Positions 1 through 64,000 of a DNA stretch of 64,000 bases are shown here, piece by piece. Numbering within the stretch: the stretch's first letter is position 1; every line of letters begins with the position of its first letter. Source of the DNA: a virus (lineage: Duplodnaviria; Heunggongvirae; Uroviricota; Caudoviricetes); the IMG/VR virus record IMGVR_UViG_2974538492_000001, positions 64,001 to 128,000 of that record; one strand, 5' to 3'. The notes below the pieces were generated by a model. The model had not been told where the DNA came from and searched no databases. It was given only the letters and a program-made list of their open reading frames with translations. The position numbers were made by a program, and so were the translations under genes.

Positions 1-1
1 A

Positions 2-577
2 AAATCTGAAACTGGTACGGTATGGCTAAGTCCTGATAAAACTTCAGCATATCATATGTACCAATTTTGGGTTAATATTAGTGATGATGAAATGTACACA
101 ATGTATCAGTACTTTAAACCTATGTCATTGACATTAGATGAATTTAAACATGAAATGAGTATTAATGCAGTTGCTATGAAAAAAGAGTTTGCATATTTGA
201 TGACTTCGTTGATTCATGGTGTTGATAAAGCTGATCAAGCCCATAATATTAGTCAATTTATCTTTGGTGAAAAGGTAGTACTTGATAATGATACTATTGT
301 TATGATGCAGCAATCTGGAATGGGTCATCGCAGTATAATTACTGATTCTAATAATTTGGTATCTACTTTGGTTGAACTTGGTTTAGCTAAATCAAAAAAA
401 ATGGCACGTGAATTCATTACTAATGGTGCAGCCAAAGTAAATGGTCGTAAAATTAACGAATTTTTCAATCCAGCAACTAATGAATTTATCGAAGATGTTG
501 ATATGTTTGATATGAAATACTATGTTATACAATGCGGTAAAACCAATTTCTTTGTTGTAGAAAATAGGAGGATTTAA
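2..577 (+). CDS. tyrS: Tyrosyl-tRNA synthetase, C-terminal part (gene begins before the window)
   Basis: The frame from base 2 reads KSETGTVWLSPDKTSAYHMYQFW, matching the TyrRS KFGKT/S..AVWLD..KTSPY.FYQFW segment. C-terminal S4-like domain LVELGLAKSKKMAREFITNGAAKVNG. Confidence 0.9.
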   Translation, partial: KSETGTVWLSPDKTSAYHMYQFWVNISDDEMYTMYQYFKPMSLTLDEFKHEMSINAVAMKKEFAYLMTSLIHGVDKADQAHNISQFIFGEKVVLDNDTIVMMQQSGMGHRSIITDSNNLVSTLVELGLAKSKKMAREFITNGAAKVNGRKINEFFNPATNEFIEDVDMFDMKYYVIQCGKTNFFVVENRRI

Positions 578-579
578 TT

Positions 580-804
580 ATGTCACAAACATATACAGCA
601 GTTTTATATCGTCCTAATCATTCAGACTATTGTCGTGGTTGTTTAATGGGACAAACTGATTCTGATTTAAAAATTTTCACAGGTTCATCACAGCAAGATA
701 TTATTGATAAAATTATTCCAGTACTTGTTTAATCCAAGTTAGATTCTGAAAAAAATTTAGAACTTGCTGAATATGAACGTTTGAAATCAAAATTTGGTGA
801 ATAA
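580..804 (+). pseudogene. Small hypothetical gene interrupted by an in-frame TAA at 730-732
   Basis: RBS AGGAGG and ATG at 580, stop after 50 codons. The same frame continues to ELAEYERLKSKFGE and ends at TAA 802-804, abutting the next ATG. Confidence 0.5.
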
Positions 805-1053
805 ATGAAAATAGTTTTTGTAATAATGGCAGTCCTTATGCTATCATCATGCCGAGTTGACACCAACGATAAAAATATCCCTGTATTTTCAGGGATTATT
901 AAACAAGACCCACGTATTATCACTGCTGATTTAACAATGGAAAACAATAATTATCATTGTTTTAGTTTTGATGCAGAAAAAGACAATTTAATTTTTATGT
1001 GTAAGAAGGTTAATAATGAAGAAAATTCTTCTAGCGTTACTAGTACTAACTAG
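805..1053 (+). CDS. Putative lipoprotein, hypothetical
   Basis: Hydrophobic N-terminus ending in the lipobox-like LSSC. Confidence 0.55.
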   Translation: MKIVFVIMAVLMLSSCRVDTNDKNIPVFSGIIKQDPRIITADLTMENNNYHCFSFDAEKDNLIFMCKKVNNEENSSSVTSTN

Positions 1054-1204
1054 TACTGCCTGTACTAGCTTAGATAATGGTTCATATGAACAATATCGAC
1101 CATTTAGTGATAAAGCTGGTTATAATTGTGCAGTTGAAAGTTCAGACATATATCTCATTAATGGTGTACCATCTTTGAAATATATTTGTAATAAGGTAAA
1201 ATAA
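1016..1204 (+). CDS. Putative small lipoprotein, hypothetical
   Basis: MKKILLALLVLTSTAC signal peptide with lipobox-like cysteine. Confidence 0.55.
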   Translation: MKKILLALLVLTSTACTSLDNGSYEQYRPFSDKAGYNCAVESSDIYLINGVPSLKYICNKVK

Positions 1205-1734
1205 TGAAAATAACACGTTCATGGGCGATGCCAAATAAGAATACTTTTTTGATCAAGCCTATAAGGGATTTTATTGAACGCGAACTATCGAAAGTAGAGT
1301 TGATTGAAGATGCAGTATTTGTTGATGCTTTTGCTAATAACAGCATATTCAATCCACGAATGACATATACAAATGATTTAGACCCTGATATGCCAACAAC
1401 TCATCATATGGATGCATTGGAATTTCTTAAATCATTAGAATCTGAATCTGTAGATTTTCTACTATTTGACCCACCATATAGTCCAAGACAAGTTTCTGAA
1501 TGTTATAAAAGTTTAGAAATGACTGTTAACATGCAAACTACTCAATCAAGTTTTTGGGGCAATCTAAAGAAAGAGATTGCCAGAGTTATGAAAACTGGTG
1601 GAGTAGTAATGACATTTGGATGGAATAGTGGTGGTATTGGAAAATCGAATGGATTTGAAATAGATGAGATTTTATTTGTAGCACATGGAGGTTGGCATAC
1701 TGACACTTTTTGTGTCAAAGATATAAAAAAATAA
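1204..1734 (+). CDS. Short amino-type (probably N6-adenine) DNA methyltransferase-like protein
   Basis: Motif IV DFLLFDPPYS and possible motif I variant VDAFAN. Confidence 0.65.
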   Translation: MKITRSWAMPNKNTFLIKPIRDFIERELSKVELIEDAVFVDAFANNSIFNPRMTYTNDLDPDMPTTHHMDALEFLKSLESESVDFLLFDPPYSPRQVSECYKSLEMTVNMQTTQSSFWGNLKKEIARVMKTGGVVMTFGWNSGGIGKSNGFEIDEILFVAHGGWHTDTFCVKDIKK

Positions 1735-1773
1735 TATAAATATCCCTATAGAAGAAAAATATAGGGATATTTA
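1735..1773 (+). promoter_or_regulatory. T4-type late promoter TATAAATA (1735-1742) overlapping a 14-bp hairpin that sequesters the RBS of the downstream endonuclease
   Basis: TAAATATCCCTATA (1737-1750) pairs perfectly with TATAGGGATATTTA (1760-1773); ATG at 1776. Confidence 0.75.
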
Positions 1774-1775
1774 AG

Positions 1776-2708
1776 ATGAATACTGATGAATATATTAAAG
1801 AAGTTAAATTAGTACATGGTGACAAATATGATTATTCAAAAACCATTTATAATGGTTCAAAAAAGAAATTATCTATAATTTGTCCAGTACATGGAGAGTT
1901 TTTGCAAACTGCATATCATCATAAAACTGGAAGTAATTGTCCCAAATGTGCAACTGAGAACACTCATAAAAAACAACGAATATCTATTGCTAAATTTTTA
2001 GAAGATGCAAATAAAAAGCACGATAATAAATTTGAATATAATATAGAAGTACTGAATAATATAAATGATAAAATAAAAATAATTTGTCCAGTACATGGAG
2101 AATTTGAACAAATTGCTAGAAATCATCTAAGAGGATTTGGCTGCTCAAATTGTAGCTTTAAAAAACAATTAAGCACTCAAGAATTTATAGATGATTCTAA
2201 TATAATACATAATTATTTTTATGATTATAGTAATGTAGTATATAAAAATAATAAAATAAAAATTAATATTATTTGTCCTATACATGGAGAATTTAGTCAA
2301 AAACCAAATTCACATAAAAATGGTCACGGATGTCCACAGTGTAATACAAATGAATCAAAAAAATTAGAAATAATTGACAATTTTTTTATTAATTTTAAAG
2401 TTTCTAAAGAAAAAAAATTTGAAGAATGTAAAAATGTACTACCGTTACCATTTGATAGATATATTAAAAAACTTAAATTATTAATTGAGTATGATGGTGA
2501 ACAACATTTCCATCCAATATCTATATGGGGTGGAGAAGAAGCATTTTTAAAAACTCAACAACGTGATTTAATCAAAACAAATTTTGCAATTAATAATGGT
2601 TTTAATTTTATTAGAATTAAGTACAATGAAAATATTTTAGATAAATTGAAAGAATTTATGAAAAAATATAATGACAATCCAAATGAACAAATTATAATGA
2701 TATATTAA
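1776..2708 (+). CDS. Putative free-standing homing endonuclease (DUF723-like Zn repeats plus PD-(D/E)XK/Vsr-like domain)
   Basis: Three ICP(V/I)HGEF.Q....H..G..C..C repeats; C-terminal FDRY...LLIEYDGEQHF...RD..K. Confidence 0.75.
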   Translation: MNTDEYIKEVKLVHGDKYDYSKTIYNGSKKKLSIICPVHGEFLQTAYHHKTGSNCPKCATENTHKKQRISIAKFLEDANKKHDNKFEYNIEVLNNINDKIKIICPVHGEFEQIARNHLRGFGCSNCSFKKQLSTQEFIDDSNIIHNYFYDYSNVVYKNNKIKINIICPIHGEFSQKPNSHKNGHGCPQCNTNESKKLEIIDNFFINFKVSKEKKFEECKNVLPLPFDRYIKKLKLLIEYDGEQHFHPISIWGGEEAFLKTQQRDLIKTNFAINNGFNFIRIKYNENILDKLKEFMKKYNDNPNEQIIMIY

Positions 2709-2714
2709 GAATTG

Positions 2715-2830
2715 AGAAATACAAAGCCGTGCCTCTGGCAAAATCCAGTATAAGTCCGTTTACGCTTTATCGCAAGTACTGAGAGAATATTCCTACTCGA
2801 TAATACCAACTCTTAGGGCGTTGTATTTCT
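2715..2830 (+). ncRNA. Candidate ~116-nt structured RNA element (multi-branch fold)
   Basis: Closing stem AGAAATACAA/TTGTATTTCT extended by GCC/GGGC; internal stems TGCC/GGCA, CAGTA/TACTG, AGAG/CTCT; intergenic and GC-richer than its flanks. Strand not established. Confidence 0.4.
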
Positions 2831-2857
2831 TTTAAGTTAACTAAAAAGAGACAAAAA

Positions 2858-3490
2858 ATGAATATATGTGAAAAGTACTATTGGATTACAGAACATCCAA
2901 AAATTGTGGAATTTGCTGACTCAGCAATGATAGAAGTTACGCCACACATGGTTTGTCCAGAAACAAATCAAATTGAAACATTGGAAATTTTGAATACCAA
3001 ATTACAATTTTGGGTAGAATTCATGATTCCACATTTTGATGAACAATTCAAAGTATACGGTCATGCACATGATTGGGAACTTGATTGTGGTGGGGATACA
3101 TGGGAAGAAGCAATTGATAACTTATATCAAAAAGTACTAGAAAAGTACGGTAATTATACCCAAGAGGATTTAGATAAACAACGAGATGAAGCCATGAAAG
3201 ATTTCGATTTCGATAAATGGTTTGATGAAGCAACAGTTATGAATCAAACGGAACACCGAGTTATGTTAGAACAATACGAAATTGATGAATTCAACCGTGA
3301 TATCGAACATATAGAACTATTATTACCAGTACTATCAAATTTGTTAAAAGATCCAAATCTAACAATGCAACAGTATTCAGATGTTGAATTAGCAATTATA
3401 TGTGCAGGTCATGATTTGTATGTTGCCAAGAAATCGGTAGAATTTGGTTATAATGTTGAAGTATATGGTATAACGGATGAAAATATCTAA
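2858..3490 (+). CDS. Hypothetical protein
   Basis: 210-aa ORF with RBS-like AAGAGA. Confidence 0.7.
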   Translation: MNICEKYYWITEHPKIVEFADSAMIEVTPHMVCPETNQIETLEILNTKLQFWVEFMIPHFDEQFKVYGHAHDWELDCGGDTWEEAIDNLYQKVLEKYGNYTQEDLDKQRDEAMKDFDFDKWFDEATVMNQTEHRVMLEQYEIDEFNRDIEHIELLLPVLSNLLKDPNLTMQQYSDVELAIICAGHDLYVAKKSVEFGYNVEVYGITDENI

Positions 3491-3845
3491 ATTGGTTGGT
3501 ATATTGAATGATATGCCACGTAAAAATAAATCCAGTGTTTCACGTAAGCATTACACAATTATTGCGTGTGCACTAGATAAAAGAGGACGAGTACTGGCAA
3601 TGCGAACTAATGATTATAATTGTTCACATCCATTACAAAAGTACTATGCAGAGAAAGTTGGAAGACCTGAAGCCATTTTTCTACATGCAGAAGTAGCAAC
3701 ACTTATAGCAGCCCGTAAAGAAGTTTATAAATTGCTTATTGCAAGGGTCGATATGCAAGGTAATCCATTACCTGCTAAGCCATGTTCGATATGTGAAAAA
3801 GCAATTGCAGCATTTGGAGTAAAAGAAATTGAATATACCCAATGA
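3477..3845 (+). CDS. Cytidine/deoxycytidylate deaminase-like zinc protein
   Basis: HAE and PCSIC zinc-binding motifs. Confidence 0.7.
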   Translation: MKISKLVGILNDMPRKNKSSVSRKHYTIIACALDKRGRVLAMRTNDYNCSHPLQKYYAEKVGRPEAIFLHAEVATLIAARKEVYKLLIARVDMQGNPLPAKPCSICEKAIAAFGVKEIEYTQ

Positions 3846-4155
3846 AAATTATTTAGGTTCAATCATACATTTATATAATGGATTAAATTTTAAAGTTAAA
3901 TTTTCTCTAAGTACTGAAGAGTATCAATATCTTCGTAAAAAATATAATGTTAAAAAGATAGTTCCTAGAAATCAAAGAATATGTTGGAAATGTGATAAAT
4001 CAACTGTTAGTAAAAATATTAAAAGTACAAATTTGTGTGATGACTGTTATAAAAACAGTGCGAATCAATATTATTATAACTATCATCGTTTAGTATCGAT
4101 TGATTCAGTTCCAATGATTTATAAGATATATACAGGTAAAATTTATGACAATTAA
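3829..4155 (+). CDS. Hypothetical protein with CxxC pairs
   Basis: CWKC and CDDC motifs; overlapping operon arrangement. Confidence 0.55.
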   Translation: MNIPNENYLGSIIHLYNGLNFKVKFSLSTEEYQYLRKKYNVKKIVPRNQRICWKCDKSTVSKNIKSTNLCDDCYKNSANQYYYNYHRLVSIDSVPMIYKIYTGKIYDN

Positions 4156-4777
4156 TTATAATAAAATTGAAGAAATAATTATAAGATATCCACATGAAAC
4201 TGTTGAATTTATATCAAATCATCTAAAAGTGGATAATAAATTTGTAAGACGGATTGCTAAAAAATTCAATTTAAAACGGGAGCCATTGAAATTGAGAAAT
4301 CCTAGTATAGAATTTTTATCTAATTACTATAACATTAATATTTCAATTTTAAAAGATATTGAGAAGTCTTCAGTATATCGCAAACCATTTCCACCAACTA
4401 TAATTAATACGTTACGAGAAGTTCTAATTAGAAAATTTGGAAAACCAATGTCAACAAAACATTGGGATACTATTTCATCAATTGGAATTGAAAATATAAG
4501 ACATGTGATAATTTATTATCCTGAATTTACCAATTCTGCACTTGCAAAAGATGTTAATTGTGATAAATCAACTATTACACTAATTGGTAATTTGTACAGT
4601 TTAGAAAAAAATGATAGAGAAAGTATGTTTTGTGATAAATGTAGAATCAATCATTTACCACCTAAAACATATAAATCTGGAAATCTATGTAAAAAATGTT
4701 GGACTACTCGTATGTCTGAGTATCAATACATATATTATCCTACCACCCAAATAAAAAAATCAAAAGGTAATAAATGA
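4145..4777 (+). CDS. Hypothetical protein, basic, with C-terminal CxxC pairs
   Basis: CDKC...CKKC motifs; stop overlaps the next start (ATGA). Confidence 0.6.
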   Translation: MTINYNKIEEIIIRYPHETVEFISNHLKVDNKFVRRIAKKFNLKREPLKLRNPSIEFLSNYYNINISILKDIEKSSVYRKPFPPTIINTLREVLIRKFGKPMSTKHWDTISSIGIENIRHVIIYYPEFTNSALAKDVNCDKSTITLIGNLYSLEKNDRESMFCDKCRINHLPPKTYKSGNLCKKCWTTRMSEYQYIYYPTTQIKKSKGNK

Positions 4778-5328
4778 AAAATACAATTATTATTAACTTA
4801 GTAGGTGGTCCTTGCTGTGGTAAAACTACAACCGCTGCTGGATTATTTGCTAAAATGAAATTACATACTAAGCAACAAGTAGAAATTGTAACAGAAGTCA
4901 TTAAAGATTATGTATATGATGAAAACAAAATGGCAATGCAGGATCAAGTACTAATTACTGCTAATCAAAATCACCGCCTATTCCGTTTACAAGGAAAGGT
5001 GGATTTTGTTGTTTCTGATGCTTCTCTTTTGAATGGGATCGTGTATAATGAATTTTATAATGATCAAGAAAATATCAGTTCTATTGTGTCAATTCAGTTA
5101 TATGAACAATACCAAAATATTGTCTTTTTATTGCCACGTAAACCAGAATATGATCAATATGGACGTACACAATCTCTTGAAGAAGCTAAAGTAATTGACC
5201 AACTTTTCGTTGAAAATTTGGATAACCTAAATGTTCCATATATTGATATGAGACAGTATACTCATGAAGAGATGCCAACTCGTATTTTAGAAATACTTAG
5301 CAAACAATATGGATTTAATACATATTAA
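4774..5328 (+). CDS. P-loop NTPase / NadR-like nucleotide kinase
   Basis: Walker A GGPCCGKTT and VVSDASLL segment. Confidence 0.7.
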   Translation: MKNTIIINLVGGPCCGKTTTAAGLFAKMKLHTKQQVEIVTEVIKDYVYDENKMAMQDQVLITANQNHRLFRLQGKVDFVVSDASLLNGIVYNEFYNDQENISSIVSIQLYEQYQNIVFLLPRKPEYDQYGRTQSLEEAKVIDQLFVENLDNLNVPYIDMRQYTHEEMPTRILEILSKQYGFNTY

Positions 5329-5339
5329 GGGTATAATAT

Positions 5340-6476
5340 ATGTCAGTAACTATTGAAAAAGAATTTTATATTCCTGAAACTTTTGATATTGTACGTAGAT
5401 TTCAAACAGAATATGACAATAATACTAATGAATACACAGAGTTGAATGAATTAACCGATGAATATTTTACACATTATGTAAATCAAAAAGGTTCTTATGT
5501 TTATTATTTGAATGAACAAACTATTGCAAAAACTGACACATATCAAAATCTACCTATTTCTGGATTAACTATAGATCGGAATACCTATTCAGAAGCTGAT
5601 TATCGTTCATTTGTTGATGGTATTATTATAAAAGATCCACGTGGATTTGAATTTAAAATAAGCATTCGTAATTTTTTATATCTATGTCGTCATCATAATA
5701 TTGAATGTGGTGAAATTAAAGCAGAATGTGTTTTATCATGGTCGGTAAGTGGATACTTAACACTTTTGAGTACTAGTTCTGAATCATATAAAAGTGCAGT
5801 TGTTTATACAAATAAACAATCTATTGTCTTCGATCCTGAAACATTAGAAATTGGTAAAACATATTTCACAAAGAAAAGTACTGATGAATTGGTGTATATT
5901 GGAAAGCATAAGATTAATTCAAAACATGATAATGATGAATTTCCATTTAATTTAAAACCTTCTAAATTAATTAGACCGGTATTTTATAATAAGAAAACAG
6001 ATGAATTTATTACTTTAATTATTTCCAAAAACATTGCAGGAGAAGTTAATTCTGAAATACACGATGTATTTGATCTTATTAATGAATTCAAAAATTCAGT
6101 TCAAGGACGTACCATAACATCCATAACATTTTCTGATTTTACCAAACAACATATTACTGAAAATAAAGATGGTCATTGGAGCGGGAAGGTATTTGTTCAT
6201 AAAGGAAATAATGAATATATCATGATAAATTATTGGACAAATACATGGAGGAAGAATATAAACTTACATGGTAAAATTATATCAAATGCAAGTATTATGT
6301 ATCTTATCGATGGTACATTGGTGAATCCTGAAAACTACTGTGACCGTTGTGCAAGGTTTGATACGGAAATTGAACATGATAAATGGATTGAATTATTGAT
6401 TTCAAAGTCTGCAAAAGTAGCTCATGCTAATTTTGAAGATGAATTAAGTACTTCATTAACATTGTCCAAACGTTAA
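5340..6476 (+). CDS. Hypothetical protein
   Basis: 378-aa ORF with RBS AAGGGT. Confidence 0.7.
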   Translation: MSVTIEKEFYIPETFDIVRRFQTEYDNNTNEYTELNELTDEYFTHYVNQKGSYVYYLNEQTIAKTDTYQNLPISGLTIDRNTYSEADYRSFVDGIIIKDPRGFEFKISIRNFLYLCRHHNIECGEIKAECVLSWSVSGYLTLLSTSSESYKSAVVYTNKQSIVFDPETLEIGKTYFTKKSTDELVYIGKHKINSKHDNDEFPFNLKPSKLIRPVFYNKKTDEFITLIISKNIAGEVNSEIHDVFDLINEFKNSVQGRTITSITFSDFTKQHITENKDGHWSGKVFVHKGNNEYIMINYWTNTWRKNINLHGKIISNASIMYLIDGTLVNPENYCDRCARFDTEIEHDKWIELLISKSAKVAHANFEDELSTSLTLSKR

Positions 6477-6492
6477 CCAATTACTCACAAAC

Positions 6493-6506
6493 TTGATCTA
6501 GATCAA
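6493..6506. promoter_or_regulatory. Perfect FNR-box consensus TTGAT-CTAG-ATCAA upstream of nrdD
   Basis: Exact match to TTGATnnnnATCAA in the 111-bp intergenic gap before the anaerobic RNR gene. Confidence 0.6.
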
Positions 6507-6587
6507 CGATTTAACCCCTTTATATGGGGTTGAATCTATTTTAAGTACGTAAATAATTCACCTTAAACAAGACATGGAGAGTCAAAG

Positions 6588-8408
6588 ATGAATAATGATA
6601 GATTGTATAGTGACATTAATGAATTTTTAAATCAAAGTAATAAAGATCTTCTTAATGAAAATGCTAACAAAGATTCAAAGATGGTGAATACTCATAGGGA
6701 TTTGTTGGCTGGGATTCTGTCGAAGCATTGGGCTGAAGATGAATTATCAGAAGATTTAATACAATGGCATAAAAATGGATATGGTCACATACATGATCTT
6801 GATTATTTTATTAGTCCTTTAACAAATTGTTGTTTAGTAAATTACAGAGATATGTTAGAGAATGGATTTAAGATCGGTAATGCACAAGTGGGGACTCCTA
6901 ATAGTATTGGAGTAGCAAGTACAGTACTAACACAAATAGTACTAGCAGTATCAGCAAGTCAGTACGGTGGTCAAACATTGGCACACATTGATTATGGCTT
7001 AGAACCATATGTTCAGAAGTCCTATGAGAAGCTACAGCAGCTTCAAAAAGAATTTGGGCTATCAGATGAATATGTGGAGAAAACACTTCAGAAAGAGGTA
7101 TATGATGCAATGCAAGCACTTTTGTATCAGGTTAATACTATCACTTCAAGTAATGGACAAACGCCATTTGTCACAATAACTCTTGGTTTAAATCAATCAA
7201 AATTTGGACAAATGATAACTGATTCATATTTAAAAGTCCATGAAAAAGGATTAGGTGTTGATGGGAACACTCCAGTATTTCCTAAAGTGGTTTTCTTTTT
7301 AGAAGATGGTGTTAATTTAAAACCTGAAGATCCTAATTATTTTCTTAAAGAACAAGCAATGAAAACTGCTTCAAAAAGAATTTATCCTGATTTTGTTTCA
7401 GTTCCTTTGAATAAAAAAGTTACTGGTTCAAAAACAATAGCTGTTTCACCAATGGGGTGTAGATCGTTTTTAGGCCAATGGAAAAATGAAGATGATATTG
7501 AACAATATGATGGAAGATTTAATCTTGGAGTAGTATCTATTAATTTACCATTACTTGCTCTTGAATCCGAATCAGATGGTGACTTTTTTGGTAAGATAGA
7601 TCATCACATGAATATGGCATATAGAGCACAGATGAACCGTGTAGAACGTCTTAAAAAGATGAAAGCACGTCAGAATCCAACTATGTTTATGGAAGGTGCC
7701 ATAGCACGTTTAGGAGCAGATGAGACTATTGATAAATTATTTTATGATGGGTATGCAAGTATTAGTATTGGATTTGTTGGGTTAGCAGAATGTTCTGAAA
7801 TCATTAAAGGACACTTGAATAAAGATTATTGTAAATCAATTTTACATTATATGAAGTATAAATGTGAACAATTTAAAAAGGATAGTACTATATCATTTAG
7901 TTTATATGGAACACCAGCAGAAAGTTTATGTTATAAATTTGCAAAATGTATAGAATTAAAATATCCTAATGTACTTAAACGCGACTTCATTACAAATTCA
8001 TTTCACCAACCAGTATGGATTGAAAGCTCACCATTTAGTAAATGGGATTATGAAGAAAGTTTTGCATATCTAAGTAATGGTGGTAATATAAGTTATGTAG
8101 AAACTCCAAATCTTGCAAATAACATTAAAGCGTTAGAAACTTTAATTGATTATGCATATGATAGAATTCCATATTTTGGTATTAACCAACCAGTTGATAA
8201 ATGTTATAAATGCGGTTTTGAAGGTGAATTTGCTGTAGATAAAATTGGTTTCCATTGTCCTGAATGTGATAATAGAGAAGAAGGTACTATGTCAGTAATT
8301 AGACGAGTATCAGGTTATCTAAGTGCACCTAATAGTAGAGCGTTCAATACTGGAAAACAACAAGAAGTTATTCAGAGAGTAAAACATGAAAGACAATCGA
8401 AAGAATGA
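6588..8408 (+). CDS. nrdD: Anaerobic (class III) ribonucleoside-triphosphate reductase
   Basis: HIHDLDY, TNCCL, MGCRSFL, YGTPAESLC, C-terminal CxxC-CxxC and glycyl-radical RRVSGYL motifs. Confidence 0.97.
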   Translation: MNNDRLYSDINEFLNQSNKDLLNENANKDSKMVNTHRDLLAGILSKHWAEDELSEDLIQWHKNGYGHIHDLDYFISPLTNCCLVNYRDMLENGFKIGNAQVGTPNSIGVASTVLTQIVLAVSASQYGGQTLAHIDYGLEPYVQKSYEKLQQLQKEFGLSDEYVEKTLQKEVYDAMQALLYQVNTITSSNGQTPFVTITLGLNQSKFGQMITDSYLKVHEKGLGVDGNTPVFPKVVFFLEDGVNLKPEDPNYFLKEQAMKTASKRIYPDFVSVPLNKKVTGSKTIAVSPMGCRSFLGQWKNEDDIEQYDGRFNLGVVSINLPLLALESESDGDFFGKIDHHMNMAYRAQMNRVERLKKMKARQNPTMFMEGAIARLGADETIDKLFYDGYASISIGFVGLAECSEIIKGHLNKDYCKSILHYMKYKCEQFKKDSTISFSLYGTPAESLCYKFAKCIELKYPNVLKRDFITNSFHQPVWIESSPFSKWDYEESFAYLSNGGNISYVETPNLANNIKALETLIDYAYDRIPYFGINQPVDKCYKCGFEGEFAVDKIGFHCPECDNREEGTMSVIRRVSGYLSAPNSRAFNTGKQQEVIQRVKHERQSKE

Positions 8409-8802
8409 AACTTGTTATCGTAGATGGGTGTTCGATAAGCCTAAAAACGGTAAGAAAAGAGAAAAAACATATTTTCCAAAGGGCAAGAAAATGCCCTTAA
8501 AAAAAGCATTTGATATTGTAGTGCAAGGATTACTTGCAGGAAAAGGTTTACATCCATCCGTTGATTATATCTGGTACGCAGAGAAAATTTCAGCAGAATG
8601 TAATGTTCATGTTGATTTAGTTCGTCAAGTACTACATAAATTAAATCTAGAGGGATGTTGCTCTAAAAGAATACTGTGGGATGCTAGAGGTGGAATGTTC
8701 GCTATGCATACACGGTTAGATTGGGGTGACGCAGTAGTTCTGTGGGAAGCTAAACAATATAGTGTTTATATGAATAAATTACAAGAAAAATATGGAGAAT
8801 AA
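8386..8802 (+). CDS. Hypothetical basic protein
   Basis: ORF overlapping the nrdD stop and the grcA start. Confidence 0.6.
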
Positions 8803-8803
8803 A

Positions 8804-9166
8804 ATGACAATTAAATCAATTCAAATTATGAGTGGTGAACATGAAGGTACTATTATTATTCATAATGAAAGTACCGCACGTATTATTGTATCAAAAACAT
8901 TAGAAGAAGATTCTGAGGTTTCAATGGAACAATTTTTGAATGAATCATCTCGTGAAGTACTAATTGAATCACCTGCTGCTATTGAGGGTGGTCAACATTT
9001 AAACGTTAATGTATTAACACGTGAGCAATTGGAAGATGCACAAGCTAATCCAGAAAAATATCCACAATTAACAATTCGTGTTTCGGGATACGCTGTAAGA
9101 TTTAATTCATTAACAAAAGAACAACAAGATGATGTAATTTCAAGAACTTTTACTACTAAGGTATAA
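8804..9166 (+). CDS. grcA: Autonomous glycyl radical cofactor (GrcA/YfiD, T4 vs.6-like)
   Basis: [11 protein letters not shown]...[35 protein letters not shown]. Start chosen at ATG 8804 after GGAG. Confidence 0.93.
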
Positions 9167-9170
9167 TTAT

Positions 9171-9617
9171 ATGATTCACGATAAGGTTAATACGTTATGG
9201 GGTCTTCGTTTTAATGATTCAGAATTACTTGGGTATCTTCCAGTATTCGATGAAGATCATAAAGCTATTTCTTATTATTCATGTGAGAATATGCATCCTG
9301 AATATGAATATCGTCGAGTAGTGCCATGCTATCAGTACAAAGTATCTGAAGATTGGACTGCTGCTGAAGAAGATTTCTTTATGCAAGAGCACTTACCCAA
9401 AAAGTCTCGTGGATATTTAGTACTTCAACATGAAATTTATCGTGATGATTATATTAAGAACTTTCAAGATAACAAATATGTTGTAATTTTTGTTGGTTGT
9501 GATGATGGTGATAAGGTAATGCGTTTCAAAGATAGAGATTCTGCAATCAATTTTTTGGAAAGCATTACTTATTATGATGAAATCTTTGATGATATGCGAC
9601 TAATGAGTAATAACTAA
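9171..9617 (+). CDS. Hypothetical protein
   Basis: 148-aa ORF within the operon. Confidence 0.65.
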   Translation: MIHDKVNTLWGLRFNDSELLGYLPVFDEDHKAISYYSCENMHPEYEYRRVVPCYQYKVSEDWTAAEEDFFMQEHLPKKSRGYLVLQHEIYRDDYIKNFQDNKYVVIFVGCDDGDKVMRFKDRDSAINFLESITYYDEIFDDMRLMSNN

Positions 9618-9638
9618 TATATTGTTCAAGGATGAAAA

Positions 9639-10382
9639 ATGGCAAAATTAACAAAGCAAGAAATTGCTGACCATAATAAAATATTAGATTTAATTAATTC
9701 GGATAAACCATTAACCTTTGAAGAAAAATGGTTTATTCTTGAGAATTATCACGAAGGGGCTACTAATATAAATTCTGCGGCTGGGGCATTTTTTACACCA
9801 ATTTATTACTCCAGAGATTTTTGTTTAGAAGTATGGGGAAATACAGTAATTGATATGTGTGCAGGTATAGGTTCATTGTCATTCATGGTAGCTAACAAAT
9901 ACTGTCCTGATGATATACCAAAACAAATTGTATGTGTAGAATTAAATCCAGAATATGCAGCAATTGGAAAACGAATTGTACCAGAAGCTGATTGGATTAT
10001 TGGTGATGTACTATCGTATAATTCTCCTATTATATTCGACCAAAGTATAAGCAATCCGCCATTTGGTAAAATTAAAACATCTGATGTTTCCAATCTTCTA
10101 TACAAAGGTGCAGAATTTGAATTTAAAGTAGTATCTAAAGCATCGACACTTTCAAAATATGGTACTTTCATTTTACCACAAATGAGTGCTGGATTTAAAT
10201 ATTCAGGGAATCGTTATTATGAACGTTCAGAAAGTACTAAGTATTCTAAATTCAAAGAACAAACTGGAATTGAATTACAACCAGGTATTGGAATAGATTC
10301 ATCAATGTTCAAAAATGATTGGAAAGGTGTGAATATAATTACTGAAGTATGTATTGCAGATTTTTGTGGTGTATTATTATGA
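9639..10382 (+). CDS. SAM-dependent amino-methyltransferase (NPPF type)
   Basis: Motif I VIDMCAGIG followed by motif IV ISNPPFG. Confidence 0.8.
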   Translation: MAKLTKQEIADHNKILDLINSDKPLTFEEKWFILENYHEGATNINSAAGAFFTPIYYSRDFCLEVWGNTVIDMCAGIGSLSFMVANKYCPDDIPKQIVCVELNPEYAAIGKRIVPEADWIIGDVLSYNSPIIFDQSISNPPFGKIKTSDVSNLLYKGAEFEFKVVSKASTLSKYGTFILPQMSAGFKYSGNRYYERSESTKYSKFKEQTGIELQPGIGIDSSMFKNDWKGVNIITEVCIADFCGVLL

Positions 10383-10852
10383 ATTATCAAACTATAGTTA
10401 AAGATGACTTAATTAATGGAACTGGAGTTCGTGTTAGTTTATATGTAAGTGGTTGTTCACATGGATGCGTTGGATGTTTTAATGAATCTGCATGGGATTA
10501 TAGGTCTGGAACAGTATTTGGTTCAGAACAAATAGAAACAATACGTACTGAATTATCAAAATCATATATTGAAGGATTAACTTTATTAGGTGGTGATCCG
10601 TTGATGCCAAAAAATATCGATACAGTACTGGATTTGTGTAAATTGATGAAAGAAGAATTTCCAGATAAAAATATTTGGTGCTGGACAGGTTATACATTAG
10701 AAGAAGTTAAAAATAATCATGCAAATGATATTTTGAAATATATAGATGTATTAGTTGATGGTAAATTTGTAGAAGAATTAAAGAATCTTAAATTACCATT
10801 TCGTGGTTCTGAAAATCAAAGAATACTTATTAAAGGTAAAGATTATGAGTAA
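10379..10852 (+). CDS. nrdG: Anaerobic RNR activating enzyme (radical SAM)
   Basis: NGTGVRVSLYVSGCSHGCVGCFN, LGGDPL and LPFRGSENQR motifs. Confidence 0.96.
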   Translation: MNYQTIVKDDLINGTGVRVSLYVSGCSHGCVGCFNESAWDYRSGTVFGSEQIETIRTELSKSYIEGLTLLGGDPLMPKNIDTVLDLCKLMKEEFPDKNIWCWTGYTLEEVKNNHANDILKYIDVLVDGKFVEELKNLKLPFRGSENQRILIKGKDYE

Positions 10853-11018
10853 TATTATATTTGAAAAGAGCTATGTTGGAAATACAATTGAATCATTTGA
10901 TTCATTTGATATTTTAAATAATGATGATATTATCACTGATATATTTGGTGATGCACATGGTACATTTATTGTTACAGTAACATATATACCACCTGACTAT
11001 GATCCAAATGATGAATAA
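10845..11018 (+). CDS. Small acidic hypothetical protein
   Basis: ATG overlaps the nrdG end after AAGGT; followed by a terminator. Confidence 0.55.
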   Translation: MSNIIFEKSYVGNTIESFDSFDILNNDDIITDIFGDAHGTFIVTVTYIPPDYDPNDE

Positions 11019-11040
11019 GCACCCTATGGGTGCTTTTTTT
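11017..11040 (+). terminator. Rho-independent terminator
   Basis: AAGCACCC-TAT-GGGTGCTT plus T-run. Confidence 0.85.
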
Positions 11041-11046
11041 GTTTAT

Positions 11047-11090
11047 ACCCTTAATAAATACAACAATGAATATCTTAAATTTATAAGGGT
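11047..11090 (+). promoter_or_regulatory. Late promoter (TAAATA 11055-11060) with upstream anti-SD arm
   Basis: ACCCTTA (11047-53) is complementary to TAAGGGT (11084-90), the RBS of the gene at 11096. Confidence 0.55.
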
Positions 11091-11095
11091 TTATA

Positions 11096-13882
11096 ATGAG
11101 CAAGAAAGTTATAGGAAATTTAAACATAGCAGGAACTAAATTAACTGCTGGAAATAAAAATGTAGTTCGTTCTATTGACGGAACACATTTAGCTGATTCC
11201 AATGGGAATATTGAAATTGATTTTTATACCAAAGATGAATTGGACGAACGTTTAAGTATTCTTCCAATTTCAAGATATGGTTCATTAAATTATCTACCTG
11301 TTGGAACTAATGGTGGTGCTGAAGGTGCAAATGGTGGTTCATTTCAAGGTGCATCTGATGTGGGTCTATTTAGATATAGAGCATTAATGCTTGAAAATAA
11401 TGGCACTTTAGTACTGTTAAGAAATGGAACTAATGGTGCAAAACGTGGTGTTTATTACAGCTATTTGCTGAATGGTAATACTACAACTGATTTTAGTAAT
11501 ACAATAAACACAATTAAACAATATAAACCAAGTTACTTTGGTTCCACGTATGAAAGTTATAATATTTTTGGGTCAGATAATAAAGTACTATTCGGAACTT
11601 TGAATAGAATTTCAGATTCAAATAAGTCAAATTATTTTTTAAGTATTACTAATAGTACTTTTGATGATACTAAACACGTAGGTGTTGTAATACCATCAAC
11701 TTCTTTTACAACTACACCAATTCATACTTTTATGGGTAATAGTAAAATTTATTTCATGGTTGATGAATATGCTGCTCAAACTGGTTTAGGTCGTATTCAA
11801 TATTCAATATATAGCATATTGATAAGTGATGTTAGAACTGGAAGCATTGCATCATTATCAAAAATTAATACATGGAATAGTACTGGATTTTATAATAAAG
11901 CGTTTTCAAATAATTCAATAACAATGTATTCTGAAAATTCGTTGACAAGTACAAATCCTGCTAGTAATCCGTTTACTGTTCTTGCAAACAATATTACACG
12001 GTTTTATCCCGCACAGGGTGGCCCAGCAGATGTTATTGCTTATCAAGATCAAAGTACTGGATTAATTAGAATTCAATTAAATTTTGATGCATGGGGATAT
12101 GGAACATATAATGGAGATATAATGTACTGTAGACCACAGTTATCATTTAGTTTTGTTATAAATGAAACTGCAAAAACCGCCGTTTTAGATTCTGATTTTA
12201 GAACTGGACCTGCATGTACTGTTAATAATAATTTAACATATAGTGGTAATGCTGTAATATTTGATCCTACATATACATTAAAATCAACTCCTACTAGCGA
12301 AAGACGTGGTAACTTAAGAGCTTCATATTTTATAAATTCAATTGGTGAAGTGTATGGAATTTTTACACAAAATACTGGTGGAGCTGCACAAACAATAGTT
12401 AGAGGAAAATATAGTACTACCAATATATATGAAGCATTAAATCCTAGAAAATATAATACTAGTGATGTAGTAGCTGGAATATATAATGGTTCATATGGCT
12501 CAGCAGTTGGTTCTAGTTTAATTGGATTTGAATTATATCCAAATAATCATTTCAAAGTTAATACTTTGAATAAGGGACCAAAATATGATGTTGCATATTG
12601 CAAATATACTCCATCACCAACCTATAATTATCTTTCTATTTCTAGAGGGACAGTTTTAGGATTAGGACCAACACCAGATCGTGTATTGATTACGGATCGT
12701 ACAGAAATTAAAAATATATCAAATGTGAATTCATATATTGATTCTAGTGGAAATGTTACAACCTATGGTGGTATTTTAATTGAAGATATAAAAACTGATA
12801 CATATTTTCAATTTAACCAAAATGCTGAAGGTACTGGTACAATATCAGTAGATAATAATATATTGAAAGTATTATCTACCGCTATGTATAATTATCATAA
12901 TACAAATACTACTCCATTAAATCCAAATCCTATACACAGAAAAACTGTATTATGTGTTTCACAAAAAGCAGATATTCCTTCATTTATAATGACAACCATG
13001 ATTGCAACTGATATGAATGCATTTGTTGGTATTTCTGAAGTGTCTGTTAATACTACAAATGGTACAATAACTAATGTAACTATTACAAAAAATGTAAGCT
13101 ATTGGAAATCCCAAGGTGGTGATATTATCAACGTAATGGGGATGGATTATCCAAGTACTTCTGGTGGATTTACATTTTATGAAGGTTCTGATTTTTGGTT
13201 TATTGGTTGTCAACATCCGTTATTTTGGGGTACAATTGGTTCGGCATATGGAATTGGAATGAGAATGATAGTACCGAAAAGTACTAAAACATTAACATCA
13301 ATTGTTTATACAACAACATCACCATTCCCTGAAGGATATGTTAATGTTTATTACTATACAGCTATACCCAATGTTGGATTTGGACAAATTAATGCAACAT
13401 ACAACTATAATGATGATAATTGTAGAATATTTTTCCAAAATGTAGGGACAACTTTAGCACAATATAATGATTGGACTCCTAATAGTACTCCAATATTAAT
13501 AGCATCACAAGATGTAGCTGAAGGATATATATTATATTTTACAGAAAAAACTCCAGTACTAATAGCAGGCAAGGTATATAATTTACCAATTACAACTATT
13601 GATTTACATGATATTAAAGCAAACCCAGCCAGTACTACATTTTATGTATATGTAACATTGGATGAGGGATTGATATCATATAATGTAAGTACGAGTCAAA
13701 TTGCTGAATCTTTGACAAATATGTATATAGGAACTTGTACTACAAATAACATACAAATATCATCTATTAATATTATTAAGAGATCAAGATTAGATACTTA
13801 TTCACCTGAGTTGAATGCTAAAGGATCTGCAATACCAGTAAGTTCTGGTCTACCAACACAAAATGGAACTATTACGTGGTAA
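11096..13882 (+). CDS. Large virion protein, putative tail fibre/baseplate-associated, paralog 1 of 3
   Basis: 928 aa, N/S/T/G-rich; shares N-terminal K.IGNL...SI....D.NGNI, LP...G.L.YLP.G, GTNG...G.YY, YGSAVG and C-terminal SR.DTY.P....AIPVS..W with the next two ORFs. Confidence 0.65.
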   Translation: MSKKVIGNLNIAGTKLTAGNKNVVRSIDGTHLADSNGNIEIDFYTKDELDERLSILPISRYGSLNYLPVGTNGGAEGANGGSFQGASDVGLFRYRALMLENNGTLVLLRNGTNGAKRGVYYSYLLNGNTTTDFSNTINTIKQYKPSYFGSTYESYNIFGSDNKVLFGTLNRISDSNKSNYFLSITNSTFDDTKHVGVVIPSTSFTTTPIHTFMGNSKIYFMVDEYAAQTGLGRIQYSIYSILISDVRTGSIASLSKINTWNSTGFYNKAFSNNSITMYSENSLTSTNPASNPFTVLANNITRFYPAQGGPADVIAYQDQSTGLIRIQLNFDAWGYGTYNGDIMYCRPQLSFSFVINETAKTAVLDSDFRTGPACTVNNNLTYSGNAVIFDPTYTLKSTPTSERRGNLRASYFINSIGEVYGIFTQNTGGAAQTIVRGKYSTTNIYEALNPRKYNTSDVVAGIYNGSYGSAVGSSLIGFELYPNNHFKVNTLNKGPKYDVAYCKYTPSPTYNYLSISRGTVLGLGPTPDRVLITDRTEIKNISNVNSYIDSSGNVTTYGGILIEDIKTDTYFQFNQNAEGTGTISVDNNILKVLSTAMYNYHNTNTTPLNPNPIHRKTVLCVSQKADIPSFIMTTMIATDMNAFVGISEVSVNTTNGTITNVTITKNVSYWKSQGGDIINVMGMDYPSTSGGFTFYEGSDFWFIGCQHPLFWGTIGSAYGIGMRMIVPKSTKTLTSIVYTTTSPFPEGYVNVYYYTAIPNVGFGQINATYNYNDDNCRIFFQNVGTTLAQYNDWTPNSTPILIASQDVAEGYILYFTEKTPVLIAGKVYNLPITTIDLHDIKANPASTTFYVYVTLDEGLISYNVSTSQIAESLTNMYIGTCTTNNIQISSINIIKRSRLDTYSPELNAKGSAIPVSSGLPTQNGTITW

Positions 13883-13900
13883 TAAAAAGGAATTTAAAAA

Positions 13901-16588
13901 ATGGCACATAAAATAATCGGTAATTTAGAAGTTACCTCTGGTTTAACAGTTAATAATAAAAACGCACTACAATCTGTTAATAGTACTATAAAAAGTAATA
14001 TTAATGGCAATTTGATTATAGATGGCAATATTAAAGATGAAGTTCTTGACATGTTTAGCCAATTTCCAGTATCTAATGTAGGAGACTTAGGTTTCCTACC
14101 ATTGGGAGTTTCTGGATCATATGAAGGGGCAACAAACAACTACGAACAATATATGTACCCAATGCAGTTAGAAGATGATGGTACTCTTACATTTCTTCGT
14201 CCAGGAACAAATGGAAGCTCACAAGGTTTTTATTATGCGTACATAAACAATGCTTTAACAACACAAGACATGACTCCAATAACAACAACAATAAAATACC
14301 ATCCTTCTTTTGTGCCACAAGATAGATATATAAAGTCGTTTGCAACTTCAGATAATTCTATATTCATGGGAAGACTTGATAATAACCAAACATTCTTTTC
14401 TTTCCCAAATGGAACAATGGATCAATCAAAACATACTGGATTCATTACTTCAACAATTGAAGTTCCAGATTACGTGTTTATGGGTAAAACTTATGTGTAC
14501 TTTTTATTAGGTTTAAATTCAGCCGATGGCGATTTAAATGATACATCCCCATTTTCATTTAAATTATCTAGGGTGTTGATTAGTGATTTGAGAGCGGGTA
14601 ATGTAAACTCGTACACCACATTAACAAACTGGACAAGTACTGGAATATATGGAACAACATCAACAAATACCAATATTGTTATGGCTAAAAAATTAGCAGA
14701 TCCAAATTTAGCGAATGAACCATTCTGTCAATATATTGGGAATTTTCGTCGGGTATTAATATTCCATCAATATCGCAGAGGTTCATTTTGGGGAGTCGAG
14801 GATGAAAGTACTGGTAAAATTAGAGTATTTTGTCAGAACTTTATTTTTTCAGAAGTTACTTTTACAAGTAAATCGGAAAGGTGGGCATTTAATTTTGTAA
14901 TAGATGTAGCAAATAAAACGGCAATAGCCGATAGTGATAGTAGGGGATATGTAACAGTAACTAGTCCAGATCAACAAACTGTTGTTTATAATAATCCGAA
15001 CTTATCATTTAGTATGGCAAACATAACTGGTACAAATGAGACATATAGAGGGGCATATAATCAATTGACACTACCATCAGGAATTATATTTGCTACAGAC
15101 TCAACCCACTTTATAAATCAAACGTTTAGTATAGGTCGTGGACAAATATCAAACTTCACGACTGTGTATAATTCATTTATGCGAAGTACTAGAACAATTG
15201 TTAACCGTCTATCACTTTTCGTGCAACCAACGTATGGTTCGGCAATTGGTCAGAATATGGTTGGTGTTCAACCTTTTCCAAACAATAGTTTAGTAGTTAA
15301 TGCTAGGGGTGAAAATAATGGCGTGTCATCTAGTGGTTATGTATTTTCTAAATATGGTTCTGCTGGATACATATACCCATCAATTTCATCAGGAACTATT
15401 TCAGGTTTTGCCCCTCGTCCAGAGCGTAAATTTGTTGGTAATAATCTTCGTCAACTAATTAGTATAGTTGATGCTGCTAAAAATGTTTCCGTTTATGGGT
15501 CATCTTTTTGGGAAGATGGTCGTATATCCAATGCATTGAATTTTTCAGATACAAACCTTGTCGGAACTGGAACACAGTCAATAGAACTTTCAACATTGAT
15601 TGGTTTAAAAACACAAATATTGACAAGTGCTTATGGTAGTATTTGGAATAATACAATAAGTAGCTCAAAAATTATATTATATAGTATTCCAAACACCATT
15701 AATTATTCGTATGCAGTAGTTATGTTTAAGATGACTAATCTGGAATTTCGTTTTATACTAGCAGAAGTTTCACTTTCAATAAGCAACAATGTTATCACAG
15801 CGGCTTCTTTGGGAAGGATTACAAACAATACAATATTGGATACGGATACAAACGTTGAAGTTACTACCAATAATCAACAAGCACAAGGTGGATTAATTAT
15901 ATACGAAGCAGAAGATTTTTATTATATTAATATAGGGATACCATTCAGTTGTGGTGTTGTTGGAACTTCGTTAGAATACGTTGTCCAATGTGCAGTAGAT
16001 AAAACATCCAAAAAGATAATGGAAGCTAGAACCAGAGCCACAAGAACATATGCAGTTTTGGATATAAATTTGAGGCCATATGGTGTAATACCATCACTAG
16101 GTTTCGGATTCTACAAGTACAGTTTATCTGATTATCAAACTAAGTTAGTTTTTGTTCCAGTTGGTAATAATTTAAATGCATATGATTTATGGAATCTTAA
16201 TGGGGTAAATAATGTCATTTTGTCACAAGACGTTTATACTGGATTTATTGTGTACTTTACACAAAATACTCCAGTGTTTATCTCAGGAAAATATAAATTG
16301 TTACCAATTCAATCAATACTTCTCAATGATATAAAATCTAATCCAGCAAATACTACTTTTTATTTGTATGTAAACATGTTAAATGGAAATGCACAATATC
16401 AAATAAGTACTACTGAATTGGCTGAATCATATGAGTGTATATATTTGGGTACTATTGTTACTGACGGAACAAAAATTGCAACAATAAATGTTAGTAAAGT
16501 TTCTCGTATCGATACATATAGACCTTCACGAACTCAAATAGGCTCTGCATTCCCTGTTTCTGATAACTCTGCAACTACTAATTGGTAA
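13901..16588 (+). CDS. Large virion protein, putative tail fibre/baseplate-associated, paralog 2 of 3
   Basis: 895 aa; same conserved blocks as its neighbours. Confidence 0.65.
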   Translation: MAHKIIGNLEVTSGLTVNNKNALQSVNSTIKSNINGNLIIDGNIKDEVLDMFSQFPVSNVGDLGFLPLGVSGSYEGATNNYEQYMYPMQLEDDGTLTFLRPGTNGSSQGFYYAYINNALTTQDMTPITTTIKYHPSFVPQDRYIKSFATSDNSIFMGRLDNNQTFFSFPNGTMDQSKHTGFITSTIEVPDYVFMGKTYVYFLLGLNSADGDLNDTSPFSFKLSRVLISDLRAGNVNSYTTLTNWTSTGIYGTTSTNTNIVMAKKLADPNLANEPFCQYIGNFRRVLIFHQYRRGSFWGVEDESTGKIRVFCQNFIFSEVTFTSKSERWAFNFVIDVANKTAIADSDSRGYVTVTSPDQQTVVYNNPNLSFSMANITGTNETYRGAYNQLTLPSGIIFATDSTHFINQTFSIGRGQISNFTTVYNSFMRSTRTIVNRLSLFVQPTYGSAIGQNMVGVQPFPNNSLVVNARGENNGVSSSGYVFSKYGSAGYIYPSISSGTISGFAPRPERKFVGNNLRQLISIVDAAKNVSVYGSSFWEDGRISNALNFSDTNLVGTGTQSIELSTLIGLKTQILTSAYGSIWNNTISSSKIILYSIPNTINYSYAVVMFKMTNLEFRFILAEVSLSISNNVITAASLGRITNNTILDTDTNVEVTTNNQQAQGGLIIYEAEDFYYINIGIPFSCGVVGTSLEYVVQCAVDKTSKKIMEARTRATRTYAVLDINLRPYGVIPSLGFGFYKYSLSDYQTKLVFVPVGNNLNAYDLWNLNGVNNVILSQDVYTGFIVYFTQNTPVFISGKYKLLPIQSILLNDIKSNPANTTFYLYVNMLNGNAQYQISTTELAESYECIYLGTIVTDGTKIATINVSKVSRIDTYRPSRTQIGSAFPVSDNSATTNW

Positions 16589-16601
16589 AAAGGATTTAAC
16601 C

Positions 16602-19442
16602 ATGACTAAAAAAATAATTGGTAATTTAGATGTTACTAATAATATAAAAGTGAAGGGCAATAACATTGCCCGTTCAATAAATGATATACAAGCTGATGTT
16701 GATGGTAATGTCGATATTAATATGTTCACTAAATTTGAAGTGGATAGTATTATTGGAGCATTACCCCTAACACGATTAGGAACGTTAGATTACTTACCAC
16801 TTAGTGTTTCTGGTTCATATGAAGGAGCAACTAATAATCATAATTATAAAATATACCCATCTGTTATGGAAAGTAACGGTACATTGGTATTTTTAAGACC
16901 AGGAACTGATGGTGGTACAAAAGGATATTACTATTCATATTGGTCAAATGCACGTGAAAGTACTAATGTTAATATAGTTAATACTACATGGAAATATAAT
17001 CCATCTATATTAGGTTCAGCAGCGGCAAATGAATTTATTCGGTCTGACCAAAATGTATTATTTGCTAAATTAACTGATGGGGTTAATAATCCATATATGC
17101 TAATTTTAACAAATGGTACTATGAATCAAGCACAACATAATGGGGTTAAAATACCAACATCTTCATTTAGAGGGACACCATTATATGCATTTATGGGTAA
17201 TACAAAAATATATATAGTTTGTTTATCTAATATGGGTGGAAATTTATTATACAATGGTGCACTTGAATTTTATTTGTACAGTATTAATACCTCTGATGTT
17301 AACGCTGGGGTTACTACTTCATTGGTTGACTTGACAGCAACTAATTGGTCAACTACTACTATTTTTGATCCATTTTGGACAGGTGCTACACAAACATTTA
17401 CTAGTACTGGTATTCAAGTTGCACCTACTACTATTGAATATGTTAACAATGGAGTTCCAAACGATAATCCAGCTTTTATATATTGTGATAGCTCTATTGA
17501 TAGATTACATTCTCCATTTTTAAATGGTGAAATACAAGGTTCAATATCTGCGACAGAAGACCCATTAAATGATGGTAAAATAAGAATATCAATGTTTGGA
17601 GATGCACGGTTTTCCAGTACTAGAATAAGTGCGATATCTTATGATTGGGCATTCAGTGTTGATTGTAATGTTAATACCAAAACTGCTAAAACTGATCAAG
17701 GTGCTACCTCAACATTAGATGGTGCATTCCCAATAGCAGTACATGAAACGTCAACTGCTATTACCGCTACATCAATGACTGGTTTAAGTAGAAATAAAGT
17801 TACAGGATTAACTCCACGTATTTCTCTTGAATCATTAACCCAAATAGTACTTAAAGATGGGATGTGTTTTTCAGTAGGTTCATCATCAATTCAACACACT
17901 TATTATAGAATATCAAGATCATCTATACAAAATTATACTAACAAATATAATGATGAAATTATTAGAAATAGAAATACAGCCACTCCATTAATTAATTTAA
18001 ATGTAAAAGTTATTAACCCAACATATGGTTCAGCCGTTGGTCAAAATATACTAGCCCCACAACCATTAACAAGAACGAAAATGTTAGTTGATTGTGCAGG
18101 TACTAATAATGGAACATATTTTGGAAAAAGTAAAGTTGCATCTACGTTTGGTACTGATGGATATGTATATAAATCATTAACAGCAGGTACTATTTCAGGC
18201 TTTGCACCTACTACAAATAGAGACTATGTTGGTAGTGATGATAAATTTATATGTCCTATAAGTTATGTTCCTACGTTAGCTTCTGGAAATCCAGTACAAG
18301 TATTAGGAACATCATTTGTAGAAGATTATAAATTATCAGGATTTAGTACGATGAATACAACAAATTATTCAACTACTGGAACTATAACTATTGAAAATTC
18401 ATTATTGGTTAGTATTAAGAATGCAGCAATTACATTAGCACTTGGTAGTACTGTTGGTGCAACTATTGTTCGTTCTAAAATAGTTTTATATCAAGTACCT
18501 TCAGCAATATTTCAGTCCATCGCATTCATATATGCATGTTCAAATACAACTGTGTACTCAATACCAGTAACAGTAGATTTAACTACCACTGGTTCTGCAA
18601 TAACTGCTGCAACAAATATAAAATTAATTGACACGTTTAATGGGGGATATTTCACAACAGTACAAAACATTTTATCTATATCAAATATAAACTGGAATAC
18701 TCAACCAGGGTTGACAATATATGATGCTGATGATTTTGTGTACATAAGTATAGGTGTTCCGTTAGGATTATCTGATTCCAGCTTTACATTTTTTAATATG
18801 ATGACAATATGTGGTAATATTAATACTAGGCAAGTGATGACCGCATCGGTAACAAATGACTATGTTAAAATGGTTAGAAGTACTACATTATCAGATCAAG
18901 GTTCTGGCAAACAATTTGGAGTAGTCCCTGGTGTTGGTTTTGGTTTATATGATTTCAATACTAATACTGATGTTCAAACTAAATTAATTTTCACACCAAC
19001 TGGAACCAATTTAAATCACTATCTTGGTAATACTCCATATGTAGTTGCACCAAAAGTTGTGTTGTCACAGCAAGTTGCACAAAATTGGAATGTTTATTTT
19101 ACACAAGAAGTTCCATTAATGATGAGTGGTAAATATTTTAAAATGGCACCAACTATTATTGATTTAACATCAGTTGTAGCAAATCCTAGTAATAAAACAT
19201 TTTACATAAGTGTGATTATGAAGTTAGGAGTTCCACAATATGTTATTTCATTATCATTAACGGAGGACTCTAATACTCAACTAGCGTTTGGAAATATAAC
19301 AACAAATGCTACCGGAATCGCTACTATAAGCACCGCTAAGGTATCTAGATTGGGAACTTATAGACCAGCTACCACCAATTACCAACACGCAATACCAGTC
19401 AGTACAGGGCTTCCTACAGGAAGTGGTACACGCTGGCAATAA
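16602..19442 (+). CDS. Large virion protein, putative tail fibre/baseplate-associated, paralog 3 of 3
   Basis: 946 aa; same conserved blocks as its neighbours. Confidence 0.65.
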   Translation: MTKKIIGNLDVTNNIKVKGNNIARSINDIQADVDGNVDINMFTKFEVDSIIGALPLTRLGTLDYLPLSVSGSYEGATNNHNYKIYPSVMESNGTLVFLRPGTDGGTKGYYYSYWSNARESTNVNIVNTTWKYNPSILGSAAANEFIRSDQNVLFAKLTDGVNNPYMLILTNGTMNQAQHNGVKIPTSSFRGTPLYAFMGNTKIYIVCLSNMGGNLLYNGALEFYLYSINTSDVNAGVTTSLVDLTATNWSTTTIFDPFWTGATQTFTSTGIQVAPTTIEYVNNGVPNDNPAFIYCDSSIDRLHSPFLNGEIQGSISATEDPLNDGKIRISMFGDARFSSTRISAISYDWAFSVDCNVNTKTAKTDQGATSTLDGAFPIAVHETSTAITATSMTGLSRNKVTGLTPRISLESLTQIVLKDGMCFSVGSSSIQHTYYRISRSSIQNYTNKYNDEIIRNRNTATPLINLNVKVINPTYGSAVGQNILAPQPLTRTKMLVDCAGTNNGTYFGKSKVASTFGTDGYVYKSLTAGTISGFAPTTNRDYVGSDDKFICPISYVPTLASGNPVQVLGTSFVEDYKLSGFSTMNTTNYSTTGTITIENSLLVSIKNAAITLALGSTVGATIVRSKIVLYQVPSAIFQSIAFIYACSNTTVYSIPVTVDLTTTGSAITAATNIKLIDTFNGGYFTTVQNILSISNINWNTQPGLTIYDADDFVYISIGVPLGLSDSSFTFFNMMTICGNINTRQVMTASVTNDYVKMVRSTTLSDQGSGKQFGVVPGVGFGLYDFNTNTDVQTKLIFTPTGTNLNHYLGNTPYVVAPKVVLSQQVAQNWNVYFTQEVPLMMSGKYFKMAPTIIDLTSVVANPSNKTFYISVIMKLGVPQYVISLSLTEDSNTQLAFGNITTNATGIATISTAKVSRLGTYRPATTNYQHAIPVSTGLPTGSGTRWQ

Positions 19443-19446
19443 CAAG

Positions 19447-19471
19447 AAGCCCCTTGACAGGGGCTTTTTTT
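19447..19471 (+). terminator. Rho-independent terminator whose loop is TTGACA
   Basis: AAGCCCC-TTGACA-GGGGCTT plus T-run. Confidence 0.85.
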
Positions 19472-19482
19472 GTGCGTATAAT
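19454..19482 (+). promoter_or_regulatory. Consensus sigma70 promoter TTGACA-17-TATAAT
   Basis: -35 at 19454-59, -10 at 19477-82. Confidence 0.8.
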
Positions 19483-19506
19483 CTTCAAATCAATTGAAAA
19501 AAAGAT

Positions 19507-19535
19507 TTGACAAAATACGTTAGATCAGATACAAT
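19507..19535 (+). promoter_or_regulatory. sigma70 promoter TTGACA-17-TACAAT
   Basis: -35 at 19507-12, -10 at 19530-35, just upstream of ATG 19550. Confidence 0.75.
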
Positions 19536-19549
19536 ATGGGGAATTTGAT

Positions 19550-20098
19550 ATGGGATACACGCCAAAATCACAATCAACAAAAAAAGATAATGAAAATATT
19601 ATAAATTTAGCTACAATGCAAGATATTCATCAGCATTTATATATTTTAGTACTAAGAAAAAGTGCAGGTAAGCTGATTGAATATATTATGCAATTTAAAA
19701 ACAGAAAAGAAGCTACTAATGCAATTATTTCAGTCAAATATGAGTTAAGTAAGTGTCGTCCTGAAGTACTTAATATACTTCTTGCTATGGCTAAAGATCC
19801 TAAACGATTTGAATTTTCAACATTATCAACTAATGATCGTATGTTTTTTGTTGATAATGTTAATGGTACTAATTTTAGAATTTACGATTTTAGTTCAAAT
19901 CCTAAGAAGATTATTCCTAATGTTACTATTAATAATGACGATTTTTTAACATCAAATGAGGAATTGGTTATGTACAAAATTGCCAAATCCATGATTATTA
20001 TGCGGAACAATCAGTATAAATTACAAGAAGAATTGCGAAAATTAGAGGAACAAAATAATGTTTTCAAAATATATCAAAATGAAAAACTGCTACCCTGA
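19550..20098 (+). CDS. Hypothetical protein, paralog family A member 1
   Basis: LR.S...L..Y....IKY..SK....L.....D..RF pattern shared with ORFs at 21072, 21881 and 22337. Confidence 0.65.
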   Translation: MGYTPKSQSTKKDNENIINLATMQDIHQHLYILVLRKSAGKLIEYIMQFKNRKEATNAIISVKYELSKCRPEVLNILLAMAKDPKRFEFSTLSTNDRMFFVDNVNGTNFRIYDFSSNPKKIIPNVTINNDDFLTSNEELVMYKIAKSMIIMRNNQYKLQEELRKLEEQNNVFKIYQNEKLLP

Positions 20099-20324
20099 TA
20101 AATTGTATAATATACTTTTGAAACGATTCTTCATTGAAACGTATCCAACTGCAACAAATGTTATTTTACATCATTCAAGTACTTATAGTGATGGAAAAAT
20201 CGTTACATCAGTTGAATTTTGGTTCCCTAATAAATTGGTATTTGTAAATGCTCATGTTTACATTGACGACAAATATCAATCAATTAACGTTTTTAACACA
20301 GATAAACTTTTGGAGTTCATGTAA
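20058..20324 (+). CDS. Hypothetical protein
   Basis: ORF within the operon; exact start uncertain. Confidence 0.5.
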   Translation: MFSKYIKMKNCYPDKLYNILLKRFFIETYPTATNVILHHSSTYSDGKIVTSVEFWFPNKLVFVNAHVYIDDKYQSINVFNTDKLLEFM

Positions 20325-21079
20325 TGAAACTTGGTGACCGTATTAAATTGTATGAAAAAATGGAAACATCAAATAAATTTATGCCAGGACTACCAATTTA
20401 CGCACGTATTGATGGTCGGTCATTCAGTAAATTTACTAATAAAATGATTAAACCCTATGACCAAAATCTTAGTCGACTCATGCAAGAAGTTACTAAGTAC
20501 CTTGTAAAAGAAACAAGTGCATGTATTGGTTATACACAATCTGATGAGATTAGTCTGGTATTCATGCAGAAGTCACCAGAAAGTGATATTTTCTTTAGTG
20601 GTAAAAAACAAAAAATGGTTTCAGTACTAGCTGCTCTTGCAACAGCTAAATTTATTGAACTAGCATTAAAATTCTATCCTGAAGAATGTTCTAACAGGCT
20701 TCCAGTTTTCGATTGTCGTGTATTTCAAGTTCCTAATAAATCCGAAGCAGCGAATTGTTTGATCTGGCGTTCACAAGATGCAATTCGTAATAGTATTCAA
20801 ATGGCTGGACGAGCGGTGTTTTCACATAAAGAACTTGATCGTAAGAATCAAAATGATATTCTTGATATGCTTATTAACGAAAAAGGTATCAATTGGAATG
20901 ATTATCCAAAATTCTTTAAAGAAGGTTCATTCTTTCAGCGAGTAACTTATGAAAAAGATGGACAAAATGGTGAAGTAGTTATTCGGTCTAAAGTAGATGA
21001 GATTATTCCTGAATTAAAGTTTGAAAATTTAAGCACTGAAGAAAAGGTTAAACTTATTTTTGGAGTTGATAATGATTAA
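20324..21079 (+). CDS. tRNA(His) guanylyltransferase Thg1-like protein (3'-5' polymerase family)
   Basis: IYARIDGRSFSKFT, YTQSDEISL, FDCRVF and WRSQDAIRNSI motifs. Confidence 0.92.
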   Translation: MKLGDRIKLYEKMETSNKFMPGLPIYARIDGRSFSKFTNKMIKPYDQNLSRLMQEVTKYLVKETSACIGYTQSDEISLVFMQKSPESDIFFSGKKQKMVSVLAALATAKFIELALKFYPEECSNRLPVFDCRVFQVPNKSEAANCLIWRSQDAIRNSIQMAGRAVFSHKELDRKNQNDILDMLINEKGINWNDYPKFFKEGSFFQRVTYEKDGQNGEVVIRSKVDEIIPELKFENLSTEEKVKLIFGVDND

Positions 21080-21572
21080 AAAACGAAAAAATAATAAAAG
21101 TTCTCGTGACGAACCATATTTGATTGCATATATTTTGCGGGGAAGTACTAGCTCCCTTTTAAATTATATAACATCACATCCAGGAGGTATGGATGCTGCA
21201 CGTAAGGATATTATTAAAATCAAATATTTGTTTTCTAAATGTCATTTAGTAATACAAAATCTTGTACGTAAAATGGTTACTAAATTTGAAAGTTTTGAAA
21301 TTAAACAAAACACTTGGTGTTTTGATGACGTTCTGATTGAATACACAATTAAAGATAATGATACTGGTTATTGGTTTTTTTGTGAAGATATTAAAGGAAA
21401 TGCTGAAATAAAGATTGCCGAAAATGGCATTCTTTCAAATAATAAAATTGAACATACTATGTTTGTTTATGCAATTAAATCAGTGGAATATATCAAAAAT
21501 AATATTGTACAAATTATAAAAGATCAAAAAACTGAACAAATGAAACAGCAATATATCGAAGTGTATAAATGA
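21072..21572 (+). CDS. Hypothetical protein, paralog family A member 2
   Basis: ILRGSTSSLLNY...IKIKYLFSKC. Confidence 0.6.
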   Translation: MIKKRKNNKSSRDEPYLIAYILRGSTSSLLNYITSHPGGMDAARKDIIKIKYLFSKCHLVIQNLVRKMVTKFESFEIKQNTWCFDDVLIEYTIKDNDTGYWFFCEDIKGNAEIKIAENGILSNNKIEHTMFVYAIKSVEYIKNNIVQIIKDQKTEQMKQQYIEVYK

Positions 21573-21874
21573 TGTATATAACACCAGTACTTGTTAATCG
21601 CCACAAAGGAACCTTTGACATTTACATTGGACGTGGTACAATTTGGGGAAATCCTTATCCTATTGATAAAGGAGCAGGGATTTCTCGACAAGTTTCTATA
21701 GAAATGTACAGAGAGCACTTGTATTTTTCAATAGAAAATGGTAATATTTCTATTGAAGATATTTTAAGACTTTCAGGTAAGCGGCTTGGATGTTCTTGTT
21801 CTCCACAACCATGTCACGGTGATGTGATCATTGAAGTATTCAATGAAATAATTGAAATGCTTTCAGATAATTGA
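21569..21874 (+). CDS. DUF4326-family protein
   Basis: YIGRGTIWGNPY...LSGKRLGCSCSPQPCHGDVI. Confidence 0.85.
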   Translation: MMYITPVLVNRHKGTFDIYIGRGTIWGNPYPIDKGAGISRQVSIEMYREHLYFSIENGNISIEDILRLSGKRLGCSCSPQPCHGDVIIEVFNEIIEMLSDN

Positions 21875-21880
21875 GGTTCA

Positions 21881-22328
21881 AATGAAACATTCTGAGATTT
21901 TATTTGCAATTTTACGGAAAAGTAAAAATACTTTATTAGATTATGTATCGTCTGATTATGACCGGAATTTCATTATTGAAATGAAATATAATTATTCAAA
22001 ATTAGAATCAACATTACGCAATTTAATGCGATTAGTTGCTACTGATATTGAAAGATTTTCAGTACTGAATGAAAATAACCTAAGTAATATTATATATAAA
22101 GAAGATGTTACAAGTCCAGTACTTATCGATACGTTAGACAATACCGTATTCATCATAAAGCAAGATACGATTGATATTGATGATATTGTTGTTTTTAAAG
22201 AGAATGAACGCTTAGCATTTATTGTTTTATATAATTGTTTAATACTAGCCAAAGAACGCCAAGAAGAAATTATTAAAATTCGAGATGAAGAAAATAATCG
22301 AATTTCAATTTTATCAAATTATTTGTAA
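21881..22328 (+). CDS. Hypothetical protein, paralog family A member 3
   Basis: ILRKSKNTLLDY...MKYNYSKL...TDIERF; start at ATG 21881 after GAGG. Confidence 0.6.
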
Positions 22329-22336
22329 GGATTTAT

Positions 22337-22897
22337 ATGAACGAAATTATTTTAATATTTTTAATGTTCAGGCAAAATGCAAAATTGCTTAAAGAACATG
22401 TAATAAATGATAGTGTTTTATCATGTAAATTAAAAAGAAAAGAATTATTATATTTGAAATATAAACTTTCATCTATTAGTACTGAAAATTATAATATTAT
22501 AAAATCCATATGTACTGATTTTGACCGTTTTGATGTATTTCGCATGAACACCAACCGACCATCTGGGTTTAATTCTGGTGCGGGTACTAGGTTTTTAATG
22601 CATCCAACTACAGGTGAATATTATAAAACTATTGATATTCGCTATGGTGATTTCTTTTATCCAACTGTATTACATGATACAAAGATGGATATATTTTTTA
22701 TACTTGATGAATATTATACAATAGTTGATGATGTTATTATTTTTAAGGATGAAGATCATGAGTTCTTTTTTGGTATCGTACAAGAATTAAAAAATGCAAA
22801 AGACAAAGAAGCACAAATACTAAAGCAACAATTATTACAAAAAGAAGAACTTAAAAAAGAAAGAAAGAAATTAGATATATTATCAAAATATTCATAA
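22337..22897 (+). CDS. Hypothetical protein, paralog family A member 4
   Basis: MFRQNAKLL...LKYKLSS...TDFDRF. Confidence 0.6.
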   Translation: MNEIILIFLMFRQNAKLLKEHVINDSVLSCKLKRKELLYLKYKLSSISTENYNIIKSICTDFDRFDVFRMNTNRPSGFNSGAGTRFLMHPTTGEYYKTIDIRYGDFFYPTVLHDTKMDIFFILDEYYTIVDDVIIFKDEDHEFFFGIVQELKNAKDKEAQILKQQLLQKEELKKERKKLDILSKYS

Positions 22898-22905
22898 GGA
22901 ATTAA

Positions 22906-23766
22906 ATGGAATACAATGGAAAATTTCCTCACCAAAAAATAGATTTCAACTCAAGTACAGTCATCGTTATAAATGGTGACTGTACTTCTGTATTAAAAGA
23001 GTTATACGAACTTGGATTTAAATTTAACACCACAATAACATCTCCACCATATGCAGAACAACGTAAAGACGTATACGATAGTATTACACCTACCGATTTT
23101 CCATTATGGTATAAAAATATCAGTACTGATATCATGAATGTTACACATGATGATGGTTCTTATTTCTTTAATATAAAAGAGCATGTTGATAAAGGTAAAC
23201 GTGATATTTACGTATACAAGACCATCATTGATATTTCTGATGATTATAATTGGAGTGATGAATATATTTGGAATAAAACAAATCCATTCCCTACTGGTGC
23301 TAAAACTCGATTGAAAGATGGATTTGAAAGAATATATCAATTTAACCATACAACAAAATATAAATTCTTTCCAGATGAAGTAAAAGTACAAAGTACTTCA
23401 AAGTACTTAGAAAGTGAAAAGAAAAGAAAAAACAAAGGTGAGCACAATGTCAATAATGGGTCTTCAATGAACATGACTAAACGTGTTGCTGAAGATATGG
23501 TTAGACCAAGTAATGTGATTACGTGTAGTACTAGTAATTTAAATATTGGTCATCCAGCAGTATTTCCTATTGATATACCAAACTTCTACATAAAGCTAAC
23601 AACTGAAGAAAATGATTGGATACTTGATCCATTTGGTGGTTCAGGGACAACTGCATTAAGTGCAATTCAATTAGGTAGAAATTGTGTTCTAATAGAAAAA
23701 TCTGAACAGTACTATCAATTAATAATCGAAAGACTAAATCAATTTGGTCGGGAGAATTATCTATGA
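22906..23766 (+). CDS. Beta-class DNA methyltransferase, probably N4-cytosine
   Basis: Motif IV ITSPPY near the N-terminus; HPAVFP and motif I ILDPFGGSGTT near the C-terminus. Confidence 0.88.
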   Translation: MEYNGKFPHQKIDFNSSTVIVINGDCTSVLKELYELGFKFNTTITSPPYAEQRKDVYDSITPTDFPLWYKNISTDIMNVTHDDGSYFFNIKEHVDKGKRDIYVYKTIIDISDDYNWSDEYIWNKTNPFPTGAKTRLKDGFERIYQFNHTTKYKFFPDEVKVQSTSKYLESEKKRKNKGEHNVNNGSSMNMTKRVAEDMVRPSNVITCSTSNLNIGHPAVFPIDIPNFYIKLTTEENDWILDPFGGSGTTALSAIQLGRNCVLIEKSEQYYQLIIERLNQFGRENYL

Positions 23767-24104
23767 AACCAAAAATTACTCGTGAAGATATAATTCAGGA
23801 AATACGTCAACAGCGGGAAGATTTTTCTAAACGAATGATTGATGAAGCAAATGGCGTTCAAGTTTATGATTTAACCACACCAGAAGGACGGCAAAGATTT
23901 TTAGTGGATAATTCATATATTTTATTACCAACACCATTCGAACCAGTACTTGCTAAAATTCACCACAATGGGGAAAATGGCGTGACAGAATGGTATGAAG
24001 TAGTTTATTACAATGGTGCTGAATGGTGCTGCTATGCAGGTTCTGAAACTTTTAAGGATGGTGAACGTATCTTAAAATGGAAGTATTGCAATGAAATTTT
24101 ATAA
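23763..24104 (+). CDS. Hypothetical protein
   Basis: ATGA overlap with the MTase stop. Confidence 0.6.
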   Translation: MKPKITREDIIQEIRQQREDFSKRMIDEANGVQVYDLTTPEGRQRFLVDNSYILLPTPFEPVLAKIHHNGENGVTEWYEVVYYNGAEWCCYAGSETFKDGERILKWKYCNEIL

Positions 24105-24113
24105 GGAAAAAAT

Positions 24114-25355
24114 ATGAAAAATAATCACTTAGACAATCTAATTGTCAGACACCTAGCTGGTTCGCAAGCATATGGTACAAGTACTCCAACATCTGATACT
24201 GATTATAGAGGTATTTTTGTTGCTGATAAAGAATTCATTATTACACCATTCTTTAAAGTTAATGAAGTTAATGATGTGTCAGAAGAAGATACCAAGTACT
24301 ATGAACTAAACAATTATATGCAACTTTATTTGACCGCTAATCCAAATATTTTAGAATCTCTTTGGGTAGATGAGTCTGATATTGTTTATAAAAATGAAAT
24401 GTACGATCATCTTCGTGGTGCTCGTTCAGATTTATTATCAACAAAAATGGCATTTACTTATACTGGTTATGCTCACAATCAAGCTAAACGTATGAAGAAT
24501 CACCACACGTGGATGGAAAAAGAACGCACTGGTGTTCGTATTTTACAAGAATTAATTGACCAATATCCATGTGAACAAATGGTTCAATGGGTTGGTGATT
24601 CGTTTCCACCTTACATTATGAATCTAGTTAACCTAGATAAAGCACGTGGTGTTTTGATTAAAGGTATTATTGATTTTGAAAAATTTATGAGAAATGCTTC
24701 ATTACAAATGTTAAGTACTAATACATTAAAACAATATCACTTTGTTAAATTAGTACATAATTATTTTGATCATCAAGTACTTGACCGTGATTTTAACATC
24801 TTAAAATACAATAATGGTTATCAATTAGTTCCTTACGGTGATAATATTTTTGGTTTAGTAGAAAGAAGTGGTGGAAAAACTATTAATTATGATGGTAGTA
24901 TTCATCGTATTGATAGTTCAAATCTTACAATTGAAGAAGTAAAAGAAACTCCTAAATTGATCGTTAAATTCAATAAAGATGAATATGAAAAAAGTAATGA
25001 CAATCGTCATAACTATCATGAATGGAAACAAAACCGAAATGAAGCTCGTTCTGAGTTAGAACAGTTAAATGGTTATGATACAAAACATGCAATGCATGTA
25101 GTAAGATTACTACGTACTGCGGAGGAAGCATTAGAAACTGGTGAAATTCATGTTAAACGTTCAGATGCAGCAGAATTATTAGCTATTAGAAATGGTGCGT
25201 GGAGTTATAATGAAATGATGGAATACTGGAATGAAAAAGATCAGTATATTAGAGAAGTACTATATAAACAATCGGAATTACCAAAGGCACCGGATATTCA
25301 TAAAGCAGCTAAGCTACTAATTGAACTTCGTGAAATCCAATGGTACGGAAAATAA
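24114..25355 (+). CDS. Pol-beta-superfamily nucleotidyltransferase (RlaP/NrdC.11-like) with a large insert
   Basis: AGSQAYGTSTPTSDTDYRGIF, ANPNILE, and YDTKHAMHVVRLL...EEAL motifs. Confidence 0.85.
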   Translation: MKNNHLDNLIVRHLAGSQAYGTSTPTSDTDYRGIFVADKEFIITPFFKVNEVNDVSEEDTKYYELNNYMQLYLTANPNILESLWVDESDIVYKNEMYDHLRGARSDLLSTKMAFTYTGYAHNQAKRMKNHHTWMEKERTGVRILQELIDQYPCEQMVQWVGDSFPPYIMNLVNLDKARGVLIKGIIDFEKFMRNASLQMLSTNTLKQYHFVKLVHNYFDHQVLDRDFNILKYNNGYQLVPYGDNIFGLVERSGGKTINYDGSIHRIDSSNLTIEEVKETPKLIVKFNKDEYEKSNDNRHNYHEWKQNRNEARSELEQLNGYDTKHAMHVVRLLRTAEEALETGEIHVKRSDAAELLAIRNGAWSYNEMMEYWNEKDQYIREVLYKQSELPKAPDIHKAAKLLIELREIQWYGK

Positions 25356-25357
25356 TT

Positions 25358-25786
25358 ATGAATTTACTTGAACAATTTAAAACTGCACAAGCAGTTTATC
25401 TAGGACTAATCAACGGATACGGATCTGATATTATTGTAGAGCTACTTAATGATATTCAATCTCGATATCCAACATTTAATGCGACAACAATAGTTGGATA
25501 TACCCCTGAATGGAATGATGGCGAAACATGTGAACACAGTTCTGATATTTGTGTAGCATATCTAACCGATGAAGTACTAGACCAACTTGATGATATTCTT
25601 CGTAAACTTGGTGAAGAATTTGAATTTAATGATATGTCACGTGAAGATGCACGTGCTATTGAAAAAGAATTAAATCTTGCTGATGTTATTTTGCAAGAAA
25701 TTTATGGTACTAATTATCAACTTGGGGCAATCTTTGTTGATGGTACTTTCCATGTTAGTCACACTGAATATGAATGTGGGTACTAA
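25358..25786 (+). CDS. Hypothetical protein, paralog pair B member 1
   Basis: GYTPEWNDGETCEHSS...YECGY-stop. Confidence 0.65.
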   Translation: MNLLEQFKTAQAVYLGLINGYGSDIIVELLNDIQSRYPTFNATTIVGYTPEWNDGETCEHSSDICVAYLTDEVLDQLDDILRKLGEEFEFNDMSREDARAIEKELNLADVILQEIYGTNYQLGAIFVDGTFHVSHTEYECGY

Positions 25787-25788
25787 TT

Positions 25789-26262
25789 ATGTTTGATAAA
25801 ATTAAAATTGCATCAACCGAATATGAAGAATCTATTAAACAGATTAAGATAACATTACGTAATGAATTCAACGAAAAATTGAAATCTGATAGTACTGAAT
25901 TAAAAGAAACATATCCAAATTTGGATCGTATTTTCTTTCTTGGTAGTACTCCACATTGGAATGATGGTGAAGAATGTTCACATAAATCATATGTATACAT
26001 TGAAAATGGTTCTGGTTATAGTGATTGTTGTGAATATTTTGAATGTGTATATGGATGGGATAACCCTGAAATTCCAGATCATTTAATCAAATCTAACAAA
26101 AATCTTAATGATAATGAAATTCATGCTATTAAAAATATTATTCGAAATAGTGGTTTAGAAAAAATTCTAGAAGTTATTTTTGAAACTAATTTCAATGTAA
26201 TAATTGATTTTACTGGTGATGAAGTACAAATAACGGTAGCAGACTATGATTGTGGATATTAA
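25789..26262 (+). CDS. Hypothetical protein, paralog pair B member 2
   Basis: GSTPHWNDGEECSHKS...YDCGY-stop. Confidence 0.65.
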   Translation: MFDKIKIASTEYEESIKQIKITLRNEFNEKLKSDSTELKETYPNLDRIFFLGSTPHWNDGEECSHKSYVYIENGSGYSDCCEYFECVYGWDNPEIPDHLIKSNKNLNDNEIHAIKNIIRNSGLEKILEVIFETNFNVIIDFTGDEVQITVADYDCGY

Positions 26263-26815
26263 TACATTAAATCCTATTGGAAGTATTGAATTAAACTTAT
26301 TTTCATGGGAGGTTCCAGAAAATCTCCCTGAGCAAGAATTCAAATACGAAAAACCACAAAAAGTACTTGACAATATTCCATCAGAAATGGTAGAATTGGT
26401 TCAGAAAATGATTGATGAAGTTAAAAAATATGATTCTCGTAGTGTAGTTGTTGATTATAAGGTTCGTAACCTTAAAGCTGGGAATACTGGATCTACATTA
26501 TACGGCTACCATTTGGATTGTTGTAATGATATCCATGATGATTTTGAACCTGAGACTCATATTTTATTTGGGACTGTACAAGGAACAAGTTTCATTATGA
26601 ATCCAATTAACGTTTCTATATATGATACTATTCCTGATATTTTGAAAAATGAAGTACTTATAGAATCAATTTGTTCCACAAATACTGCTCACAAATACAC
26701 AAGTAAAGTACTCCATAATTGTCCTATTATTGAACATGACTGTCAGCGAGTATTGATTCGTGTTACTGCTGGGTTTAAAGAGAGAATCAAAAATGCCAAG
26801 TCAAAAACAAATTAA
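26246..26815 (+). CDS. Putative 2OG-Fe(II) oxygenase-like protein
   Basis: GYHLD (HxD), distal H (VLHNCP) and R.LIRV, spaced as in 2OG oxygenases. Confidence 0.45.
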   Translation: MIVDINTLNPIGSIELNLFSWEVPENLPEQEFKYEKPQKVLDNIPSEMVELVQKMIDEVKKYDSRSVVVDYKVRNLKAGNTGSTLYGYHLDCCNDIHDDFEPETHILFGTVQGTSFIMNPINVSIYDTIPDILKNEVLIESICSTNTAHKYTSKVLHNCPIIEHDCQRVLIRVTAGFKERIKNAKSKTN

Positions 26816-27209
26816 AGACGATATTACTGAAATTTATACAAATTTAAATACTACAATTGATCGATATAATTTCATCAATAATATTGAACAGCATATTATA
26901 GATATGAAAAACCAATATATTAATTCAATTTCATATGAAACTAAAAACACAACGCTCAATAAAATAATTAAAATTATTTCTGAACAATCAGGATGTATGT
27001 ATACTATTTTACATGTAGCAGCAGTTGTTCCAGATGAAGACATTTTAATTCGAAAAATTATTTCTGAATTGGAACTGGACTCATTGGATGAAATTGAAAT
27101 TGTAATGGCTATTGAAGAAGAATTTAATATTGAAATTCCAGATTATGAAATTGAAAATTTTAAAACTATTAGGGATTTAATTAATTTTATTAATTCTGGT
27201 TCTTTTTAA
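26793..27209 (+). CDS. Acyl carrier protein domain with N-terminal extension
   Basis: ELELDSLDEIEIVMAIEEEFNIEIPDYEIENFKTIRDLINFI; DSL phosphopantetheine serine intact. Confidence 0.85.
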   Translation: MPSQKQIKDDITEIYTNLNTTIDRYNFINNIEQHIIDMKNQYINSISYETKNTTLNKIIKIISEQSGCMYTILHVAAVVPDEDILIRKIISELELDSLDEIEIVMAIEEEFNIEIPDYEIENFKTIRDLINFINSGSF

Positions 27210-27213
27210 TTAT

Positions 27214-27242
27214 AAAACCCACCAGATATGGTGGGTTTTTTT
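27214..27242 (+). terminator. Rho-independent terminator
   Basis: AAAACCCACCA-GATA-TGGTGGGTTTT plus Ts. Confidence 0.85.
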
Positions 27243-27284
27243 GTAAATATGATATTATACCCAATAAACATTGAGGTGAACATC

Positions 27285-27647
27285 ATGTTTAATTTTATTA
27301 AGTTATACAAATTACCAATAGTAATAGTAGCTTTTATACTGTATACAGTACTAATGTTATTTTCAGGTTGGCAAGTTAGAACATATTATGATGGTTATCA
27401 ACAAAACATCGTAGAAAAAGTTCAAAAAGTAGTAGATACTGGTGTAAGTACTATGCAACGAAATCAGGCTCAAGGTTTTGAAAATATAAAAGTAAATCTT
27501 AAAGAAGCCAATAACAAAACAATAATTAAAGAACCAACAATAGTTAATAGAATAATTTATGCACAACAATGTATAGATCAGGATGGTGTGGATCTTCTTC
27601 AGCAATATAAACAAGAATCCATTAATATCAGGGAAGGTAAAAAATGA
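27285..27647 (+). CDS. Putative inner-membrane spanin (Rz-like)
   Basis: Single N-terminal TM helix and periplasmic helical domain; ATGA overlap with a lipoprotein gene. Confidence 0.6.
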   Translation: MFNFIKLYKLPIVIVAFILYTVLMLFSGWQVRTYYDGYQQNIVEKVQKVVDTGVSTMQRNQAQGFENIKVNLKEANNKTIIKEPTIVNRIIYAQQCIDQDGVDLLQQYKQESINIREGKK

Positions 27648-27958
27648 GAATATTTAAATTATTTTTAATTGCGATATTCGTTACATTAATGTTAATGATA
27701 ACAGGTTGTAGTACTGTTCCTATTCAAAATAAGCCAATAATAGAACAGCAATCGTTATTACAAAAATGCACAACGGATACCCCAATTCCAACAAATTTTG
27801 TGCTTGACAGCAATGGTAACCAAGTATATAATGGTAAGGAAGTATTCAGAGTACTACGTGAATGGCAAACAGTTTATAATGATTGTGCAGCCCAGCACGA
27901 TGCTCTAGTAGATACTATACTGAAGTTAAATTCAATGAAAGAAGTTACTAAAAATTAA
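27644..27958 (+). CDS. Putative outer-membrane spanin (Rz1-like lipoprotein)
   Basis: Lipobox ITGC; C...P.P and Y.DCAAQHDALV segments. Confidence 0.6.
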   Translation: MRIFKLFLIAIFVTLMLMITGCSTVPIQNKPIIEQQSLLQKCTTDTPIPTNFVLDSNGNQVYNGKEVFRVLREWQTVYNDCAAQHDALVDTILKLNSMKEVTKN

Positions 27959-27968
27959 GGTTAATGCG

Positions 27969-28502
27969 ATGGGTTCAACCTATATAGTACTTAAAGAATA
28001 TCCAGTTCAAACTATTATCAACTTAATTGATGATACTAATAAAATTGAAATTGACGGAATGATAATACCAGTTGATAAAGAAAAAATGCTAGCATTTAAA
28101 AATAGTACTAAATGTTTAACATGTGACATTGAAGCAACTCATTTCTCATTAGAGAAGATAGCTAATTGTACACATGGTTTATATGGTAATTATCATTTTA
28201 ATTTATACGGTTCACGAAATAATAATAAAATATTATTAACAGTAGACCATGCTATATTAGCAAAAAATAATGGTGAACATCATCATACAAATTTTAATAC
28301 TATGTGTGTATCATGTAATAATCGTCGAGGTTCTAAGTTTGAAAATATAGATGACTTTATTACATTTAGTAAACTTAATCCAATTTCAAAGCATATATCT
28401 GATACAATTGCGTATAAAAAGAAGAAAGAACTTTTTGAAAAAACGGTACAAAAATCTCATGTACAATTATATTACAAAAATCGCAATAAAAATCTTGCAT
28501 AA
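27969..28502 (+). CDS. HNH endonuclease-like protein
   Basis: CLTC...LTVDH...N..TMCVSCNNRRG. Confidence 0.7.
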   Translation: MGSTYIVLKEYPVQTIINLIDDTNKIEIDGMIIPVDKEKMLAFKNSTKCLTCDIEATHFSLEKIANCTHGLYGNYHFNLYGSRNNNKILLTVDHAILAKNNGEHHHTNFNTMCVSCNNRRGSKFENIDDFITFSKLNPISKHISDTIAYKKKKELFEKTVQKSHVQLYYKNRNKNLA

Positions 28503-28524
28503 TTTTTAAAAATTTGATATTATT

Positions 28525-28550
28525 AAGGAAATCTTAGGATTTCCTTTTTT
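28525..28550 (+). terminator. Rho-independent terminator
   Basis: AAGGAAATC-TTAG-GATTTCCTT plus Ts. Confidence 0.75.
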
Positions 28551-28958
28551 GTGAATGGAATAATTAAAATGTTAAAAGATTTGGAATTTTCAGGTTTAGA
28601 AATTATTAGTGCTACAAAAAATATCAATGATTATGGATCAGATAAAGATTTTATTATTGCAATTACTATGGTTAGTGATGAAGATTCATATTCACATTTA
28701 ACTGGAATTGAAAAATTAATTCACGAAACTAATTTACAAAATGATTCAAAATATATTAAATTAAGTTGTTCTTATCGAACAAACGAGAAGGGTCAAATTA
28801 TCCTTCCTATAAAAATTGCATATAATGGAAGTACTGAAAAGTACTCTAAACGTGCATATTATGAACGTGATTTAACCCCTGATTTGTTCGAAGATATTAC
28901 ATTTATTGATGAATTCTTTGAACGCACTCCTACTGAAATTAAACGTTTATACATGTGA
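28551..28958 (+). CDS. Hypothetical protein
   Basis: 135-aa ORF; start uncertain. Confidence 0.55.
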   Translation: MNGIIKMLKDLEFSGLEIISATKNINDYGSDKDFIIAITMVSDEDSYSHLTGIEKLIHETNLQNDSKYIKLSCSYRTNEKGQIILPIKIAYNGSTEKYSKRAYYERDLTPDLFEDITFIDEFFERTPTEIKRLYM

Positions 28959-28965
28959 GGGTTAT

Positions 28966-29232
28966 ATGGCTTGGTCAGAAAGTGATGTTTATTATCGTAT
29001 CATTCGTATGTCGGATGATCCACAACTATTAACTATAGTAACTATGCAAGACTTCGATGAAGTTGATTATGACCATAATCGTTTTTTGTGTGCAAAAGGA
29101 ACAAATGAACGTTTATATTTTAGTACTGAAGAAAAAGCAATTAAATTCTTAAATGAAAATATAAAATTTGAAAATATCGATCCTGATTATTTAAATAAAC
29201 ACCAAAGGTTAAATGATATTTTTTACAAATAA
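28966..29232 (+). CDS. Hypothetical protein
   Basis: Likely start at ATG (MAWSESD) after GAGGG. Confidence 0.55.
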   Translation: MAWSESDVYYRIIRMSDDPQLLTIVTMQDFDEVDYDHNRFLCAKGTNERLYFSTEEKAIKFLNENIKFENIDPDYLNKHQRLNDIFYK

Positions 29233-29262
29233 ATGAAACACATTAAAAAAATATGGTATAAT
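29233..29262 (+). promoter_or_regulatory. Promoter ATGAAA-18-TATAAT with extended -10 TGG
   Basis: TGGTATAAT at 29254-62; same architecture as at 37664, 43858, 59925 and 62815. Confidence 0.65.
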
Positions 29263-29267
29263 AAGTA

Positions 29268-29735
29268 TGAAGAACCTAAAAATGGTTCTTTATACAATTC
29301 TGATTGATCCGTAATACGGAATAGTTTAATCCTGATCCTATCGAAAAGTAGATGGCAGATGAGTAGTTCAATCAGTACGAGTGCAGAAGAAACCCGTTAG
29401 GAGATGGCATAGTTAGTACCACCCACGGCAATGCGGCACTATAAATACGCCCTTGATATGAGCGTACTAGATAGACATATGAGATGCATACTCACCTATT
29501 AAAAGGGAGATATTCTAAGGAATATCAATAGTATTTGTTGCTGAATTAGCAAGTACTATATGCGAAGGAATGAGAAATCTTCGACCGTTGTATGCGACTG
29601 TAGTAACTGGAAACCGGACAACCCGCCAGTGTTTACTACAAATTTTAGACAATAAAGATCCGTCCAAAATTTGAGTGAAATCTACAAATTCAGAGGTAAG
29701 ACTACCACCGTCAGATATTATTCTGACTTTTTTTT
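29268..29735 (+). ncRNA. Candidate large structured non-coding RNA (~470 nt)
   Basis: No credible ORF; higher GC; bounded by a promoter and a terminator; at least eight local hairpins, e.g. GATATTC/GAATATC, TGTAGTAA-CTGG/CCAG-TTTACTACA, TACGC/GCGTA, AAATTTT-AGAC/GTC-AAAATTT. Confidence 0.55.
29710..29735 (+). terminator. Rho-independent terminator
   Basis: GTCAGA-TATTAT-TCTGAC plus 8 Ts. Confidence 0.75.
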
Positions 29736-29889
29736 CGTTCCCCTTTTGTGGGGGGATGCAAATGGATCAACAAACCCCGTCAGTATTACTAACTAAAAAG
29801 TACTTAAATATAATAATAACTGAATGGAAATTGTTCGAGTTCTTTAGAACGAGAAGAATTGAACATTCTTGACTAACGGAGTTAGGCAA

Positions 29890-30264
29890 ATGGAATTATC
29901 AGAAAATAAGTATTTTGAAAATGTAATGAGTAAGTACTTTTTAATTTTAATTGAGCAAGACCTGTATCAGTACAGGGGAAATACAATATTCATAGATAAA
30001 TCATCTAATGATGATAGAACTCTTGGCATTTATAATGCCATGTGTGATATGGCATATATTGGTGAAAATATTGTATGTGTTAATTTTGATAAAGAATTTC
30101 CAATTAAACACTTGGATAAATTGCACTTTTTTATTGGAAAAAATGCATATTACTTAAATCCAGTACCATGTGATTTTTTGTTTATTTTTGACTCAGTAAA
30201 AAATCATGAAGAATTAAATAAAATCATTAATTTTTACAATCCTAAATTTATATTTTATTGCTAG
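29890..30264 (+). CDS. Hypothetical protein
   Basis: ATG 29890 after GGAG/AGG. Confidence 0.6.
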   Translation: MELSENKYFENVMSKYFLILIEQDLYQYRGNTIFIDKSSNDDRTLGIYNAMCDMAYIGENIVCVNFDKEFPIKHLDKLHFFIGKNAYYLNPVPCDFLFIFDSVKNHEELNKIINFYNPKFIFYC

Positions 30265-30302
30265 TAAATAACAATATCAATAATTAAAAAGGATGATAAA
30301 TT

Positions 30303-30746
30303 ATGAGTGAACATTTTGATCCTAATGACATACGTAGTATGATGGATTATGTAGAAACTACTGGTGAAGATACTCACGAAGATGTATTAATTAAATTCGT
30401 AGAAAATAGTCTATTTTTGGAATCACAAGCACACCATTGGCATCTACAATGTAAATATTATTCAAAACATATGGAATTGGATGAATTTTATAAAGACCTT
30501 CCAGAATTTGTAGATTCATTTATAGAAGGTATGATGGCAGAACGAGGTCCAATATTCAGTACTGGCACTTCTTATGTTTTTCAACCCCTTGAAGCAGCAA
30601 TTCCAATTTTAGAAGAATATGTACAACATTGTAATAAAATACATGAAATATTAGATTCACTAAATGAAATTGGTTCAGTGAATACACTTGAGGATATTAT
30701 TAGTTTTATTAATAGTATACTTTATAAATTAAAAGTACTACAATAA
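30303..30746 (+). CDS. Ferritin/Dps-like four-helix protein
   Basis: QAHHWHLQ...KHMELDEFY...VDSFIE, resembling the Dps ferroxidase helices. Confidence 0.65.
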   Translation: MSEHFDPNDIRSMMDYVETTGEDTHEDVLIKFVENSLFLESQAHHWHLQCKYYSKHMELDEFYKDLPEFVDSFIEGMMAERGPIFSTGTSYVFQPLEAAIPILEEYVQHCNKIHEILDSLNEIGSVNTLEDIISFINSILYKLKVLQ

Positions 30747-30751
30747 TCAAT

Positions 30752-30791
30752 AAGGACACATTTTTGTGTCCTTTCTTTTTATTGGTATAAT
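30752..30791 (+). terminator. Terminator immediately followed by an extended -10 (TGGTATAAT)
   Basis: AAGGACAC-ATTTTT-GTGTCCTT plus Ts, then TGGTATAAT at 30783-91. Confidence 0.7.
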
Positions 30792-30813
30792 GATAACGAC
30801 ATAGAGGAAGAAC

Positions 30814-31218
30814 ATGAATAAATTATATGAATTTTGTTTAGATTGTGGTAGAATGGGTGACTTAACCGGATTGTTTATAGCAACTGAAGATGAACTAAGA
30901 GCACTACAAGGTATGACTATATATTTTGGAGAAGCTCTTGGTAAGCATTCTGAAGTATCGATTGATGATTTTAAATTTGAAGATCATTGCACTGTAAAAT
31001 CAGATGATTCGGAAAAAATTGATTGGTTGATTGGTTTGTTGGGATATACATTATCTGGTTATAACCCATTAGACTATTTTTATATTGAAGAACAAGATGA
31101 ATACAACGAAGGAAAAAATTCCGAAGAAGGTGAAGAAAATCCATATGATGCAACCGAAGAACAAGGAGCACATATTCGTTGGAAATTAGGTTCAGAAGAT
31201 AAAAAAAATGAAGATTAA
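30814..31218 (+). CDS. Hypothetical acidic protein
   Basis: RBS GAGG; DCGRMGDLTGLF motif. Confidence 0.65.
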   Translation: MNKLYEFCLDCGRMGDLTGLFIATEDELRALQGMTIYFGEALGKHSEVSIDDFKFEDHCTVKSDDSEKIDWLIGLLGYTLSGYNPLDYFYIEEQDEYNEGKNSEEGEENPYDATEEQGAHIRWKLGSEDKKNED

Positions 31219-31696
31219 AGATGGATATTTCTTTTTTTGGGGAAATGAAGATTACATGTCAAATTGGCATAAAGCTTCATTTGAGCTAAATGGAATCACT
31301 TTCAACTGTACTGAACAGTACATGATGTATGCTAAAGCAATTGTATTTGATGATATAATTATTGCAAATAAAGTACTTGAAACTAATTCACAATCTAAAC
31401 AAAAAGCATTGGGGAGACAAGTTAGTAACTACGATGATGAAATTTGGAATGAGATTAGATTCGAAATTGTGTATGATGCATGTTTGGCTAAATTTTCACA
31501 GAATGAAAAACTCAAAGAACAACTTCTAAGTACTGGTAATCTACATTTAGTAGAAGCATCACCATACGATAAGATTTGGGGTATTGGTATGAAAGATGAT
31601 CATCCTGATGCAACTAATCCTGAAAAATGGGATGGTTTAAATTTACTTGGGGAAGTACTAATGGTAGTACGTGAACATTTAAGAAAAGAACAATAA
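31208..31696 (+). CDS. NADAR (YbiA-like) ADP-ribosylhydrolase family protein
   Basis: FFFWG...SNWH, CTEQYMMYAKA, KALGRQV, VEASPYDKIWGIG, GLNLLGEVLMVVR. Confidence 0.92.
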   Translation: MKIKDGYFFFWGNEDYMSNWHKASFELNGITFNCTEQYMMYAKAIVFDDIIIANKVLETNSQSKQKALGRQVSNYDDEIWNEIRFEIVYDACLAKFSQNEKLKEQLLSTGNLHLVEASPYDKIWGIGMKDDHPDATNPEKWDGLNLLGEVLMVVREHLRKEQ

Positions 31697-31702
31697 TTTT
31701 TG

Positions 31703-31758
31703 TATTTTGTCTTTAAAAATATAAATATAATTATATTTATGTTATTGGAGACAAAATA
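31703..31758 (+). promoter_or_regulatory. Late promoter TATAAATA (31720-27) between an anti-SD arm and the RBS
   Basis: TATTTTGTCTTTAA (31703-16) pairs with TTGGAGACAAAATA (31745-58), 14 bp including two G-U. Confidence 0.7.
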
Positions 31759-32795
31759 TGATTAAAATTGGTGATAAATTTAATACAAATAAGTGTGGTA
31801 TAGTTGAAGTTATTGATTATAAAGATCATAAAAATATCACTGTTAAATTCTTAGATACTGGACACATTGATACTTATAGTTCTCAGACAATAAAAAAAGG
31901 CGTTGCTTATGATAATTCACTATATGAAATCAATAAACTTGTTATTGGTAATGTTTATGAATCTAAATCTAGTGGACATTACAAAATTATTTCTATAGAT
32001 GAATGGATTAATGTTAAATTTTTAAGTACTGGTAATATTAAAAAATATGACAAAAAATCTATTAAATCTATATTGTTTGGAAATATAAAAGATAATATTA
32101 ATTATGTTGGTAAAATATTTAAAACCAACAATTGTGGAAATGTTGAAATAACTTCATATATATCATCATCAGAAGTATATGTAAAATTTATCAATACTGG
32201 AACGATAGTAAAATGCACTTTGCAAAATTTGAAAAACGGTCAAGTTAGAGATAACACTTCTGACATTAAACCTAATCAAATATTTGAAACTACTTGTTGT
32301 GGATTTATTAAAATACTAAATTATTATAATTACAATGACGTTATTGTTGAATTTATTAATACTGGAACTATAAAAAGAACCGATGTAAAATCGATAAGAA
32401 ACGGTAATATTTTTGATGTAAATTCTGGTTTATCGAGTCATGGCTATAGAAGTGAACAAGTTGGTTATTTGTATATTCATAAAATAAATGATATGTGGTA
32501 TAAGGTTGGTATAACCAATAATTATGAACAACGTTTTAATACCCAGCATTGTAATATTTTAAAACCAATATCTTATAAATGTTTTTCAAGTTCTGGTGAA
32601 GAAATTAGAAATATCGAAACTCGTATTTTAAATTCTATTAAACTAGTTTATGAAGATGATATAATGGAAGTTGAAAAATATTTTAATTTGGGTAAAACTG
32701 AGGTATTTTATTCTTCTGATCTTGATATGGTACTTTCAATAATACAAGAATACAATTTAACAGAACATATTGTAAAAGAAGGAAAGATTATATAA
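31758..32795 (+). CDS. Putative homing endonuclease: repeated N-terminal modules plus GIY-YIG (T5orf172-like) domain
   Basis: Four F.T..CG.....Y......VKF..TG repeats; C-terminal GYLYI...YKVGITNN...E....TEVF. Confidence 0.65.
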   Translation: MIKIGDKFNTNKCGIVEVIDYKDHKNITVKFLDTGHIDTYSSQTIKKGVAYDNSLYEINKLVIGNVYESKSSGHYKIISIDEWINVKFLSTGNIKKYDKKSIKSILFGNIKDNINYVGKIFKTNNCGNVEITSYISSSEVYVKFINTGTIVKCTLQNLKNGQVRDNTSDIKPNQIFETTCCGFIKILNYYNYNDVIVEFINTGTIKRTDVKSIRNGNIFDVNSGLSSHGYRSEQVGYLYIHKINDMWYKVGITNNYEQRFNTQHCNILKPISYKCFSSSGEEIRNIETRILNSIKLVYEDDIMEVEKYFNLGKTEVFYSSDLDMVLSIIQEYNLTEHIVKEGKII

Positions 32796-33367
32796 TGGGA
32801 AATGGACTTTATTATTATTATGGAAGTATGTCGTCAGGTAAAAGTACTTCACTACTTCAAACTGCATTTAATTACAAAGAAAAAGGATATGAAGTACTTA
32901 TATATACATCAGCTCTTGATGATCGTTATGGGGTTGGTAAAGTAACTTCACGAATTGGAATAGATGCTGATGCAATTATAATTCCTAAAGATAATATTAC
33001 AGTACTCAATGATGCTAAAATTTCAATGATATCCAATCAAATAAAAGCAATATTTGTGGATGAATGTCAATTTTTGAGTGCTGAACAAGTTGATATTTTA
33101 GGTTCAATAGTTGATGAATATGATATTTCTGTATTTTGTTATGGAATTAGAACTGATTTTGAATCTAATTTGTTTAGTGGTTCAAAGCGACTATTTGAAA
33201 TTTCTGATAAAATTGAAGAACTACGAAACATATGCCAATGTGGTAAAAAAGCTATAATGAATGCACGATTAGTTGATAGTACTGAACAGGTATTAATTGG
33301 TGGCAATGATGTCTATCAGAGTATGTGTAGAAAATGTTACCGTAATTATTTGAATAAAAAAGCTTGA
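32795..33367 (+). CDS. tdk: Thymidine kinase
   Basis: YGSMSSGKST, SRIG, VDECQF, YGIRTDF, YQSMCRKCY. Confidence 0.96.
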   Translation: MGNGLYYYYGSMSSGKSTSLLQTAFNYKEKGYEVLIYTSALDDRYGVGKVTSRIGIDADAIIIPKDNITVLNDAKISMISNQIKAIFVDECQFLSAEQVDILGSIVDEYDISVFCYGIRTDFESNLFSGSKRLFEISDKIEELRNICQCGKKAIMNARLVDSTEQVLIGGNDVYQSMCRKCYRNYLNKKA

Positions 33368-33392
33368 CACTGAAAAGATAATACAGTAGAAT
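33364..33392 (+). promoter_or_regulatory. sigma70 promoter TTGACA-17-TAGAAT
   Basis: Exact 17-bp spacing. Confidence 0.7.
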
Positions 33393-33418
33393 GTGAACAT
33401 TGAATTTAAGGGGTTTTT

Positions 33419-33922
33419 ATGAAAATTGCATTATTTGTAGCCATGATTATATCTGCTATTTGGTTCTTATATTATTCAGCACGTGCTGGATGGTATGGTG
33501 TTCACATTAAACGCAGGTTATCTTATGGAATTGACAAAGATGAATCTGAAAAATTAATGAGAATTATCACACGTTATCGTATTGGTGAATTTAATGTTAA
33601 AAAAAAGTATTATGGTGGATTGAATTTATTATTTACAAAACCTGCTAATTCAGTAGTTCGATATAATGAGAGTATGTATTATGTTAATATTGAAAATGCA
33701 TTATCTCGTTCATTTGGTTGGATTTCTACTGAACCTCATATAACTTCATTGTATGGTGATCCTGATGACGAAATTGACAAAAGTAAAAATGGCATTTCTA
33801 ATGAAGCATTTGATGAATTGATTAAATTACTTGAAGAATTATCCCCTGATACGACAAAATTAGAAACAAAAAAAACACGTAGTTTTAATAAGTCTAAAAA
33901 TGAGGAAGTTCATTTATCATGA
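33419..33922 (+). CDS. Hypothetical membrane-anchored protein
   Basis: N-terminal hydrophobic helix. Confidence 0.65.
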   Translation: MKIALFVAMIISAIWFLYYSARAGWYGVHIKRRLSYGIDKDESEKLMRIITRYRIGEFNVKKKYYGGLNLLFTKPANSVVRYNESMYYVNIENALSRSFGWISTEPHITSLYGDPDDEIDKSKNGISNEAFDELIKLLEELSPDTTKLETKKTRSFNKSKNEEVHLS

Positions 33923-34506
33923 TTATAGATGCAGGTATTATAATTGGTTTAATTGCAACTGGTGTTGTTATTGCAACAATTCCAATGGTTATACTTAGTC
34001 AGATACGTATGGCTAAAAATGGTATTAAATTACCGGAACTAGCAAAACAGCAAGCTTTATTAGCTGATATTCGTAAACCCTCCAATGAAGTAGGGCTGGT
34101 AACTGAAGATATTGAAATTACTTTTATGACTGAAGATGAGCATTTAACTCATCTTAAAGTTGCATACCCTAATGCATGGAAAGACTATGAATCACGGCAT
34201 ATAAGTAGAGCAATTAATTCTCGTGGAGATCGTTATATTTCTAGACTATTACTTGCATATGAACGTGGAGAGGTTAAAGCAGAAATAAAAACTGAACACA
34301 CTATTGATTTTGCTAATGGTGATTCAATTTGGATTTCAAACAAATATTATGGTTATGGACGTCTGTATCGTTCAGTACATGCACCTCATTGTATATTTGA
34401 TTCGGATTTCACTGTAACTCCTTATACTTTCATGCGTATTGTAGATTTAGAAGAACGTCTATCTGATCCAATACTAAATTTAACTCCTATTAAGGTTGAA
34501 CATTAA
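33919..34506 (+). CDS. Hypothetical membrane-anchored protein
   Basis: N-terminal hydrophobic helix. Confidence 0.65.
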   Translation: MIIDAGIIIGLIATGVVIATIPMVILSQIRMAKNGIKLPELAKQQALLADIRKPSNEVGLVTEDIEITFMTEDEHLTHLKVAYPNAWKDYESRHISRAINSRGDRYISRLLLAYERGEVKAEIKTEHTIDFANGDSIWISNKYYGYGRLYRSVHAPHCIFDSDFTVTPYTFMRIVDLEERLSDPILNLTPIKVEH

Positions 34507-34508
34507 TT

Positions 34509-35039
34509 ATGTCATTAAAACAAGAATTTGAAAAAATTTACCAAGATTGTGAAACAATTGAAGAATGGTACAAACGTAGTACACCACTTCTGATTGAAGC
34601 ACAAAGTACTTTATCTGAAATTCAACTAGATGAACTATCTATGTGGTTCAACGTTATGTATCAACGTTTATCATTAAAACAACCAGTACAACACGAATTT
34701 TATAAAGAAGCTGGCTCTGTAAAGACTTTTTATTGTACTATTCATATGGCTGGTGATTATTCGGTAGCAGTTCAACATGCATCTGAATTTACTTTTGATC
34801 ATGGTGCATGTTTCCAAATTGCATCGTGTGATTATGTTTATACTGGTGGAAAAGAATCTGGAATTACTGCTCGTGTATTATGTTATCCACGTTTTCCTAA
34901 AACAGATAAAGAATTATTAGATGAAGCGAAATTGTTTGCTTTTGGATTAGCTAAAAAACTTTGTCAAAAAAGCTTTACAATCGAAACCAGTACTGATACA
35001 ATTTACTTTCAAAGTAATAAACAATTACATGGGAAATAA
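34509..35039 (+). CDS. Hypothetical protein
   Basis: 176-aa ORF. Confidence 0.65.
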   Translation: MSLKQEFEKIYQDCETIEEWYKRSTPLLIEAQSTLSEIQLDELSMWFNVMYQRLSLKQPVQHEFYKEAGSVKTFYCTIHMAGDYSVAVQHASEFTFDHGACFQIASCDYVYTGGKESGITARVLCYPRFPKTDKELLDEAKLFAFGLAKKLCQKSFTIETSTDTIYFQSNKQLHGK

Positions 35040-35040
35040 A

Positions 35041-35175
35041 ATGAAATCTATTTTTATAGTACTAGCGGGTACAGCACTATGTGGTATTGGTGCATATGGG
35101 TTTGCAAATAATGTGGATTTATGGGGTGTATGGGTCTTTGTTGGTGGATTGCTAATTTTTACACAGGTAGATTAA
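35041..35175 (+). CDS. Small two-helix membrane peptide (44 aa; not in the ORF track)
   Basis: MKSIFIVLAGTALCGIGAYGFANNVDLWGVWVFVGGLLIFTQVD fills the gap between its neighbours. Confidence 0.55.
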   Translation: MKSIFIVLAGTALCGIGAYGFANNVDLWGVWVFVGGLLIFTQVD

Positions 35176-35176
35176 T

Positions 35177-35572
35177 ATGAAACGTAAAATTATAAAACTA
35201 AATAAATCTAAAATGACTTTTTGGGTTAAAAATATATTTTGGTATAAAGTAGTTCATCAAAATCGGATTTTTACTCAACAATCAAAATTACGACACAAAT
35301 ATGTTGAAGTACTTGATTATGACAATGCATTCCGTATGTTTGAAGGCTGTAATGTTATTTTCGTTCCTATTATTGTTAGCTCTAAAGTCAAGCGTTCACG
35401 AGTTAAAAATAAAGTTAATGCTTATCTTCATGTAAACAATATTACAAAATTTAATGAAATGTCAGGATTAAATAAATCCATTGATGACATTAATGTAGGT
35501 GAATTAGATAAAACTACCGGATTAAATCAATCCATTGATGACATTAATGTAGGTAAAAATGAGTCGCTATGA
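35177..35572 (+). CDS. Hypothetical protein with a C-terminal in-frame duplication
   Basis: GLN(K/Q)SIDDINVG occurs twice. Confidence 0.5.
   Translation: MKRKIIKLNKSKMTFWVKNIFWYKVVHQNRIFTQQSKLRHKYVEVLDYDNAFRMFEGCNVIFVPIIVSSKVKRSRVKNKVNAYLHVNNITKFNEMSGLNKSIDDINVGELDKTTGLNQSIDDINVGKNESL
35465..35554 (+). repeat. 36-bp direct repeat, two copies, period 54 bp
   Basis: GGATTAAAT(A/C)AATCCATTGATGACATTAATGTAGGT at 35465 and 35519. Confidence 0.9.
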
Positions 35573-35882
35573 TGGTGAAATAAAGGCATGTCCATTCTGT
35601 GGACATGCCCCTTATAGAAGTAACTTGATTGATAGTTTACATCCTACTACTTTAAGTTGGATTAAATCACCATTTCTTGATATTAAAAATTTTGGTGAAG
35701 ACCAAAACTATACATATTCAATTATTTCTCCACTTCAATTTTTAACTGAAGAACAAATAACTGAACAGGGAAAATATTGGGAATTTAGTTGTCTTGAATC
35801 CGAGGGAGGTTGTGGTGTTGTTATGTGTGGCTTATCAGAATTAGATGTAATGAACAAGTGGAATAACAGAGTAGATAATTAA
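35559..35882 (+). CDS. Lar-like (restriction alleviation) zinc-finger protein
   Basis: ACPFCG...C....GCG...V..KWNNRV. Confidence 0.55.
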   Translation: MSRYDGEIKACPFCGHAPYRSNLIDSLHPTTLSWIKSPFLDIKNFGEDQNYTYSIISPLQFLTEEQITEQGKYWEFSCLESEGGCGVVMCGLSELDVMNKWNNRVDN

Positions 35883-35883
35883 T

Positions 35884-36087
35884 ATGAAACGAAAGTTGAT
35901 TTATAAAAATAAAAATAAAATATCATCCAAATTAAAATCTTCTAAAAAAGAAATTGTTATAATTTTTGATATAAATCGCATGAATGATGCTTTAACTTCA
36001 GATGTAATTCATATGAATAAAGAATTGTCACGTGATGAAAAGCGTAAATTTATAATTTCACATGGTAGTGATGAATTATCAACTTGA
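35884..36087 (+). CDS. Small basic hypothetical protein
   Basis: 67-aa ORF. Confidence 0.5.
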   Translation: MKRKLIYKNKNKISSKLKSSKKEIVIIFDINRMNDALTSDVIHMNKELSRDEKRKFIISHGSDELST

Positions 36088-36112
36088 CATGTGAAAATTT
36101 ATATTATATAAT
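36084..36112 (+). promoter_or_regulatory. Consensus sigma70 promoter TTGACA-17-TATAAT
   Basis: Directly upstream of the RNA ligase gene. Confidence 0.75.
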
Positions 36113-36147
36113 TTCTCCCACATTAAATTGACTAAGAGAATAAAACC

Positions 36148-37401
36148 ATGCCAGAATTAATTAAAGATGGACGTAAATTAGTAACTATCCGTAAAATTAA
36201 TGCAATCAACCCGATTCCTGATGCTGATGTAATTGAGGTTGCAGCAGTTGATGGATGGAACGTTGTTGTTAAAAAAGGCGAATTCAATGTTGGTGATTAT
36301 TGTATTTTTTTCGAAATTGATTCATTTTTACCAGCAAGTGATACCCGTTTTGGATTTTTAGCTAAAAATGGAACCAAAACAGATGAGTTGGGTGTTGAAC
36401 GTATTCGCTTACGTACCATCAAGCTTCGTAAACAACTGTCACAAGGGTTAGCATTACCGTTAGATTCATTTATTAATGAGTTACAATTGATTGGTAATTT
36501 TGATCTAATTAGCACTGCAAATCAATATAATGCTGTGATGTATTCTCTTTTTGCAGAACTTGAAGAATCACGTGATGGAATTGAGCAGTACTTAAATGTT
36601 ACTAAGTATGAGCGGCCTGATGAGCGGCAAAATGGTGGAGCAAACCGTGTAAAAACTGCGGGTAACTTCCCATTTGTAATTCCAAAAACAGATGAAGACC
36701 GAATTCAAAACGTATTTGGAAAATTCAGTCAGACTATGAAAGGCGTACCGTTCCGTAAATCTCTCAAACTTGACGGTTCAAGCCAAACTATTGCGTACTT
36801 CAATAATCCAGATTTCTTTGTTGAAAAAGTAGATGAAGAAATTTGTGAATGGAATGAAGAAACACAAGAACTAACTGTGGTTGAAGTTAAACCATATCCG
36901 TTCCAATGGGAAAGTTCACAAGTGGTAGTATGTTCTCGTAATCTGGCGTTGAAGTTTGATGAAACCGCAGCATTTTGGAAAGCTGCATTGAAGGATGATA
37001 TTCCAGCACGTCTTAAAAAGTACTGTGAAGATCATGATCGTCAACTTGCCCTTCAGGGTGAATGTATGGGTCAGGGTATTCAAGGAAACCGTGAAGGGTT
37101 AACTGAACACGAATTCTTCTGTTTCCGAATTTGGGATGTAGATGCACAGAACTTTTTGGATGATGCAGAATTCTTTAACGTAACTAAAATTCTTGGAATC
37201 AGTGTTGTTCCTCAAGGTGATATTGTATACTTCTTTGATGTATACAGTACTATTCAGGAAGCACTTGATAGTGCAGAACATGCAAGTATTGTTCATCCAA
37301 TTGCGGAAGGTGATGTATATAAAAGTACTGAAAAAGTTGATGGTCAGACTATCCACTTTAAAGTAATTAATAATAAGTTTCTAATGAAATGTGAGGATTA
37401 A
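36148..37401 (+). CDS. RNA ligase, DRB0094/Rnl2-like family
   Basis: N-terminal IPDAD.IEVA.VDGW.VVVKKGEF..GD.CIFFEIDS; motif I KLDGSS; QGECMG, EGDV, FKVINNKFL. Confidence 0.9.
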   Translation: MPELIKDGRKLVTIRKINAINPIPDADVIEVAAVDGWNVVVKKGEFNVGDYCIFFEIDSFLPASDTRFGFLAKNGTKTDELGVERIRLRTIKLRKQLSQGLALPLDSFINELQLIGNFDLISTANQYNAVMYSLFAELEESRDGIEQYLNVTKYERPDERQNGGANRVKTAGNFPFVIPKTDEDRIQNVFGKFSQTMKGVPFRKSLKLDGSSQTIAYFNNPDFFVEKVDEEICEWNEETQELTVVEVKPYPFQWESSQVVVCSRNLALKFDETAAFWKAALKDDIPARLKKYCEDHDRQLALQGECMGQGIQGNREGLTEHEFFCFRIWDVDAQNFLDDAEFFNVTKILGISVVPQGDIVYFFDVYSTIQEALDSAEHASIVHPIAEGDVYKSTEKVDGQTIHFKVINNKFLMKCED

Positions 37402-37618
37402 TATGCCATCTTGTGCAACAATTATGGATGTATATAGTAGTGGTTATCCAAATTACTTTACTTATGGTATTTGTGTAGACAGTGCGTATTATGAAACAGG
37501 TGATACGTTCACCCTATTAAATAATAACGTTTGGATGAAATGTAGCACAAATATTGATAGTACTAAATTGGAAGAAATGATTATATTAGAACGTAGGATG
37601 TTTTCTATCCAATTTTAA
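37391..37618 (+). CDS. Small hypothetical protein
   Basis: 75-aa ORF. Confidence 0.45.
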   Translation: MRINMPSCATIMDVYSSGYPNYFTYGICVDSAYYETGDTFTLLNNNVWMKCSTNIDSTKLEEMIILERRMFSIQF

Positions 37619-37628
37619 ACATTTGCAC

Positions 37629-37652
37629 AGCAGCTTTTTTAAGCTGCTTTTT
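37629..37652 (+). terminator. Rho-independent terminator
   Basis: AGCAGCTT-TTTT-AAGCTGCT plus Ts. Confidence 0.75.
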
Positions 37653-37663
37653 AAGTAAAAAAC

Positions 37664-37693
37664 TTGAAACGCCGCAAAAAATTGTGGTATAAT
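37664..37693 (+). promoter_or_regulatory. Promoter TTGAAA-18-TATAAT with TGG extension
   Basis: Second promoter class. Confidence 0.7.
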
Positions 37694-37853
37694 ATACGAC
37701 ATGGATAAGGTGCATATGTTAGCCTTACTGGAAAACAAACATAATCAACGTTTGGTTTTTTAATCCATTGAATTACCTAATTGGGAAGTACCTGATTAAT
37801 AAGAGTTAAGAAGTGAGTCAACAACAATTTAATCCATTTCTGAGGAAAATAAT

Positions 37854-39380
37854 ATGTCAGCATTTAAAAACGCAGTACAAAATAACAATACTACAGTTCA
37901 AAACAATCGTTCAAATACTGCTAATGGTGGTGCTTCATTGAAGAGTTCACTAAATCCATTGGTGGATCTATTCTTTATGATTGGTTCTTTGCGTAATAAA
38001 GATCTTGGTCAGTATAAAGCACAGTTCGACGCTGCTTATGCTGCAAACCCAACTTTAGCATTGCAAATGGTTCTTTGGGCACGAGATATTCGTGGTGGTG
38101 CTGGTGAACGTAATACCCCACGTGAACTATTGAAGTATTTGGAAGTTAAACATCCAGAAGATGTTTTGCGTGTAATTCCAGTACTTGCAGAGTTTGGTCG
38201 TTGGGATGATTTACTAATCTTTAAAACCAAAGCAGCAAAAGCTATTGCATATGAAAAGATTGATGAAGCGTTAAAATCTGGTAATGGTCTTTGTGCAAAA
38301 TGGATGCCACGCATCTATAAATTCAAAAAGAATGCACAGGGTGTTGTTAATATGAGTACTGTTTCTAACCAAAACCGTGCTGCTAATAACAAAATTGCAC
38401 GTGAACTAATGTCTGTAATGGAAATTAATGAACGCCAATACCGTAAATTACTTTCATCTATGAGCAACACCGTTGAACAAATGATGTGTGCAAATGAATG
38501 GGATGCGATTGATTATAACAAACTACCTTCAGTGGCTAGTTCTCGTTATCTACCAGCATTCATGAAACATGATGAAGGTCGTTACCGTGATTATTTAACT
38601 TCTCTTGAAAAAGGTGAAGGTAAGGTAAATGCAGCAACATTATTCCCATATGATGTATTGAAGAATCTAGTAACACGTTATGGTAGTCCAACTACTGAAC
38701 ATGTTCGTTTAGGTATTTCACAATGGGATGCATTGACTAATCTAATGGGTGATAATCGTATTCTACCAATGGTAGATACTTCTGGCTCAATGGGTGTTGG
38801 TATTGCTGGTAGTAATTTAACCGTACAAGACGTTGCAGTATCTCTTGGCTTGTATGTTAGTACTAAACAAACTGGTGCTTTCAAGGATATGTGGTTAAAT
38901 TTCAGTACTCGTCCTAAGTTAAAAGTACTACCACGTGGTGATATTAGTGTAAAAGCTTATGATTTGTATTGTAACCACAGTTCAGATTGGGATGGTAGTA
39001 CCAATGTTGAAGCTGCATTTGATCTAGTATTGAGTACAGCAGTGAAACAACAAGTTCCACAAGATGAGATGCCAAAAGTTCTAATGATCTTTAGTGATAT
39101 GGAATTTGATTCATCAGGTGGTCGTAATTGGAATAAAACTGCATTCCAAACGGCTAAAGAAAAGTTTGAACGTGCTGGTTATGAGTTACCAATGGTAGTA
39201 TTTTGGAACTTAAACGCACGTGCTAATAACAATCCAGTTCGTTTCGACCAAGCTGGAACAGCATTAATTAGTGGTTTCAGTCCTAACGTAATTCCTGCGA
39301 TTCTTAGTGGCAACGCTGTAGATCCAGTAAGTATTATGTTAGCTGCAATTGATTCACCACGTTATCGCGTATTGGGTTAA
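37854..39380 (+). CDS. DUF2828-family (TROVE/Ro-like plus vWA) protein
   Basis: VDLFF, WARDIRGGAGER, FGRWDDL, KWMPR, MVDTSGSM (MIDAS), IFSDMEFD, VFWNL. Confidence 0.85.
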   Translation: MSAFKNAVQNNNTTVQNNRSNTANGGASLKSSLNPLVDLFFMIGSLRNKDLGQYKAQFDAAYAANPTLALQMVLWARDIRGGAGERNTPRELLKYLEVKHPEDVLRVIPVLAEFGRWDDLLIFKTKAAKAIAYEKIDEALKSGNGLCAKWMPRIYKFKKNAQGVVNMSTVSNQNRAANNKIARELMSVMEINERQYRKLLSSMSNTVEQMMCANEWDAIDYNKLPSVASSRYLPAFMKHDEGRYRDYLTSLEKGEGKVNAATLFPYDVLKNLVTRYGSPTTEHVRLGISQWDALTNLMGDNRILPMVDTSGSMGVGIAGSNLTVQDVAVSLGLYVSTKQTGAFKDMWLNFSTRPKLKVLPRGDISVKAYDLYCNHSSDWDGSTNVEAAFDLVLSTAVKQQVPQDEMPKVLMIFSDMEFDSSGGRNWNKTAFQTAKEKFERAGYELPMVVFWNLNARANNNPVRFDQAGTALISGFSPNVIPAILSGNAVDPVSIMLAAIDSPRYRVLG

Positions 39381-39388
39381 CCCCAAAC

Positions 39389-39416
39389 AAAAGCCTCACT
39401 TCGGTGAGGCTTTTTT
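39389..39416 (+). terminator. Rho-independent terminator (UUCG loop)
   Basis: AAAAGCCTCAC-TTCG-GTGAGGCTTTT. Confidence 0.9.
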
Positions 39417-39434
39417 ATTATAAGGATATAATTT

Positions 39435-39650
39435 ATGAACACGTTTGAAGAATGGAAAATGCATTTTACCTATCATTTTATTAAATTTCTTATTAGTATT
39501 GATACACCAGAAAAACACTGGTTCAGTACTATTCAAGGTGAAATTTCACCTTGGGAAGATGAAAAGGATTTAGAAAACCCAATGTTAGATTGGAAAACTA
39601 CTTCACCACAAGAAGCTGTTAGAGAAGCTTTTAGTTATTGGGAAGAATAA
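39435..39650 (+). CDS. Small hypothetical protein
   Basis: RBS AAGGA. Confidence 0.55.
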   Translation: MNTFEEWKMHFTYHFIKFLISIDTPEKHWFSTIQGEISPWEDEKDLENPMLDWKTTSPQEAVREAFSYWEE

Positions 39651-39651
39651 T

Positions 39652-39792
39652 ATGAAATCTATTAGAAATAACTTATTTTGTTTTTTACTTATGTATAAAA
39701 CTTCTTTTGATTTAAATCCAATTTTAACATCAGCATCTACTGCAATTGTTATTTTATTTTTGTATTCAGTCGCAAAAATCTTCGGTTGGTAA
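39652..39792 (+). CDS. Small membrane peptide (46 aa; not in the ORF track)
   Basis: MKSIRNNLFCFLL...IVILFLYSVAKIFGW fills the gap. Confidence 0.45.
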   Translation: MKSIRNNLFCFLLMYKTSFDLNPILTSASTAIVILFLYSVAKIFGW

Positions 39793-39797
39793 AAACA

Positions 39798-39833
39798 TTG
39801 ACAACAGTGTAGTCGTATGCTACACTGTTGTCA
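39798..39833 (+). promoter_or_regulatory. sigma70 promoter TTGACA-17-(TGc)TACACT inside a perfect 14-bp inverted repeat
   Basis: TGACAACAGTGTAG (39799-812) / CTACACTGTTGTCA (39820-833). Confidence 0.7.
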
Positions 39834-39852
39834 TTATTAAATGAGGTGTATT

Positions 39853-40275
39853 ATGACTGAATATATTGAAATTCGAGGTTATTTGGATTATGATCCTGAC
39901 CGACAAAATATGAAAAATCGTACACAGTACTGGTGTGTATTGCAATTACCTAATGATTTAGTTCGATATTATCAATATTTTGTACGTAAAGAACACCATG
40001 TTGATATGCAAATGCCAGCATGGGGTGCACATGTAAGTATTATTCGTGGTGAAAAACCAGATGATAATCATATTCATTTATGGAAAAAATATCACAAACA
40101 AAAATTCACCATACGGTTTAATCCTTATATTGATCAAGTTAAAGATAAAAAACAAAGTGGTAGTTTTTATATTATAAATTTCGAGTCTCCTGAATTGATG
40201 AAAATTCGAGAAGAATTGGGATTATCTGTTCATAATGACTTTCACCTAACAATAGGAAGAACTTATTATGACTGA
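39853..40275 (+). CDS. 2H-phosphoesterase-like protein
   Basis: Two Hx(S/T) motifs: AHVSII and FHLTIG. Confidence 0.6.
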   Translation: MTEYIEIRGYLDYDPDRQNMKNRTQYWCVLQLPNDLVRYYQYFVRKEHHVDMQMPAWGAHVSIIRGEKPDDNHIHLWKKYHKQKFTIRFNPYIDQVKDKKQSGSFYIINFESPELMKIREELGLSVHNDFHLTIGRTYYD

Positions 40276-40846
40276 TATAAAATATAAAATTAGAAATAAA
40301 TTCACTGGTCAATACATACATACTATTGTATTGACTGGTGATGTGCCATCTAATATTGGTGATGTGTCATCTAATATTGGTAAAGTGTTTGATTCGTATA
40401 TAGATGCTTATAATTTTTTACATGAATGCCAGAATTTATTTTTTGAAGTAGATAGATACCTTGATATTTCTGATTATAGTATTGATGAATTTCATTTTAT
40501 ATTATACAATTTTAGAAATGTTGAAAATAACATTGAAAATATCATTATGAATGAACCTGATAATTCTGATAATGTTAAAAAATTAAGGGCTATTTTAAAT
40601 CAATGTGTTAATAATGGATTTTTTTGTATAACCAAAAGGTTTTTAGATTTTATCTTGACATATGATAAATATCAGCCTATACTTATAGAAATAGTACCTA
40701 ATCATATACTTTACAGTGTTGATGATTTCATTAATGTTGGTATTAAAACATGTGATCTTAATATTTTAGGTTCAATTTCCTTGACAGCGACGACCGAACA
40801 GCTTAAAATGCACAATATAGAACAAATTTTTAAAGATCGGTCATAA
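40268..40846 (+). CDS. Hypothetical protein
   Basis: Contains a 21-bp tandem duplication (GDVPSNI/GDVSSNI). Confidence 0.6.
   Translation: MTDIKYKIRNKFTGQYIHTIVLTGDVPSNIGDVSSNIGKVFDSYIDAYNFLHECQNLFFEVDRYLDISDYSIDEFHFILYNFRNVENNIENIIMNEPDNSDNVKKLRAILNQCVNNGFFCITKRFLDFILTYDKYQPILIEIVPNHILYSVDDFINVGIKTCDLNILGSISLTATTEQLKMHNIEQIFKDRS
40336..40377 (+). repeat. 21-bp tandem repeat, two copies
   Basis: TGGTGATGTG(C/T)CATCTAATAT twice. Confidence 0.85.
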
Positions 40847-40882
40847 CAAGTTTTCTAAGTAGTACTTGTACTATTGTAGAAA

Positions 40883-40980
40883 GTCCAAAGCGACTTTGTG
40901 CAGATAAGGCGTTGGACACCCAAAATGTTTCCTTATTATGCATGAGTCGTACAAAATGTATATTAAGGAGGAATTTTGTA
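40883..40980 (+). promoter_or_regulatory. Structured 5' leader of the lysozyme gene
   Basis: GTCCAA/TTGGAC stem; loop 40891-909 complementary to 40931-949; TACAAAAT/ATTTTGTA hairpin covers the TTG start. Confidence 0.5.
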
Positions 40981-41911
40981 TAAAGCGATACAAGAACTCA
41001 AGACTCGTGCTGGACATATTAAATATGTTTTAGTAGGTTTTATGTTGCTTGCCGCTGCATTTGGATTTATTGGTTTTAACTCACATGATCGTACTACATC
41101 ATTAGTTTCGGAAGAAGCAGTAGTGCAACAATATGAACCACAAGTTACAATTCAAAAGCAACCGCCAGTTATTATTCAAATTGAAGAACCAACTGCAAGC
41201 AGAGAGCAATACAAAGTACTAAATGGTGATAGTTTATGGACTATCTCATCAAAGATTAAGCCACAAAATGTAGAACTTAACGACTATGTTACAGTACTTA
41301 AGAGGATTAATTCGGATGTAACCTTACATCCTGGTACAATGTTTGAAATCCCAACAGCAGATGATTTAAGGGATGTAGAACTTCCTGAAATTGAAGTAAA
41401 ATTCAATACACAGGACGATTTAATTATTACGCACCTTAAAAAATCTGAAGGAACAAGTGAATCCCAAGCTGTATTAAAGCGGCGTTTACTTGGCGGTAAA
41501 GTTGGACCATCTTTTAAAAATGGTAAATTCTATCCATACCGTGATAGTACTGGTCATTTTACGATTGGTTATGGTCATTATCTTGGAAAGAGTGATAGTG
41601 CTGCAATGAAGTACAAAAATGGCATCACTAAGCGTCAAGCTCACGATATGTTAATAATGGATATGGAAAGAACTATGGATGATTTCGTCCTGTTATTACA
41701 ACGTAAACGTGCAGTAGATTTAACTGTTGAGCAACAACGTATACTTTATGAAATGGCATATACTATGGGATGCGATAAATTAGCACGTTTTAATAAAATG
41801 TGGAAAAGTGTAGAACATAGTAATCCTCATAAATTCAAAAAAGAAATTAAAAGCTCACTATGGTATAGTCAGGTCGGAAATCGGGCTGAAATATTATTGA
41901 GTAGCATTTAA
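40976..41911 (+). CDS. Membrane-anchored LysM plus T4-like lysozyme (muramidase)
   Basis: N-terminal TM; LysM YKVLNGDSLWTIS; catalytic E..(insert)..Y.DSTG..TIGYGH; TTG start with AAGGAGG. Confidence 0.8.
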   Translation: MYKAIQELKTRAGHIKYVLVGFMLLAAAFGFIGFNSHDRTTSLVSEEAVVQQYEPQVTIQKQPPVIIQIEEPTASREQYKVLNGDSLWTISSKIKPQNVELNDYVTVLKRINSDVTLHPGTMFEIPTADDLRDVELPEIEVKFNTQDDLIITHLKKSEGTSESQAVLKRRLLGGKVGPSFKNGKFYPYRDSTGHFTIGYGHYLGKSDSAAMKYKNGITKRQAHDMLIMDMERTMDDFVLLLQRKRAVDLTVEQQRILYEMAYTMGCDKLARFNKMWKSVEHSNPHKFKKEIKSSLWYSQVGNRAEILLSSI

Positions 41912-41930
41912 TATAAAAAGGAGTACTTTT

Positions 41931-42278
41931 ATGATTAATCATACAATAGCATATAATGATCGTATTGGAGTATCTGAAGAACTTGAATTCCATACTTTTG
42001 ATGAATTTGAAAAATTGGAAAAATTTATTGGGGAAACACCAGTAGATTTCCGAACTTCATATTCAAAAGACGGTTCACAGTTTAAAGTACATTCTCATGG
42101 TCATTATGATGGGGTTGATTATACTGCAACTGCTTCAAGTGATGATATGTATAAAAGTATTGATCTTTTAGTTGAAAAACTAGAAGCCCAACTACGGAAA
42201 GAAAAAGGTAAGCGAACTAATATTGATCGCGATACTTCAGTACTAGAATCAGTTAATGATGAAGAAATTGAAGAATAA
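41931..42278 (+). CDS. Ribosome hibernation factor HPF/RaiA-like protein
   Basis: ATASSDDMYKSIDLLVEKLEAQLRKEK matches the HPF A....DMYAAID.L.DKL.RQL.K segment; N-terminal FEKLEKF. Confidence 0.8.
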   Translation: MINHTIAYNDRIGVSEELEFHTFDEFEKLEKFIGETPVDFRTSYSKDGSQFKVHSHGHYDGVDYTATASSDDMYKSIDLLVEKLEAQLRKEKGKRTNIDRDTSVLESVNDEEIEE

Positions 42279-42282
42279 TACC

Positions 42283-42311
42283 TTGACGGCACAGTGTTAG
42301 TGTGTTACATT
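42283..42311 (+). promoter_or_regulatory. sigma70 promoter TTGACG-17-TACATT
   Basis: 17-bp spacer containing ACAGTGT, as at 39798. Confidence 0.6.
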
Positions 42312-42360
42312 ATAGGACAGGCAGAGATGCTTGTCCTTTTTAATTTTAAATGAGGTTATT

Positions 42361-42741
42361 ATGAGTGAATCTATTCGTTTTATTGATATGATAGTTTTTA
42401 AAGATTTGCATTCTAATAAAGAATATGTTGAACGTAATTCATATGTTGCAGAATTACATGTTCCATTTTCTCAATTAAGATCCAATTTTAGTGGTGATAT
42501 TGAATTATATACTGTTCTTTCTAATATTCTGAAAAGATGTGGTAAGCAATCAAATCAACTATCAAAAAATTTGGCAATGTTTGATGAATATATGGGTTGG
42601 GATGACAATTCTCAACGGTGGTCACATAACGGTAACCACTTATCTAGTATTTTAAAAAAGAACATGAATAAACGCCGTGAATTAAAAAACAGTTTTTGGG
42701 GCAATTTAATTGCGAATGATATCTTAGAAGGTACAAAATGA
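42361..42741 (+). CDS. Hypothetical protein
   Basis: ATG after GAGGT. Confidence 0.6.
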   Translation: MSESIRFIDMIVFKDLHSNKEYVERNSYVAELHVPFSQLRSNFSGDIELYTVLSNILKRCGKQSNQLSKNLAMFDEYMGWDDNSQRWSHNGNHLSSILKKNMNKRRELKNSFWGNLIANDILEGTK

Positions 42742-43850
42742 AAAAATATATTGTTGGTGGATTTGTTCGTGACAAGCTTCTTGGTCTTCAACCAAAAGAT
42801 AAAGATTATGTTCTTGTTGGTGCTAAACCAAAAGACATTGAATATTTAACTGGAATTGGATATAAACAAGTAGGTGCAGATTTTCCTGTATTCTTGTCAC
42901 CAGATGGTGATGAATATGCACTGGCACGAATTGAGCGTAAAACTGGTACTGGATATGATGGTTTCACCGTACAAACACAAGGTGTAACTCTTGAACAAGA
43001 CTTATACCGCCGCGACCTTACTATTAATGCTATTGCATGGGACCCAATTACTAAAACTCATGTTGACCCATATAATGGTAAAGTTGATTTACAAAATAAA
43101 GTACTTAAACATGTATCAGAAGCCTTTAAAGAAGATCCTTTGCGTGTTTTACGTTTAGCACGATTTGCTGCACGATACTCAACCTTTACTATTCATGCTG
43201 ATACTAATTCTATGGTAAAGGAAATGGTTAAAAATGGTGAAATTAACCATTTGACCAAAGAACGAGTTTATATTGAATTTGAAAAGGCATTTTCTGAAGA
43301 TAAGCCAAGCATTTTTTTAAAATATTTAAAAGATATTGGGGCATTGAAAGTTTTACTTCCTACATTTGAAGCAACAAATAAGGAATTGGAGCTTATTGAT
43401 AGTATTGCTAATAGCAGTACTAAATCTTATCGCGAAGAGTTCATTTGGTCTATTATTTTGACTAAAGCTACTCCAACTAAGGATTATGTTGTTGATGGAA
43501 TTAAACTTCCAGCACGATTTGTAAAATTTAGTAATTTTGTTAAATTGCATTCTGAAAATTTAATTAAATTCAGGAAGAAAAAGCCAGAAGGTATGGTTGA
43601 ACTCTTCAGTGCAATGAATGTCAAAAACAATGGCGGTGAAGAATTTTTGTATAAAGTTGTTGAGTACTTTATTATTCGTCGGGAAATTGATATTGAATTA
43701 GAAGAATTAATCATGAAAGTATATGATAAGTTTTATGACGCACCAGTTGGTAACATTGAAGAAATGGTAAAATCTGGTGAACTTGAAGCTTCTAAAATTC
43801 GTGAGCATATTAAGACAATTCAAGTTTCAGAAATTAAAAAAATGTTCTAA
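42738..43850 (+). CDS. cca: tRNA nucleotidyltransferase (CCA-adding, class II)
   Basis: VGGFVRDKLLG...DKDYV, EYALAR.ERK.G.GY.GF, DLYRRDLTINA, EDPLRVLRLARFAAR. Confidence 0.95.
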   Translation: MKKYIVGGFVRDKLLGLQPKDKDYVLVGAKPKDIEYLTGIGYKQVGADFPVFLSPDGDEYALARIERKTGTGYDGFTVQTQGVTLEQDLYRRDLTINAIAWDPITKTHVDPYNGKVDLQNKVLKHVSEAFKEDPLRVLRLARFAARYSTFTIHADTNSMVKEMVKNGEINHLTKERVYIEFEKAFSEDKPSIFLKYLKDIGALKVLLPTFEATNKELELIDSIANSSTKSYREEFIWSIILTKATPTKDYVVDGIKLPARFVKFSNFVKLHSENLIKFRKKKPEGMVELFSAMNVKNNGGEEFLYKVVEYFIIRREIDIELEELIMKVYDKFYDAPVGNIEEMVKSGELEASKIREHIKTIQVSEIKKMF

Positions 43851-43857
43851 CAAAAAA

Positions 43858-43887
43858 TTGGAACGATTGAAAAAAATATGGTATATT
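43858..43887 (+). promoter_or_regulatory. Promoter TTGGAA-18-TATATT with TGG extension
   Basis: Second promoter class. Confidence 0.55.
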
Positions 43888-43920
43888 ATAAGTATCTGAT
43901 AATTTTAGTGAGAAGTTATT

Positions 43921-44346
43921 ATGCGATATACGTGTGGAATAATTTTTTATCGTGATGGTCAGATACTTATAGGTCATACTACTGGTCAGGAACATTGGGA
44001 TTTACCAAAAGGTAAAGCCGAAGATGGTGAAAGCTTTAAAGAAGCGGCTGTGCGTGAATGTTATGAAGAAACCGGATATGAAGTCTCTGAAGATGAATTA
44101 CTTTTAATTGGAGAAGTTTCATATCGAAAAGGTAAGAGATTAGTTTTATTTTTTTATACATCACGAGATAAACCAGATTCTGAACAGATGGAATGCATTA
44201 GTACATATACAAATCGATATGGTCAAGAAAAACCAGAACTTGATAAATTTATGTATATTGACGTAGAAGATTGTCAATTATACTTAACAGAACGTATGTG
44301 TAATAGTATAATTAAGGCTGTCACGAAATTTGTAGAACAAAGTTAA
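43921..44346 (+). CDS. Nudix hydrolase
   Basis: Nudix box GKAEDGESFKEAAVRECYEETG. Confidence 0.93.
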   Translation: MRYTCGIIFYRDGQILIGHTTGQEHWDLPKGKAEDGESFKEAAVRECYEETGYEVSEDELLLIGEVSYRKGKRLVLFFYTSRDKPDSEQMECISTYTNRYGQEKPELDKFMYIDVEDCQLYLTERMCNSIIKAVTKFVEQS

Positions 44347-44366
44347 AAACATAATAAGGGAATATT

Positions 44367-44603
44367 ATGAATGTAAAAATGTATGGTCGAAGCCAAGGAT
44401 GTAAGTTTTGTGATCGTGCAAAACTCATTTGTGAAATTAATGGGTTTGTATTAGATTTTATTGATATTGAAGCACAAGGTCTAAGTGCTGATGATTTAGC
44501 GGAGATTGTGGGAACTACAGTAAGAACTGTACCTCAAATTTTTGTAGATGAACAGTATATTGGAGGATGTGATAAGTTTGAAGCTTTTCTAAAAGGAGAA
44601 TAA
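44367..44603 (+). CDS. Glutaredoxin
   Basis: CKFC active site, TVPQIF, IGG. Confidence 0.92.
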   Translation: MNVKMYGRSQGCKFCDRAKLICEINGFVLDFIDIEAQGLSADDLAEIVGTTVRTVPQIFVDEQYIGGCDKFEAFLKGE

Positions 44604-44604
44604 A

Positions 44605-45012
44605 ATGAGTCTACTAACGACCATTCAAACAGATCGACAAGCAGCTTTAGGTAAAGACAGAGTAAAATATAGCTTATATGGTGTAATTATTGCTGAAGTA
44701 CAGCGTAAAACTACTGCGAACGATGTTGATGACAGTATAGTACTGCAATCAATTAAAAAATTACTTGAAAGTGTTAATGAATCATTGAAGTATAGTATTA
44801 CTGATGTATTAGAATCAGAAAAAACTCTTCTAGAAAATCTTCTACCAAAACAATTATCTAATGATGAATTGCTTAGTATTATGAAAGATATTATTTCTAA
44901 AGATCCTAATATGAAAGAAAAGAAAAACATGTTCCCTTATCTAAAAGCAAACTTTGATGGTATGTATAATGGTAAAGATGCAAGTACTCTTTTTGGTCAG
45001 TTAGGAGTTTAA
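44605..45012 (+). CDS. YqeY/GatB-domain protein
   Basis: DD..VL..IKK....NES...E..LLE.LLPKQLS.DEL. Confidence 0.75.
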   Translation: MSLLTTIQTDRQAALGKDRVKYSLYGVIIAEVQRKTTANDVDDSIVLQSIKKLLESVNESLKYSITDVLESEKTLLENLLPKQLSNDELLSIMKDIISKDPNMKEKKNMFPYLKANFDGMYNGKDASTLFGQLGV

Positions 45013-45013
45013 T

Positions 45014-45358
45014 ATGGTCAGGAAAGATTCGTCTGAAATTAATCCTTATATCTTGGATGAGGATACAAGATATAAAGTGAATATGACACATTTCACTTTA
45101 GGTGAAGGTGGTCTTAGAAATATGCAACAACGCCATCACGATAGACTTGCTAAAGTTAAAGAATTGGCTGAAAGTTTAGGAGTTGAATATAACCCTTCTC
45201 TACCTTCACCTGATGATATAATTAAGCGGGTTGAAATGATGCAAGTATATCATGAAAATAAAGAATTATATGATTCTATTATCAGTAAAGTACTAACTAT
45301 ATGTTCTCATGAGGAAGTTTTAGAGTTTTTAGAGAAGCAAATTAATAGCCCTAAATAA
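45014..45358 (+). CDS. Hypothetical protein
   Basis: RBS AGGAG. Confidence 0.6.
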   Translation: MVRKDSSEINPYILDEDTRYKVNMTHFTLGEGGLRNMQQRHHDRLAKVKELAESLGVEYNPSLPSPDDIIKRVEMMQVYHENKELYDSIISKVLTICSHEEVLEFLEKQINSPK

Positions 45359-45360
45359 AA

Positions 45361-45645
45361 GTGAAGGAACAATCCTTCAAATTACAATTTGGGAGAAAAT
45401 TTATGCTTAGTTTTCGTGATCAATTAGCAAAAGGTATTTTTGAAAATACAAAATCAAATGTTAATATTCCAAAGAAATCAGCATTCTTAGGAAAGATTAC
45501 CGACGATGGATTCTGTGACTATGATGTTCCAGAAGATACTTGGTATCTAACGCGAGATTTAAAACGAGGCTCTAGACTTCACCAAAGTAATATAGCGAGA
45601 CAGCATCGCAAAGAGACAAAGCGAATCCGTACTGGATTAAATTAA
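45361..45645 (+). CDS. Small basic hypothetical protein (start may be ATG 45403)
   Basis: ORF followed by a terminator. Confidence 0.5.
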   Translation: MKEQSFKLQFGRKFMLSFRDQLAKGIFENTKSNVNIPKKSAFLGKITDDGFCDYDVPEDTWYLTRDLKRGSRLHQSNIARQHRKETKRIRTGLN

Positions 45646-45648
45646 TTT

Positions 45649-45675
45649 AAAGGACTTCTTAGGAAGTCCTTTTTT
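45649..45675 (+). terminator. Rho-independent terminator
   Basis: AAAGGACTTC-TTAG-GAAGTCCTTT plus Ts. Confidence 0.85.
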
Positions 45676-45688
45676 CAATTGGACATTT

Positions 45689-46186
45689 ATGATAAATTAT
45701 TATTATGGTAATTTGTTTGAATTCGTGAACGAATTATTAACTGGAGATGAAAGTACTATACATTTTATAATTCATGGTTGTAATGCACAGGGTAGAATGC
45801 GTTCAGGTTTTGCAAAAGAACTTCGGGAACGATATCCATTAGCATATGATGAATATATTAAACAATATATTAAAAATAACAATAGTCTTCGGGTTGGAAG
45901 TGTAATAAATTATACACATAGTACTGAATTAATTATAAGTAACGCCATAACCCAAGATTTCTATGGTTATGATGGTGGTAAATATGTTAGTTATGATGCA
46001 ATTGATACTGCATTCGCAGAATTAGATTGTTCAGCACGAACATTAAAAAATCTTGGTGGGATTGAAAATATTCATTTTCATTTTCCTAAGATTGGTTCTG
46101 ATCTAGGTGGTGGTTATTGGGATGTTATTGAATCCATTATTGATAATCGTGTTCAGAACGCAACAAAAAATTTATATGAACTATAA
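45689..46186 (+). CDS. Macrodomain (ADP-ribose binding/hydrolase; T4 tk.4-like)
   Basis: GNLF, IIHGCNAQGRMRSGFAKELRERYP, FPKIGSDLGGG.W. Confidence 0.88.
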   Translation: MINYYYGNLFEFVNELLTGDESTIHFIIHGCNAQGRMRSGFAKELRERYPLAYDEYIKQYIKNNNSLRVGSVINYTHSTELIISNAITQDFYGYDGGKYVSYDAIDTAFAELDCSARTLKNLGGIENIHFHFPKIGSDLGGGYWDVIESIIDNRVQNATKNLYEL

Positions 46187-46201
46187 AACAAGGAATGTTA
46201 T

Positions 46202-46522
46202 ATGTCAAGCAATGTAAAACTAATTTTTATTAATGGTATTGGGCCACTTATCGGAACTATTCAAGATGATGTATCTGATGCGATTGTGGTACGTAATCCA
46301 TGTCAATTTGGATTAGATGATAAGGGTGAATTTGTTATTCGTGATTATCTTGAAGGAATTACCAATCCTAATGAAAATGTAATTTTTATGAAATATAATA
46401 TTGTTTCCGTCAATGTACCTGATGCATCAATTGCAGCAGCATATGTAGAAGCAATCGAAGCGTTAGAAGCAAGTGAAGAAAAATCACGACTAATCGTTCC
46501 TGATAACAAAATTATCATCTAA
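46202..46522 (+). CDS. Hypothetical protein (Sm-like fold possible)
   Basis: RBS AAGGA; ends with IVPDNKIII. Confidence 0.6.
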   Translation: MSSNVKLIFINGIGPLIGTIQDDVSDAIVVRNPCQFGLDDKGEFVIRDYLEGITNPNENVIFMKYNIVSVNVPDASIAAAYVEAIEALEASEEKSRLIVPDNKIII

Positions 46523-46535
46523 CTGGTAGCCAAAT

Positions 46536-46898
46536 ATGAGTGTACATCAAGCAATTATTATAGTAAAAGATTTAGATTCAATCGAACTTGCTAGAGTTGC
46601 AGTTCGAGCTGGTATGGAAATTATGAACCAATATGATCCAACTCGTTCATCATATGCAGGTTCATATGAACATAAGTTGTTTAATGTATGGTATGATGAA
46701 TGGATTAACACTGGTGCTGAACAACGTTTATACATTTGCGATGAATCACATGGATTAGATGAAGTTGAATTTCATGCTAACTTAGAAGCTGCACCAACCA
46801 ACTTTATTCAACAAGGAACTAATTCTACTATATTAGTAGTTGGTCCTTTTGATTCAAATCGTTTGAATTTTTTCACTCAGAATTGTAAACAAGTATAA
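46536..46898 (+). CDS. Divergent peptidyl-tRNA hydrolase 2 (Pth2)-like protein
   Basis: Q.IIIVKDL, W...G...(L)YI, T.LVVGP.......FT pattern. Confidence 0.5.
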   Translation: MSVHQAIIIVKDLDSIELARVAVRAGMEIMNQYDPTRSSYAGSYEHKLFNVWYDEWINTGAEQRLYICDESHGLDEVEFHANLEAAPTNFIQQGTNSTILVVGPFDSNRLNFFTQNCKQV

Positions 46899-46900
46899 CT

Positions 46901-46947
46901 AATACCCCTAAATATGTGTAATATACACAAACATGTTTAGGGGTATT
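46901..46947 (+). promoter_or_regulatory. Late promoter (CTAAATA 46908-14) in the 5' arm of an RBS-sequestering hairpin
   Basis: AATACCCCTAAA (46901-12) / TTTAGGGGTATT (46936-47), perfect 12 bp; ATG at 46953. Confidence 0.7.
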
Positions 46948-46952
46948 TTTTT

Positions 46953-47735
46953 ATGTACAATTATGCTGGAAATCCAGAATCTCCACAATACGATCATCGT
47001 GAAGAGTTGAAACGTGTAATTACAGTTATGTTAGGTGCAGGTGCAGTAAATGTTGAGCTAACTGATGAACAATTGGAAGTTTCTATTGATAACGCAGTAG
47101 CAAACTATCGAGCTTGGTCTGCTGCTTCAAAAGAAGAAGCCTTTTTACATATGAAATTTTATGAATCAGAATCAGTTTATGAACTTCCTACTGAAGTTGA
47201 AATAGTTCGAAGAATTTATCGACGTGGTAATGGTGTGGTATCAGGTTCTGGTGCAACAGTAGATCCATTTTCATTAGCCTATAGTAATACTTATTTGTTA
47301 AGTGCTGTTCGTGGAAGTACTGGTGGTGGTCTTTTAACTTATGATTTATATCATCAATTTGACAGTACTGTAGGTAGATTATTCGGACGTGAGATAATGT
47401 TCTTATGGAACTCGGTTAATAAAAAACTAACAATAGAACGTGATATTCGTGGTGAAGAAGAAGTTCTTCTACATGTTTATCATAATAAACCAGAGCCAAT
47501 GCTTTTCAGAACTCAAATGTCATATCCTTGGATACGTGATTGGGCTTTATCTGAAGCTATGATGATTCTAGGAAGAAACCGTGTTAAGTTTGCTACTCTA
47601 CCTGGTCCACAAGGAACATTTTCAATGGATGGTGCAGACTTAATTCAAAATGCAATAAGAATGCAGGAAGATTTGAAACAAAGATTACACAACCATGAAG
47701 ATGGTAGTGACCCATTATCATTCATTATTGGATAA
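46953..47735 (+). CDS. Neck protein (T4 gp13-like)
   Basis: LG...VNVELTDEQL..SID.A; WIRDWALSEAMMILGRNR.KF..LPGPQG....G..L. Confidence 0.8.
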   Translation: MYNYAGNPESPQYDHREELKRVITVMLGAGAVNVELTDEQLEVSIDNAVANYRAWSAASKEEAFLHMKFYESESVYELPTEVEIVRRIYRRGNGVVSGSGATVDPFSLAYSNTYLLSAVRGSTGGGLLTYDLYHQFDSTVGRLFGREIMFLWNSVNKKLTIERDIRGEEEVLLHVYHNKPEPMLFRTQMSYPWIRDWALSEAMMILGRNRVKFATLPGPQGTFSMDGADLIQNAIRMQEDLKQRLHNHEDGSDPLSFIIG

Positions 47736-47768
47736 TATAAATACACCATAATTGGAAACAATATGGTG
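47736..47768 (+). promoter_or_regulatory. Late promoter TATAAATA followed by a hairpin over the GGTGAT RBS
   Basis: CACCATA (47744-50) / TATGGTG (47762-68); ATG at 47774. Confidence 0.55.
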
Positions 47769-47773
47769 ATATT

Positions 47774-48031
47774 ATGCGTTATAAAGCTTATTTGGGATCT
47801 GATGAATTTACGTATAGTGATGAAGTACATGAATTGTATAAAAAAGTTGATTCATTTATGATTAATATTGCAGATTCTGATGGTAGTACTGGAACATTTG
47901 AAATAATTCAAGAAACATTGTGTGGTTGTCCATACTTTACTGCTTTAGTGGAATTCCCAACATGGGCTGAGGCATTATTTTTGATACAATTTTATGAATA
48001 TAGTTGGGACATCGTGGAAGAATCCGTATAG
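47774..48031 (+). CDS. Small acidic hypothetical protein
   Basis: 85-aa ORF. Confidence 0.55.
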   Translation: MRYKAYLGSDEFTYSDEVHELYKKVDSFMINIADSDGSTGTFEIIQETLCGCPYFTALVEFPTWAEALFLIQFYEYSWDIVEESV

Positions 48032-48065
48032 ATTCTTCCATTTTTCGTATATAAAGGATAATAAC

Positions 48066-48707
48066 ATGGAACGTAAAATAGTAGCAATAAATGGTATAAT
48101 TGGATCTGGAAAAGATTCTTTTTCACAAGTATTTGTAGATAATGGATTTTATAGAGTTTCTTTTGCAGAATCATTAAAAGATGCAGTAAGTTCTATTTTT
48201 GGTTGGGATCGTGAAATGCTAGAAGGTAATACACCAGAATCAAGAATTATAAGAGAACGACCAGATGAATACTGGAGTACAGTACTGGATCGTGAAATAA
48301 CCCCACGATGGGTATTACAAAACTTTGGCACAGATGTATGTAGACGATTCTTTCATGATAATATTTGGGTATTCAGTTTAGAACATCGAATTAGTAAATT
48401 GGAACATAGTAAAATTATTATTACTGATTGTAGATTTCCTAATGAATTAAAAATGGTTCGTAATAATAATGGTATTATTATTGAAGTTCAACGTAATTTA
48501 CCTGATTGGTACTATGATGCTTTTAAATATAATATAAATTCTGAATATGATTCTAGTATAGAAAAACCTGAATCTTTAACTGACATACATTCATCAGAAT
48601 ATGGATGGATTGGTATCAATCAACCTGACTATATTGTTGAAAATACATCAACTTTGAATAGTTTACATGCTCAAGCATACACAATTTTAGCTCAAATCAC
48701 CAACTAA
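48066..48707 (+). CDS. Deoxynucleoside monophosphate kinase (T4 gp1-like)
   Basis: GIIGSGKDS, SFAESLKD, TPRWVLQNFGTD, ITDCRFPNE, HSSE. Confidence 0.92.
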   Translation: MERKIVAINGIIGSGKDSFSQVFVDNGFYRVSFAESLKDAVSSIFGWDREMLEGNTPESRIIRERPDEYWSTVLDREITPRWVLQNFGTDVCRRFFHDNIWVFSLEHRISKLEHSKIIITDCRFPNELKMVRNNNGIIIEVQRNLPDWYYDAFKYNINSEYDSSIEKPESLTDIHSSEYGWIGINQPDYIVENTSTLNSLHAQAYTILAQITN

Positions 48708-48730
48708 ATTACTTTTCATACATAACTTTA

Positions 48731-48790
48731 AATCCTCCAATAAATAACAGTATAAGAATATTCGAATAAACCCAAAATTTTTGGAGGATT
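48731..48790 (+). promoter_or_regulatory. Anti-SD arm, late promoter (TAAATA 48741-46) and RBS of the tail sheath gene
   Basis: AATCCTCCAA (48731-40) / TTGGAGGATT (48781-90), perfect 10 bp. Confidence 0.7.
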
Positions 48791-48792
48791 AA

Positions 48793-51444
48793 ATGGCTGA
48801 TTTACTATCACCTGGTGTAAATGTAACAGTTACCGATGAAACTATTAGTTCTACTAGCGGTGCAGGAACTGTGCCTTTGTTTATCATTGCGACGGCACAA
48901 GATAAACTAGTTACAGGAAGTACTTCTGTTGCTGCGGGAACAACTAAAGCTAACGCAGGAAAACTACAACTAATTACATCGCAACGAAATGCTCTTGAAA
49001 TGTACGGATCACCAATATTTCAAAAAAGTAATGGATCTGTCGTTCAAGGCGATGAACTTAATGAATATGGCCTACACGCTGTATATAGCTACATGGGTAT
49101 TGCAAACCGTGCATATGTAGTTCGTGCTGATGTTGATATGGCACAACTAGAACCAACAGGAACTGAACCAACAGGACCAGTATCTAATGGTACTTTGTGG
49201 TTAGATACATCTGCCACACAAATTGAAGCATATGTCGCTAGAGTTAATAACCCAACCAGTTTCTTTGACTGGCAACTAAAACCTGTAACCATTGTCAGTT
49301 ATGAAGATATTGATGATGTTCCTACTAATACATTAAATGTAGATGATTTAGTACTACGTCATATTCCTAGTACTGGACAAATGCTAATGTATAAATTCGA
49401 AGCAATTGGTTTAGTTCAGGTTGAAACTTATCTATCACCAATTAACAAAGTCCCAACAGGATCAGCTATTATCAGAGGTAATATCTGGATTCGTGATGGT
49501 TACACTAAAAATGGTTCAAACTATTTTGGTACACGTTTTGTACTAAAACGTTTTGCTTCTCTAACTGCCGTTTGGAATGAAGTAAATGTTTGGACTGGTA
49601 ACAGTTTTTATGAAATTGAATCTAAATCTGGTACATTTGATAACACTTATTTCGGATCACTTTTTGATGAAGACAGTAAGAGTTTTTCATTATATACTAA
49701 AGCTGGAAATATTGCAGCAATTTCTGCACCAGCAACCCCTATTGGTCAATCTTCTAGCCAAGTAGCTACAAGTATTGGTAATTTAACAATTAAGTACTTA
49801 AACAAATCAGTAACAGTTGCCGCTGTATTACAATCTCAAATTATTAATACTGCAACATTAATTGCAAACCTTAATCAAAGTTCTGACTTAATTAATGCTG
49901 GGTTTACCTTTACTGGTACTAACGCATTGATTGTAACAAATAGAAATGGTTATAGTTTTGAAACTACTTCTACTGGTCAACAAATATTCAGTACTCCAGA
50001 ATTAGCGAAATTGACAGTTGATAGTAATAACTATTCATTGGTTAATGTTAATAACTTACGTGTTAGCTCAATAACACCAACAGCAAAAGCACCAAACGGT
50101 ACTTATTGGTATGATTTCAGTAATTCTGATTCATTAAAGGTTACTATGTATGTTGCTAATGTTAGTACTGAAGATTGGGATTTAATAATTGAATCTAATC
50201 AATATGTGCAATTAGATGAACCAGCAGCAGACCGTGATTTTTGGGCTAAGCCTTTATCACAAGGTGTTGAAGGATATGAATTCTATCGTAATGTAAGCGG
50301 TACTTGGGTTAAATTAGACTCAACAGATCAAAGTACTTTAAATGGTATGGTATTTGAAGATTTTAATTCAGGCGAAGTTCCTAGTGCAGCATTATATCAG
50401 AATGGTATGTTGGCAATTGATTTAGGTAATACTGAAGGTGTTGTTAAAGTCATGACTAATGGTATATGGGCTATCGCAAGTGGTGTAGCATTAAATGGTG
50501 CTGGATTATTTGGTCGTGCTGCTCAACGTCAAATCATAGTTGAGGCATTAGCTGCTGTTGTTATTGGAAATGAAGAAATTCGTGCTGAAAGTATTGATTA
50601 TAACTTAGTGTGTGTCCCTGGTTATGTTGAACTTTTAGATGAATTAGTAACACTTAACACAGATCGTAAAGAAACTGCATTTATCGTAACTGATGTTCCT
50701 GCACGTTTAGCACCAAATAGTACTGCGGTACAAGCATGGGCTTCTAATGCAAATAATGCTCCTAGTAATGGTGACATTGGTAGAACAACTGGTTACTCTT
50801 ATGCTGCTCAATACATGGGATGGTGCTTAAGTACTAACGTTGATGGTTCAGAAGTTGCTGTACCTGGTAGTACTATTGCAATGCGTACCTATGCTTACAG
50901 TGATAGCGTAAGTTATGTATGGTATCCACCTGCTGGTACACAACGTGGTGTTGTAACAAATGCTGCATCTGTTGGTTTCATTAATGGTGAAGGTGAATAT
51001 GCTCCAGTAGTATATAACCAAGGCCAACGTGATACAATGTATGTTAATAAAATCAACCCAATTGCAATGCGTCCTAATCGTGGATTATTAGTATATGGAG
51101 ATAAGACTTTAGCACCAGATGATGGTTCTGCATTAAGTCGTGTTAACGTTGCACGTTTAGTAGTTTATATTCGTCGTCAATTGGAAATTCTTGCTGAACC
51201 ATTCTTATTCCGCTTGAATACTCCAAGTACTCGCCAAGAATTCACATCTGTAGTTAATAATTTCTTAGCTGAAATTGTTCAATTAAATGGATTATATGAT
51301 TTCTTAGTAGTATGTGATGAATCAAATAACACTACTACACGTATTGGTAGAAATGAATTGTGGATGGATATTGCACTTGTACCAACTCGTTCAATCAACT
51401 TCATCTATATTCCAATCCGTTTGGAAAATAGTTTAACACAATAA
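48793..51444 (+). CDS. Contractile tail sheath protein (gp18-like) with a large central insertion
   Basis: LLSPGVNVTVTD; VWYPPAG..RG; RD.MY...INPI; GDKT; SR.NVARL...I; FLVVCDESNNT; PTRSINFIYI. Confidence 0.93.
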   Translation: MADLLSPGVNVTVTDETISSTSGAGTVPLFIIATAQDKLVTGSTSVAAGTTKANAGKLQLITSQRNALEMYGSPIFQKSNGSVVQGDELNEYGLHAVYSYMGIANRAYVVRADVDMAQLEPTGTEPTGPVSNGTLWLDTSATQIEAYVARVNNPTSFFDWQLKPVTIVSYEDIDDVPTNTLNVDDLVLRHIPSTGQMLMYKFEAIGLVQVETYLSPINKVPTGSAIIRGNIWIRDGYTKNGSNYFGTRFVLKRFASLTAVWNEVNVWTGNSFYEIESKSGTFDNTYFGSLFDEDSKSFSLYTKAGNIAAISAPATPIGQSSSQVATSIGNLTIKYLNKSVTVAAVLQSQIINTATLIANLNQSSDLINAGFTFTGTNALIVTNRNGYSFETTSTGQQIFSTPELAKLTVDSNNYSLVNVNNLRVSSITPTAKAPNGTYWYDFSNSDSLKVTMYVANVSTEDWDLIIESNQYVQLDEPAADRDFWAKPLSQGVEGYEFYRNVSGTWVKLDSTDQSTLNGMVFEDFNSGEVPSAALYQNGMLAIDLGNTEGVVKVMTNGIWAIASGVALNGAGLFGRAAQRQIIVEALAAVVIGNEEIRAESIDYNLVCVPGYVELLDELVTLNTDRKETAFIVTDVPARLAPNSTAVQAWASNANNAPSNGDIGRTTGYSYAAQYMGWCLSTNVDGSEVAVPGSTIAMRTYAYSDSVSYVWYPPAGTQRGVVTNAASVGFINGEGEYAPVVYNQGQRDTMYVNKINPIAMRPNRGLLVYGDKTLAPDDGSALSRVNVARLVVYIRRQLEILAEPFLFRLNTPSTRQEFTSVVNNFLAEIVQLNGLYDFLVVCDESNNTTTRIGRNELWMDIALVPTRSINFIYIPIRLENSLTQ

Positions 51445-51449
51445 ACACT

Positions 51450-51475
51450 AAGGGAGCCTAATGGCTCCCTTTTTT
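51450..51475 (+). terminator. Rho-independent terminator
   Basis: AAGGGAGCC-TAAT-GGCTCCCTT plus Ts. Confidence 0.9.
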
Positions 51476-51524
51476 ATTTTATTTTTTTAATAGCTAAATA
51501 ATGAAAACAACATTGGAGAATAAA

Positions 51525-51929
51525 ATGGGTTTATTAGATAAGTATGGTATTGAATTAAAATCAATGGAAGAAATTGTAGAACCTCAAGTATCATATCGAT
51601 TTATATGTATGGTATCTAATTTAGATATTAGTTTATATGTAAATAAAATTGATATTAAGTTTATTAATGGAAAAACACATATTACAATTGTTCTTCGAGA
51701 AATAGATAAAGATTCTAATTTTAATAAGATTTTAAAATATTCTAAAAATACCAAAGGTGAAGTTATAACAATACAAATGTTAGATAAAAATAATGAACTT
51801 TCAAATGAATGTATTATTAATAATTTTAAAATAACAGAAATTTCTCTGACAGATTTAGACTATAGTAAAGCTACGTCTGTATCTGTATCATTTACCTGTG
51901 TTGGAGATTATCATAATATTACTGAGTAA
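51525..51929 (+). CDS. Short tail-tube-like paralog
   Basis: N-terminus MGLLDKYGI resembles the next two genes; QVSYRF and DLDYS...V.VSF segments; CTAAATA upstream. Confidence 0.5.
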   Translation: MGLLDKYGIELKSMEEIVEPQVSYRFICMVSNLDISLYVNKIDIKFINGKTHITIVLREIDKDSNFNKILKYSKNTKGEVITIQMLDKNNELSNECIINNFKITEISLTDLDYSKATSVSVSFTCVGDYHNITE

Positions 51930-51981
51930 ACTTTATAAATACATTAAAGATTATTCCTTAAATTATTAGGAGAAGATAATA

Positions 51982-52671
51982 ATGGCAAATTTACTGGATA
52001 AATATGGTGTTCCAATTCCAGGTGGTAGTCGTGCTCCAATGAAGCAACCAAAGCCTAAGTACCGCTACCGAATTCTATTTTTCGGTTTTGGTAATGCTGA
52101 TGATGGTAACTACATTGCGTTAGACACTAACACTGTGGGTGCACCTCATGTAGAACATGAAAACGTAACTGTTCACAGTTACAACAGTAGTGCTCACTAT
52201 AAAGGCAAATACACATGGAGTCCTATTGAAGTTGCATTTCGTGACTCGGTAGGTAACATGTCATTAAAAGCCCTTTATAACCAAATGCGTAAAGAATTCA
52301 ACTACTATTCACAAGAATCACGTATTACTGGTTCTCAATATAAGTTCGAAATGTGGATTCAAACACTTGATGGTTCTAATAGTGAAGATACTACTAACCT
52401 ATATCAAGGGACTCTTACAACTTGGATCTGTCAAGGTTGTTTCATCACAGAAAGTAATTTCGGTGATTGGGACTACTCAAGTTCAGAACCACAAGTTATT
52501 ACCATGACATTACAGCCAGATGGATGTGTGTTAGTTGGTCCAGAAGGTCAAGCTCTTGGTGATGAAGTTACTGGTAACGGTACTCCTGAAAACTCTGTGG
52601 CTATTACCTCTAGTCCAACAGCAGTTAATGCGGATACATTACCTGATACAAACTTCTACAAAGGACAGTAA
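51982..52671 (+). CDS. Tail tube protein (gp19-like)
   Basis: PKPKYRYR, YKGKYTWSPIEVAFRD, W.CQGCF.....GDWDYSSSEP..ITMTL; TATAAATA at 51934. Confidence 0.8.
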   Translation: MANLLDKYGVPIPGGSRAPMKQPKPKYRYRILFFGFGNADDGNYIALDTNTVGAPHVEHENVTVHSYNSSAHYKGKYTWSPIEVAFRDSVGNMSLKALYNQMRKEFNYYSQESRITGSQYKFEMWIQTLDGSNSEDTTNLYQGTLTTWICQGCFITESNFGDWDYSSSEPQVITMTLQPDGCVLVGPEGQALGDEVTGNGTPENSVAITSSPTAVNADTLPDTNFYKGQ

Positions 52672-52680
52672 CAATATCCT

Positions 52681-52708
52681 AAAAGCCCTGACTATTCAGG
52701 GCTTTTTT
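52681..52708 (+). terminator. Rho-independent terminator
   Basis: AAAAGCCCTGA-CTAT-TCAGGGCTTTT. Confidence 0.9.
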
Positions 52709-52757
52709 ATTGCTAAATAATAATATAAATTCCAAATTTAAATAGGGGAAAGTATAA

Positions 52758-53531
52758 ATGGCAAATATGATGGATAAGTATGGTGTTCCTCTACCAAGTG
52801 GTCGCAATAAAACCATGAGCCAACCAAAAATTAAACATAAGTTCAGAGTTGTTGTATCAAACTTTGGTACTGCGATTGATGAAAAAGATTTTGTTGCATT
52901 GGAAGTATCTGAAGTAGATCGTCCTGGTATTTCGTTCGAAACTCATCAACTATATCAATTTGCTACAAATACTTCTTATGTTGGTCGTTGGGATTGGAAA
53001 CCAATCACACTTACAATACGTGATGCAGTTGATAATAAAGTAGCTAAATCTATTATTCGTCAACTACAAAAACAATTAGATTTCCAGCGTAGAATCTCTG
53101 CGAAATCAGAACAAGAATTTGCGGGATATAAATTCCGTATGATGATTGAAACTACTGGCGGGGCAAACCCTGATGATTCACTAACTAACCTAATACGTGA
53201 TACCGCTGTTGATTCAGCTACTGCTATTACTAATAATGAAGGTTTAGTTAATGCAATAGATGATTTTGTCGGCGGGAATGGTTTCAACGCATTAAGTACT
53301 TTAGATCGATGGGTATGTTATGGATGTATAATAACTGACATTGAATGGGATTCATTAGATTATGGGTCATCTCAGTACTTAACTATTAAGTTAACTATTA
53401 AACCTGATAATTGTGTACAGTACGATATGATTGAAGAAATGTATTCTGATAGAATAAGTTCATTACTTCCAGATAATGTTGATAATGCATTAGATATTGT
53501 AGACAGAATATTTGGTTCAGCGAGAATTTAA
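52758..53531 (+). CDS. Second tail tube protein paralog (gp19-like)
   Basis: PKIKHKFR, YVGRWDWKPITLTIRD, W.CYGC.......LDYGSS....IKLTIKPD. Confidence 0.75.
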   Translation: MANMMDKYGVPLPSGRNKTMSQPKIKHKFRVVVSNFGTAIDEKDFVALEVSEVDRPGISFETHQLYQFATNTSYVGRWDWKPITLTIRDAVDNKVAKSIIRQLQKQLDFQRRISAKSEQEFAGYKFRMMIETTGGANPDDSLTNLIRDTAVDSATAITNNEGLVNAIDDFVGGNGFNALSTLDRWVCYGCIITDIEWDSLDYGSSQYLTIKLTIKPDNCVQYDMIEEMYSDRISSLLPDNVDNALDIVDRIFGSARI

Positions 53532-53542
53532 GAGGAATAATT

Positions 53543-55660
<2,118 letters not shown>

Positions 55661-55687
55661 ATTAAAATACTGTGACTCGGAGTTAAC

Positions 55688-56233
55688 ATGAATAATTTAC
55701 AGAAATTTTTAATAGATCTCACTCCAGAATATTCATATCGTGTTAAATTTGCATGTGAGCCAAGCTCAGAAGATTTACACAAAGTGGTAACTAGACTTAC
55801 CGATAGATATGATGCATTTGAAGTTGGTCCATTAAAGAAAACAATTTTCCAAGACCGCCCATTAGATTTTTACAATCTTGACTGTGGTGAAATTTGGATG
55901 TTCGATTTTAAATGTAATCGTGGCATTCAACCTCAAGTACTTCTATTTGAAATTGGAAGTTTATTGAAATGGCCTGAAACTTTCATTCATATTAGAAATA
56001 ATTTAGAACCATATCAAGAAGAACTTGCTAATTCTGAAGATGATATTGATTTTGATGAATATGTGCCTCGTCTTTTAGATCCTGAACATAACGAAGTTCC
56101 AAAAGTTAATGCTGAAGAACTTGGTGGTCAAGGTCGTGCTGATACAGCAGTAAAAGATGCTATTGAAAATTATAAAAAAGATAAAACACCATATGCAGAA
56201 TATATGTCTGCTGGTTTCGGTAAAAAGGAGTAA
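55688..56233 (+). CDS. Hypothetical (probably virion) protein
   Basis: TAAATA at 55654 upstream; RBS GGAG. Confidence 0.65.
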   Translation: MNNLQKFLIDLTPEYSYRVKFACEPSSEDLHKVVTRLTDRYDAFEVGPLKKTIFQDRPLDFYNLDCGEIWMFDFKCNRGIQPQVLLFEIGSLLKWPETFIHIRNNLEPYQEELANSEDDIDFDEYVPRLLDPEHNEVPKVNAEELGGQGRADTAVKDAIENYKKDKTPYAEYMSAGFGKKE

Positions 56234-56236
56234 TCA

Positions 56237-56791
56237 ATGAGTCTTTTAGAAGAAATGTTTGATGGTTCTCAAGAACAATTGAACGAACGTCCTTATAGTC
56301 GTACACAATCAGCGATTGATTCGGTTAAAGGTAAAGCAAAAGGTATGTTTGGTTCTGGTCAAGTTGAACAGGGTGCACAACAATCTGGACAACAAGCTAA
56401 TCAGTTATGGAATGACTTTAAACGTTATGTTGGTAAAAAATACGGAGAGCACCCACAAGCAGTATCATATGCTGATGTTGCTGCCTTTTTTAAAGGTAAT
56501 AATTTAGATATTAAATTTTTAGGCCAAAATGAACGACGTTCATTTACACCAAAAGATGTGGGAACTGCAATACTTTCAGCAGCAAGAGAAATGGCTGATG
56601 ATTATGCAAATGATGAAGAATCTCCACAAGAACAAAATAAACCTGAACAATCTCAAGGTAATCAACCTCAACCTCAAACACAAGGTCAAGGTAATAATGC
56701 ACCACAAGCTGGGTCGAGTTCTGATTTTGCTGGTAAATTATCATCACTTTCTGCATCTGATCGTGCAAAGCTAATGAGACTAATTTCGTAA
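56237..56791 (+). CDS. Hypothetical protein with Q/N-rich linker
   Basis: RBS AAGGAG. Confidence 0.65.
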   Translation: MSLLEEMFDGSQEQLNERPYSRTQSAIDSVKGKAKGMFGSGQVEQGAQQSGQQANQLWNDFKRYVGKKYGEHPQAVSYADVAAFFKGNNLDIKFLGQNERRSFTPKDVGTAILSAAREMADDYANDEESPQEQNKPEQSQGNQPQPQTQGQGNNAPQAGSSSDFAGKLSSLSASDRAKLMRLIS

Positions 56792-56805
56792 TAGGAGAAG
56801 TAAAA

Positions 56806-58161
56806 ATGACAATACTCGGTAATATTAAAGTTCCGAATAATTATGTTTATACTTCTCACAAAGGTACAGAATATGTGTATCTTGATGGATCATGGTTAAA
56901 CTGTGAAACAATGAACGAAGTATCAAATGTTCATAATTTTAAAATGAATCAATCTGCTATTAAACAAATAGCAGAACATAATAATTCAAATGAATTAAAA
57001 ATAGGTAAAAAGTACTTGATCAATGAATCTGAATATGTTTATGTTGGACGTAACCAAGTAACAAAGAATGATTCGTTGCTACATGAAAGTATTAATAAAA
57101 ATATCGTTTCATTGATGGAAGCTGGAAATAGTGACTTTAGTAATTTTGTTCGTGGTAATACTACGGAATTGGAAATTCCTAATAAATTTCAAAGTCAGGG
57201 ATATACTTATAATAAAAGTAAAAACACATGGAGCGGTGATAATGGTGAAATCACCGATACCCAAGATAATAAAGATTTAAATTCTATGGCTATTAAAGAC
57301 ATTCAAAACTATAATTCAAAAGATGACTTTCCAGTTAATAGTACTATTGATTGGCAAGGGAAAACATTAACATGGAATGGTAATAATTGGGTTAATCCAG
57401 ACGGGAGAATTATTGGTAATAAATTTAATTCAAAAGTTTATGATTACCTAGACGAATTTCCTAGTAATAATAAATCATCTGAAAGTGAAGCTGATAATAG
57501 TTCAAAGGATTCAAGTTCAGATGTTTCCGATGTTCCAAATGGATATATATATACCTCAGCTAAACAGAAACGTTATATTAAAAAGAATGGTCAGTGGATT
57601 TCATTAGAAACTAAAAAGCCTATAAATTCATCTACTGCTGCTCCTTTAGAACGTGCTGCAATTGAAGCAATTAAAAAGCAAAATACTTCATCAAAAATTA
57701 AAATTGGTCAAGAATTAAAAAATAATTATGGTCAAATGTATAGATATGTTGGTGGGTTACGTTTCATTTCAGATGAAGGTAAATCATTACCTGAAGATGT
57801 AGCTAGAGAGATTATATCCTCTATAGATGATACAAAACAAAGTAATGAAGAACAACCAGTACAAGGTAATAAAGAACAACCAGCACAATCAGTACAAGGT
57901 AATGAAGAACCTAATAATGCACCAAATGCCCCTATTCAACCAGCACAAAATAACAGTACTGGACAGTCAAATAAACCTGATAGTAATAGTGATCCATTAC
58001 AAGCATTAGCTGATGAAATTAAATCTAATTCATCAGCAACTAGAATTATCGTACTATTAAGCCGTGGTGATAAACTTTCATTAATGGCTGCTGATATTTT
58101 ACTATCTGGTAAAAAGAATGAAGCATTACAGATTCTAAATTCATTAAATAATACAGATTAA
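56806..58161 (+). CDS. Hypothetical protein with an internally duplicated module
   Basis: VPN.Y.YTS.K...Y....G.W and KIG......Y.YVG each occur twice. Confidence 0.65.
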   Translation: MTILGNIKVPNNYVYTSHKGTEYVYLDGSWLNCETMNEVSNVHNFKMNQSAIKQIAEHNNSNELKIGKKYLINESEYVYVGRNQVTKNDSLLHESINKNIVSLMEAGNSDFSNFVRGNTTELEIPNKFQSQGYTYNKSKNTWSGDNGEITDTQDNKDLNSMAIKDIQNYNSKDDFPVNSTIDWQGKTLTWNGNNWVNPDGRIIGNKFNSKVYDYLDEFPSNNKSSESEADNSSKDSSSDVSDVPNGYIYTSAKQKRYIKKNGQWISLETKKPINSSTAAPLERAAIEAIKKQNTSSKIKIGQELKNNYGQMYRYVGGLRFISDEGKSLPEDVAREIISSIDDTKQSNEEQPVQGNKEQPAQSVQGNEEPNNAPNAPIQPAQNNSTGQSNKPDSNSDPLQALADEIKSNSSATRIIVLLSRGDKLSLMAADILLSGKKNEALQILNSLNNTD

Positions 58162-58173
58162 TTAGAAAAGGAA

Positions 58174-59160
58174 TTGATTAATATGAAAAAACAAGTTAAT
58201 GAAGCATCAGTTCGTATTGATGTTCAAGGTTTAGAATCTAATGATCTTGAAACTCTTTCACGTATGCTTGCTTTAGCTGGACAAGCTGAGAATAAAGGAC
58301 CACAATTTGGTGGTATGTCTTCTATTCCACGCATTATGCCATTAGACATGGATAGCATAGGTGGAGACGAAACTCAACCTATCATGAATCCACTAGACGC
58401 TGTAAGTACCGATGACATGTCAGGAGCAGGTAGTGCTGAATTGGGTGCTGCTGCGGGGGATTTGGCAGGTTCCATCACTGATTTTGGTGATGAAGGGCTT
58501 GACAGTGGGATAGATTCTGGTGTAGAATCTTTCGATGAAGTTCAAGATGAGTCAAGTGCTCCATTTGGTCAAGATGATATCAGTGCTGAAGTTGATTCAG
58601 TTTATACTGGTGATGATGATTTTGACATGGGACGCATGTCTTCCCTAGCTGGAATTCATGAAAGTCAAGATGTTGATGAAGCTGATGACGTACCATTCGA
58701 TTCTGCAAGTGAAGCAAATCCTGATGATGAATCCGTAGATGAAGAAACTATAGGTGAAAGTCTACTTCCAGATTTATCATTGGATGAAGATTCTATTTCT
58801 TCTAATGCTGACTCACAAATAAATCAAGAATTTGGTCCATTTAGAACCGAATTTGAATGTGTTAATGATGGTCAATCAAAAACCAATGGTGTTGAAGGTG
58901 ATAATTTCATCGTCGTACCTAAAGGAAATGCGTTTTATTGGAAACGTACAGTACAGGAAGATGCTGATAATCGTCCAGAACCAGAATTTTATGACGATGA
59001 AGGAATTCGTAACTCACGTCATGATTATCGTCACAAACGCACTGCTCTTGGTGACAATCCTATTCTTTCCGTTGATGAATCCGAAGATGAAGATGAATCT
59101 GTAGATTCAATCTTTGAATCAATCAATGAAAAATATAAGAAATTTATGGAGGGTCTATAA
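58174..59160 (+). CDS. Highly acidic hypothetical protein (start possibly ATG 58183)
   Basis: D/E/S-rich, low complexity. Confidence 0.65.
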   Translation: MINMKKQVNEASVRIDVQGLESNDLETLSRMLALAGQAENKGPQFGGMSSIPRIMPLDMDSIGGDETQPIMNPLDAVSTDDMSGAGSAELGAAAGDLAGSITDFGDEGLDSGIDSGVESFDEVQDESSAPFGQDDISAEVDSVYTGDDDFDMGRMSSLAGIHESQDVDEADDVPFDSASEANPDDESVDEETIGESLLPDLSLDEDSISSNADSQINQEFGPFRTEFECVNDGQSKTNGVEGDNFIVVPKGNAFYWKRTVQEDADNRPEPEFYDDEGIRNSRHDYRHKRTALGDNPILSVDESEDEDESVDSIFESINEKYKKFMEGL

Positions 59161-59552
59161 TGAGTATGATACGTAATTTAATGGAATCAATTGATGACAT
59201 TTATGAAGCTGATGATGAATCAATGGAACAAGATTCAGAAGTAACACCACAAGAACTACTAAAAGATATTATTGGTTCTCTAAAAGAACTTTCTGAACAA
59301 TTAGCTACCGATTCAGTTCAAGATATGAAAACATTAACATCCGATCTTCAAAATATTTCATCATCTTTGAAAGAATTAGTTTCACCTGAAGCTGATGATG
59401 AATATTCAACTGAATTTGATTCTGAAGAAGAATTAGAAGAAGAATATGGTGCAGAAGATATGGGACCATCTGTAAGTAAGGATGGTATGCAGAATTATGA
59501 AAACCCATGTGGTTCTTCATACCCTGAGAAAAAAGGTTTTGTGGGAATTTAA
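59160..59552 (+). CDS. Highly acidic hypothetical protein
   Basis: TAATG overlap; RBS GGAGG. Confidence 0.65.
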   Translation: MSMIRNLMESIDDIYEADDESMEQDSEVTPQELLKDIIGSLKELSEQLATDSVQDMKTLTSDLQNISSSLKELVSPEADDEYSTEFDSEEELEEEYGAEDMGPSVSKDGMQNYENPCGSSYPEKKGFVGI

Positions 59553-59553
59553 T

Positions 59554-59928
59554 ATGATACCAAAAACCAACAGTACTGAAATTCAAGTAGATGTATTAAT
59601 AAAAATACGGGAAGTTTATGAATTTGATTCTGAACTTTCTGATAGAATGATATTGATATCTATTTTTGATAATTACAGAACTGGTGGTGGTCTTAGGTTG
59701 AGTAAGTTGGGGTATAATATTTGTACTGAATATGATTTGTATGAGTTTACCCCTATTCCTATAAAAAAGGAAGACCGTAATTCTATGGTTTACACTTCTT
59801 TAGATCGTATTTGCACTAGCCCCTATTATATAAAAGGGGATGTTTTGTACTTATCTGATGAACTTGTTATGGCACAACTAACTTTTTGTAGAGATAATTT
59901 TGTAAAATTATTTTTAGCATTTATGTGA
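59554..59928 (+). CDS. Hypothetical protein
   Basis: ATG 59554 follows the previous stop; GGLRLSKLGY motif. Confidence 0.6.
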   Translation: MIPKTNSTEIQVDVLIKIREVYEFDSELSDRMILISIFDNYRTGGGLRLSKLGYNICTEYDLYEFTPIPIKKEDRNSMVYTSLDRICTSPYYIKGDVLYLSDELVMAQLTFCRDNFVKLFLAFM

Positions 59929-59954
59929 AACATTAAAAAAAATTCTGGTATAAT
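59925..59954 (+). promoter_or_regulatory. Promoter GTGAAA-18-TATAAT with TGG extension
   Basis: Nearly identical to the element at 29233 (GAAACA..TTAAAAAAA..TGGTATAAT). Confidence 0.65.
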
Positions 59955-60074
59955 ATGTTTATTAAGACAGATTAAGGATTAACTTAAAGGCACTGATGTG
60001 AATCAGTGCCTTCTCTTTTGACAAATGGATTTGTAAATTTTATTACAGTAAACAACAACAAAGGTAGAAGACGT

Positions 60075-61406
60075 ATGAGCGAAAACATTAAAACTGATAG
60101 TCTAAATTATAACTTAAAACCATCTCAAGTTTTTGAAGCAATGCAAGTTGCAGATATAGTTGGTGATAGTTTAATGATTTGGGGTTCTCCTGGTATTGGT
60201 AAATCTGCAATTGCCCGTCAATATGCGAAAGAAATGTATCCATTGTATAAAGACAACGTTGGTCAGTTAGAATTTTTGCTACAACGTGCACAAAATGAAG
60301 ATGATACGTTAGTTACTATGAATGATTATTTGGATTTTAAAAATTCATTACTAGATCAAGAAACCAATTTTATTGATTTTCGTTTATCACAGATTGAGCC
60401 ATCGGATCTTCGTGGTATTCCAATTCCAGTAAAAATGTATTATGATTTAGCAGGAAATCAGATTCTAGAATCTGAATTAGATAAACATCCAATTTATCAA
60501 ACTGATACTTCAGTTGTATGGGCTGCTCCAGATATTCTTAAATTGAATCCTAGCTGGAAAGGTGTAATCTTATTTGATGAAATTAACTCTGCAATGCCAA
60601 TTGTTCAAGCTGCTTCATATCAGTTAATTTTAGACCGTTGTGTCGGAGAACTAATACTTCCATCAACTGCATTGATTCTTGCAGCAGGAAACCGTGAAAC
60701 TGATGGTGGTGTAACATTTAGTTTAGCAACTCCATTGCGTGACCGAATGACTCACGTAGAAATGATTCCAGACTATATGGATTGGATTGAAAATTATGCA
60801 ATTCCTAATCGGCTAAATGCTGGTACTATTGCTTATATTAAAGAAACTGGTTCTAAAAACTTTAATACATTAAGCCCTAAAGATACTAGTCATTCTGGCG
60901 GTTCTTCACCACGTTCATGGACTCGTGTATCAGAAATCGAAACAGTACGTAAACAATTAGGTACTTCTTCTCAAGTTTACAAAGCATTAATTGCTGGTCG
61001 AGTTGGTAATATAGCTGCAATTGATTATGTAACTTATATTGAAAATATGGCAGGTCTTCCAGATGTAATGGATATTATGAATGGATTAGTAACTGATTTT
61101 AGTGAACATGTTGAAGAAATATCAAAAAATTATTTCATTGTATTAAATTTAGTATATAAAATTATTGAATTTTTCAGTAAAAAAGTTGAAGGTTCTATTA
61201 CATTAGAACAATGGCGTTCTTATTGTACAAATTTCTTAACGTTTATCGATACTAATTTTGCTTCAACACAAACTGAATTAATTGTTCATGCAGTTCGAAC
61301 TTTCACTGACGCAAATGTTAATATTTCATATGCAGAAGTTCCAGTGTTTAAATCGTTTGTTACCAAATATGGTCCATTACTACGTAAGTGCCGAACAATA
61401 AAATAA
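60075..61406 (+). CDS. MoxR-like AAA+ ATPase
   Basis: Walker A GSPGIGKS, DLRGIP, Walker B LFDEINSA, AGNR, PRSW. The ORF track starts it at 60006. Confidence 0.88.
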   Translation: MSENIKTDSLNYNLKPSQVFEAMQVADIVGDSLMIWGSPGIGKSAIARQYAKEMYPLYKDNVGQLEFLLQRAQNEDDTLVTMNDYLDFKNSLLDQETNFIDFRLSQIEPSDLRGIPIPVKMYYDLAGNQILESELDKHPIYQTDTSVVWAAPDILKLNPSWKGVILFDEINSAMPIVQAASYQLILDRCVGELILPSTALILAAGNRETDGGVTFSLATPLRDRMTHVEMIPDYMDWIENYAIPNRLNAGTIAYIKETGSKNFNTLSPKDTSHSGGSSPRSWTRVSEIETVRKQLGTSSQVYKALIAGRVGNIAAIDYVTYIENMAGLPDVMDIMNGLVTDFSEHVEEISKNYFIVLNLVYKIIEFFSKKVEGSITLEQWRSYCTNFLTFIDTNFASTQTELIVHAVRTFTDANVNISYAEVPVFKSFVTKYGPLLRKCRTIK

Positions 61407-61413
61407 TTATAAT

Positions 61414-61437
61414 AAGGGACATTTTATATGTCCCTTT
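61414..61437 (+). terminator. Hairpin/terminator-like element between MoxR and VWA genes
   Basis: AAGGGACAT-TTTAT-ATGTCCCTT with a short T-run. Confidence 0.5.
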
Positions 61438-61455
61438 AATTGTATGAGAGGTTAT

Positions 61456-62772
61456 ATGAATACACCATATGTTGTATCAAAAGAATATGCTGATGAATGT
61501 CATGATAGAATTATAGTTGCTCGAACTTCAATGATAATGGGATGTCCATTTTTTGGAATACTTGCAGCTAGATTAAAATTAGTACCAAATAATACATGGT
61601 GCCGTACTTTAGCGGTTGATGGAAAACATTTATATTATAATGTTGAATTTATCATGGGTATTGAAGATCCATTACGCCGACAAGAATATGAAGATAAACT
61701 TAAAACTACAATTGATGATTTAACTACCGAACAAATTAAAGATGCATTGGATGGATTGAGTCATCAGAATTTAGTTGCAGCTATATGTCATGAAATTCTT
61801 CATTGTGCATATAATCATTTTTTACGCCGTGGATCTCGTAATCCAAAAAAATGGAATAAAGCTGCTGATTATGCAATTAATCAAATTATCAATCGCGATA
61901 AGAAAATGGGATTAATTAAAAAATCATGGCTATATAATTCTGATTATGAAGGTAAAGCTGCGGAAGAAATTTATAATATTTTAGAAGAACTAGGTGATAG
62001 TGATGGTGGCGGTGGTGGCACATTAGACCAACACGATATTCCACAACAGGACTCTAATGATAATGAAGATGAATCTGTTCCAAAATTTACTAAAGATGAA
62101 TTAGAATCATTTATGGATTCTTTTAAAGATGCAATGTTAAGTGCAGCTTTAGCCGATGGTGCACCTAAAGAAATTCGAGATATGATTGAAGAGTTTAAAA
62201 CTCCAACAATTGATTGGCGTTCAAAATTAAACAGAACTATCAGATCTTTGATTAAAAATGACGTATCATATATGATGCCAAGTCGTAGATCATGGAGCAC
62301 CGGATTTGGGAGTACTGGATCATATTATGGTTCTCCTATATATCCAGGATTAAAACCAGATTTAGATATTGATATATGCGTAGCATTAGATGCATCTGGT
62401 AGTATCAGTACTGAAATGTTAAAAGACTTCTTATCTGAAGTTATTGGGATGACTAAACAATTTAGTCAATTCAAAATTAGAATTCTTACTTTTGATACTT
62501 CTGTTTATACTGTACGAGATTATGTAACTGGAGAAGAAAAGAAGATTCTAGAATATCCAGTTGTCGGCGGTGGCGGCACGTTGTTTACTGCGGTATATGA
62601 TTATATGAAAAATGATAATTATTGTCCTAAGCAATTAGTTATGTTTACTGATGGTGAACCGTGGGGTTCTTGGGGAGATAGTAATTATTGTGAAACCTTA
62701 TTTGTAATTCATTCTAATCCAAAAAAAGAAGCCCCTTTCGGCACTACTGTGCATTATAATATTGGTGAATAA
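61456..62772 (+). CDS. DUF2201-type metallopeptidase-like plus vWA domain protein
   Basis: HEILH zincin motif, WNKAADYAIN, LDASGSIS MIDAS, GGGGT.F, FTDG. Confidence 0.88.
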   Translation: MNTPYVVSKEYADECHDRIIVARTSMIMGCPFFGILAARLKLVPNNTWCRTLAVDGKHLYYNVEFIMGIEDPLRRQEYEDKLKTTIDDLTTEQIKDALDGLSHQNLVAAICHEILHCAYNHFLRRGSRNPKKWNKAADYAINQIINRDKKMGLIKKSWLYNSDYEGKAAEEIYNILEELGDSDGGGGGTLDQHDIPQQDSNDNEDESVPKFTKDELESFMDSFKDAMLSAALADGAPKEIRDMIEEFKTPTIDWRSKLNRTIRSLIKNDVSYMMPSRRSWSTGFGSTGSYYGSPIYPGLKPDLDIDICVALDASGSISTEMLKDFLSEVIGMTKQFSQFKIRILTFDTSVYTVRDYVTGEEKKILEYPVVGGGGTLFTAVYDYMKNDNYCPKQLVMFTDGEPWGSWGDSNYCETLFVIHSNPKKEAPFGTTVHYNIGE

Positions 62773-62814
62773 CTATAATAAATAAAAGGTCACCATTATG
62801 GTGGCCTTATTCTT

Positions 62815-62844
62815 TTGGAACAGGCCATAATTTTATGGTATAAT
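62815..62844 (+). promoter_or_regulatory. Promoter TTGGAA-18-TATAAT with TGG extension, directly after a terminator-like hairpin (62785-62816)
   Basis: Second promoter class. Confidence 0.6.
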
Positions 62845-62878
62845 ATATATAATTAAAAAATACATGGAGTGTATAATT

Positions 62879-63109
62879 ATGAGTAATGAAGTTGAATTTA
62901 ACAGTGATGTTGTTGGCCCACAATTAGAATTCATTGATATTATCAATGCTACAAAAATCATGGAAGCCGCGATTGAACGTAAGGCATTTTCAATTAAAGA
63001 ATTAGGAGAAGTTGCCCCTATTGTAGCACGTTTCCAAGATTTTTCACAAGCAATTCTTGAAGAACAATCTAATTCTCCTGAGATTAAATCAGAAGGAGTT
63101 GCAGAATGA
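62879..63109 (+). CDS. Small hypothetical protein
   Basis: ATG after GGAG; AAIERKAFSIKELGEV. Confidence 0.6.
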   Translation: MSNEVEFNSDVVGPQLEFIDIINATKIMEAAIERKAFSIKELGEVAPIVARFQDFSQAILEEQSNSPEIKSEGVAE

Positions 63110-63753
63110 GTATTATTAGACATTGTGGAGTAGTTCGCAGTACTGGATCTCGTGTGTTTGTTGTTTGGCGTCAACTTGAGAATGATTCACGCCATTGTTT
63201 AGTGATTTATCGTGATTCATTACCAGAAGCTTATGTAACTAAAGTATCTGATTTAGTACTTAATCAAGGACAAAGCTCAATTGAACTTTGGGATGTTATT
63301 GATAAAATTGGTACACTTGAAGGTGCTAATATGTTAACCGTTTTACATAAAATGGGTTATATTCGTAAGCAAAGTACTTTAGATATTGATATGCATGTTG
63401 GTGGTAATAATAAAATTCCTTTGAATATTTTAAATGATGAAATTAATTCTGCACCAGAAATGGTTGCTGGAACTGTAAAAGATTTCAATCCATTTAAATC
63501 TCAAAATGTTCAATATCCAGAACAAAATACAGTAGTAACTCATCTATTAGATGATGCAAATAAGTATCAGCAATTAGCTAATGAAAGCTTTGAGCGTGCT
63601 TATAATTTAGATCCAAGTTTACGTCCTCAATCAGTTACTGGTGAAAATAAAGATGATGATTTAATTCATCTAAACATCGATCCTTCAATGTCACAAGCTA
63701 AAGCAATTGAGTTAGTTAAAAAGGCATTAAAGGAACATAAAGATGCAAAATAA
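63106..63753 (+). CDS. Hypothetical protein
   Basis: ATGA overlap; RBS AAGGAG. Confidence 0.7.
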   Translation: MSIIRHCGVVRSTGSRVFVVWRQLENDSRHCLVIYRDSLPEAYVTKVSDLVLNQGQSSIELWDVIDKIGTLEGANMLTVLHKMGYIRKQSTLDIDMHVGGNNKIPLNILNDEINSAPEMVAGTVKDFNPFKSQNVQYPEQNTVVTHLLDDANKYQQLANESFERAYNLDPSLRPQSVTGENKDDDLIHLNIDPSMSQAKAIELVKKALKEHKDAK

Positions 63754-64000
63754 AATCACTAGGGAACAAATAATCAATTTGATTATTGAGGAACGCTTAA
63801 AACAAATGAGCAATCCAAATACCTTAGCTGACCATCTTAAAACCAAGAATGATTGGACAGGTTTAGCTGGATATTACTTATTTGAAAGTGCATCTAGACC
63901 TGATAAACATGTTTCTTTTGATGAATTTAGACTATCATTAATTAAAGCAGCAGCAGTAATACTTGCTGCTTTAGAAACAAGTTTTTCATTAGATGACAAT
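63743..64000 (+). CDS. Hypothetical protein, runs off the window end
   Basis: Open frame MQNKITREQIINLIIEER... to base 64000. Confidence 0.55.
   Translation, partial: MQNKITREQIINLIIEERLKQMSNPNTLADHLKTKNDWTGLAGYYLFESASRPDKHVSFDEFRLSLIKAAAVILAALETSFSLDDN

What the first reader, a model, noticed from the sequence alone, without database searches (positions are those of the whole stretch)
277..63378. AGTACT is a highly iterated palindrome across this phage genome (about 6-7 times the expected count)
Seen: a line-by-line manual count gave about 150 AGTACT hexamers (about 1 per 420 bp). Base composition at ~30% GC predicts roughly 20-25. They fall in all three codon phases (S-T as AGT ACT, V-L as GTA CTn, K/E/Q-Y as nnA/G TAC), so amino-acid usage cannot explain them. 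I noticed the same-composition palindrome AGATCT only a handful of times (not an exhaustive count). Known: phages usually deplete 6-bp palindromes to avoid restriction. Strong enrichment instead recalls cyanobacterial HIP1, which is associated with DNA methyltransferases, and chromosome-organising motifs. Inference: the phage writes a genome-wide DNA mark or binding site, possibly for self/non-self discrimination during host DNA degradation, methyl-directed repair or recombination, or packaging/condensation. I know of no description of this for such phages, but I could not search.
Basis: partly seen in the sequence, partly recalled or inferred. Interest (0 to 1): 0.9.

Follow-up and report, generated by a model that had tools for sequence, protein, structure and literature searches.

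The report
Hyper-abundant AGTACT word in jumbo phage
This giant enterobacterial phage carries the six-letter palindrome AGTACT about eight times more often than chance or protein coding allows, the DNA there is apparently not chemically marked, and two unrelated prophage types share the excess, so an unidentified factor probably reads it.

Summary
The window has 155 AGTACT sites, against 13.9±3.3 in dinucleotide shuffles. The whole 354-kb genome has 1008 against 119 expected, which makes AGTACT its most over-represented hexamer.

The excess survives shuffles that keep every protein and the codon usage (904 against 210). It holds in all three codon phases and is denser still between genes. It also bends protein sequence: Ser-Thr dipeptides are 1.54 times expected.

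- The SPPY methyltransferase in the window is missing from equally AGTACT-rich relatives.
- A published nanopore study of two relatives with 1114 and 1313 sites found GATC, CCWGG and TGCAT modified, not AGTACT.

Repair drive, SlmA binding and flank preference were tested and rejected.

This scan has reported the same word before in more than 40 other genomes. New here:
- Two unrelated prophage types in Enterobacteriaceae chromosomes share the excess (7.7- to 13-fold) and the near-absence of GCGC.
- The only detectable homologues they share with the jumbo phage are lysis genes.
- Ten other enterobacterial phages, E. coli K-12 and four jumbo relatives listed on non-enteric hosts are AGTACT-poor.

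Most likely AGTACT is a selected, unmodified binding word. Its reader is still unknown.

The parts
108..63378 (.). 155 dispersed copies of the palindrome AGTACT (about 1 per 413 bp), in genes in all three codon phases and in intergenic DNA
   Evidence: positions, shuffles. (phases 79/15/52; 146 against 32.4 under synonymous shuffle). (near-Poisson spacing, CV 0.90-0.94). (flat along genes; every gene of at least 1.5 kb has at least 2 sites).
1042..1057 (.). Pair of AGTACT sites 10 bp apart (AGTACT-N4-AGTACT, self-complementary). Similar pairs lie at 23392-23407 and 28830-28845.
   Evidence: Genome-wide, a 10-bp spacing occurs 6 times against about 2.9 expected per distance. This is a weak excess and its function is not shown.
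22906..23766 (+). Beta-class (TSPPY) N4/N6 DNA methyltransferase. Tested as a candidate writer of AGTACT and rejected; more likely the enzyme behind the TGCAT modification seen in Kaldavass.
   Evidence: PF01555, 1.1e-35. (M.PvuII, 1.2e-16). (found in only part of the AGTACT-rich clade). (counts in relatives). (PMC11780129).
27228..27958 (+). Two lysis genes. The first is the counterpart of the gene annotated 'Rz-like spanin' in Serratia phage BF; the second follows it. Both are among the few genes with homologues in the AGTACT-rich prophages.
   Evidence: 33-45% identity to ORFs of the G258 and G270 islands. (BF annotation).
40976..41911 (+). Lysozyme gene whose catalytic domain is shared with the AGTACT-rich prophages of type A
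   Evidence: (BF gp185, lysozyme).
59578..62310 (.). Longest AGTACT-free stretch of the genome (2739 bp between sites). The second longest is window 51232-53294.
   Evidence: The length is about what a Poisson process of this density gives (expected maximum about 2.56 kb), so it is not an exception that needs explaining.

Best explanation
AGTACT is an unmodified, positively selected DNA word. I read it as a dense, genome-wide set of binding sites (about 1 per 350 bp, against 1 per 11.6 kb in E. coli K-12) for a sequence-specific DNA-binding factor, probably a symmetric dimer, that has not been identified.

It works through density, not position. Sites turn over between relatives while the density is held.

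In the early region of this phage the same word is built into sigma-70-type promoters at two fixed places 20-21 bp apart. One copy abuts the -35 hexamer and the other lies one base upstream of the -10 hexamer. The factor could therefore also modulate early transcription.

Three unrelated phage lineages of Enterobacteriaceae carry the excess but share no detectable DNA-binding protein. I therefore lean slightly (about 55:45) to a reader supplied by the infected cell over one specific to each phage lineage.

Shown: the excess, its independence of coding, its distribution, its turnover, the promoter placement, the convergence and the phyletic mismatch with the methyltransferase. From a paper: no AGTACT modification reported in two relatives. 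Inferred: that a protein reads the word, its symmetry and its origin.
For: 1. Selection acts on the DNA.
- Coding sequence has 904 sites against 209.9 under shuffles that keep proteins and codon usage, in all three phases.
- Of 783 Ser-Thr dipeptides, 462 are coded AGT-ACT against 119 expected.
- Ser-Thr is 1.54 times expected while Thr-Ser is 1.01; Val-Leu is 1.30 while Leu-Val is 0.97.
- Intergenic density (105 sites in 26.5 kb) is higher than coding density.

2. Uniform, density-like distribution.
- Spacing is near-Poisson, the profile along genes is flat, and every long gene carries sites.
- Against Serratia phage BF (83% DNA identity), 59% of sites are conserved compared with 39% of all hexamers. 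Both genomes keep about 1000 sites.

3. Promoter placement. At least 6 early promoters have AGTACT abutting the -35 hexamer and a second copy 20-21 bp downstream, just before TATAAT.

4. Not a chemical mark.

5. Not a repair artefact. None of the 18 one-mismatch neighbours is clearly depleted (ratios 0.55-1.38).

6. Clade-wide. BF has 1072 sites, Kaldavass 1114, Hallingskeid 1313, EJP2 1312, Munch 850, GAP32 1011 and XaC1 1356, against 130-200 of the reversed control.

7. Convergence.
- Four AT-rich islands with sharp borders in Enterobacteriaceae chromosomes are 7.7- to 13-fold enriched. The excess is again in all codon phases and beyond synonymous shuffles (78/20, 107/28, 129/30, 54/19).
- Their chromosomal flanks hold 1 site in 26 kb.
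- They are two unrelated prophage types.
- They share only lysis genes with the jumbo phage.

8. Contrast.
- P2, Mu, lambda, T4, P1, T5, FelixO1, N4, rV5 and Midgardsormr38 all have fewer AGTACT than the control word.
- So do E. coli K-12 and the jumbo relatives PA5oct, Atu_ph07, RsoM2USA and XacN1, which are listed on non-enteric hosts.
Against: - No reader is identified. Searches of the genome found no ParB and no HU/IHF. The one TetR-like hit is an HNH homing endonuclease.
- The apparent symmetric flank preference (C before, G after; G before and C after avoided) is mostly background. The same bias is seen around AGTAA, AGTAG, TTACT and similar words, so it does not support a dimeric reader.
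- The prophages do not show the promoter arrangement. There AGTACT pairs sit in hairpin stems instead.
- XaC1 and XbC2 are recorded on Xanthomonas yet are AGTACT-rich, which sits badly with a reader specific to Enterobacterales.
- Ten other enterobacterial phages do without the word.
- The nanopore evidence comes from relatives, not this phage, and its power for N4-methylcytosine was not checked.
- My gene calls are a crude longest-ORF set.
Confidence: 0.42

Rival explanations
1. The reader is encoded by the jumbo phage. It uses AGTACT density (perhaps together with the absence of GCGC and other words) to tell its own DNA from the host chromosome during host shut-off or DNA degradation. The unrelated prophages have converged on the same 'dialect' to be treated as self when such a phage infects their host.
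For: - The density contrast with E. coli K-12 is about 33-fold.
- The prophages copy the whole dialect, not just AGTACT: GCGC is 0-5 against 36-58 expected in three of four, GTAC is 2.5-3 times expected, TGCA is raised and many 6-bp palindromes are absent.
- They share lysis genes with the jumbo phage at 33-45% identity, which is evidence of past gene exchange between these lineages.
- The excess follows the Rak2-like clade, including XaC1, which is recorded on Xanthomonas.
Against: - No candidate protein was found.
- No host-DNA nuclease was tied to these words.
- GCGC is not purged in the fourth island (19 against 35 expected).
- Mimicry is pure inference.
- An earlier check of this scan priced the self/non-self reading at 10-20%.
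Confidence: 0.18
2. There is no reader. The excess is the equilibrium of a mutational, repair or gene-conversion bias, or a side effect of purging many other words in an AT-rich genome.
For: - Site turnover is high (41% of aligned sites differ from BF) and mostly involves C5-T or G2-A changes.
- The genome is under heavy word avoidance: GCGC is 0, and TAAATA, TATTTA and A/T runs are strongly depleted.
- The order-4 Markov ratio is only 1.18.
Against: - No neighbour word is drained.
- The excess is specific to one of 64 palindromic hexamers and is 4.3-fold beyond codon-preserving shuffles.
- It changes amino-acid order.
- Prophages presumably copied by the host replication machinery while integrated keep it, while their flanks have 1 site in 26 kb.
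- Other AT-rich enterobacterial phages (T4, T5, FelixO1) lack it.
Confidence: 0.12
3. The phage methylates AGTACT, for example with the SPPY methyltransferase at 22906-23766. The methylated word is the functional mark, as proposed for HIP1 and its methyltransferases.
For: - An orphan beta-class N4/N6 methyltransferase lies in the window and itself carries five sites.
- M.ScaI-type enzymes are N4-cytosine methylases (my own knowledge, not checked here).
Against: - The enzyme is absent from Hallingskeid, EJP2 and Munch, which have 1313, 1312 and 850 sites.
- The prophages have no homologue.
- Nanopore data on Kaldavass and Hallingskeid list GATC, CCWGG and TGCAT only.
- The extra Kaldavass motif TGCAT fits this enzyme as well or better, since Hallingskeid has neither the homologue nor the motif.
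Confidence: 0.04
4. The sites recruit the host nucleoid-occlusion factor SlmA, whose binding site GTGAGTACTCAC has AGTACT at its core, to block cell division over phage DNA.
For: - The core of the published SlmA site is AGTACT (PMC3020112).
- The four prophage-bearing genomes encode SlmA at 86-94% identity to E. coli's.
Against: - SlmA needs G1, T2, A4 and G5.
- The genome has 0 full sites, even with the relaxed consensus.
- Half-sites are fewer than expected: 10 against 31 and 17 against 24.
Confidence: 0.03
5. The word matters physically or at the RNA level. It could be a flexible GTAC/TA step that eases bending or packaging of the DNA, or an AGUACU signal in the transcripts.
For: - The distribution is uniform and independent of position.
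- Almost all genes are on one strand, so the RNA carries the word too.
Against: - Physical flexibility does not explain hexamer specificity: AGTACT has 1008 copies and TGTACA 148.
- An RNA signal need not be a palindrome, and it does not explain the higher density between genes.
- Phages with small capsids share the excess.
Confidence: 0.07

Closest known systems
HIP1 (GCGATCGC), the highly iterated palindrome of cyanobacteria
   Same: A short palindrome many times over-represented genome-wide, in all reading frames, kept by selection on the DNA, with function still unknown.
   Different: - It has a different word and occurs in different organisms (phages of Enterobacteriaceae, not cellular chromosomes).
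- HIP1 is linked to cognate methyltransferases. Here the candidate methyltransferase does not track the word, and no modification was reported.
- The bacteria checked (E. coli K-12 and the prophage flanks) are depleted in the word, not enriched.
Chi (GCTGGTGG) read by RecBCD, and Chi-rich phages
   Same: A host-read word whose density on DNA changes how the cell treats that DNA. This phage also carries Chi: 13 forward copies against 0.9 expected, six of them in the first 13 kb.
   Different: Chi is asymmetric, depends on orientation and is frequent in the host chromosome. AGTACT is a palindrome, is rare in the host and is far denser (1 per 350 bp).
SlmA-binding sites (GTGAGTACTCAC) of E. coli (PMC3020112)
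   Same: The central six bases are AGTACT. Both are dispersed chromosomal sites read by a dimeric helix-turn-helix protein.
   Different: The phage sites lack the G1 and T2 positions that SlmA requires. There are 0 full sites, and half-sites are under-represented.
Bacillus phage SPO1 TF1, and T4 Alc
   Same: Phage systems that treat phage DNA differently from host DNA genome-wide. TF1 also binds at early promoters and shuts them off.
   Different: Those systems read a modified base (hmU, hmC). Here the distinguishing feature would be a plain sequence word. No HU-type protein was found in this genome.

Membership tests
HIP-type highly iterated palindrome | A palindromic word over-represented several-fold genome-wide, beyond codon and amino-acid usage | tested here: met
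   1008 against 119 expected. Coding sequence has 904 against 210 under synonymous shuffles, in all phases.
HIP-type highly iterated palindrome | Co-occurrence with a cognate DNA methyltransferase that modifies the word | tested here: not met
   The methyltransferase is absent from equally rich relatives and from the prophages. No AGTACT modification was reported in two relatives.
Methylation mark of a restriction-modification or orphan methyltransferase (ScaI-type) | The word is chemically modified in virion DNA | not testable with these tools
   Only published data on the relatives Kaldavass and Hallingskeid are available. They report GATC, CCWGG and TGCAT, not AGTACT (PMC11780129).
SlmA-binding sites | G1, T2, A4 and G5 of GTGAGTACTCAC on each half-site | tested here: not met
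   0 full or relaxed sites. Half-sites are 10 against 30.8 expected and 17 against 23.6.
Word driven by very-short-patch-type mismatch repair | Depletion of the one-mismatch precursor word or words | tested here: not met
   All 18 neighbours have observed/expected ratios of 0.55-1.38. AGTATT is 0.89 and AATACT 1.01.
Chi-like recombination or nuclease-control word | An asymmetric word, oriented with respect to DNA ends or replication, and abundant in the host | tested here: not met
   AGTACT is a palindrome and is depleted in E. coli K-12 (400 against 1147 for the control). True Chi is separately enriched in the phage.
Sigma-70 early-promoter element | A fixed position relative to the -35 and -10 hexamers | tested here: met
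   AGTACT lies at -5 from the -35 hexamer and 15-16 bp after its start in at least 6 promoters, within genome positions 4-10.2 kb. This covers only a few dozen of the 1008 sites.

The most novel reading that the evidence does not exclude
AGTACT density is a sequence-encoded identity tag for phage DNA that needs no base modification. A still-unknown factor of the infected cell (a host protein or a jumbo-phage protein) reads it to treat AGTACT-dense DNA differently from the AGTACT-poor chromosome. At least two unrelated temperate phage types of Enterobacteriaceae have converged on, or mimic, the same tag and the same GCGC-free dialect.
Probability: 0.22. Interest if true: 0.9.

Novelty: new variant of a known kind. 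Interest (0 to 1): 0.72.

Why it matters
Phages are expected to lose short palindromes, and this genome has indeed lost most of them. Yet one palindrome is its commonest hexamer, at a cost to protein sequence.

The same signature appears in three unrelated phage lineages of one bacterial family. It is missing from the bacteria checked, from ten other enterobacterial phages and from the four jumbo relatives tested that are listed on non-enteric hosts. That pattern points to an unrecognised DNA-reading activity in infected enterobacterial cells.

If a reader exists, it would be a way of telling phage from host DNA by plain sequence, without base modification. It could be tested directly with well-studied E. 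coli jumbo phages such as 121Q and PBECO4.

Practically, the word is a simple marker for finding these prophages: a three-site pattern scan located islands with sharp borders.

Tried and rejected
- **Methyltransferase as writer.** Rejected on its distribution among relatives and on the published nanopore data. Looking at neighbours of distant homologues to infer its specificity led nowhere: they are orphan genes in mobile elements with no recognisable endonuclease nearby.
- **Repair drive.** No neighbour word is depleted.
- **SlmA.** The sites lack the required flanks.
- **Symmetric flank preference as a sign of a dimeric reader.** I first read it that way, then found the same bias around unrelated words and withdrew it.
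- **Candidate readers in the genome.** No ParB and no HU/IHF. The TetR-like hit is an HNH homing endonuclease.
- **The 20-bp AGTACT iteron array near the right end.** It might have been a conserved centromere- or origin-like site, but it is absent from five relatives.
- **Pattern scan of IMG/VR for other AGTACT-rich viruses.** Most strong hits were coding tandem repeats or fragments of Rak2-like phages, so it was not informative.
- **P2, Mu, lambda, P1 and T4 as the 'small temperate family' of earlier notes.** All are AGTACT-poor.
- **DNA-level matches of the prophage islands to known phages or E. coli genomes.** None of use.
- **A reader protein shared by the jumbo phage and the prophages.** Searched with blastp and phmmer; only lysis genes are shared.
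- **Literature.** No paper describing the excess was found.

Full report
**What the window is**

The window is bases 64001-128000 of a single 354,378-bp phage contig with 31.6% G+C. Its tail sheath is 94% identical to those of Serratia phage BF and the Erwinia pEa_SNUABM phages. It is 85% identical to those of CBB and GAP32, 72-74% to 121Q-type and Munch-type phages, and 66% to RaK2. So this is a Rak2-like jumbo myovirus of the Eneladusvirus type. Nearly all genes lie on the + strand.

**Checking the observation**

AGTACT occurs 155 times in the window, against 13.9±3.3 in dinucleotide shuffles and 21.2 from base composition. AGATCT occurs 4 times.

Genome-wide there are 1008 sites against 119 expected, and AGTACT is the most over-represented hexamer. 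Every 10-kb bin carries 11-64 sites, with the highest density in the first 20 kb.

I called genes crudely, as a greedy set of longest ORFs: 546 genes covering 92.5% of the genome. Coding DNA holds 904 sites. Shuffling synonymous codons within each gene keeps every protein and the codon usage, and that codon usage is itself already inflated by the word. The shuffle still gives only 209.9 (z about 53). Permuting codons gives 122.

The excess holds in each phase: 462 against 133, 117 against 17 and 325 against 59. For the window alone it is 146 against 32.4±4.9.

Of 783 Ser-Thr dipeptides, 462 are written AGT-ACT, against 119 expected from codon usage. Ser-Thr itself is 1.54 times expected while Thr-Ser is 1.01. 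Val-Leu is 1.30 and Leu-Val 0.97. The word therefore bends protein sequence.

Intergenic DNA is denser still, with 105 sites in 26.5 kb.

Genome-wide, order 3 expects 394 and order 4 expects 853. The order-4 ratio of 1.18 does not refute the finding, because 71-73% of all AGTAC and GTACT pentamers lie inside AGTACT. In the NGTACN table AGTACT has 1008 copies and the runner-up 218. The hexamer is the unit.

The excess is not a host bias either. E. coli K-12 has 400 AGTACT against 1147 of the reversed control word.

**Anatomy of the sites**

Spacing is close to a Poisson process (CV 0.90-0.94; longest gap 2739 bp against about 2556 expected). There is an excess at 20-21 bp. Density is flat along genes, dips only at ribosome-binding sites and stop codons, and every gene of at least 1.5 kb has at least two sites.

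The aligned part of Serratia phage BF is 83% identical in DNA. There, 59% of AGTACT sites are conserved, against 39% of all hexamers (61 of 103). Yet BF keeps 1072 sites overall. Positions turn over while density is held. Differences are mostly C5-T or G2-A.

The 20-21-bp excess comes partly from early promoters in the first 13 kb of the genome. There AGTACT abuts the -35 hexamer (AGTAC-TTGACA type), and a second copy ends one base before TATAAT. Earlier notes of this scan reported the same arrangement for E. coli relatives.

**Is it a written mark?**

The window encodes a beta-class TSPPY methyltransferase at 22906-23766 (PF01555; nearest solved relative M.PvuII). A sister note from the first stage proposed it as the writer.

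Its close homologues occur only in the BF group, CBB, GAP32, XbC2 and Kaldavass. Hallingskeid, EJP2 and Munch lack it, yet carry 1313, 1312 and 850 sites, against 149-200 of the control.

A 2025 paper compared native and amplified DNA of Kaldavass and Hallingskeid by nanopore. It reports GATC and CCWGG in both and TGCAT in Kaldavass only. It reports neither an AGTACT motif nor nicks for these two phages (PMC11780129). With more than 1100 sites each, AGTACT should have been the easiest motif to detect, although I could not check the method's power for N4-methylcytosine.

The enzyme and the TGCAT motif are both present in Kaldavass and both absent from Hallingskeid. TGCA is also 1.7 times over-represented here. 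The enzyme is therefore more likely the TGCAT methylase. The 'written mark' reading is not supported.

**Is it a repair or mutation artefact?**

None of the 18 one-mismatch neighbours is clearly depleted under the codon-preserving null (0.55-1.38), so no specific precursor is being converted.

The prophages described below are presumably copied by the host replication machinery while integrated, yet they keep the word while their flanks have almost none. That argues for selection over polymerase bias.

**Known readers**

SlmA binds GTGAGTACTCAC and needs G1, T2, A4 and G5 (PMC3020112). The phage has no full site, and half-sites are fewer than expected.

I first took the flank pattern (C before and G after favoured; G before and C after avoided) as the footprint of a dimeric reader, or as avoidance of SlmA. 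The same bias surrounds AGTAA, AGTAG, TTACT and similar words, so I withdrew that argument.

The genome has no ParB and no HU/IHF. Its one TetR-like hit is an HNH homing endonuclease in the tRNA region.

**Distribution among phages**

All Rak2-like genomes tested are rich in the word. The jumbo relatives listed on non-enteric hosts are poor. Against the control word the counts are PA5oct 15 to 40, Atu_ph07 25 to 82, RsoM2USA 62 to 176 and XacN1 0 to 127.

Ten other enterobacterial phages all have fewer AGTACT than the control: P2, Mu, lambda, T4, P1, T5, FelixO1, N4, rV5 and Midgardsormr38. AT-richness alone is therefore not the cause.

One awkward point remains. XaC1 (1356 sites) and XbC2 are recorded on Xanthomonas vesicatoria but sit inside the enterobacterial clade.

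**Convergence in prophages**

Earlier notes of this scan mention an unrelated temperate family but give no identity. I looked for it independently. A three-site pattern was scanned over 401 genomes of the GTDB family that contains a Shigella flexneri genome.

Besides tandem repeats, the scan found AT-rich islands (36-41% G+C) with sharp borders in four genomes:
- G316: 90 sites in 34.5 kb, 7.8-fold.
- G258: 126 sites in 35.6 kb, 10.6-fold.
- G270: 141 sites in 34.5 kb, 13-fold.
- G117: 62 sites in 25 kb, 7.7-fold.

The 26 kb of flanking chromosome holds one site. In each island the excess is in all three phases and well beyond synonymous shuffles (78/20, 107/28, 129/30, 54/19).

The islands show the same dialect as the jumbo phage. 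GCGC is 0-5 against 36-58 expected in three of four. GTAC is 2.5-3 times expected, TGCA is raised in three of four, and many 6-bp palindromes are absent in two of them.

They are prophages of two unrelated types:
- **Type A (G258, G316, G117).** It has a lambda-gpA-type terminase and a serine recombinase, and the three share about 40-50% protein identity.
- **Type B (G270).** It has a split T7-like RNA polymerase, an endonuclease I-like gene, podovirus-type ejection proteins and a serine integrase.

By blastp and phmmer, the only robust homologues between either type and the jumbo phage are lysis genes. These are two lysis genes at window 27228-27958 (the first is annotated as an Rz-like spanin in BF) and a lysozyme domain at 40976-41911, at 33-45% identity.

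Their SlmA proteins are 86-94% identical to E. coli's, which suggests several genera.

In the prophages AGTACT pairs often form hairpin stems, not the promoter arrangement seen in the jumbo phage.

**Reading**

The data fit a positively selected, unmodified DNA word whose value lies in its density. The simplest mechanism is a sequence-specific binding factor.

Because three lineages share the word but no DNA-binding protein that I can detect, I lean slightly to a factor of the host cell. A jumbo-phage factor that the prophages have adapted to is a serious alternative. A no-reader explanation keeps about one chance in eight.

That remains the open question after many reports of this scan on other genomes.

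**Limits**

- Gene calls are crude.
- Modification evidence is from relatives, not from this phage.
- Prophage status rests on integrase, terminase, portal and tail genes and on composition borders.
- The HIP1 and Chi-rich-phage papers are cited from earlier notes and were not re-read.

Noticed in passing
G000:C1:2620-12750 (outside the window, early region): The host Chi octamer GCTGGTGG occurs 13 times on the + strand (0.9 expected) and 5 times on the - strand (0.44 expected). Six of the + copies cluster in the first 13 kb, some inside promoter spacers. This may protect the leading end against RecBCD.
   Followed up: partly
G000:C1:353537-353706 (outside the window): About nine tandem 20-bp units, each with AGTACT followed by a TATAAT-like hexamer, lie in a non-coding stretch near the right end of the record. 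Three sites at exact 20-bp spacing were not found in BF, Kaldavass, Hallingskeid, EJP2 or Munch.
   Followed up: partly
whole genome; window 1-64000: GCGC is completely absent (0 against 217 expected genome-wide). CTGCAG, CAGCTG, CCATGG, GGATCC, GGTACC and CGTACG are also at zero. TGCA is 1.7 times and GTAC 2.3 times over-represented.
   Followed up: partly
whole genome, coding DNA: TAAATA (121 against 342) and TATTTA (86 against 311) are the most depleted hexamers under the codon-preserving null, and TATAAATA occurs 21 times against 72 expected. This looks like avoidance of stray T4-type late promoters on both strands.
   Followed up: no
window 22906-23766: The TSPPY beta-class methyltransferase is probably the enzyme behind the unassigned TGCAT modification reported in Erwinia phage Kaldavass. 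The homologue and the motif are both present in Kaldavass and both absent from Hallingskeid.
   Followed up: partly
G000:C1:309315-309821 (locus L018:1438-1944): An HNH homing-endonuclease-like gene with an N-terminal helix-turn-helix lies among tRNA genes, inside one of the longer AGTACT-free gaps (308977-310489). That is what one would expect of a recent arrival.
   Followed up: no
L245:10595-12382 and L245:12766-13662 (G270 prophage): A temperate, serine-integrase prophage of an Enterobacteriaceae genome encodes a T7-like single-subunit RNA polymerase split into two ORFs, plus an endonuclease I-like gene. No near match was found among deposited phages or E. coli genomes.
   Followed up: partly
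L243:14505-15284 (G258 prophage): A SMODS (CBASS-type nucleotide synthase) gene sits as cargo inside the AGTACT-rich type A prophage.
   Followed up: no
AP018399.1 (Xanthomonas phage XacN1, 384,670 bp): AGTACT is completely absent (0 against 127 of the reversed control word), the opposite extreme to the Rak2-like clade.
   Followed up: no
G143:C2:10823-19965; G312:C6:129085-142587; G368:C1:1055753-1063996; G290:C189:3268-3324: A conserved element of about 57 bp with three AGTACT copies recurs in four Enterobacteriaceae genomes. In three of them it occurs as an inverted pair 8-13 kb apart, like the ends of a transposon or integrative element.
   Followed up: no

Follow-up and report, generated by a model that had tools for sequence, protein, structure and literature searches.

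A large pseudoknotted RNA family of 350-kb jumbo phages and chromosomal islands, probably a variant of the RNA-primed replication origin

Comparative analysis strongly supports the existence of a real, uncatalogued family of large structured RNAs, predicted to be transcribed from the plus strand, in 350-kb jumbo phages whose hosts include E. coli, Salmonella, Klebsiella, Serratia, and Erwinia, and the element that encodes this undescribed RNA is probably a variant of the RNA-primed replication origin. The copy considered here lies on the plus strand at positions 29234-29889 of the window, the 64,000-nt stretch of DNA that was analyzed, which corresponds to bases 64001-128000 of the 354-kb genome of a Serratia-BF-like jumbo phage (IMG/VR record IMGVR_UViG_2974538492_000001). 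A literature search found no paper describing this element, and in the public records inspected it is either unannotated or bears just tiny hypothetical ORFs.

A covarying RNA fold in the largest ORF-free gap

A preliminary description of the window had proposed that its largest ORF-free stretch, said to be richer in GC than the surrounding DNA, holds a non-coding RNA extending from a promoter to a terminator (29268-29735), a shorter interval than the one reported here. The gap (29233-29868; 636 nt) is the biggest in the window, its GC content of 37.8%, compared with 25.6 and 26.8% in the flanks, falls within the top 3.5% among windows of the same size, it folds better than shuffled sequences (z = -3.9), and a promoter is indeed present at the start of the element. 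Serratia phage BF and the Erwinia SNUABM phages share 92% identity with this region of the window and GAP32 and CBB share 82-87%, with Munch, EJP2, XaC1, Asteriusvirus, and RaK2 as more distant kin. Neighboring genes encode an RlaP-type nucleotidyltransferase (24114-25355), a weakly matching HNH protein (27969-28502), and a NADAR-domain protein (31208-31696), and no conserved link was found between the element and any of the three. A perfect (12/12) sigma-70 consensus promoter also lies nearby, at 27804-27832, within a spanin-like gene.

Homolog collection and a search for covariation had been named as checks on the proposed RNA, and the roughly 96 non-redundant copies recovered display strong compensatory covariation. 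Within this set of 96 sequences (mean identity 64%), 73% of the 60 pairs with the highest mutual information are standard base pairs, compared with 7% in the background. Counts made on two tool-made alignments, one per half of the RNA, are biased toward the proposed fold because that fold was derived from the same sequences, yet they record many changes among several pair types: 95.7% of cells are paired in the 3' half, with 440 double changes vs. 132 in shuffles, and 90.8% in the 5' half, with 289 vs. 82. Pairing reaches 99-100% in the pseudoknot helices of the 3' core and falls to 30-45% in slid controls. Five crossing helices appear in the pair counts and a sixth, between the loop of the 29446-66 hairpin and approximately 29499-501, in the mutual-information scan alone; these pseudoknots had escaped the preliminary description, as had the genome's four other copies. 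The abundance of G-U pairs suggests that the plus strand is the one read into RNA. One hairpin of the 3' core, with a GATCCGTC-type loop, is movable, occurring at one of two sites (34 and 33 copies), at both (11), or at neither (18).

Several stems of the preliminary description survive this analysis. The pairings CCGT/ACGG, TACGC/GCGTA, and CTGG/CCAG, together with the hairpin at 29528-59, are borne out by the covariation counts, while GATA/TATC and CGAAG/CTTCG are recovered by the mutual-information scan. Two require correction: the hairpin at 29528-59, originally written ATAGTA-TTGCT/AGCAA-TACTAT, is real, but its inner TTGCT/AGCAA portion is partly wrong and its loop pairs with a distant segment, and the TGTAG at 29599-603 does form a stem, but with the distal CTACA, the proximal CTACA being absent from most copies. 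Covariation, together with the missing coding signal, lends strong support to the claim of a new large structured RNA; the 3' boundary originally assigned to it is wrong. With regard to coding, of 1908 indels only 502 have a length divisible by three, the longest plus-strand ORF has a median length of 36 amino acids, and, with no conserved reading frame, a cluster of small ORFs was rejected as an explanation.

Rfam searches at gathering and E-value thresholds returned nothing, with ribozyme models unmatched at E-values up to 10 and the other copies at E-values up to 1, and neither Rfam nor ARAGORN identified a tmRNA, RNase P RNA, group I or II intron, or self-cleaving ribozyme; short resemblances to group I introns and to RNase P were dropped, Rfam covering both. 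A match to ctRNA was sub-threshold (E = 0.15). Although the element shares a large covarying pseudoknotted fold with ROOL, GOLLD, and OLE, their Rfam covariance models do not match it. Assignment to the retron and DRT RNAs was rejected as no cognate reverse transcriptase (RVT_1) was found in the phage genome or among the island proteins scanned, and assignment to the Y RNAs as no Ro60 (TROVE) partner was found. The related jumbo phage PA5oct produces ORF-free transcripts designated ncRNA001-004 (PMC7318152); these are not homologous, the model of the present family detecting no member in that genome (best E = 0.09).

The promoter and the region beyond the supposed terminator

The features of the window copy are collected in Table 1. 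The promoter belongs to a class with the consensus TG(A/G)AAC-N14-17-TGnTATAAT, for which the 354-kb genome has 34 plus-strand sites and no minus-strand site (those in the window include 29234, 37665, 59926, and 62816), and which is kept in several copies carried by chromosomal islands. It resembles a T4 middle promoter in which the upstream box is a different one. No minus-strand consensus promoter that might direct an RNA I-like antisense transcript was seen within the element. The first hairpin of the preliminary description is present, though without conservation in the mutual-information scan, and where it takes a terminator-like form it may insulate the RNA from upstream read-through.

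Table 1. Features of the window copy (window positions; x, crossing pairing).
Feature	Position	Strand	Remarks
Phage promoter: TGAAAC box and extended -10 TGGTATAAT	29234..29262	+	Class found on all five genome copies
5' hairpin, not conserved	29265..29295	+	Terminator-like in some copies
5' RNA domain, with invariant AAGGGA (29503-08)	29296..29509	+	Covariation
Pseudoknot, 5' domain	29300-07 x 29368-75	+	Covariation
Hairpin with GAAA(N)GUA loop	29338-55	+	5' domain
Helices, 5' domain	29380-84/29436-40 and 29394-97/29425-28	+	
Second pseudoknot, 5' domain	29431-33 x 29476-78	+	
Hairpin with loop pairing	29446-66, loop x about 29499-501	+	Loop pairing in most copies; mutual-information scan alone
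3' RNA core	29510..29700	+	Covariation
Hairpin with loop pseudoknot	29528-59, loop 29541-46 x 29688-93	+	3' core
Pseudoknot, 3' core	29587-91 x 29618-22	+	
Long-range helix	29599-603/29682-86	+	3' core
Hairpin	29606-30	+	3' core
Movable GATCCGTC hairpin	29639-73	+	3' core
Direct repeat R1	29701..29714	+	5-nt core equals R2 core in 106/114 copies
Optional terminator-like hairpin and U-tract	29710..29735	+	52/114 copies; 3' end in the preliminary description
C-run/G6-ATG hairpin (G6 at 29750-55)	29738..29758	+	Invariant alignment columns
Direct repeat R2	29770..29783	+	
Tail: long imperfect hairpin, then C-GGA-G triloop hairpin (29873-85)	29822..29889	+	DNA fold z = -4.0

A terminator-like hairpin does exist where the RNA was first thought to end, but the conserved element continues to approximately 29785 and a structured tail to 29889. 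A U-rich tract follows R1 in 87 of 114 copies, and hairpin plus U-tract are present in 52. Beyond it, a run of 5-7 G residues is found in 109 of the 114 copies at a median distance of 502 nt from the promoter, and the hairpin containing this run is a candidate site of R-loop nucleation. The cores of R1 and R2 change in step in four lineage variants (one R1 position is often G where R2 has C or T; 35/106), and since this co-change is by identity rather than complementarity it suggests a common partner, be it the template strand, a shared RNA arm, or a protein.

Downstream of the G run, at a distance of 30-200 nt, C-GNA-G triloop hairpins on the same strand occur in 92 of 109 copies, with 138 observed vs. 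about 12 expected (a roughly twelve-fold excess) and at most 26 of any other triloop type. The middle base of the loop is free and the stems covary; in the window copy the triloop also lies across the probable ribosome-binding site of the gene that follows. GNA triloops form a very stable fold in single-stranded DNA, whereas in RNA their stability is unremarkable. A longer version of the motif is found on the plus strand of five phage genomes at 17 sites, 12 of them no more than 200 nt from an element, and has a single occurrence each in ColE1 (position 1331, ~150 nt beyond its G6) and phiX174 (position 2355, F-G intergenic), positions that we assign to the PriA primosome assembly regions. By analogy, the triloop of the tail is a candidate loading signal for a primosome or primase on single-stranded DNA, of the kind described for primosome assembly and ColE1 priming (PMC3167613; PMC5778457).

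Copies in phage genomes and chromosomal islands

All five copies in the source genome are on the plus strand, at about 24.5, 93.3, 174.2, 260.4, and 334.7 kb. Five copies are likewise present in BF, GAP32, CBB, Munch, EJP2, XaC1, and Hallingskeid, four in PBECO4, and three in RaK2, always co-oriented within a genome and, in eight of nine genomes, spaced more evenly than random (P of the coefficient of variation of gaps, 0.0001-0.02). Synteny across most genera holds for three sites, one of which is missing from RaK2, while extra copies occupy lineage-specific sites in the remaining large arc, and the clustering of XaC1 or PBECO4 copies within their own genome in the tree suggests exchange between paralogs. 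Among metagenomes, a distant group of T4-like jumbo phages with 42% GC (loci L157, L162, L172, L199, L205, L215, L216, and L233) has the same 3' half joined to a different 5' half. A survey of 401 genomes of the order found no copy apart from the center genome, and a search of 72,556 plasmids yielded chance matches alone.

The flanks found are protein genes and not tRNA clusters. The next gene frequently runs toward the element (in about 30 of 103 phage copies, according to a crude ORF call, and in four of six islands), with the 175-kb site of many phages among the cases, and the element is therefore not a leader. The sole long block of minus-strand genes, from 130 to 172 kb, ends beside the third copy (~174 kb), such that genes mostly point away from this copy on both sides.

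Skew at synonymous sites varies in phase with the copies. In plus-strand genes, the AT skew of four-fold degenerate sites is about -0.12 after a copy and approximately -0.02 before the next in all five intervals of the source genome, and four-fold purine content drops at copies and climbs toward the next in 19 of 22 intervals across the source genome, PBECO4, RaK2, XaC1, and Munch (rotation P = 0.010-0.072), five genomes that are not independent because they are largely syntenic. Local steps at the copies are negative in 20 of 22 cases, no such step accompanies other promoters of the same class, and the skew persists when amino-acid content and one expression index are corrected for. The pattern is confounded, in that it also fits codon adaptation: codons just downstream of copies are better adapted (CGT, GGT, and ACT up; AGA and ATA down), rare codons vary in phase, and Leu and Val codons show no shift in phase with the copies. 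Within orthologs the effect is half as large (P = 0.08, in an underpowered comparison), minus-strand genes present no significant mirror of the skew, and in RaK2 the drop persists at the endonuclease VII site, where this phage has no copy; a hidden copy predicted there was searched for and not found. The skew links the elements to genome organization in cis, and alone is no proof of replication. Each of these five genomes contains 850-1356 occurrences of the palindrome AGTACT vs. about 118 predicted by base composition (7-11-fold); as a cause of the skew it was rejected, showing no gradient relative to the elements.

Outside phages, nine chromosomal islands each carry one full copy, a recombinase gene, and a resolvase. 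The islands with full-length copies are of low GC content, are found in Citrobacter, Silvania, Buttiauxella, Enterobacter, Serratia, and E. coli, and their copies occupy at least three positions in the tree. In most, a serine or tyrosine integrase adjoins the element, most also encode a cI/Ner pair, and two are flanked by long direct repeats. Cargo is variable and often defensive (DarT, GmrSD, Hachiman, AbiGi). No recognizable Rep or primase was found among the island backbone proteins scanned, the helicases belonging to cargo operons.

Proposed RNA-primed initiation and alternative readings

Given copies that are co-oriented and evenly spaced, a triloop tail, a layout resembling that of ColE1, a phage-encoded RNase HI (E = 2e-35), islands that carry a copy with no recognizable Rep, and the phase of the skew, we incline to the view that the copies are multiple RNA-primed, ColE1-like replication origins. 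An origin or primer RNA was the second option of the preliminary description, and it is now better supported than a free RNA of the ROOL/GOLLD type. Transcription from the phage-class promoter would yield an RNA of ~500 nt whose compact, pseudoknotted fold, known from covariation, might keep its 3' part on the template around G6 and R2 as an R-loop, with R1 possibly pairing with the template at R2. Cleavage by the phage RNase HI, or termination at the U-tract, could then provide a 3' end for a polymerase, and extension would displace the plus strand, on which the GNA-triloop hairpins, a motif shared with ColE1 and phiX174, may load a helicase or primase. With three to five spaced copies, a 350-kb genome could start replication at several points. 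Against such a scheme, about half of the copies have a terminator upstream of G6, which must be bypassed by the polymerase or put to some other use, and the phage yielded no family A polymerase.

Similarity to ColE1/pMB1 (RNA II, RNase HI, Pol I, and n'-pas/ssiA; PMC3167613) lies in the order of parts: a promoter, a folded RNA of ~500-550 nt, G6 near its 3' end, a GNA-triloop motif downstream on the same strand, and, in the small elements, no recognizable Rep protein. The phage RNA differs in that it has five or six pseudoknots, that neither RNA I nor Rop was seen, and that it is multi-copy in a lytic jumbo phage and was not found on plasmids. A short resemblance to RNA II did not hold up as homology: the profile HMM score is within the range of shuffles (rank 149 among 301 sequences scored), and no covariance-model match was obtained at E-values up to 10. 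T4, to which these phages are related, has several dispersed origins (oriF, oriG) that use middle-type promoters and R-loops, but these consist of a promoter and an unwinding element and lack a conserved RNA fold, unlike the large covarying RNA described here.

That the RNA instead acts in trans, as a scaffold, cage, or protein sponge of the ROOL, GOLLD, or OLE kind kept in multiple copies for dosage and used by islands as a decoy or sensor, is in our judgment unlikely, though it deserves weight. Its size, dense pseudoknots with invariant loops, association with phages, own promoter, and, in 52 of 114 copies, terminator would suit such a role, as would the often defensive cargo of the islands, and abundant phage ncRNAs without a known role do exist (PMC7318152; PMC7567579). 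Yet a trans-acting RNA leaves unexplained the even dispersal and uniform orientation of the three to five copies, the phase of the skew, and the conservation, past the terminator, of G6, R2, and a DNA-like triloop tail, and the element is flanked by protein genes rather than tRNA clusters.

It is improbable that the element is a cis-acting transcription element, such as a processive antiterminator or expression hub driving downstream gene blocks of ~70 kb. Co-orientation with the main gene strand, the spacing of copies, the better-adapted codons just downstream, and the terminator inside many copies accord with it, whereas a first downstream gene that is convergent in four of six islands and, for many phages, at the 175-kb site, and triloops of a DNA type do not; put and EAR elements, moreover, are far smaller. 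Equally improbable is another DNA-metabolism site marked by an R-loop (for packaging, recombination, or genome anchoring) or a ribozyme of uncharacterized chemistry, for while the dispersed but fixed positions of the copies, their capture by islands, hints that paralogs have exchanged sequence, and invariant unpaired nucleotides are compatible with these, there is no Rfam ribozyme match, intron context, or reverse transcriptase.

To our knowledge, almost no large ornate bacterial RNA has a known function, and a literature search found no description of how these 350-kb phages start replication. Were the RNA-primed origin reading true, the family would be a second one of RNA primers, with no detectable relation to ColE1, and would give a function to a giant knotted RNA and establish a class of Rep-free satellites; were it false, a new and well-supported family of large RNAs with unusual multi-copy biology would still stand.

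The broader proposal, that Rak2/GAP32/121Q-like phages use three to five spaced origins primed by a pseudoknotted ~500-nt RNA unrelated to RNA II, and that chromosomal satellites without Rep have repeatedly stolen this origin for replication during helper infection, is a tentative one, which we consider possible but somewhat short of probable. In the RNA-primed origin reading as well, small integrative islands would have taken a copy as a Rep-free replicon, possibly firing solely during infection by the helper phage. Such islands would resemble the PLE satellites of ICP1 in the succession of an integrase and a non-coding region, in lacking capsid genes, and in a putative dependence on a lytic phage, whereas PLE has its own RepA (PMC7567579) and the islands have none recognizable. 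One capsid-less sister island (G179) lacks the RNA and instead carries a YonV-like, superfamily-2 helicase-like gene (L404:14096-15463) followed by a hairpin-rich non-coding stretch with a phiX-like motif and a modest enrichment of triloops. As a single case, this swap of the RNA for a helicase module is only suggestive; the YonV-like helicase and its hairpin-rich stretch are a candidate new replication module. In the cargo of two islands (L280 and L281), an operon encodes a UvrD-like helicase, DarT, and an ADP-ribosylglycohydrolase, of which PADLOC matches parts alone.
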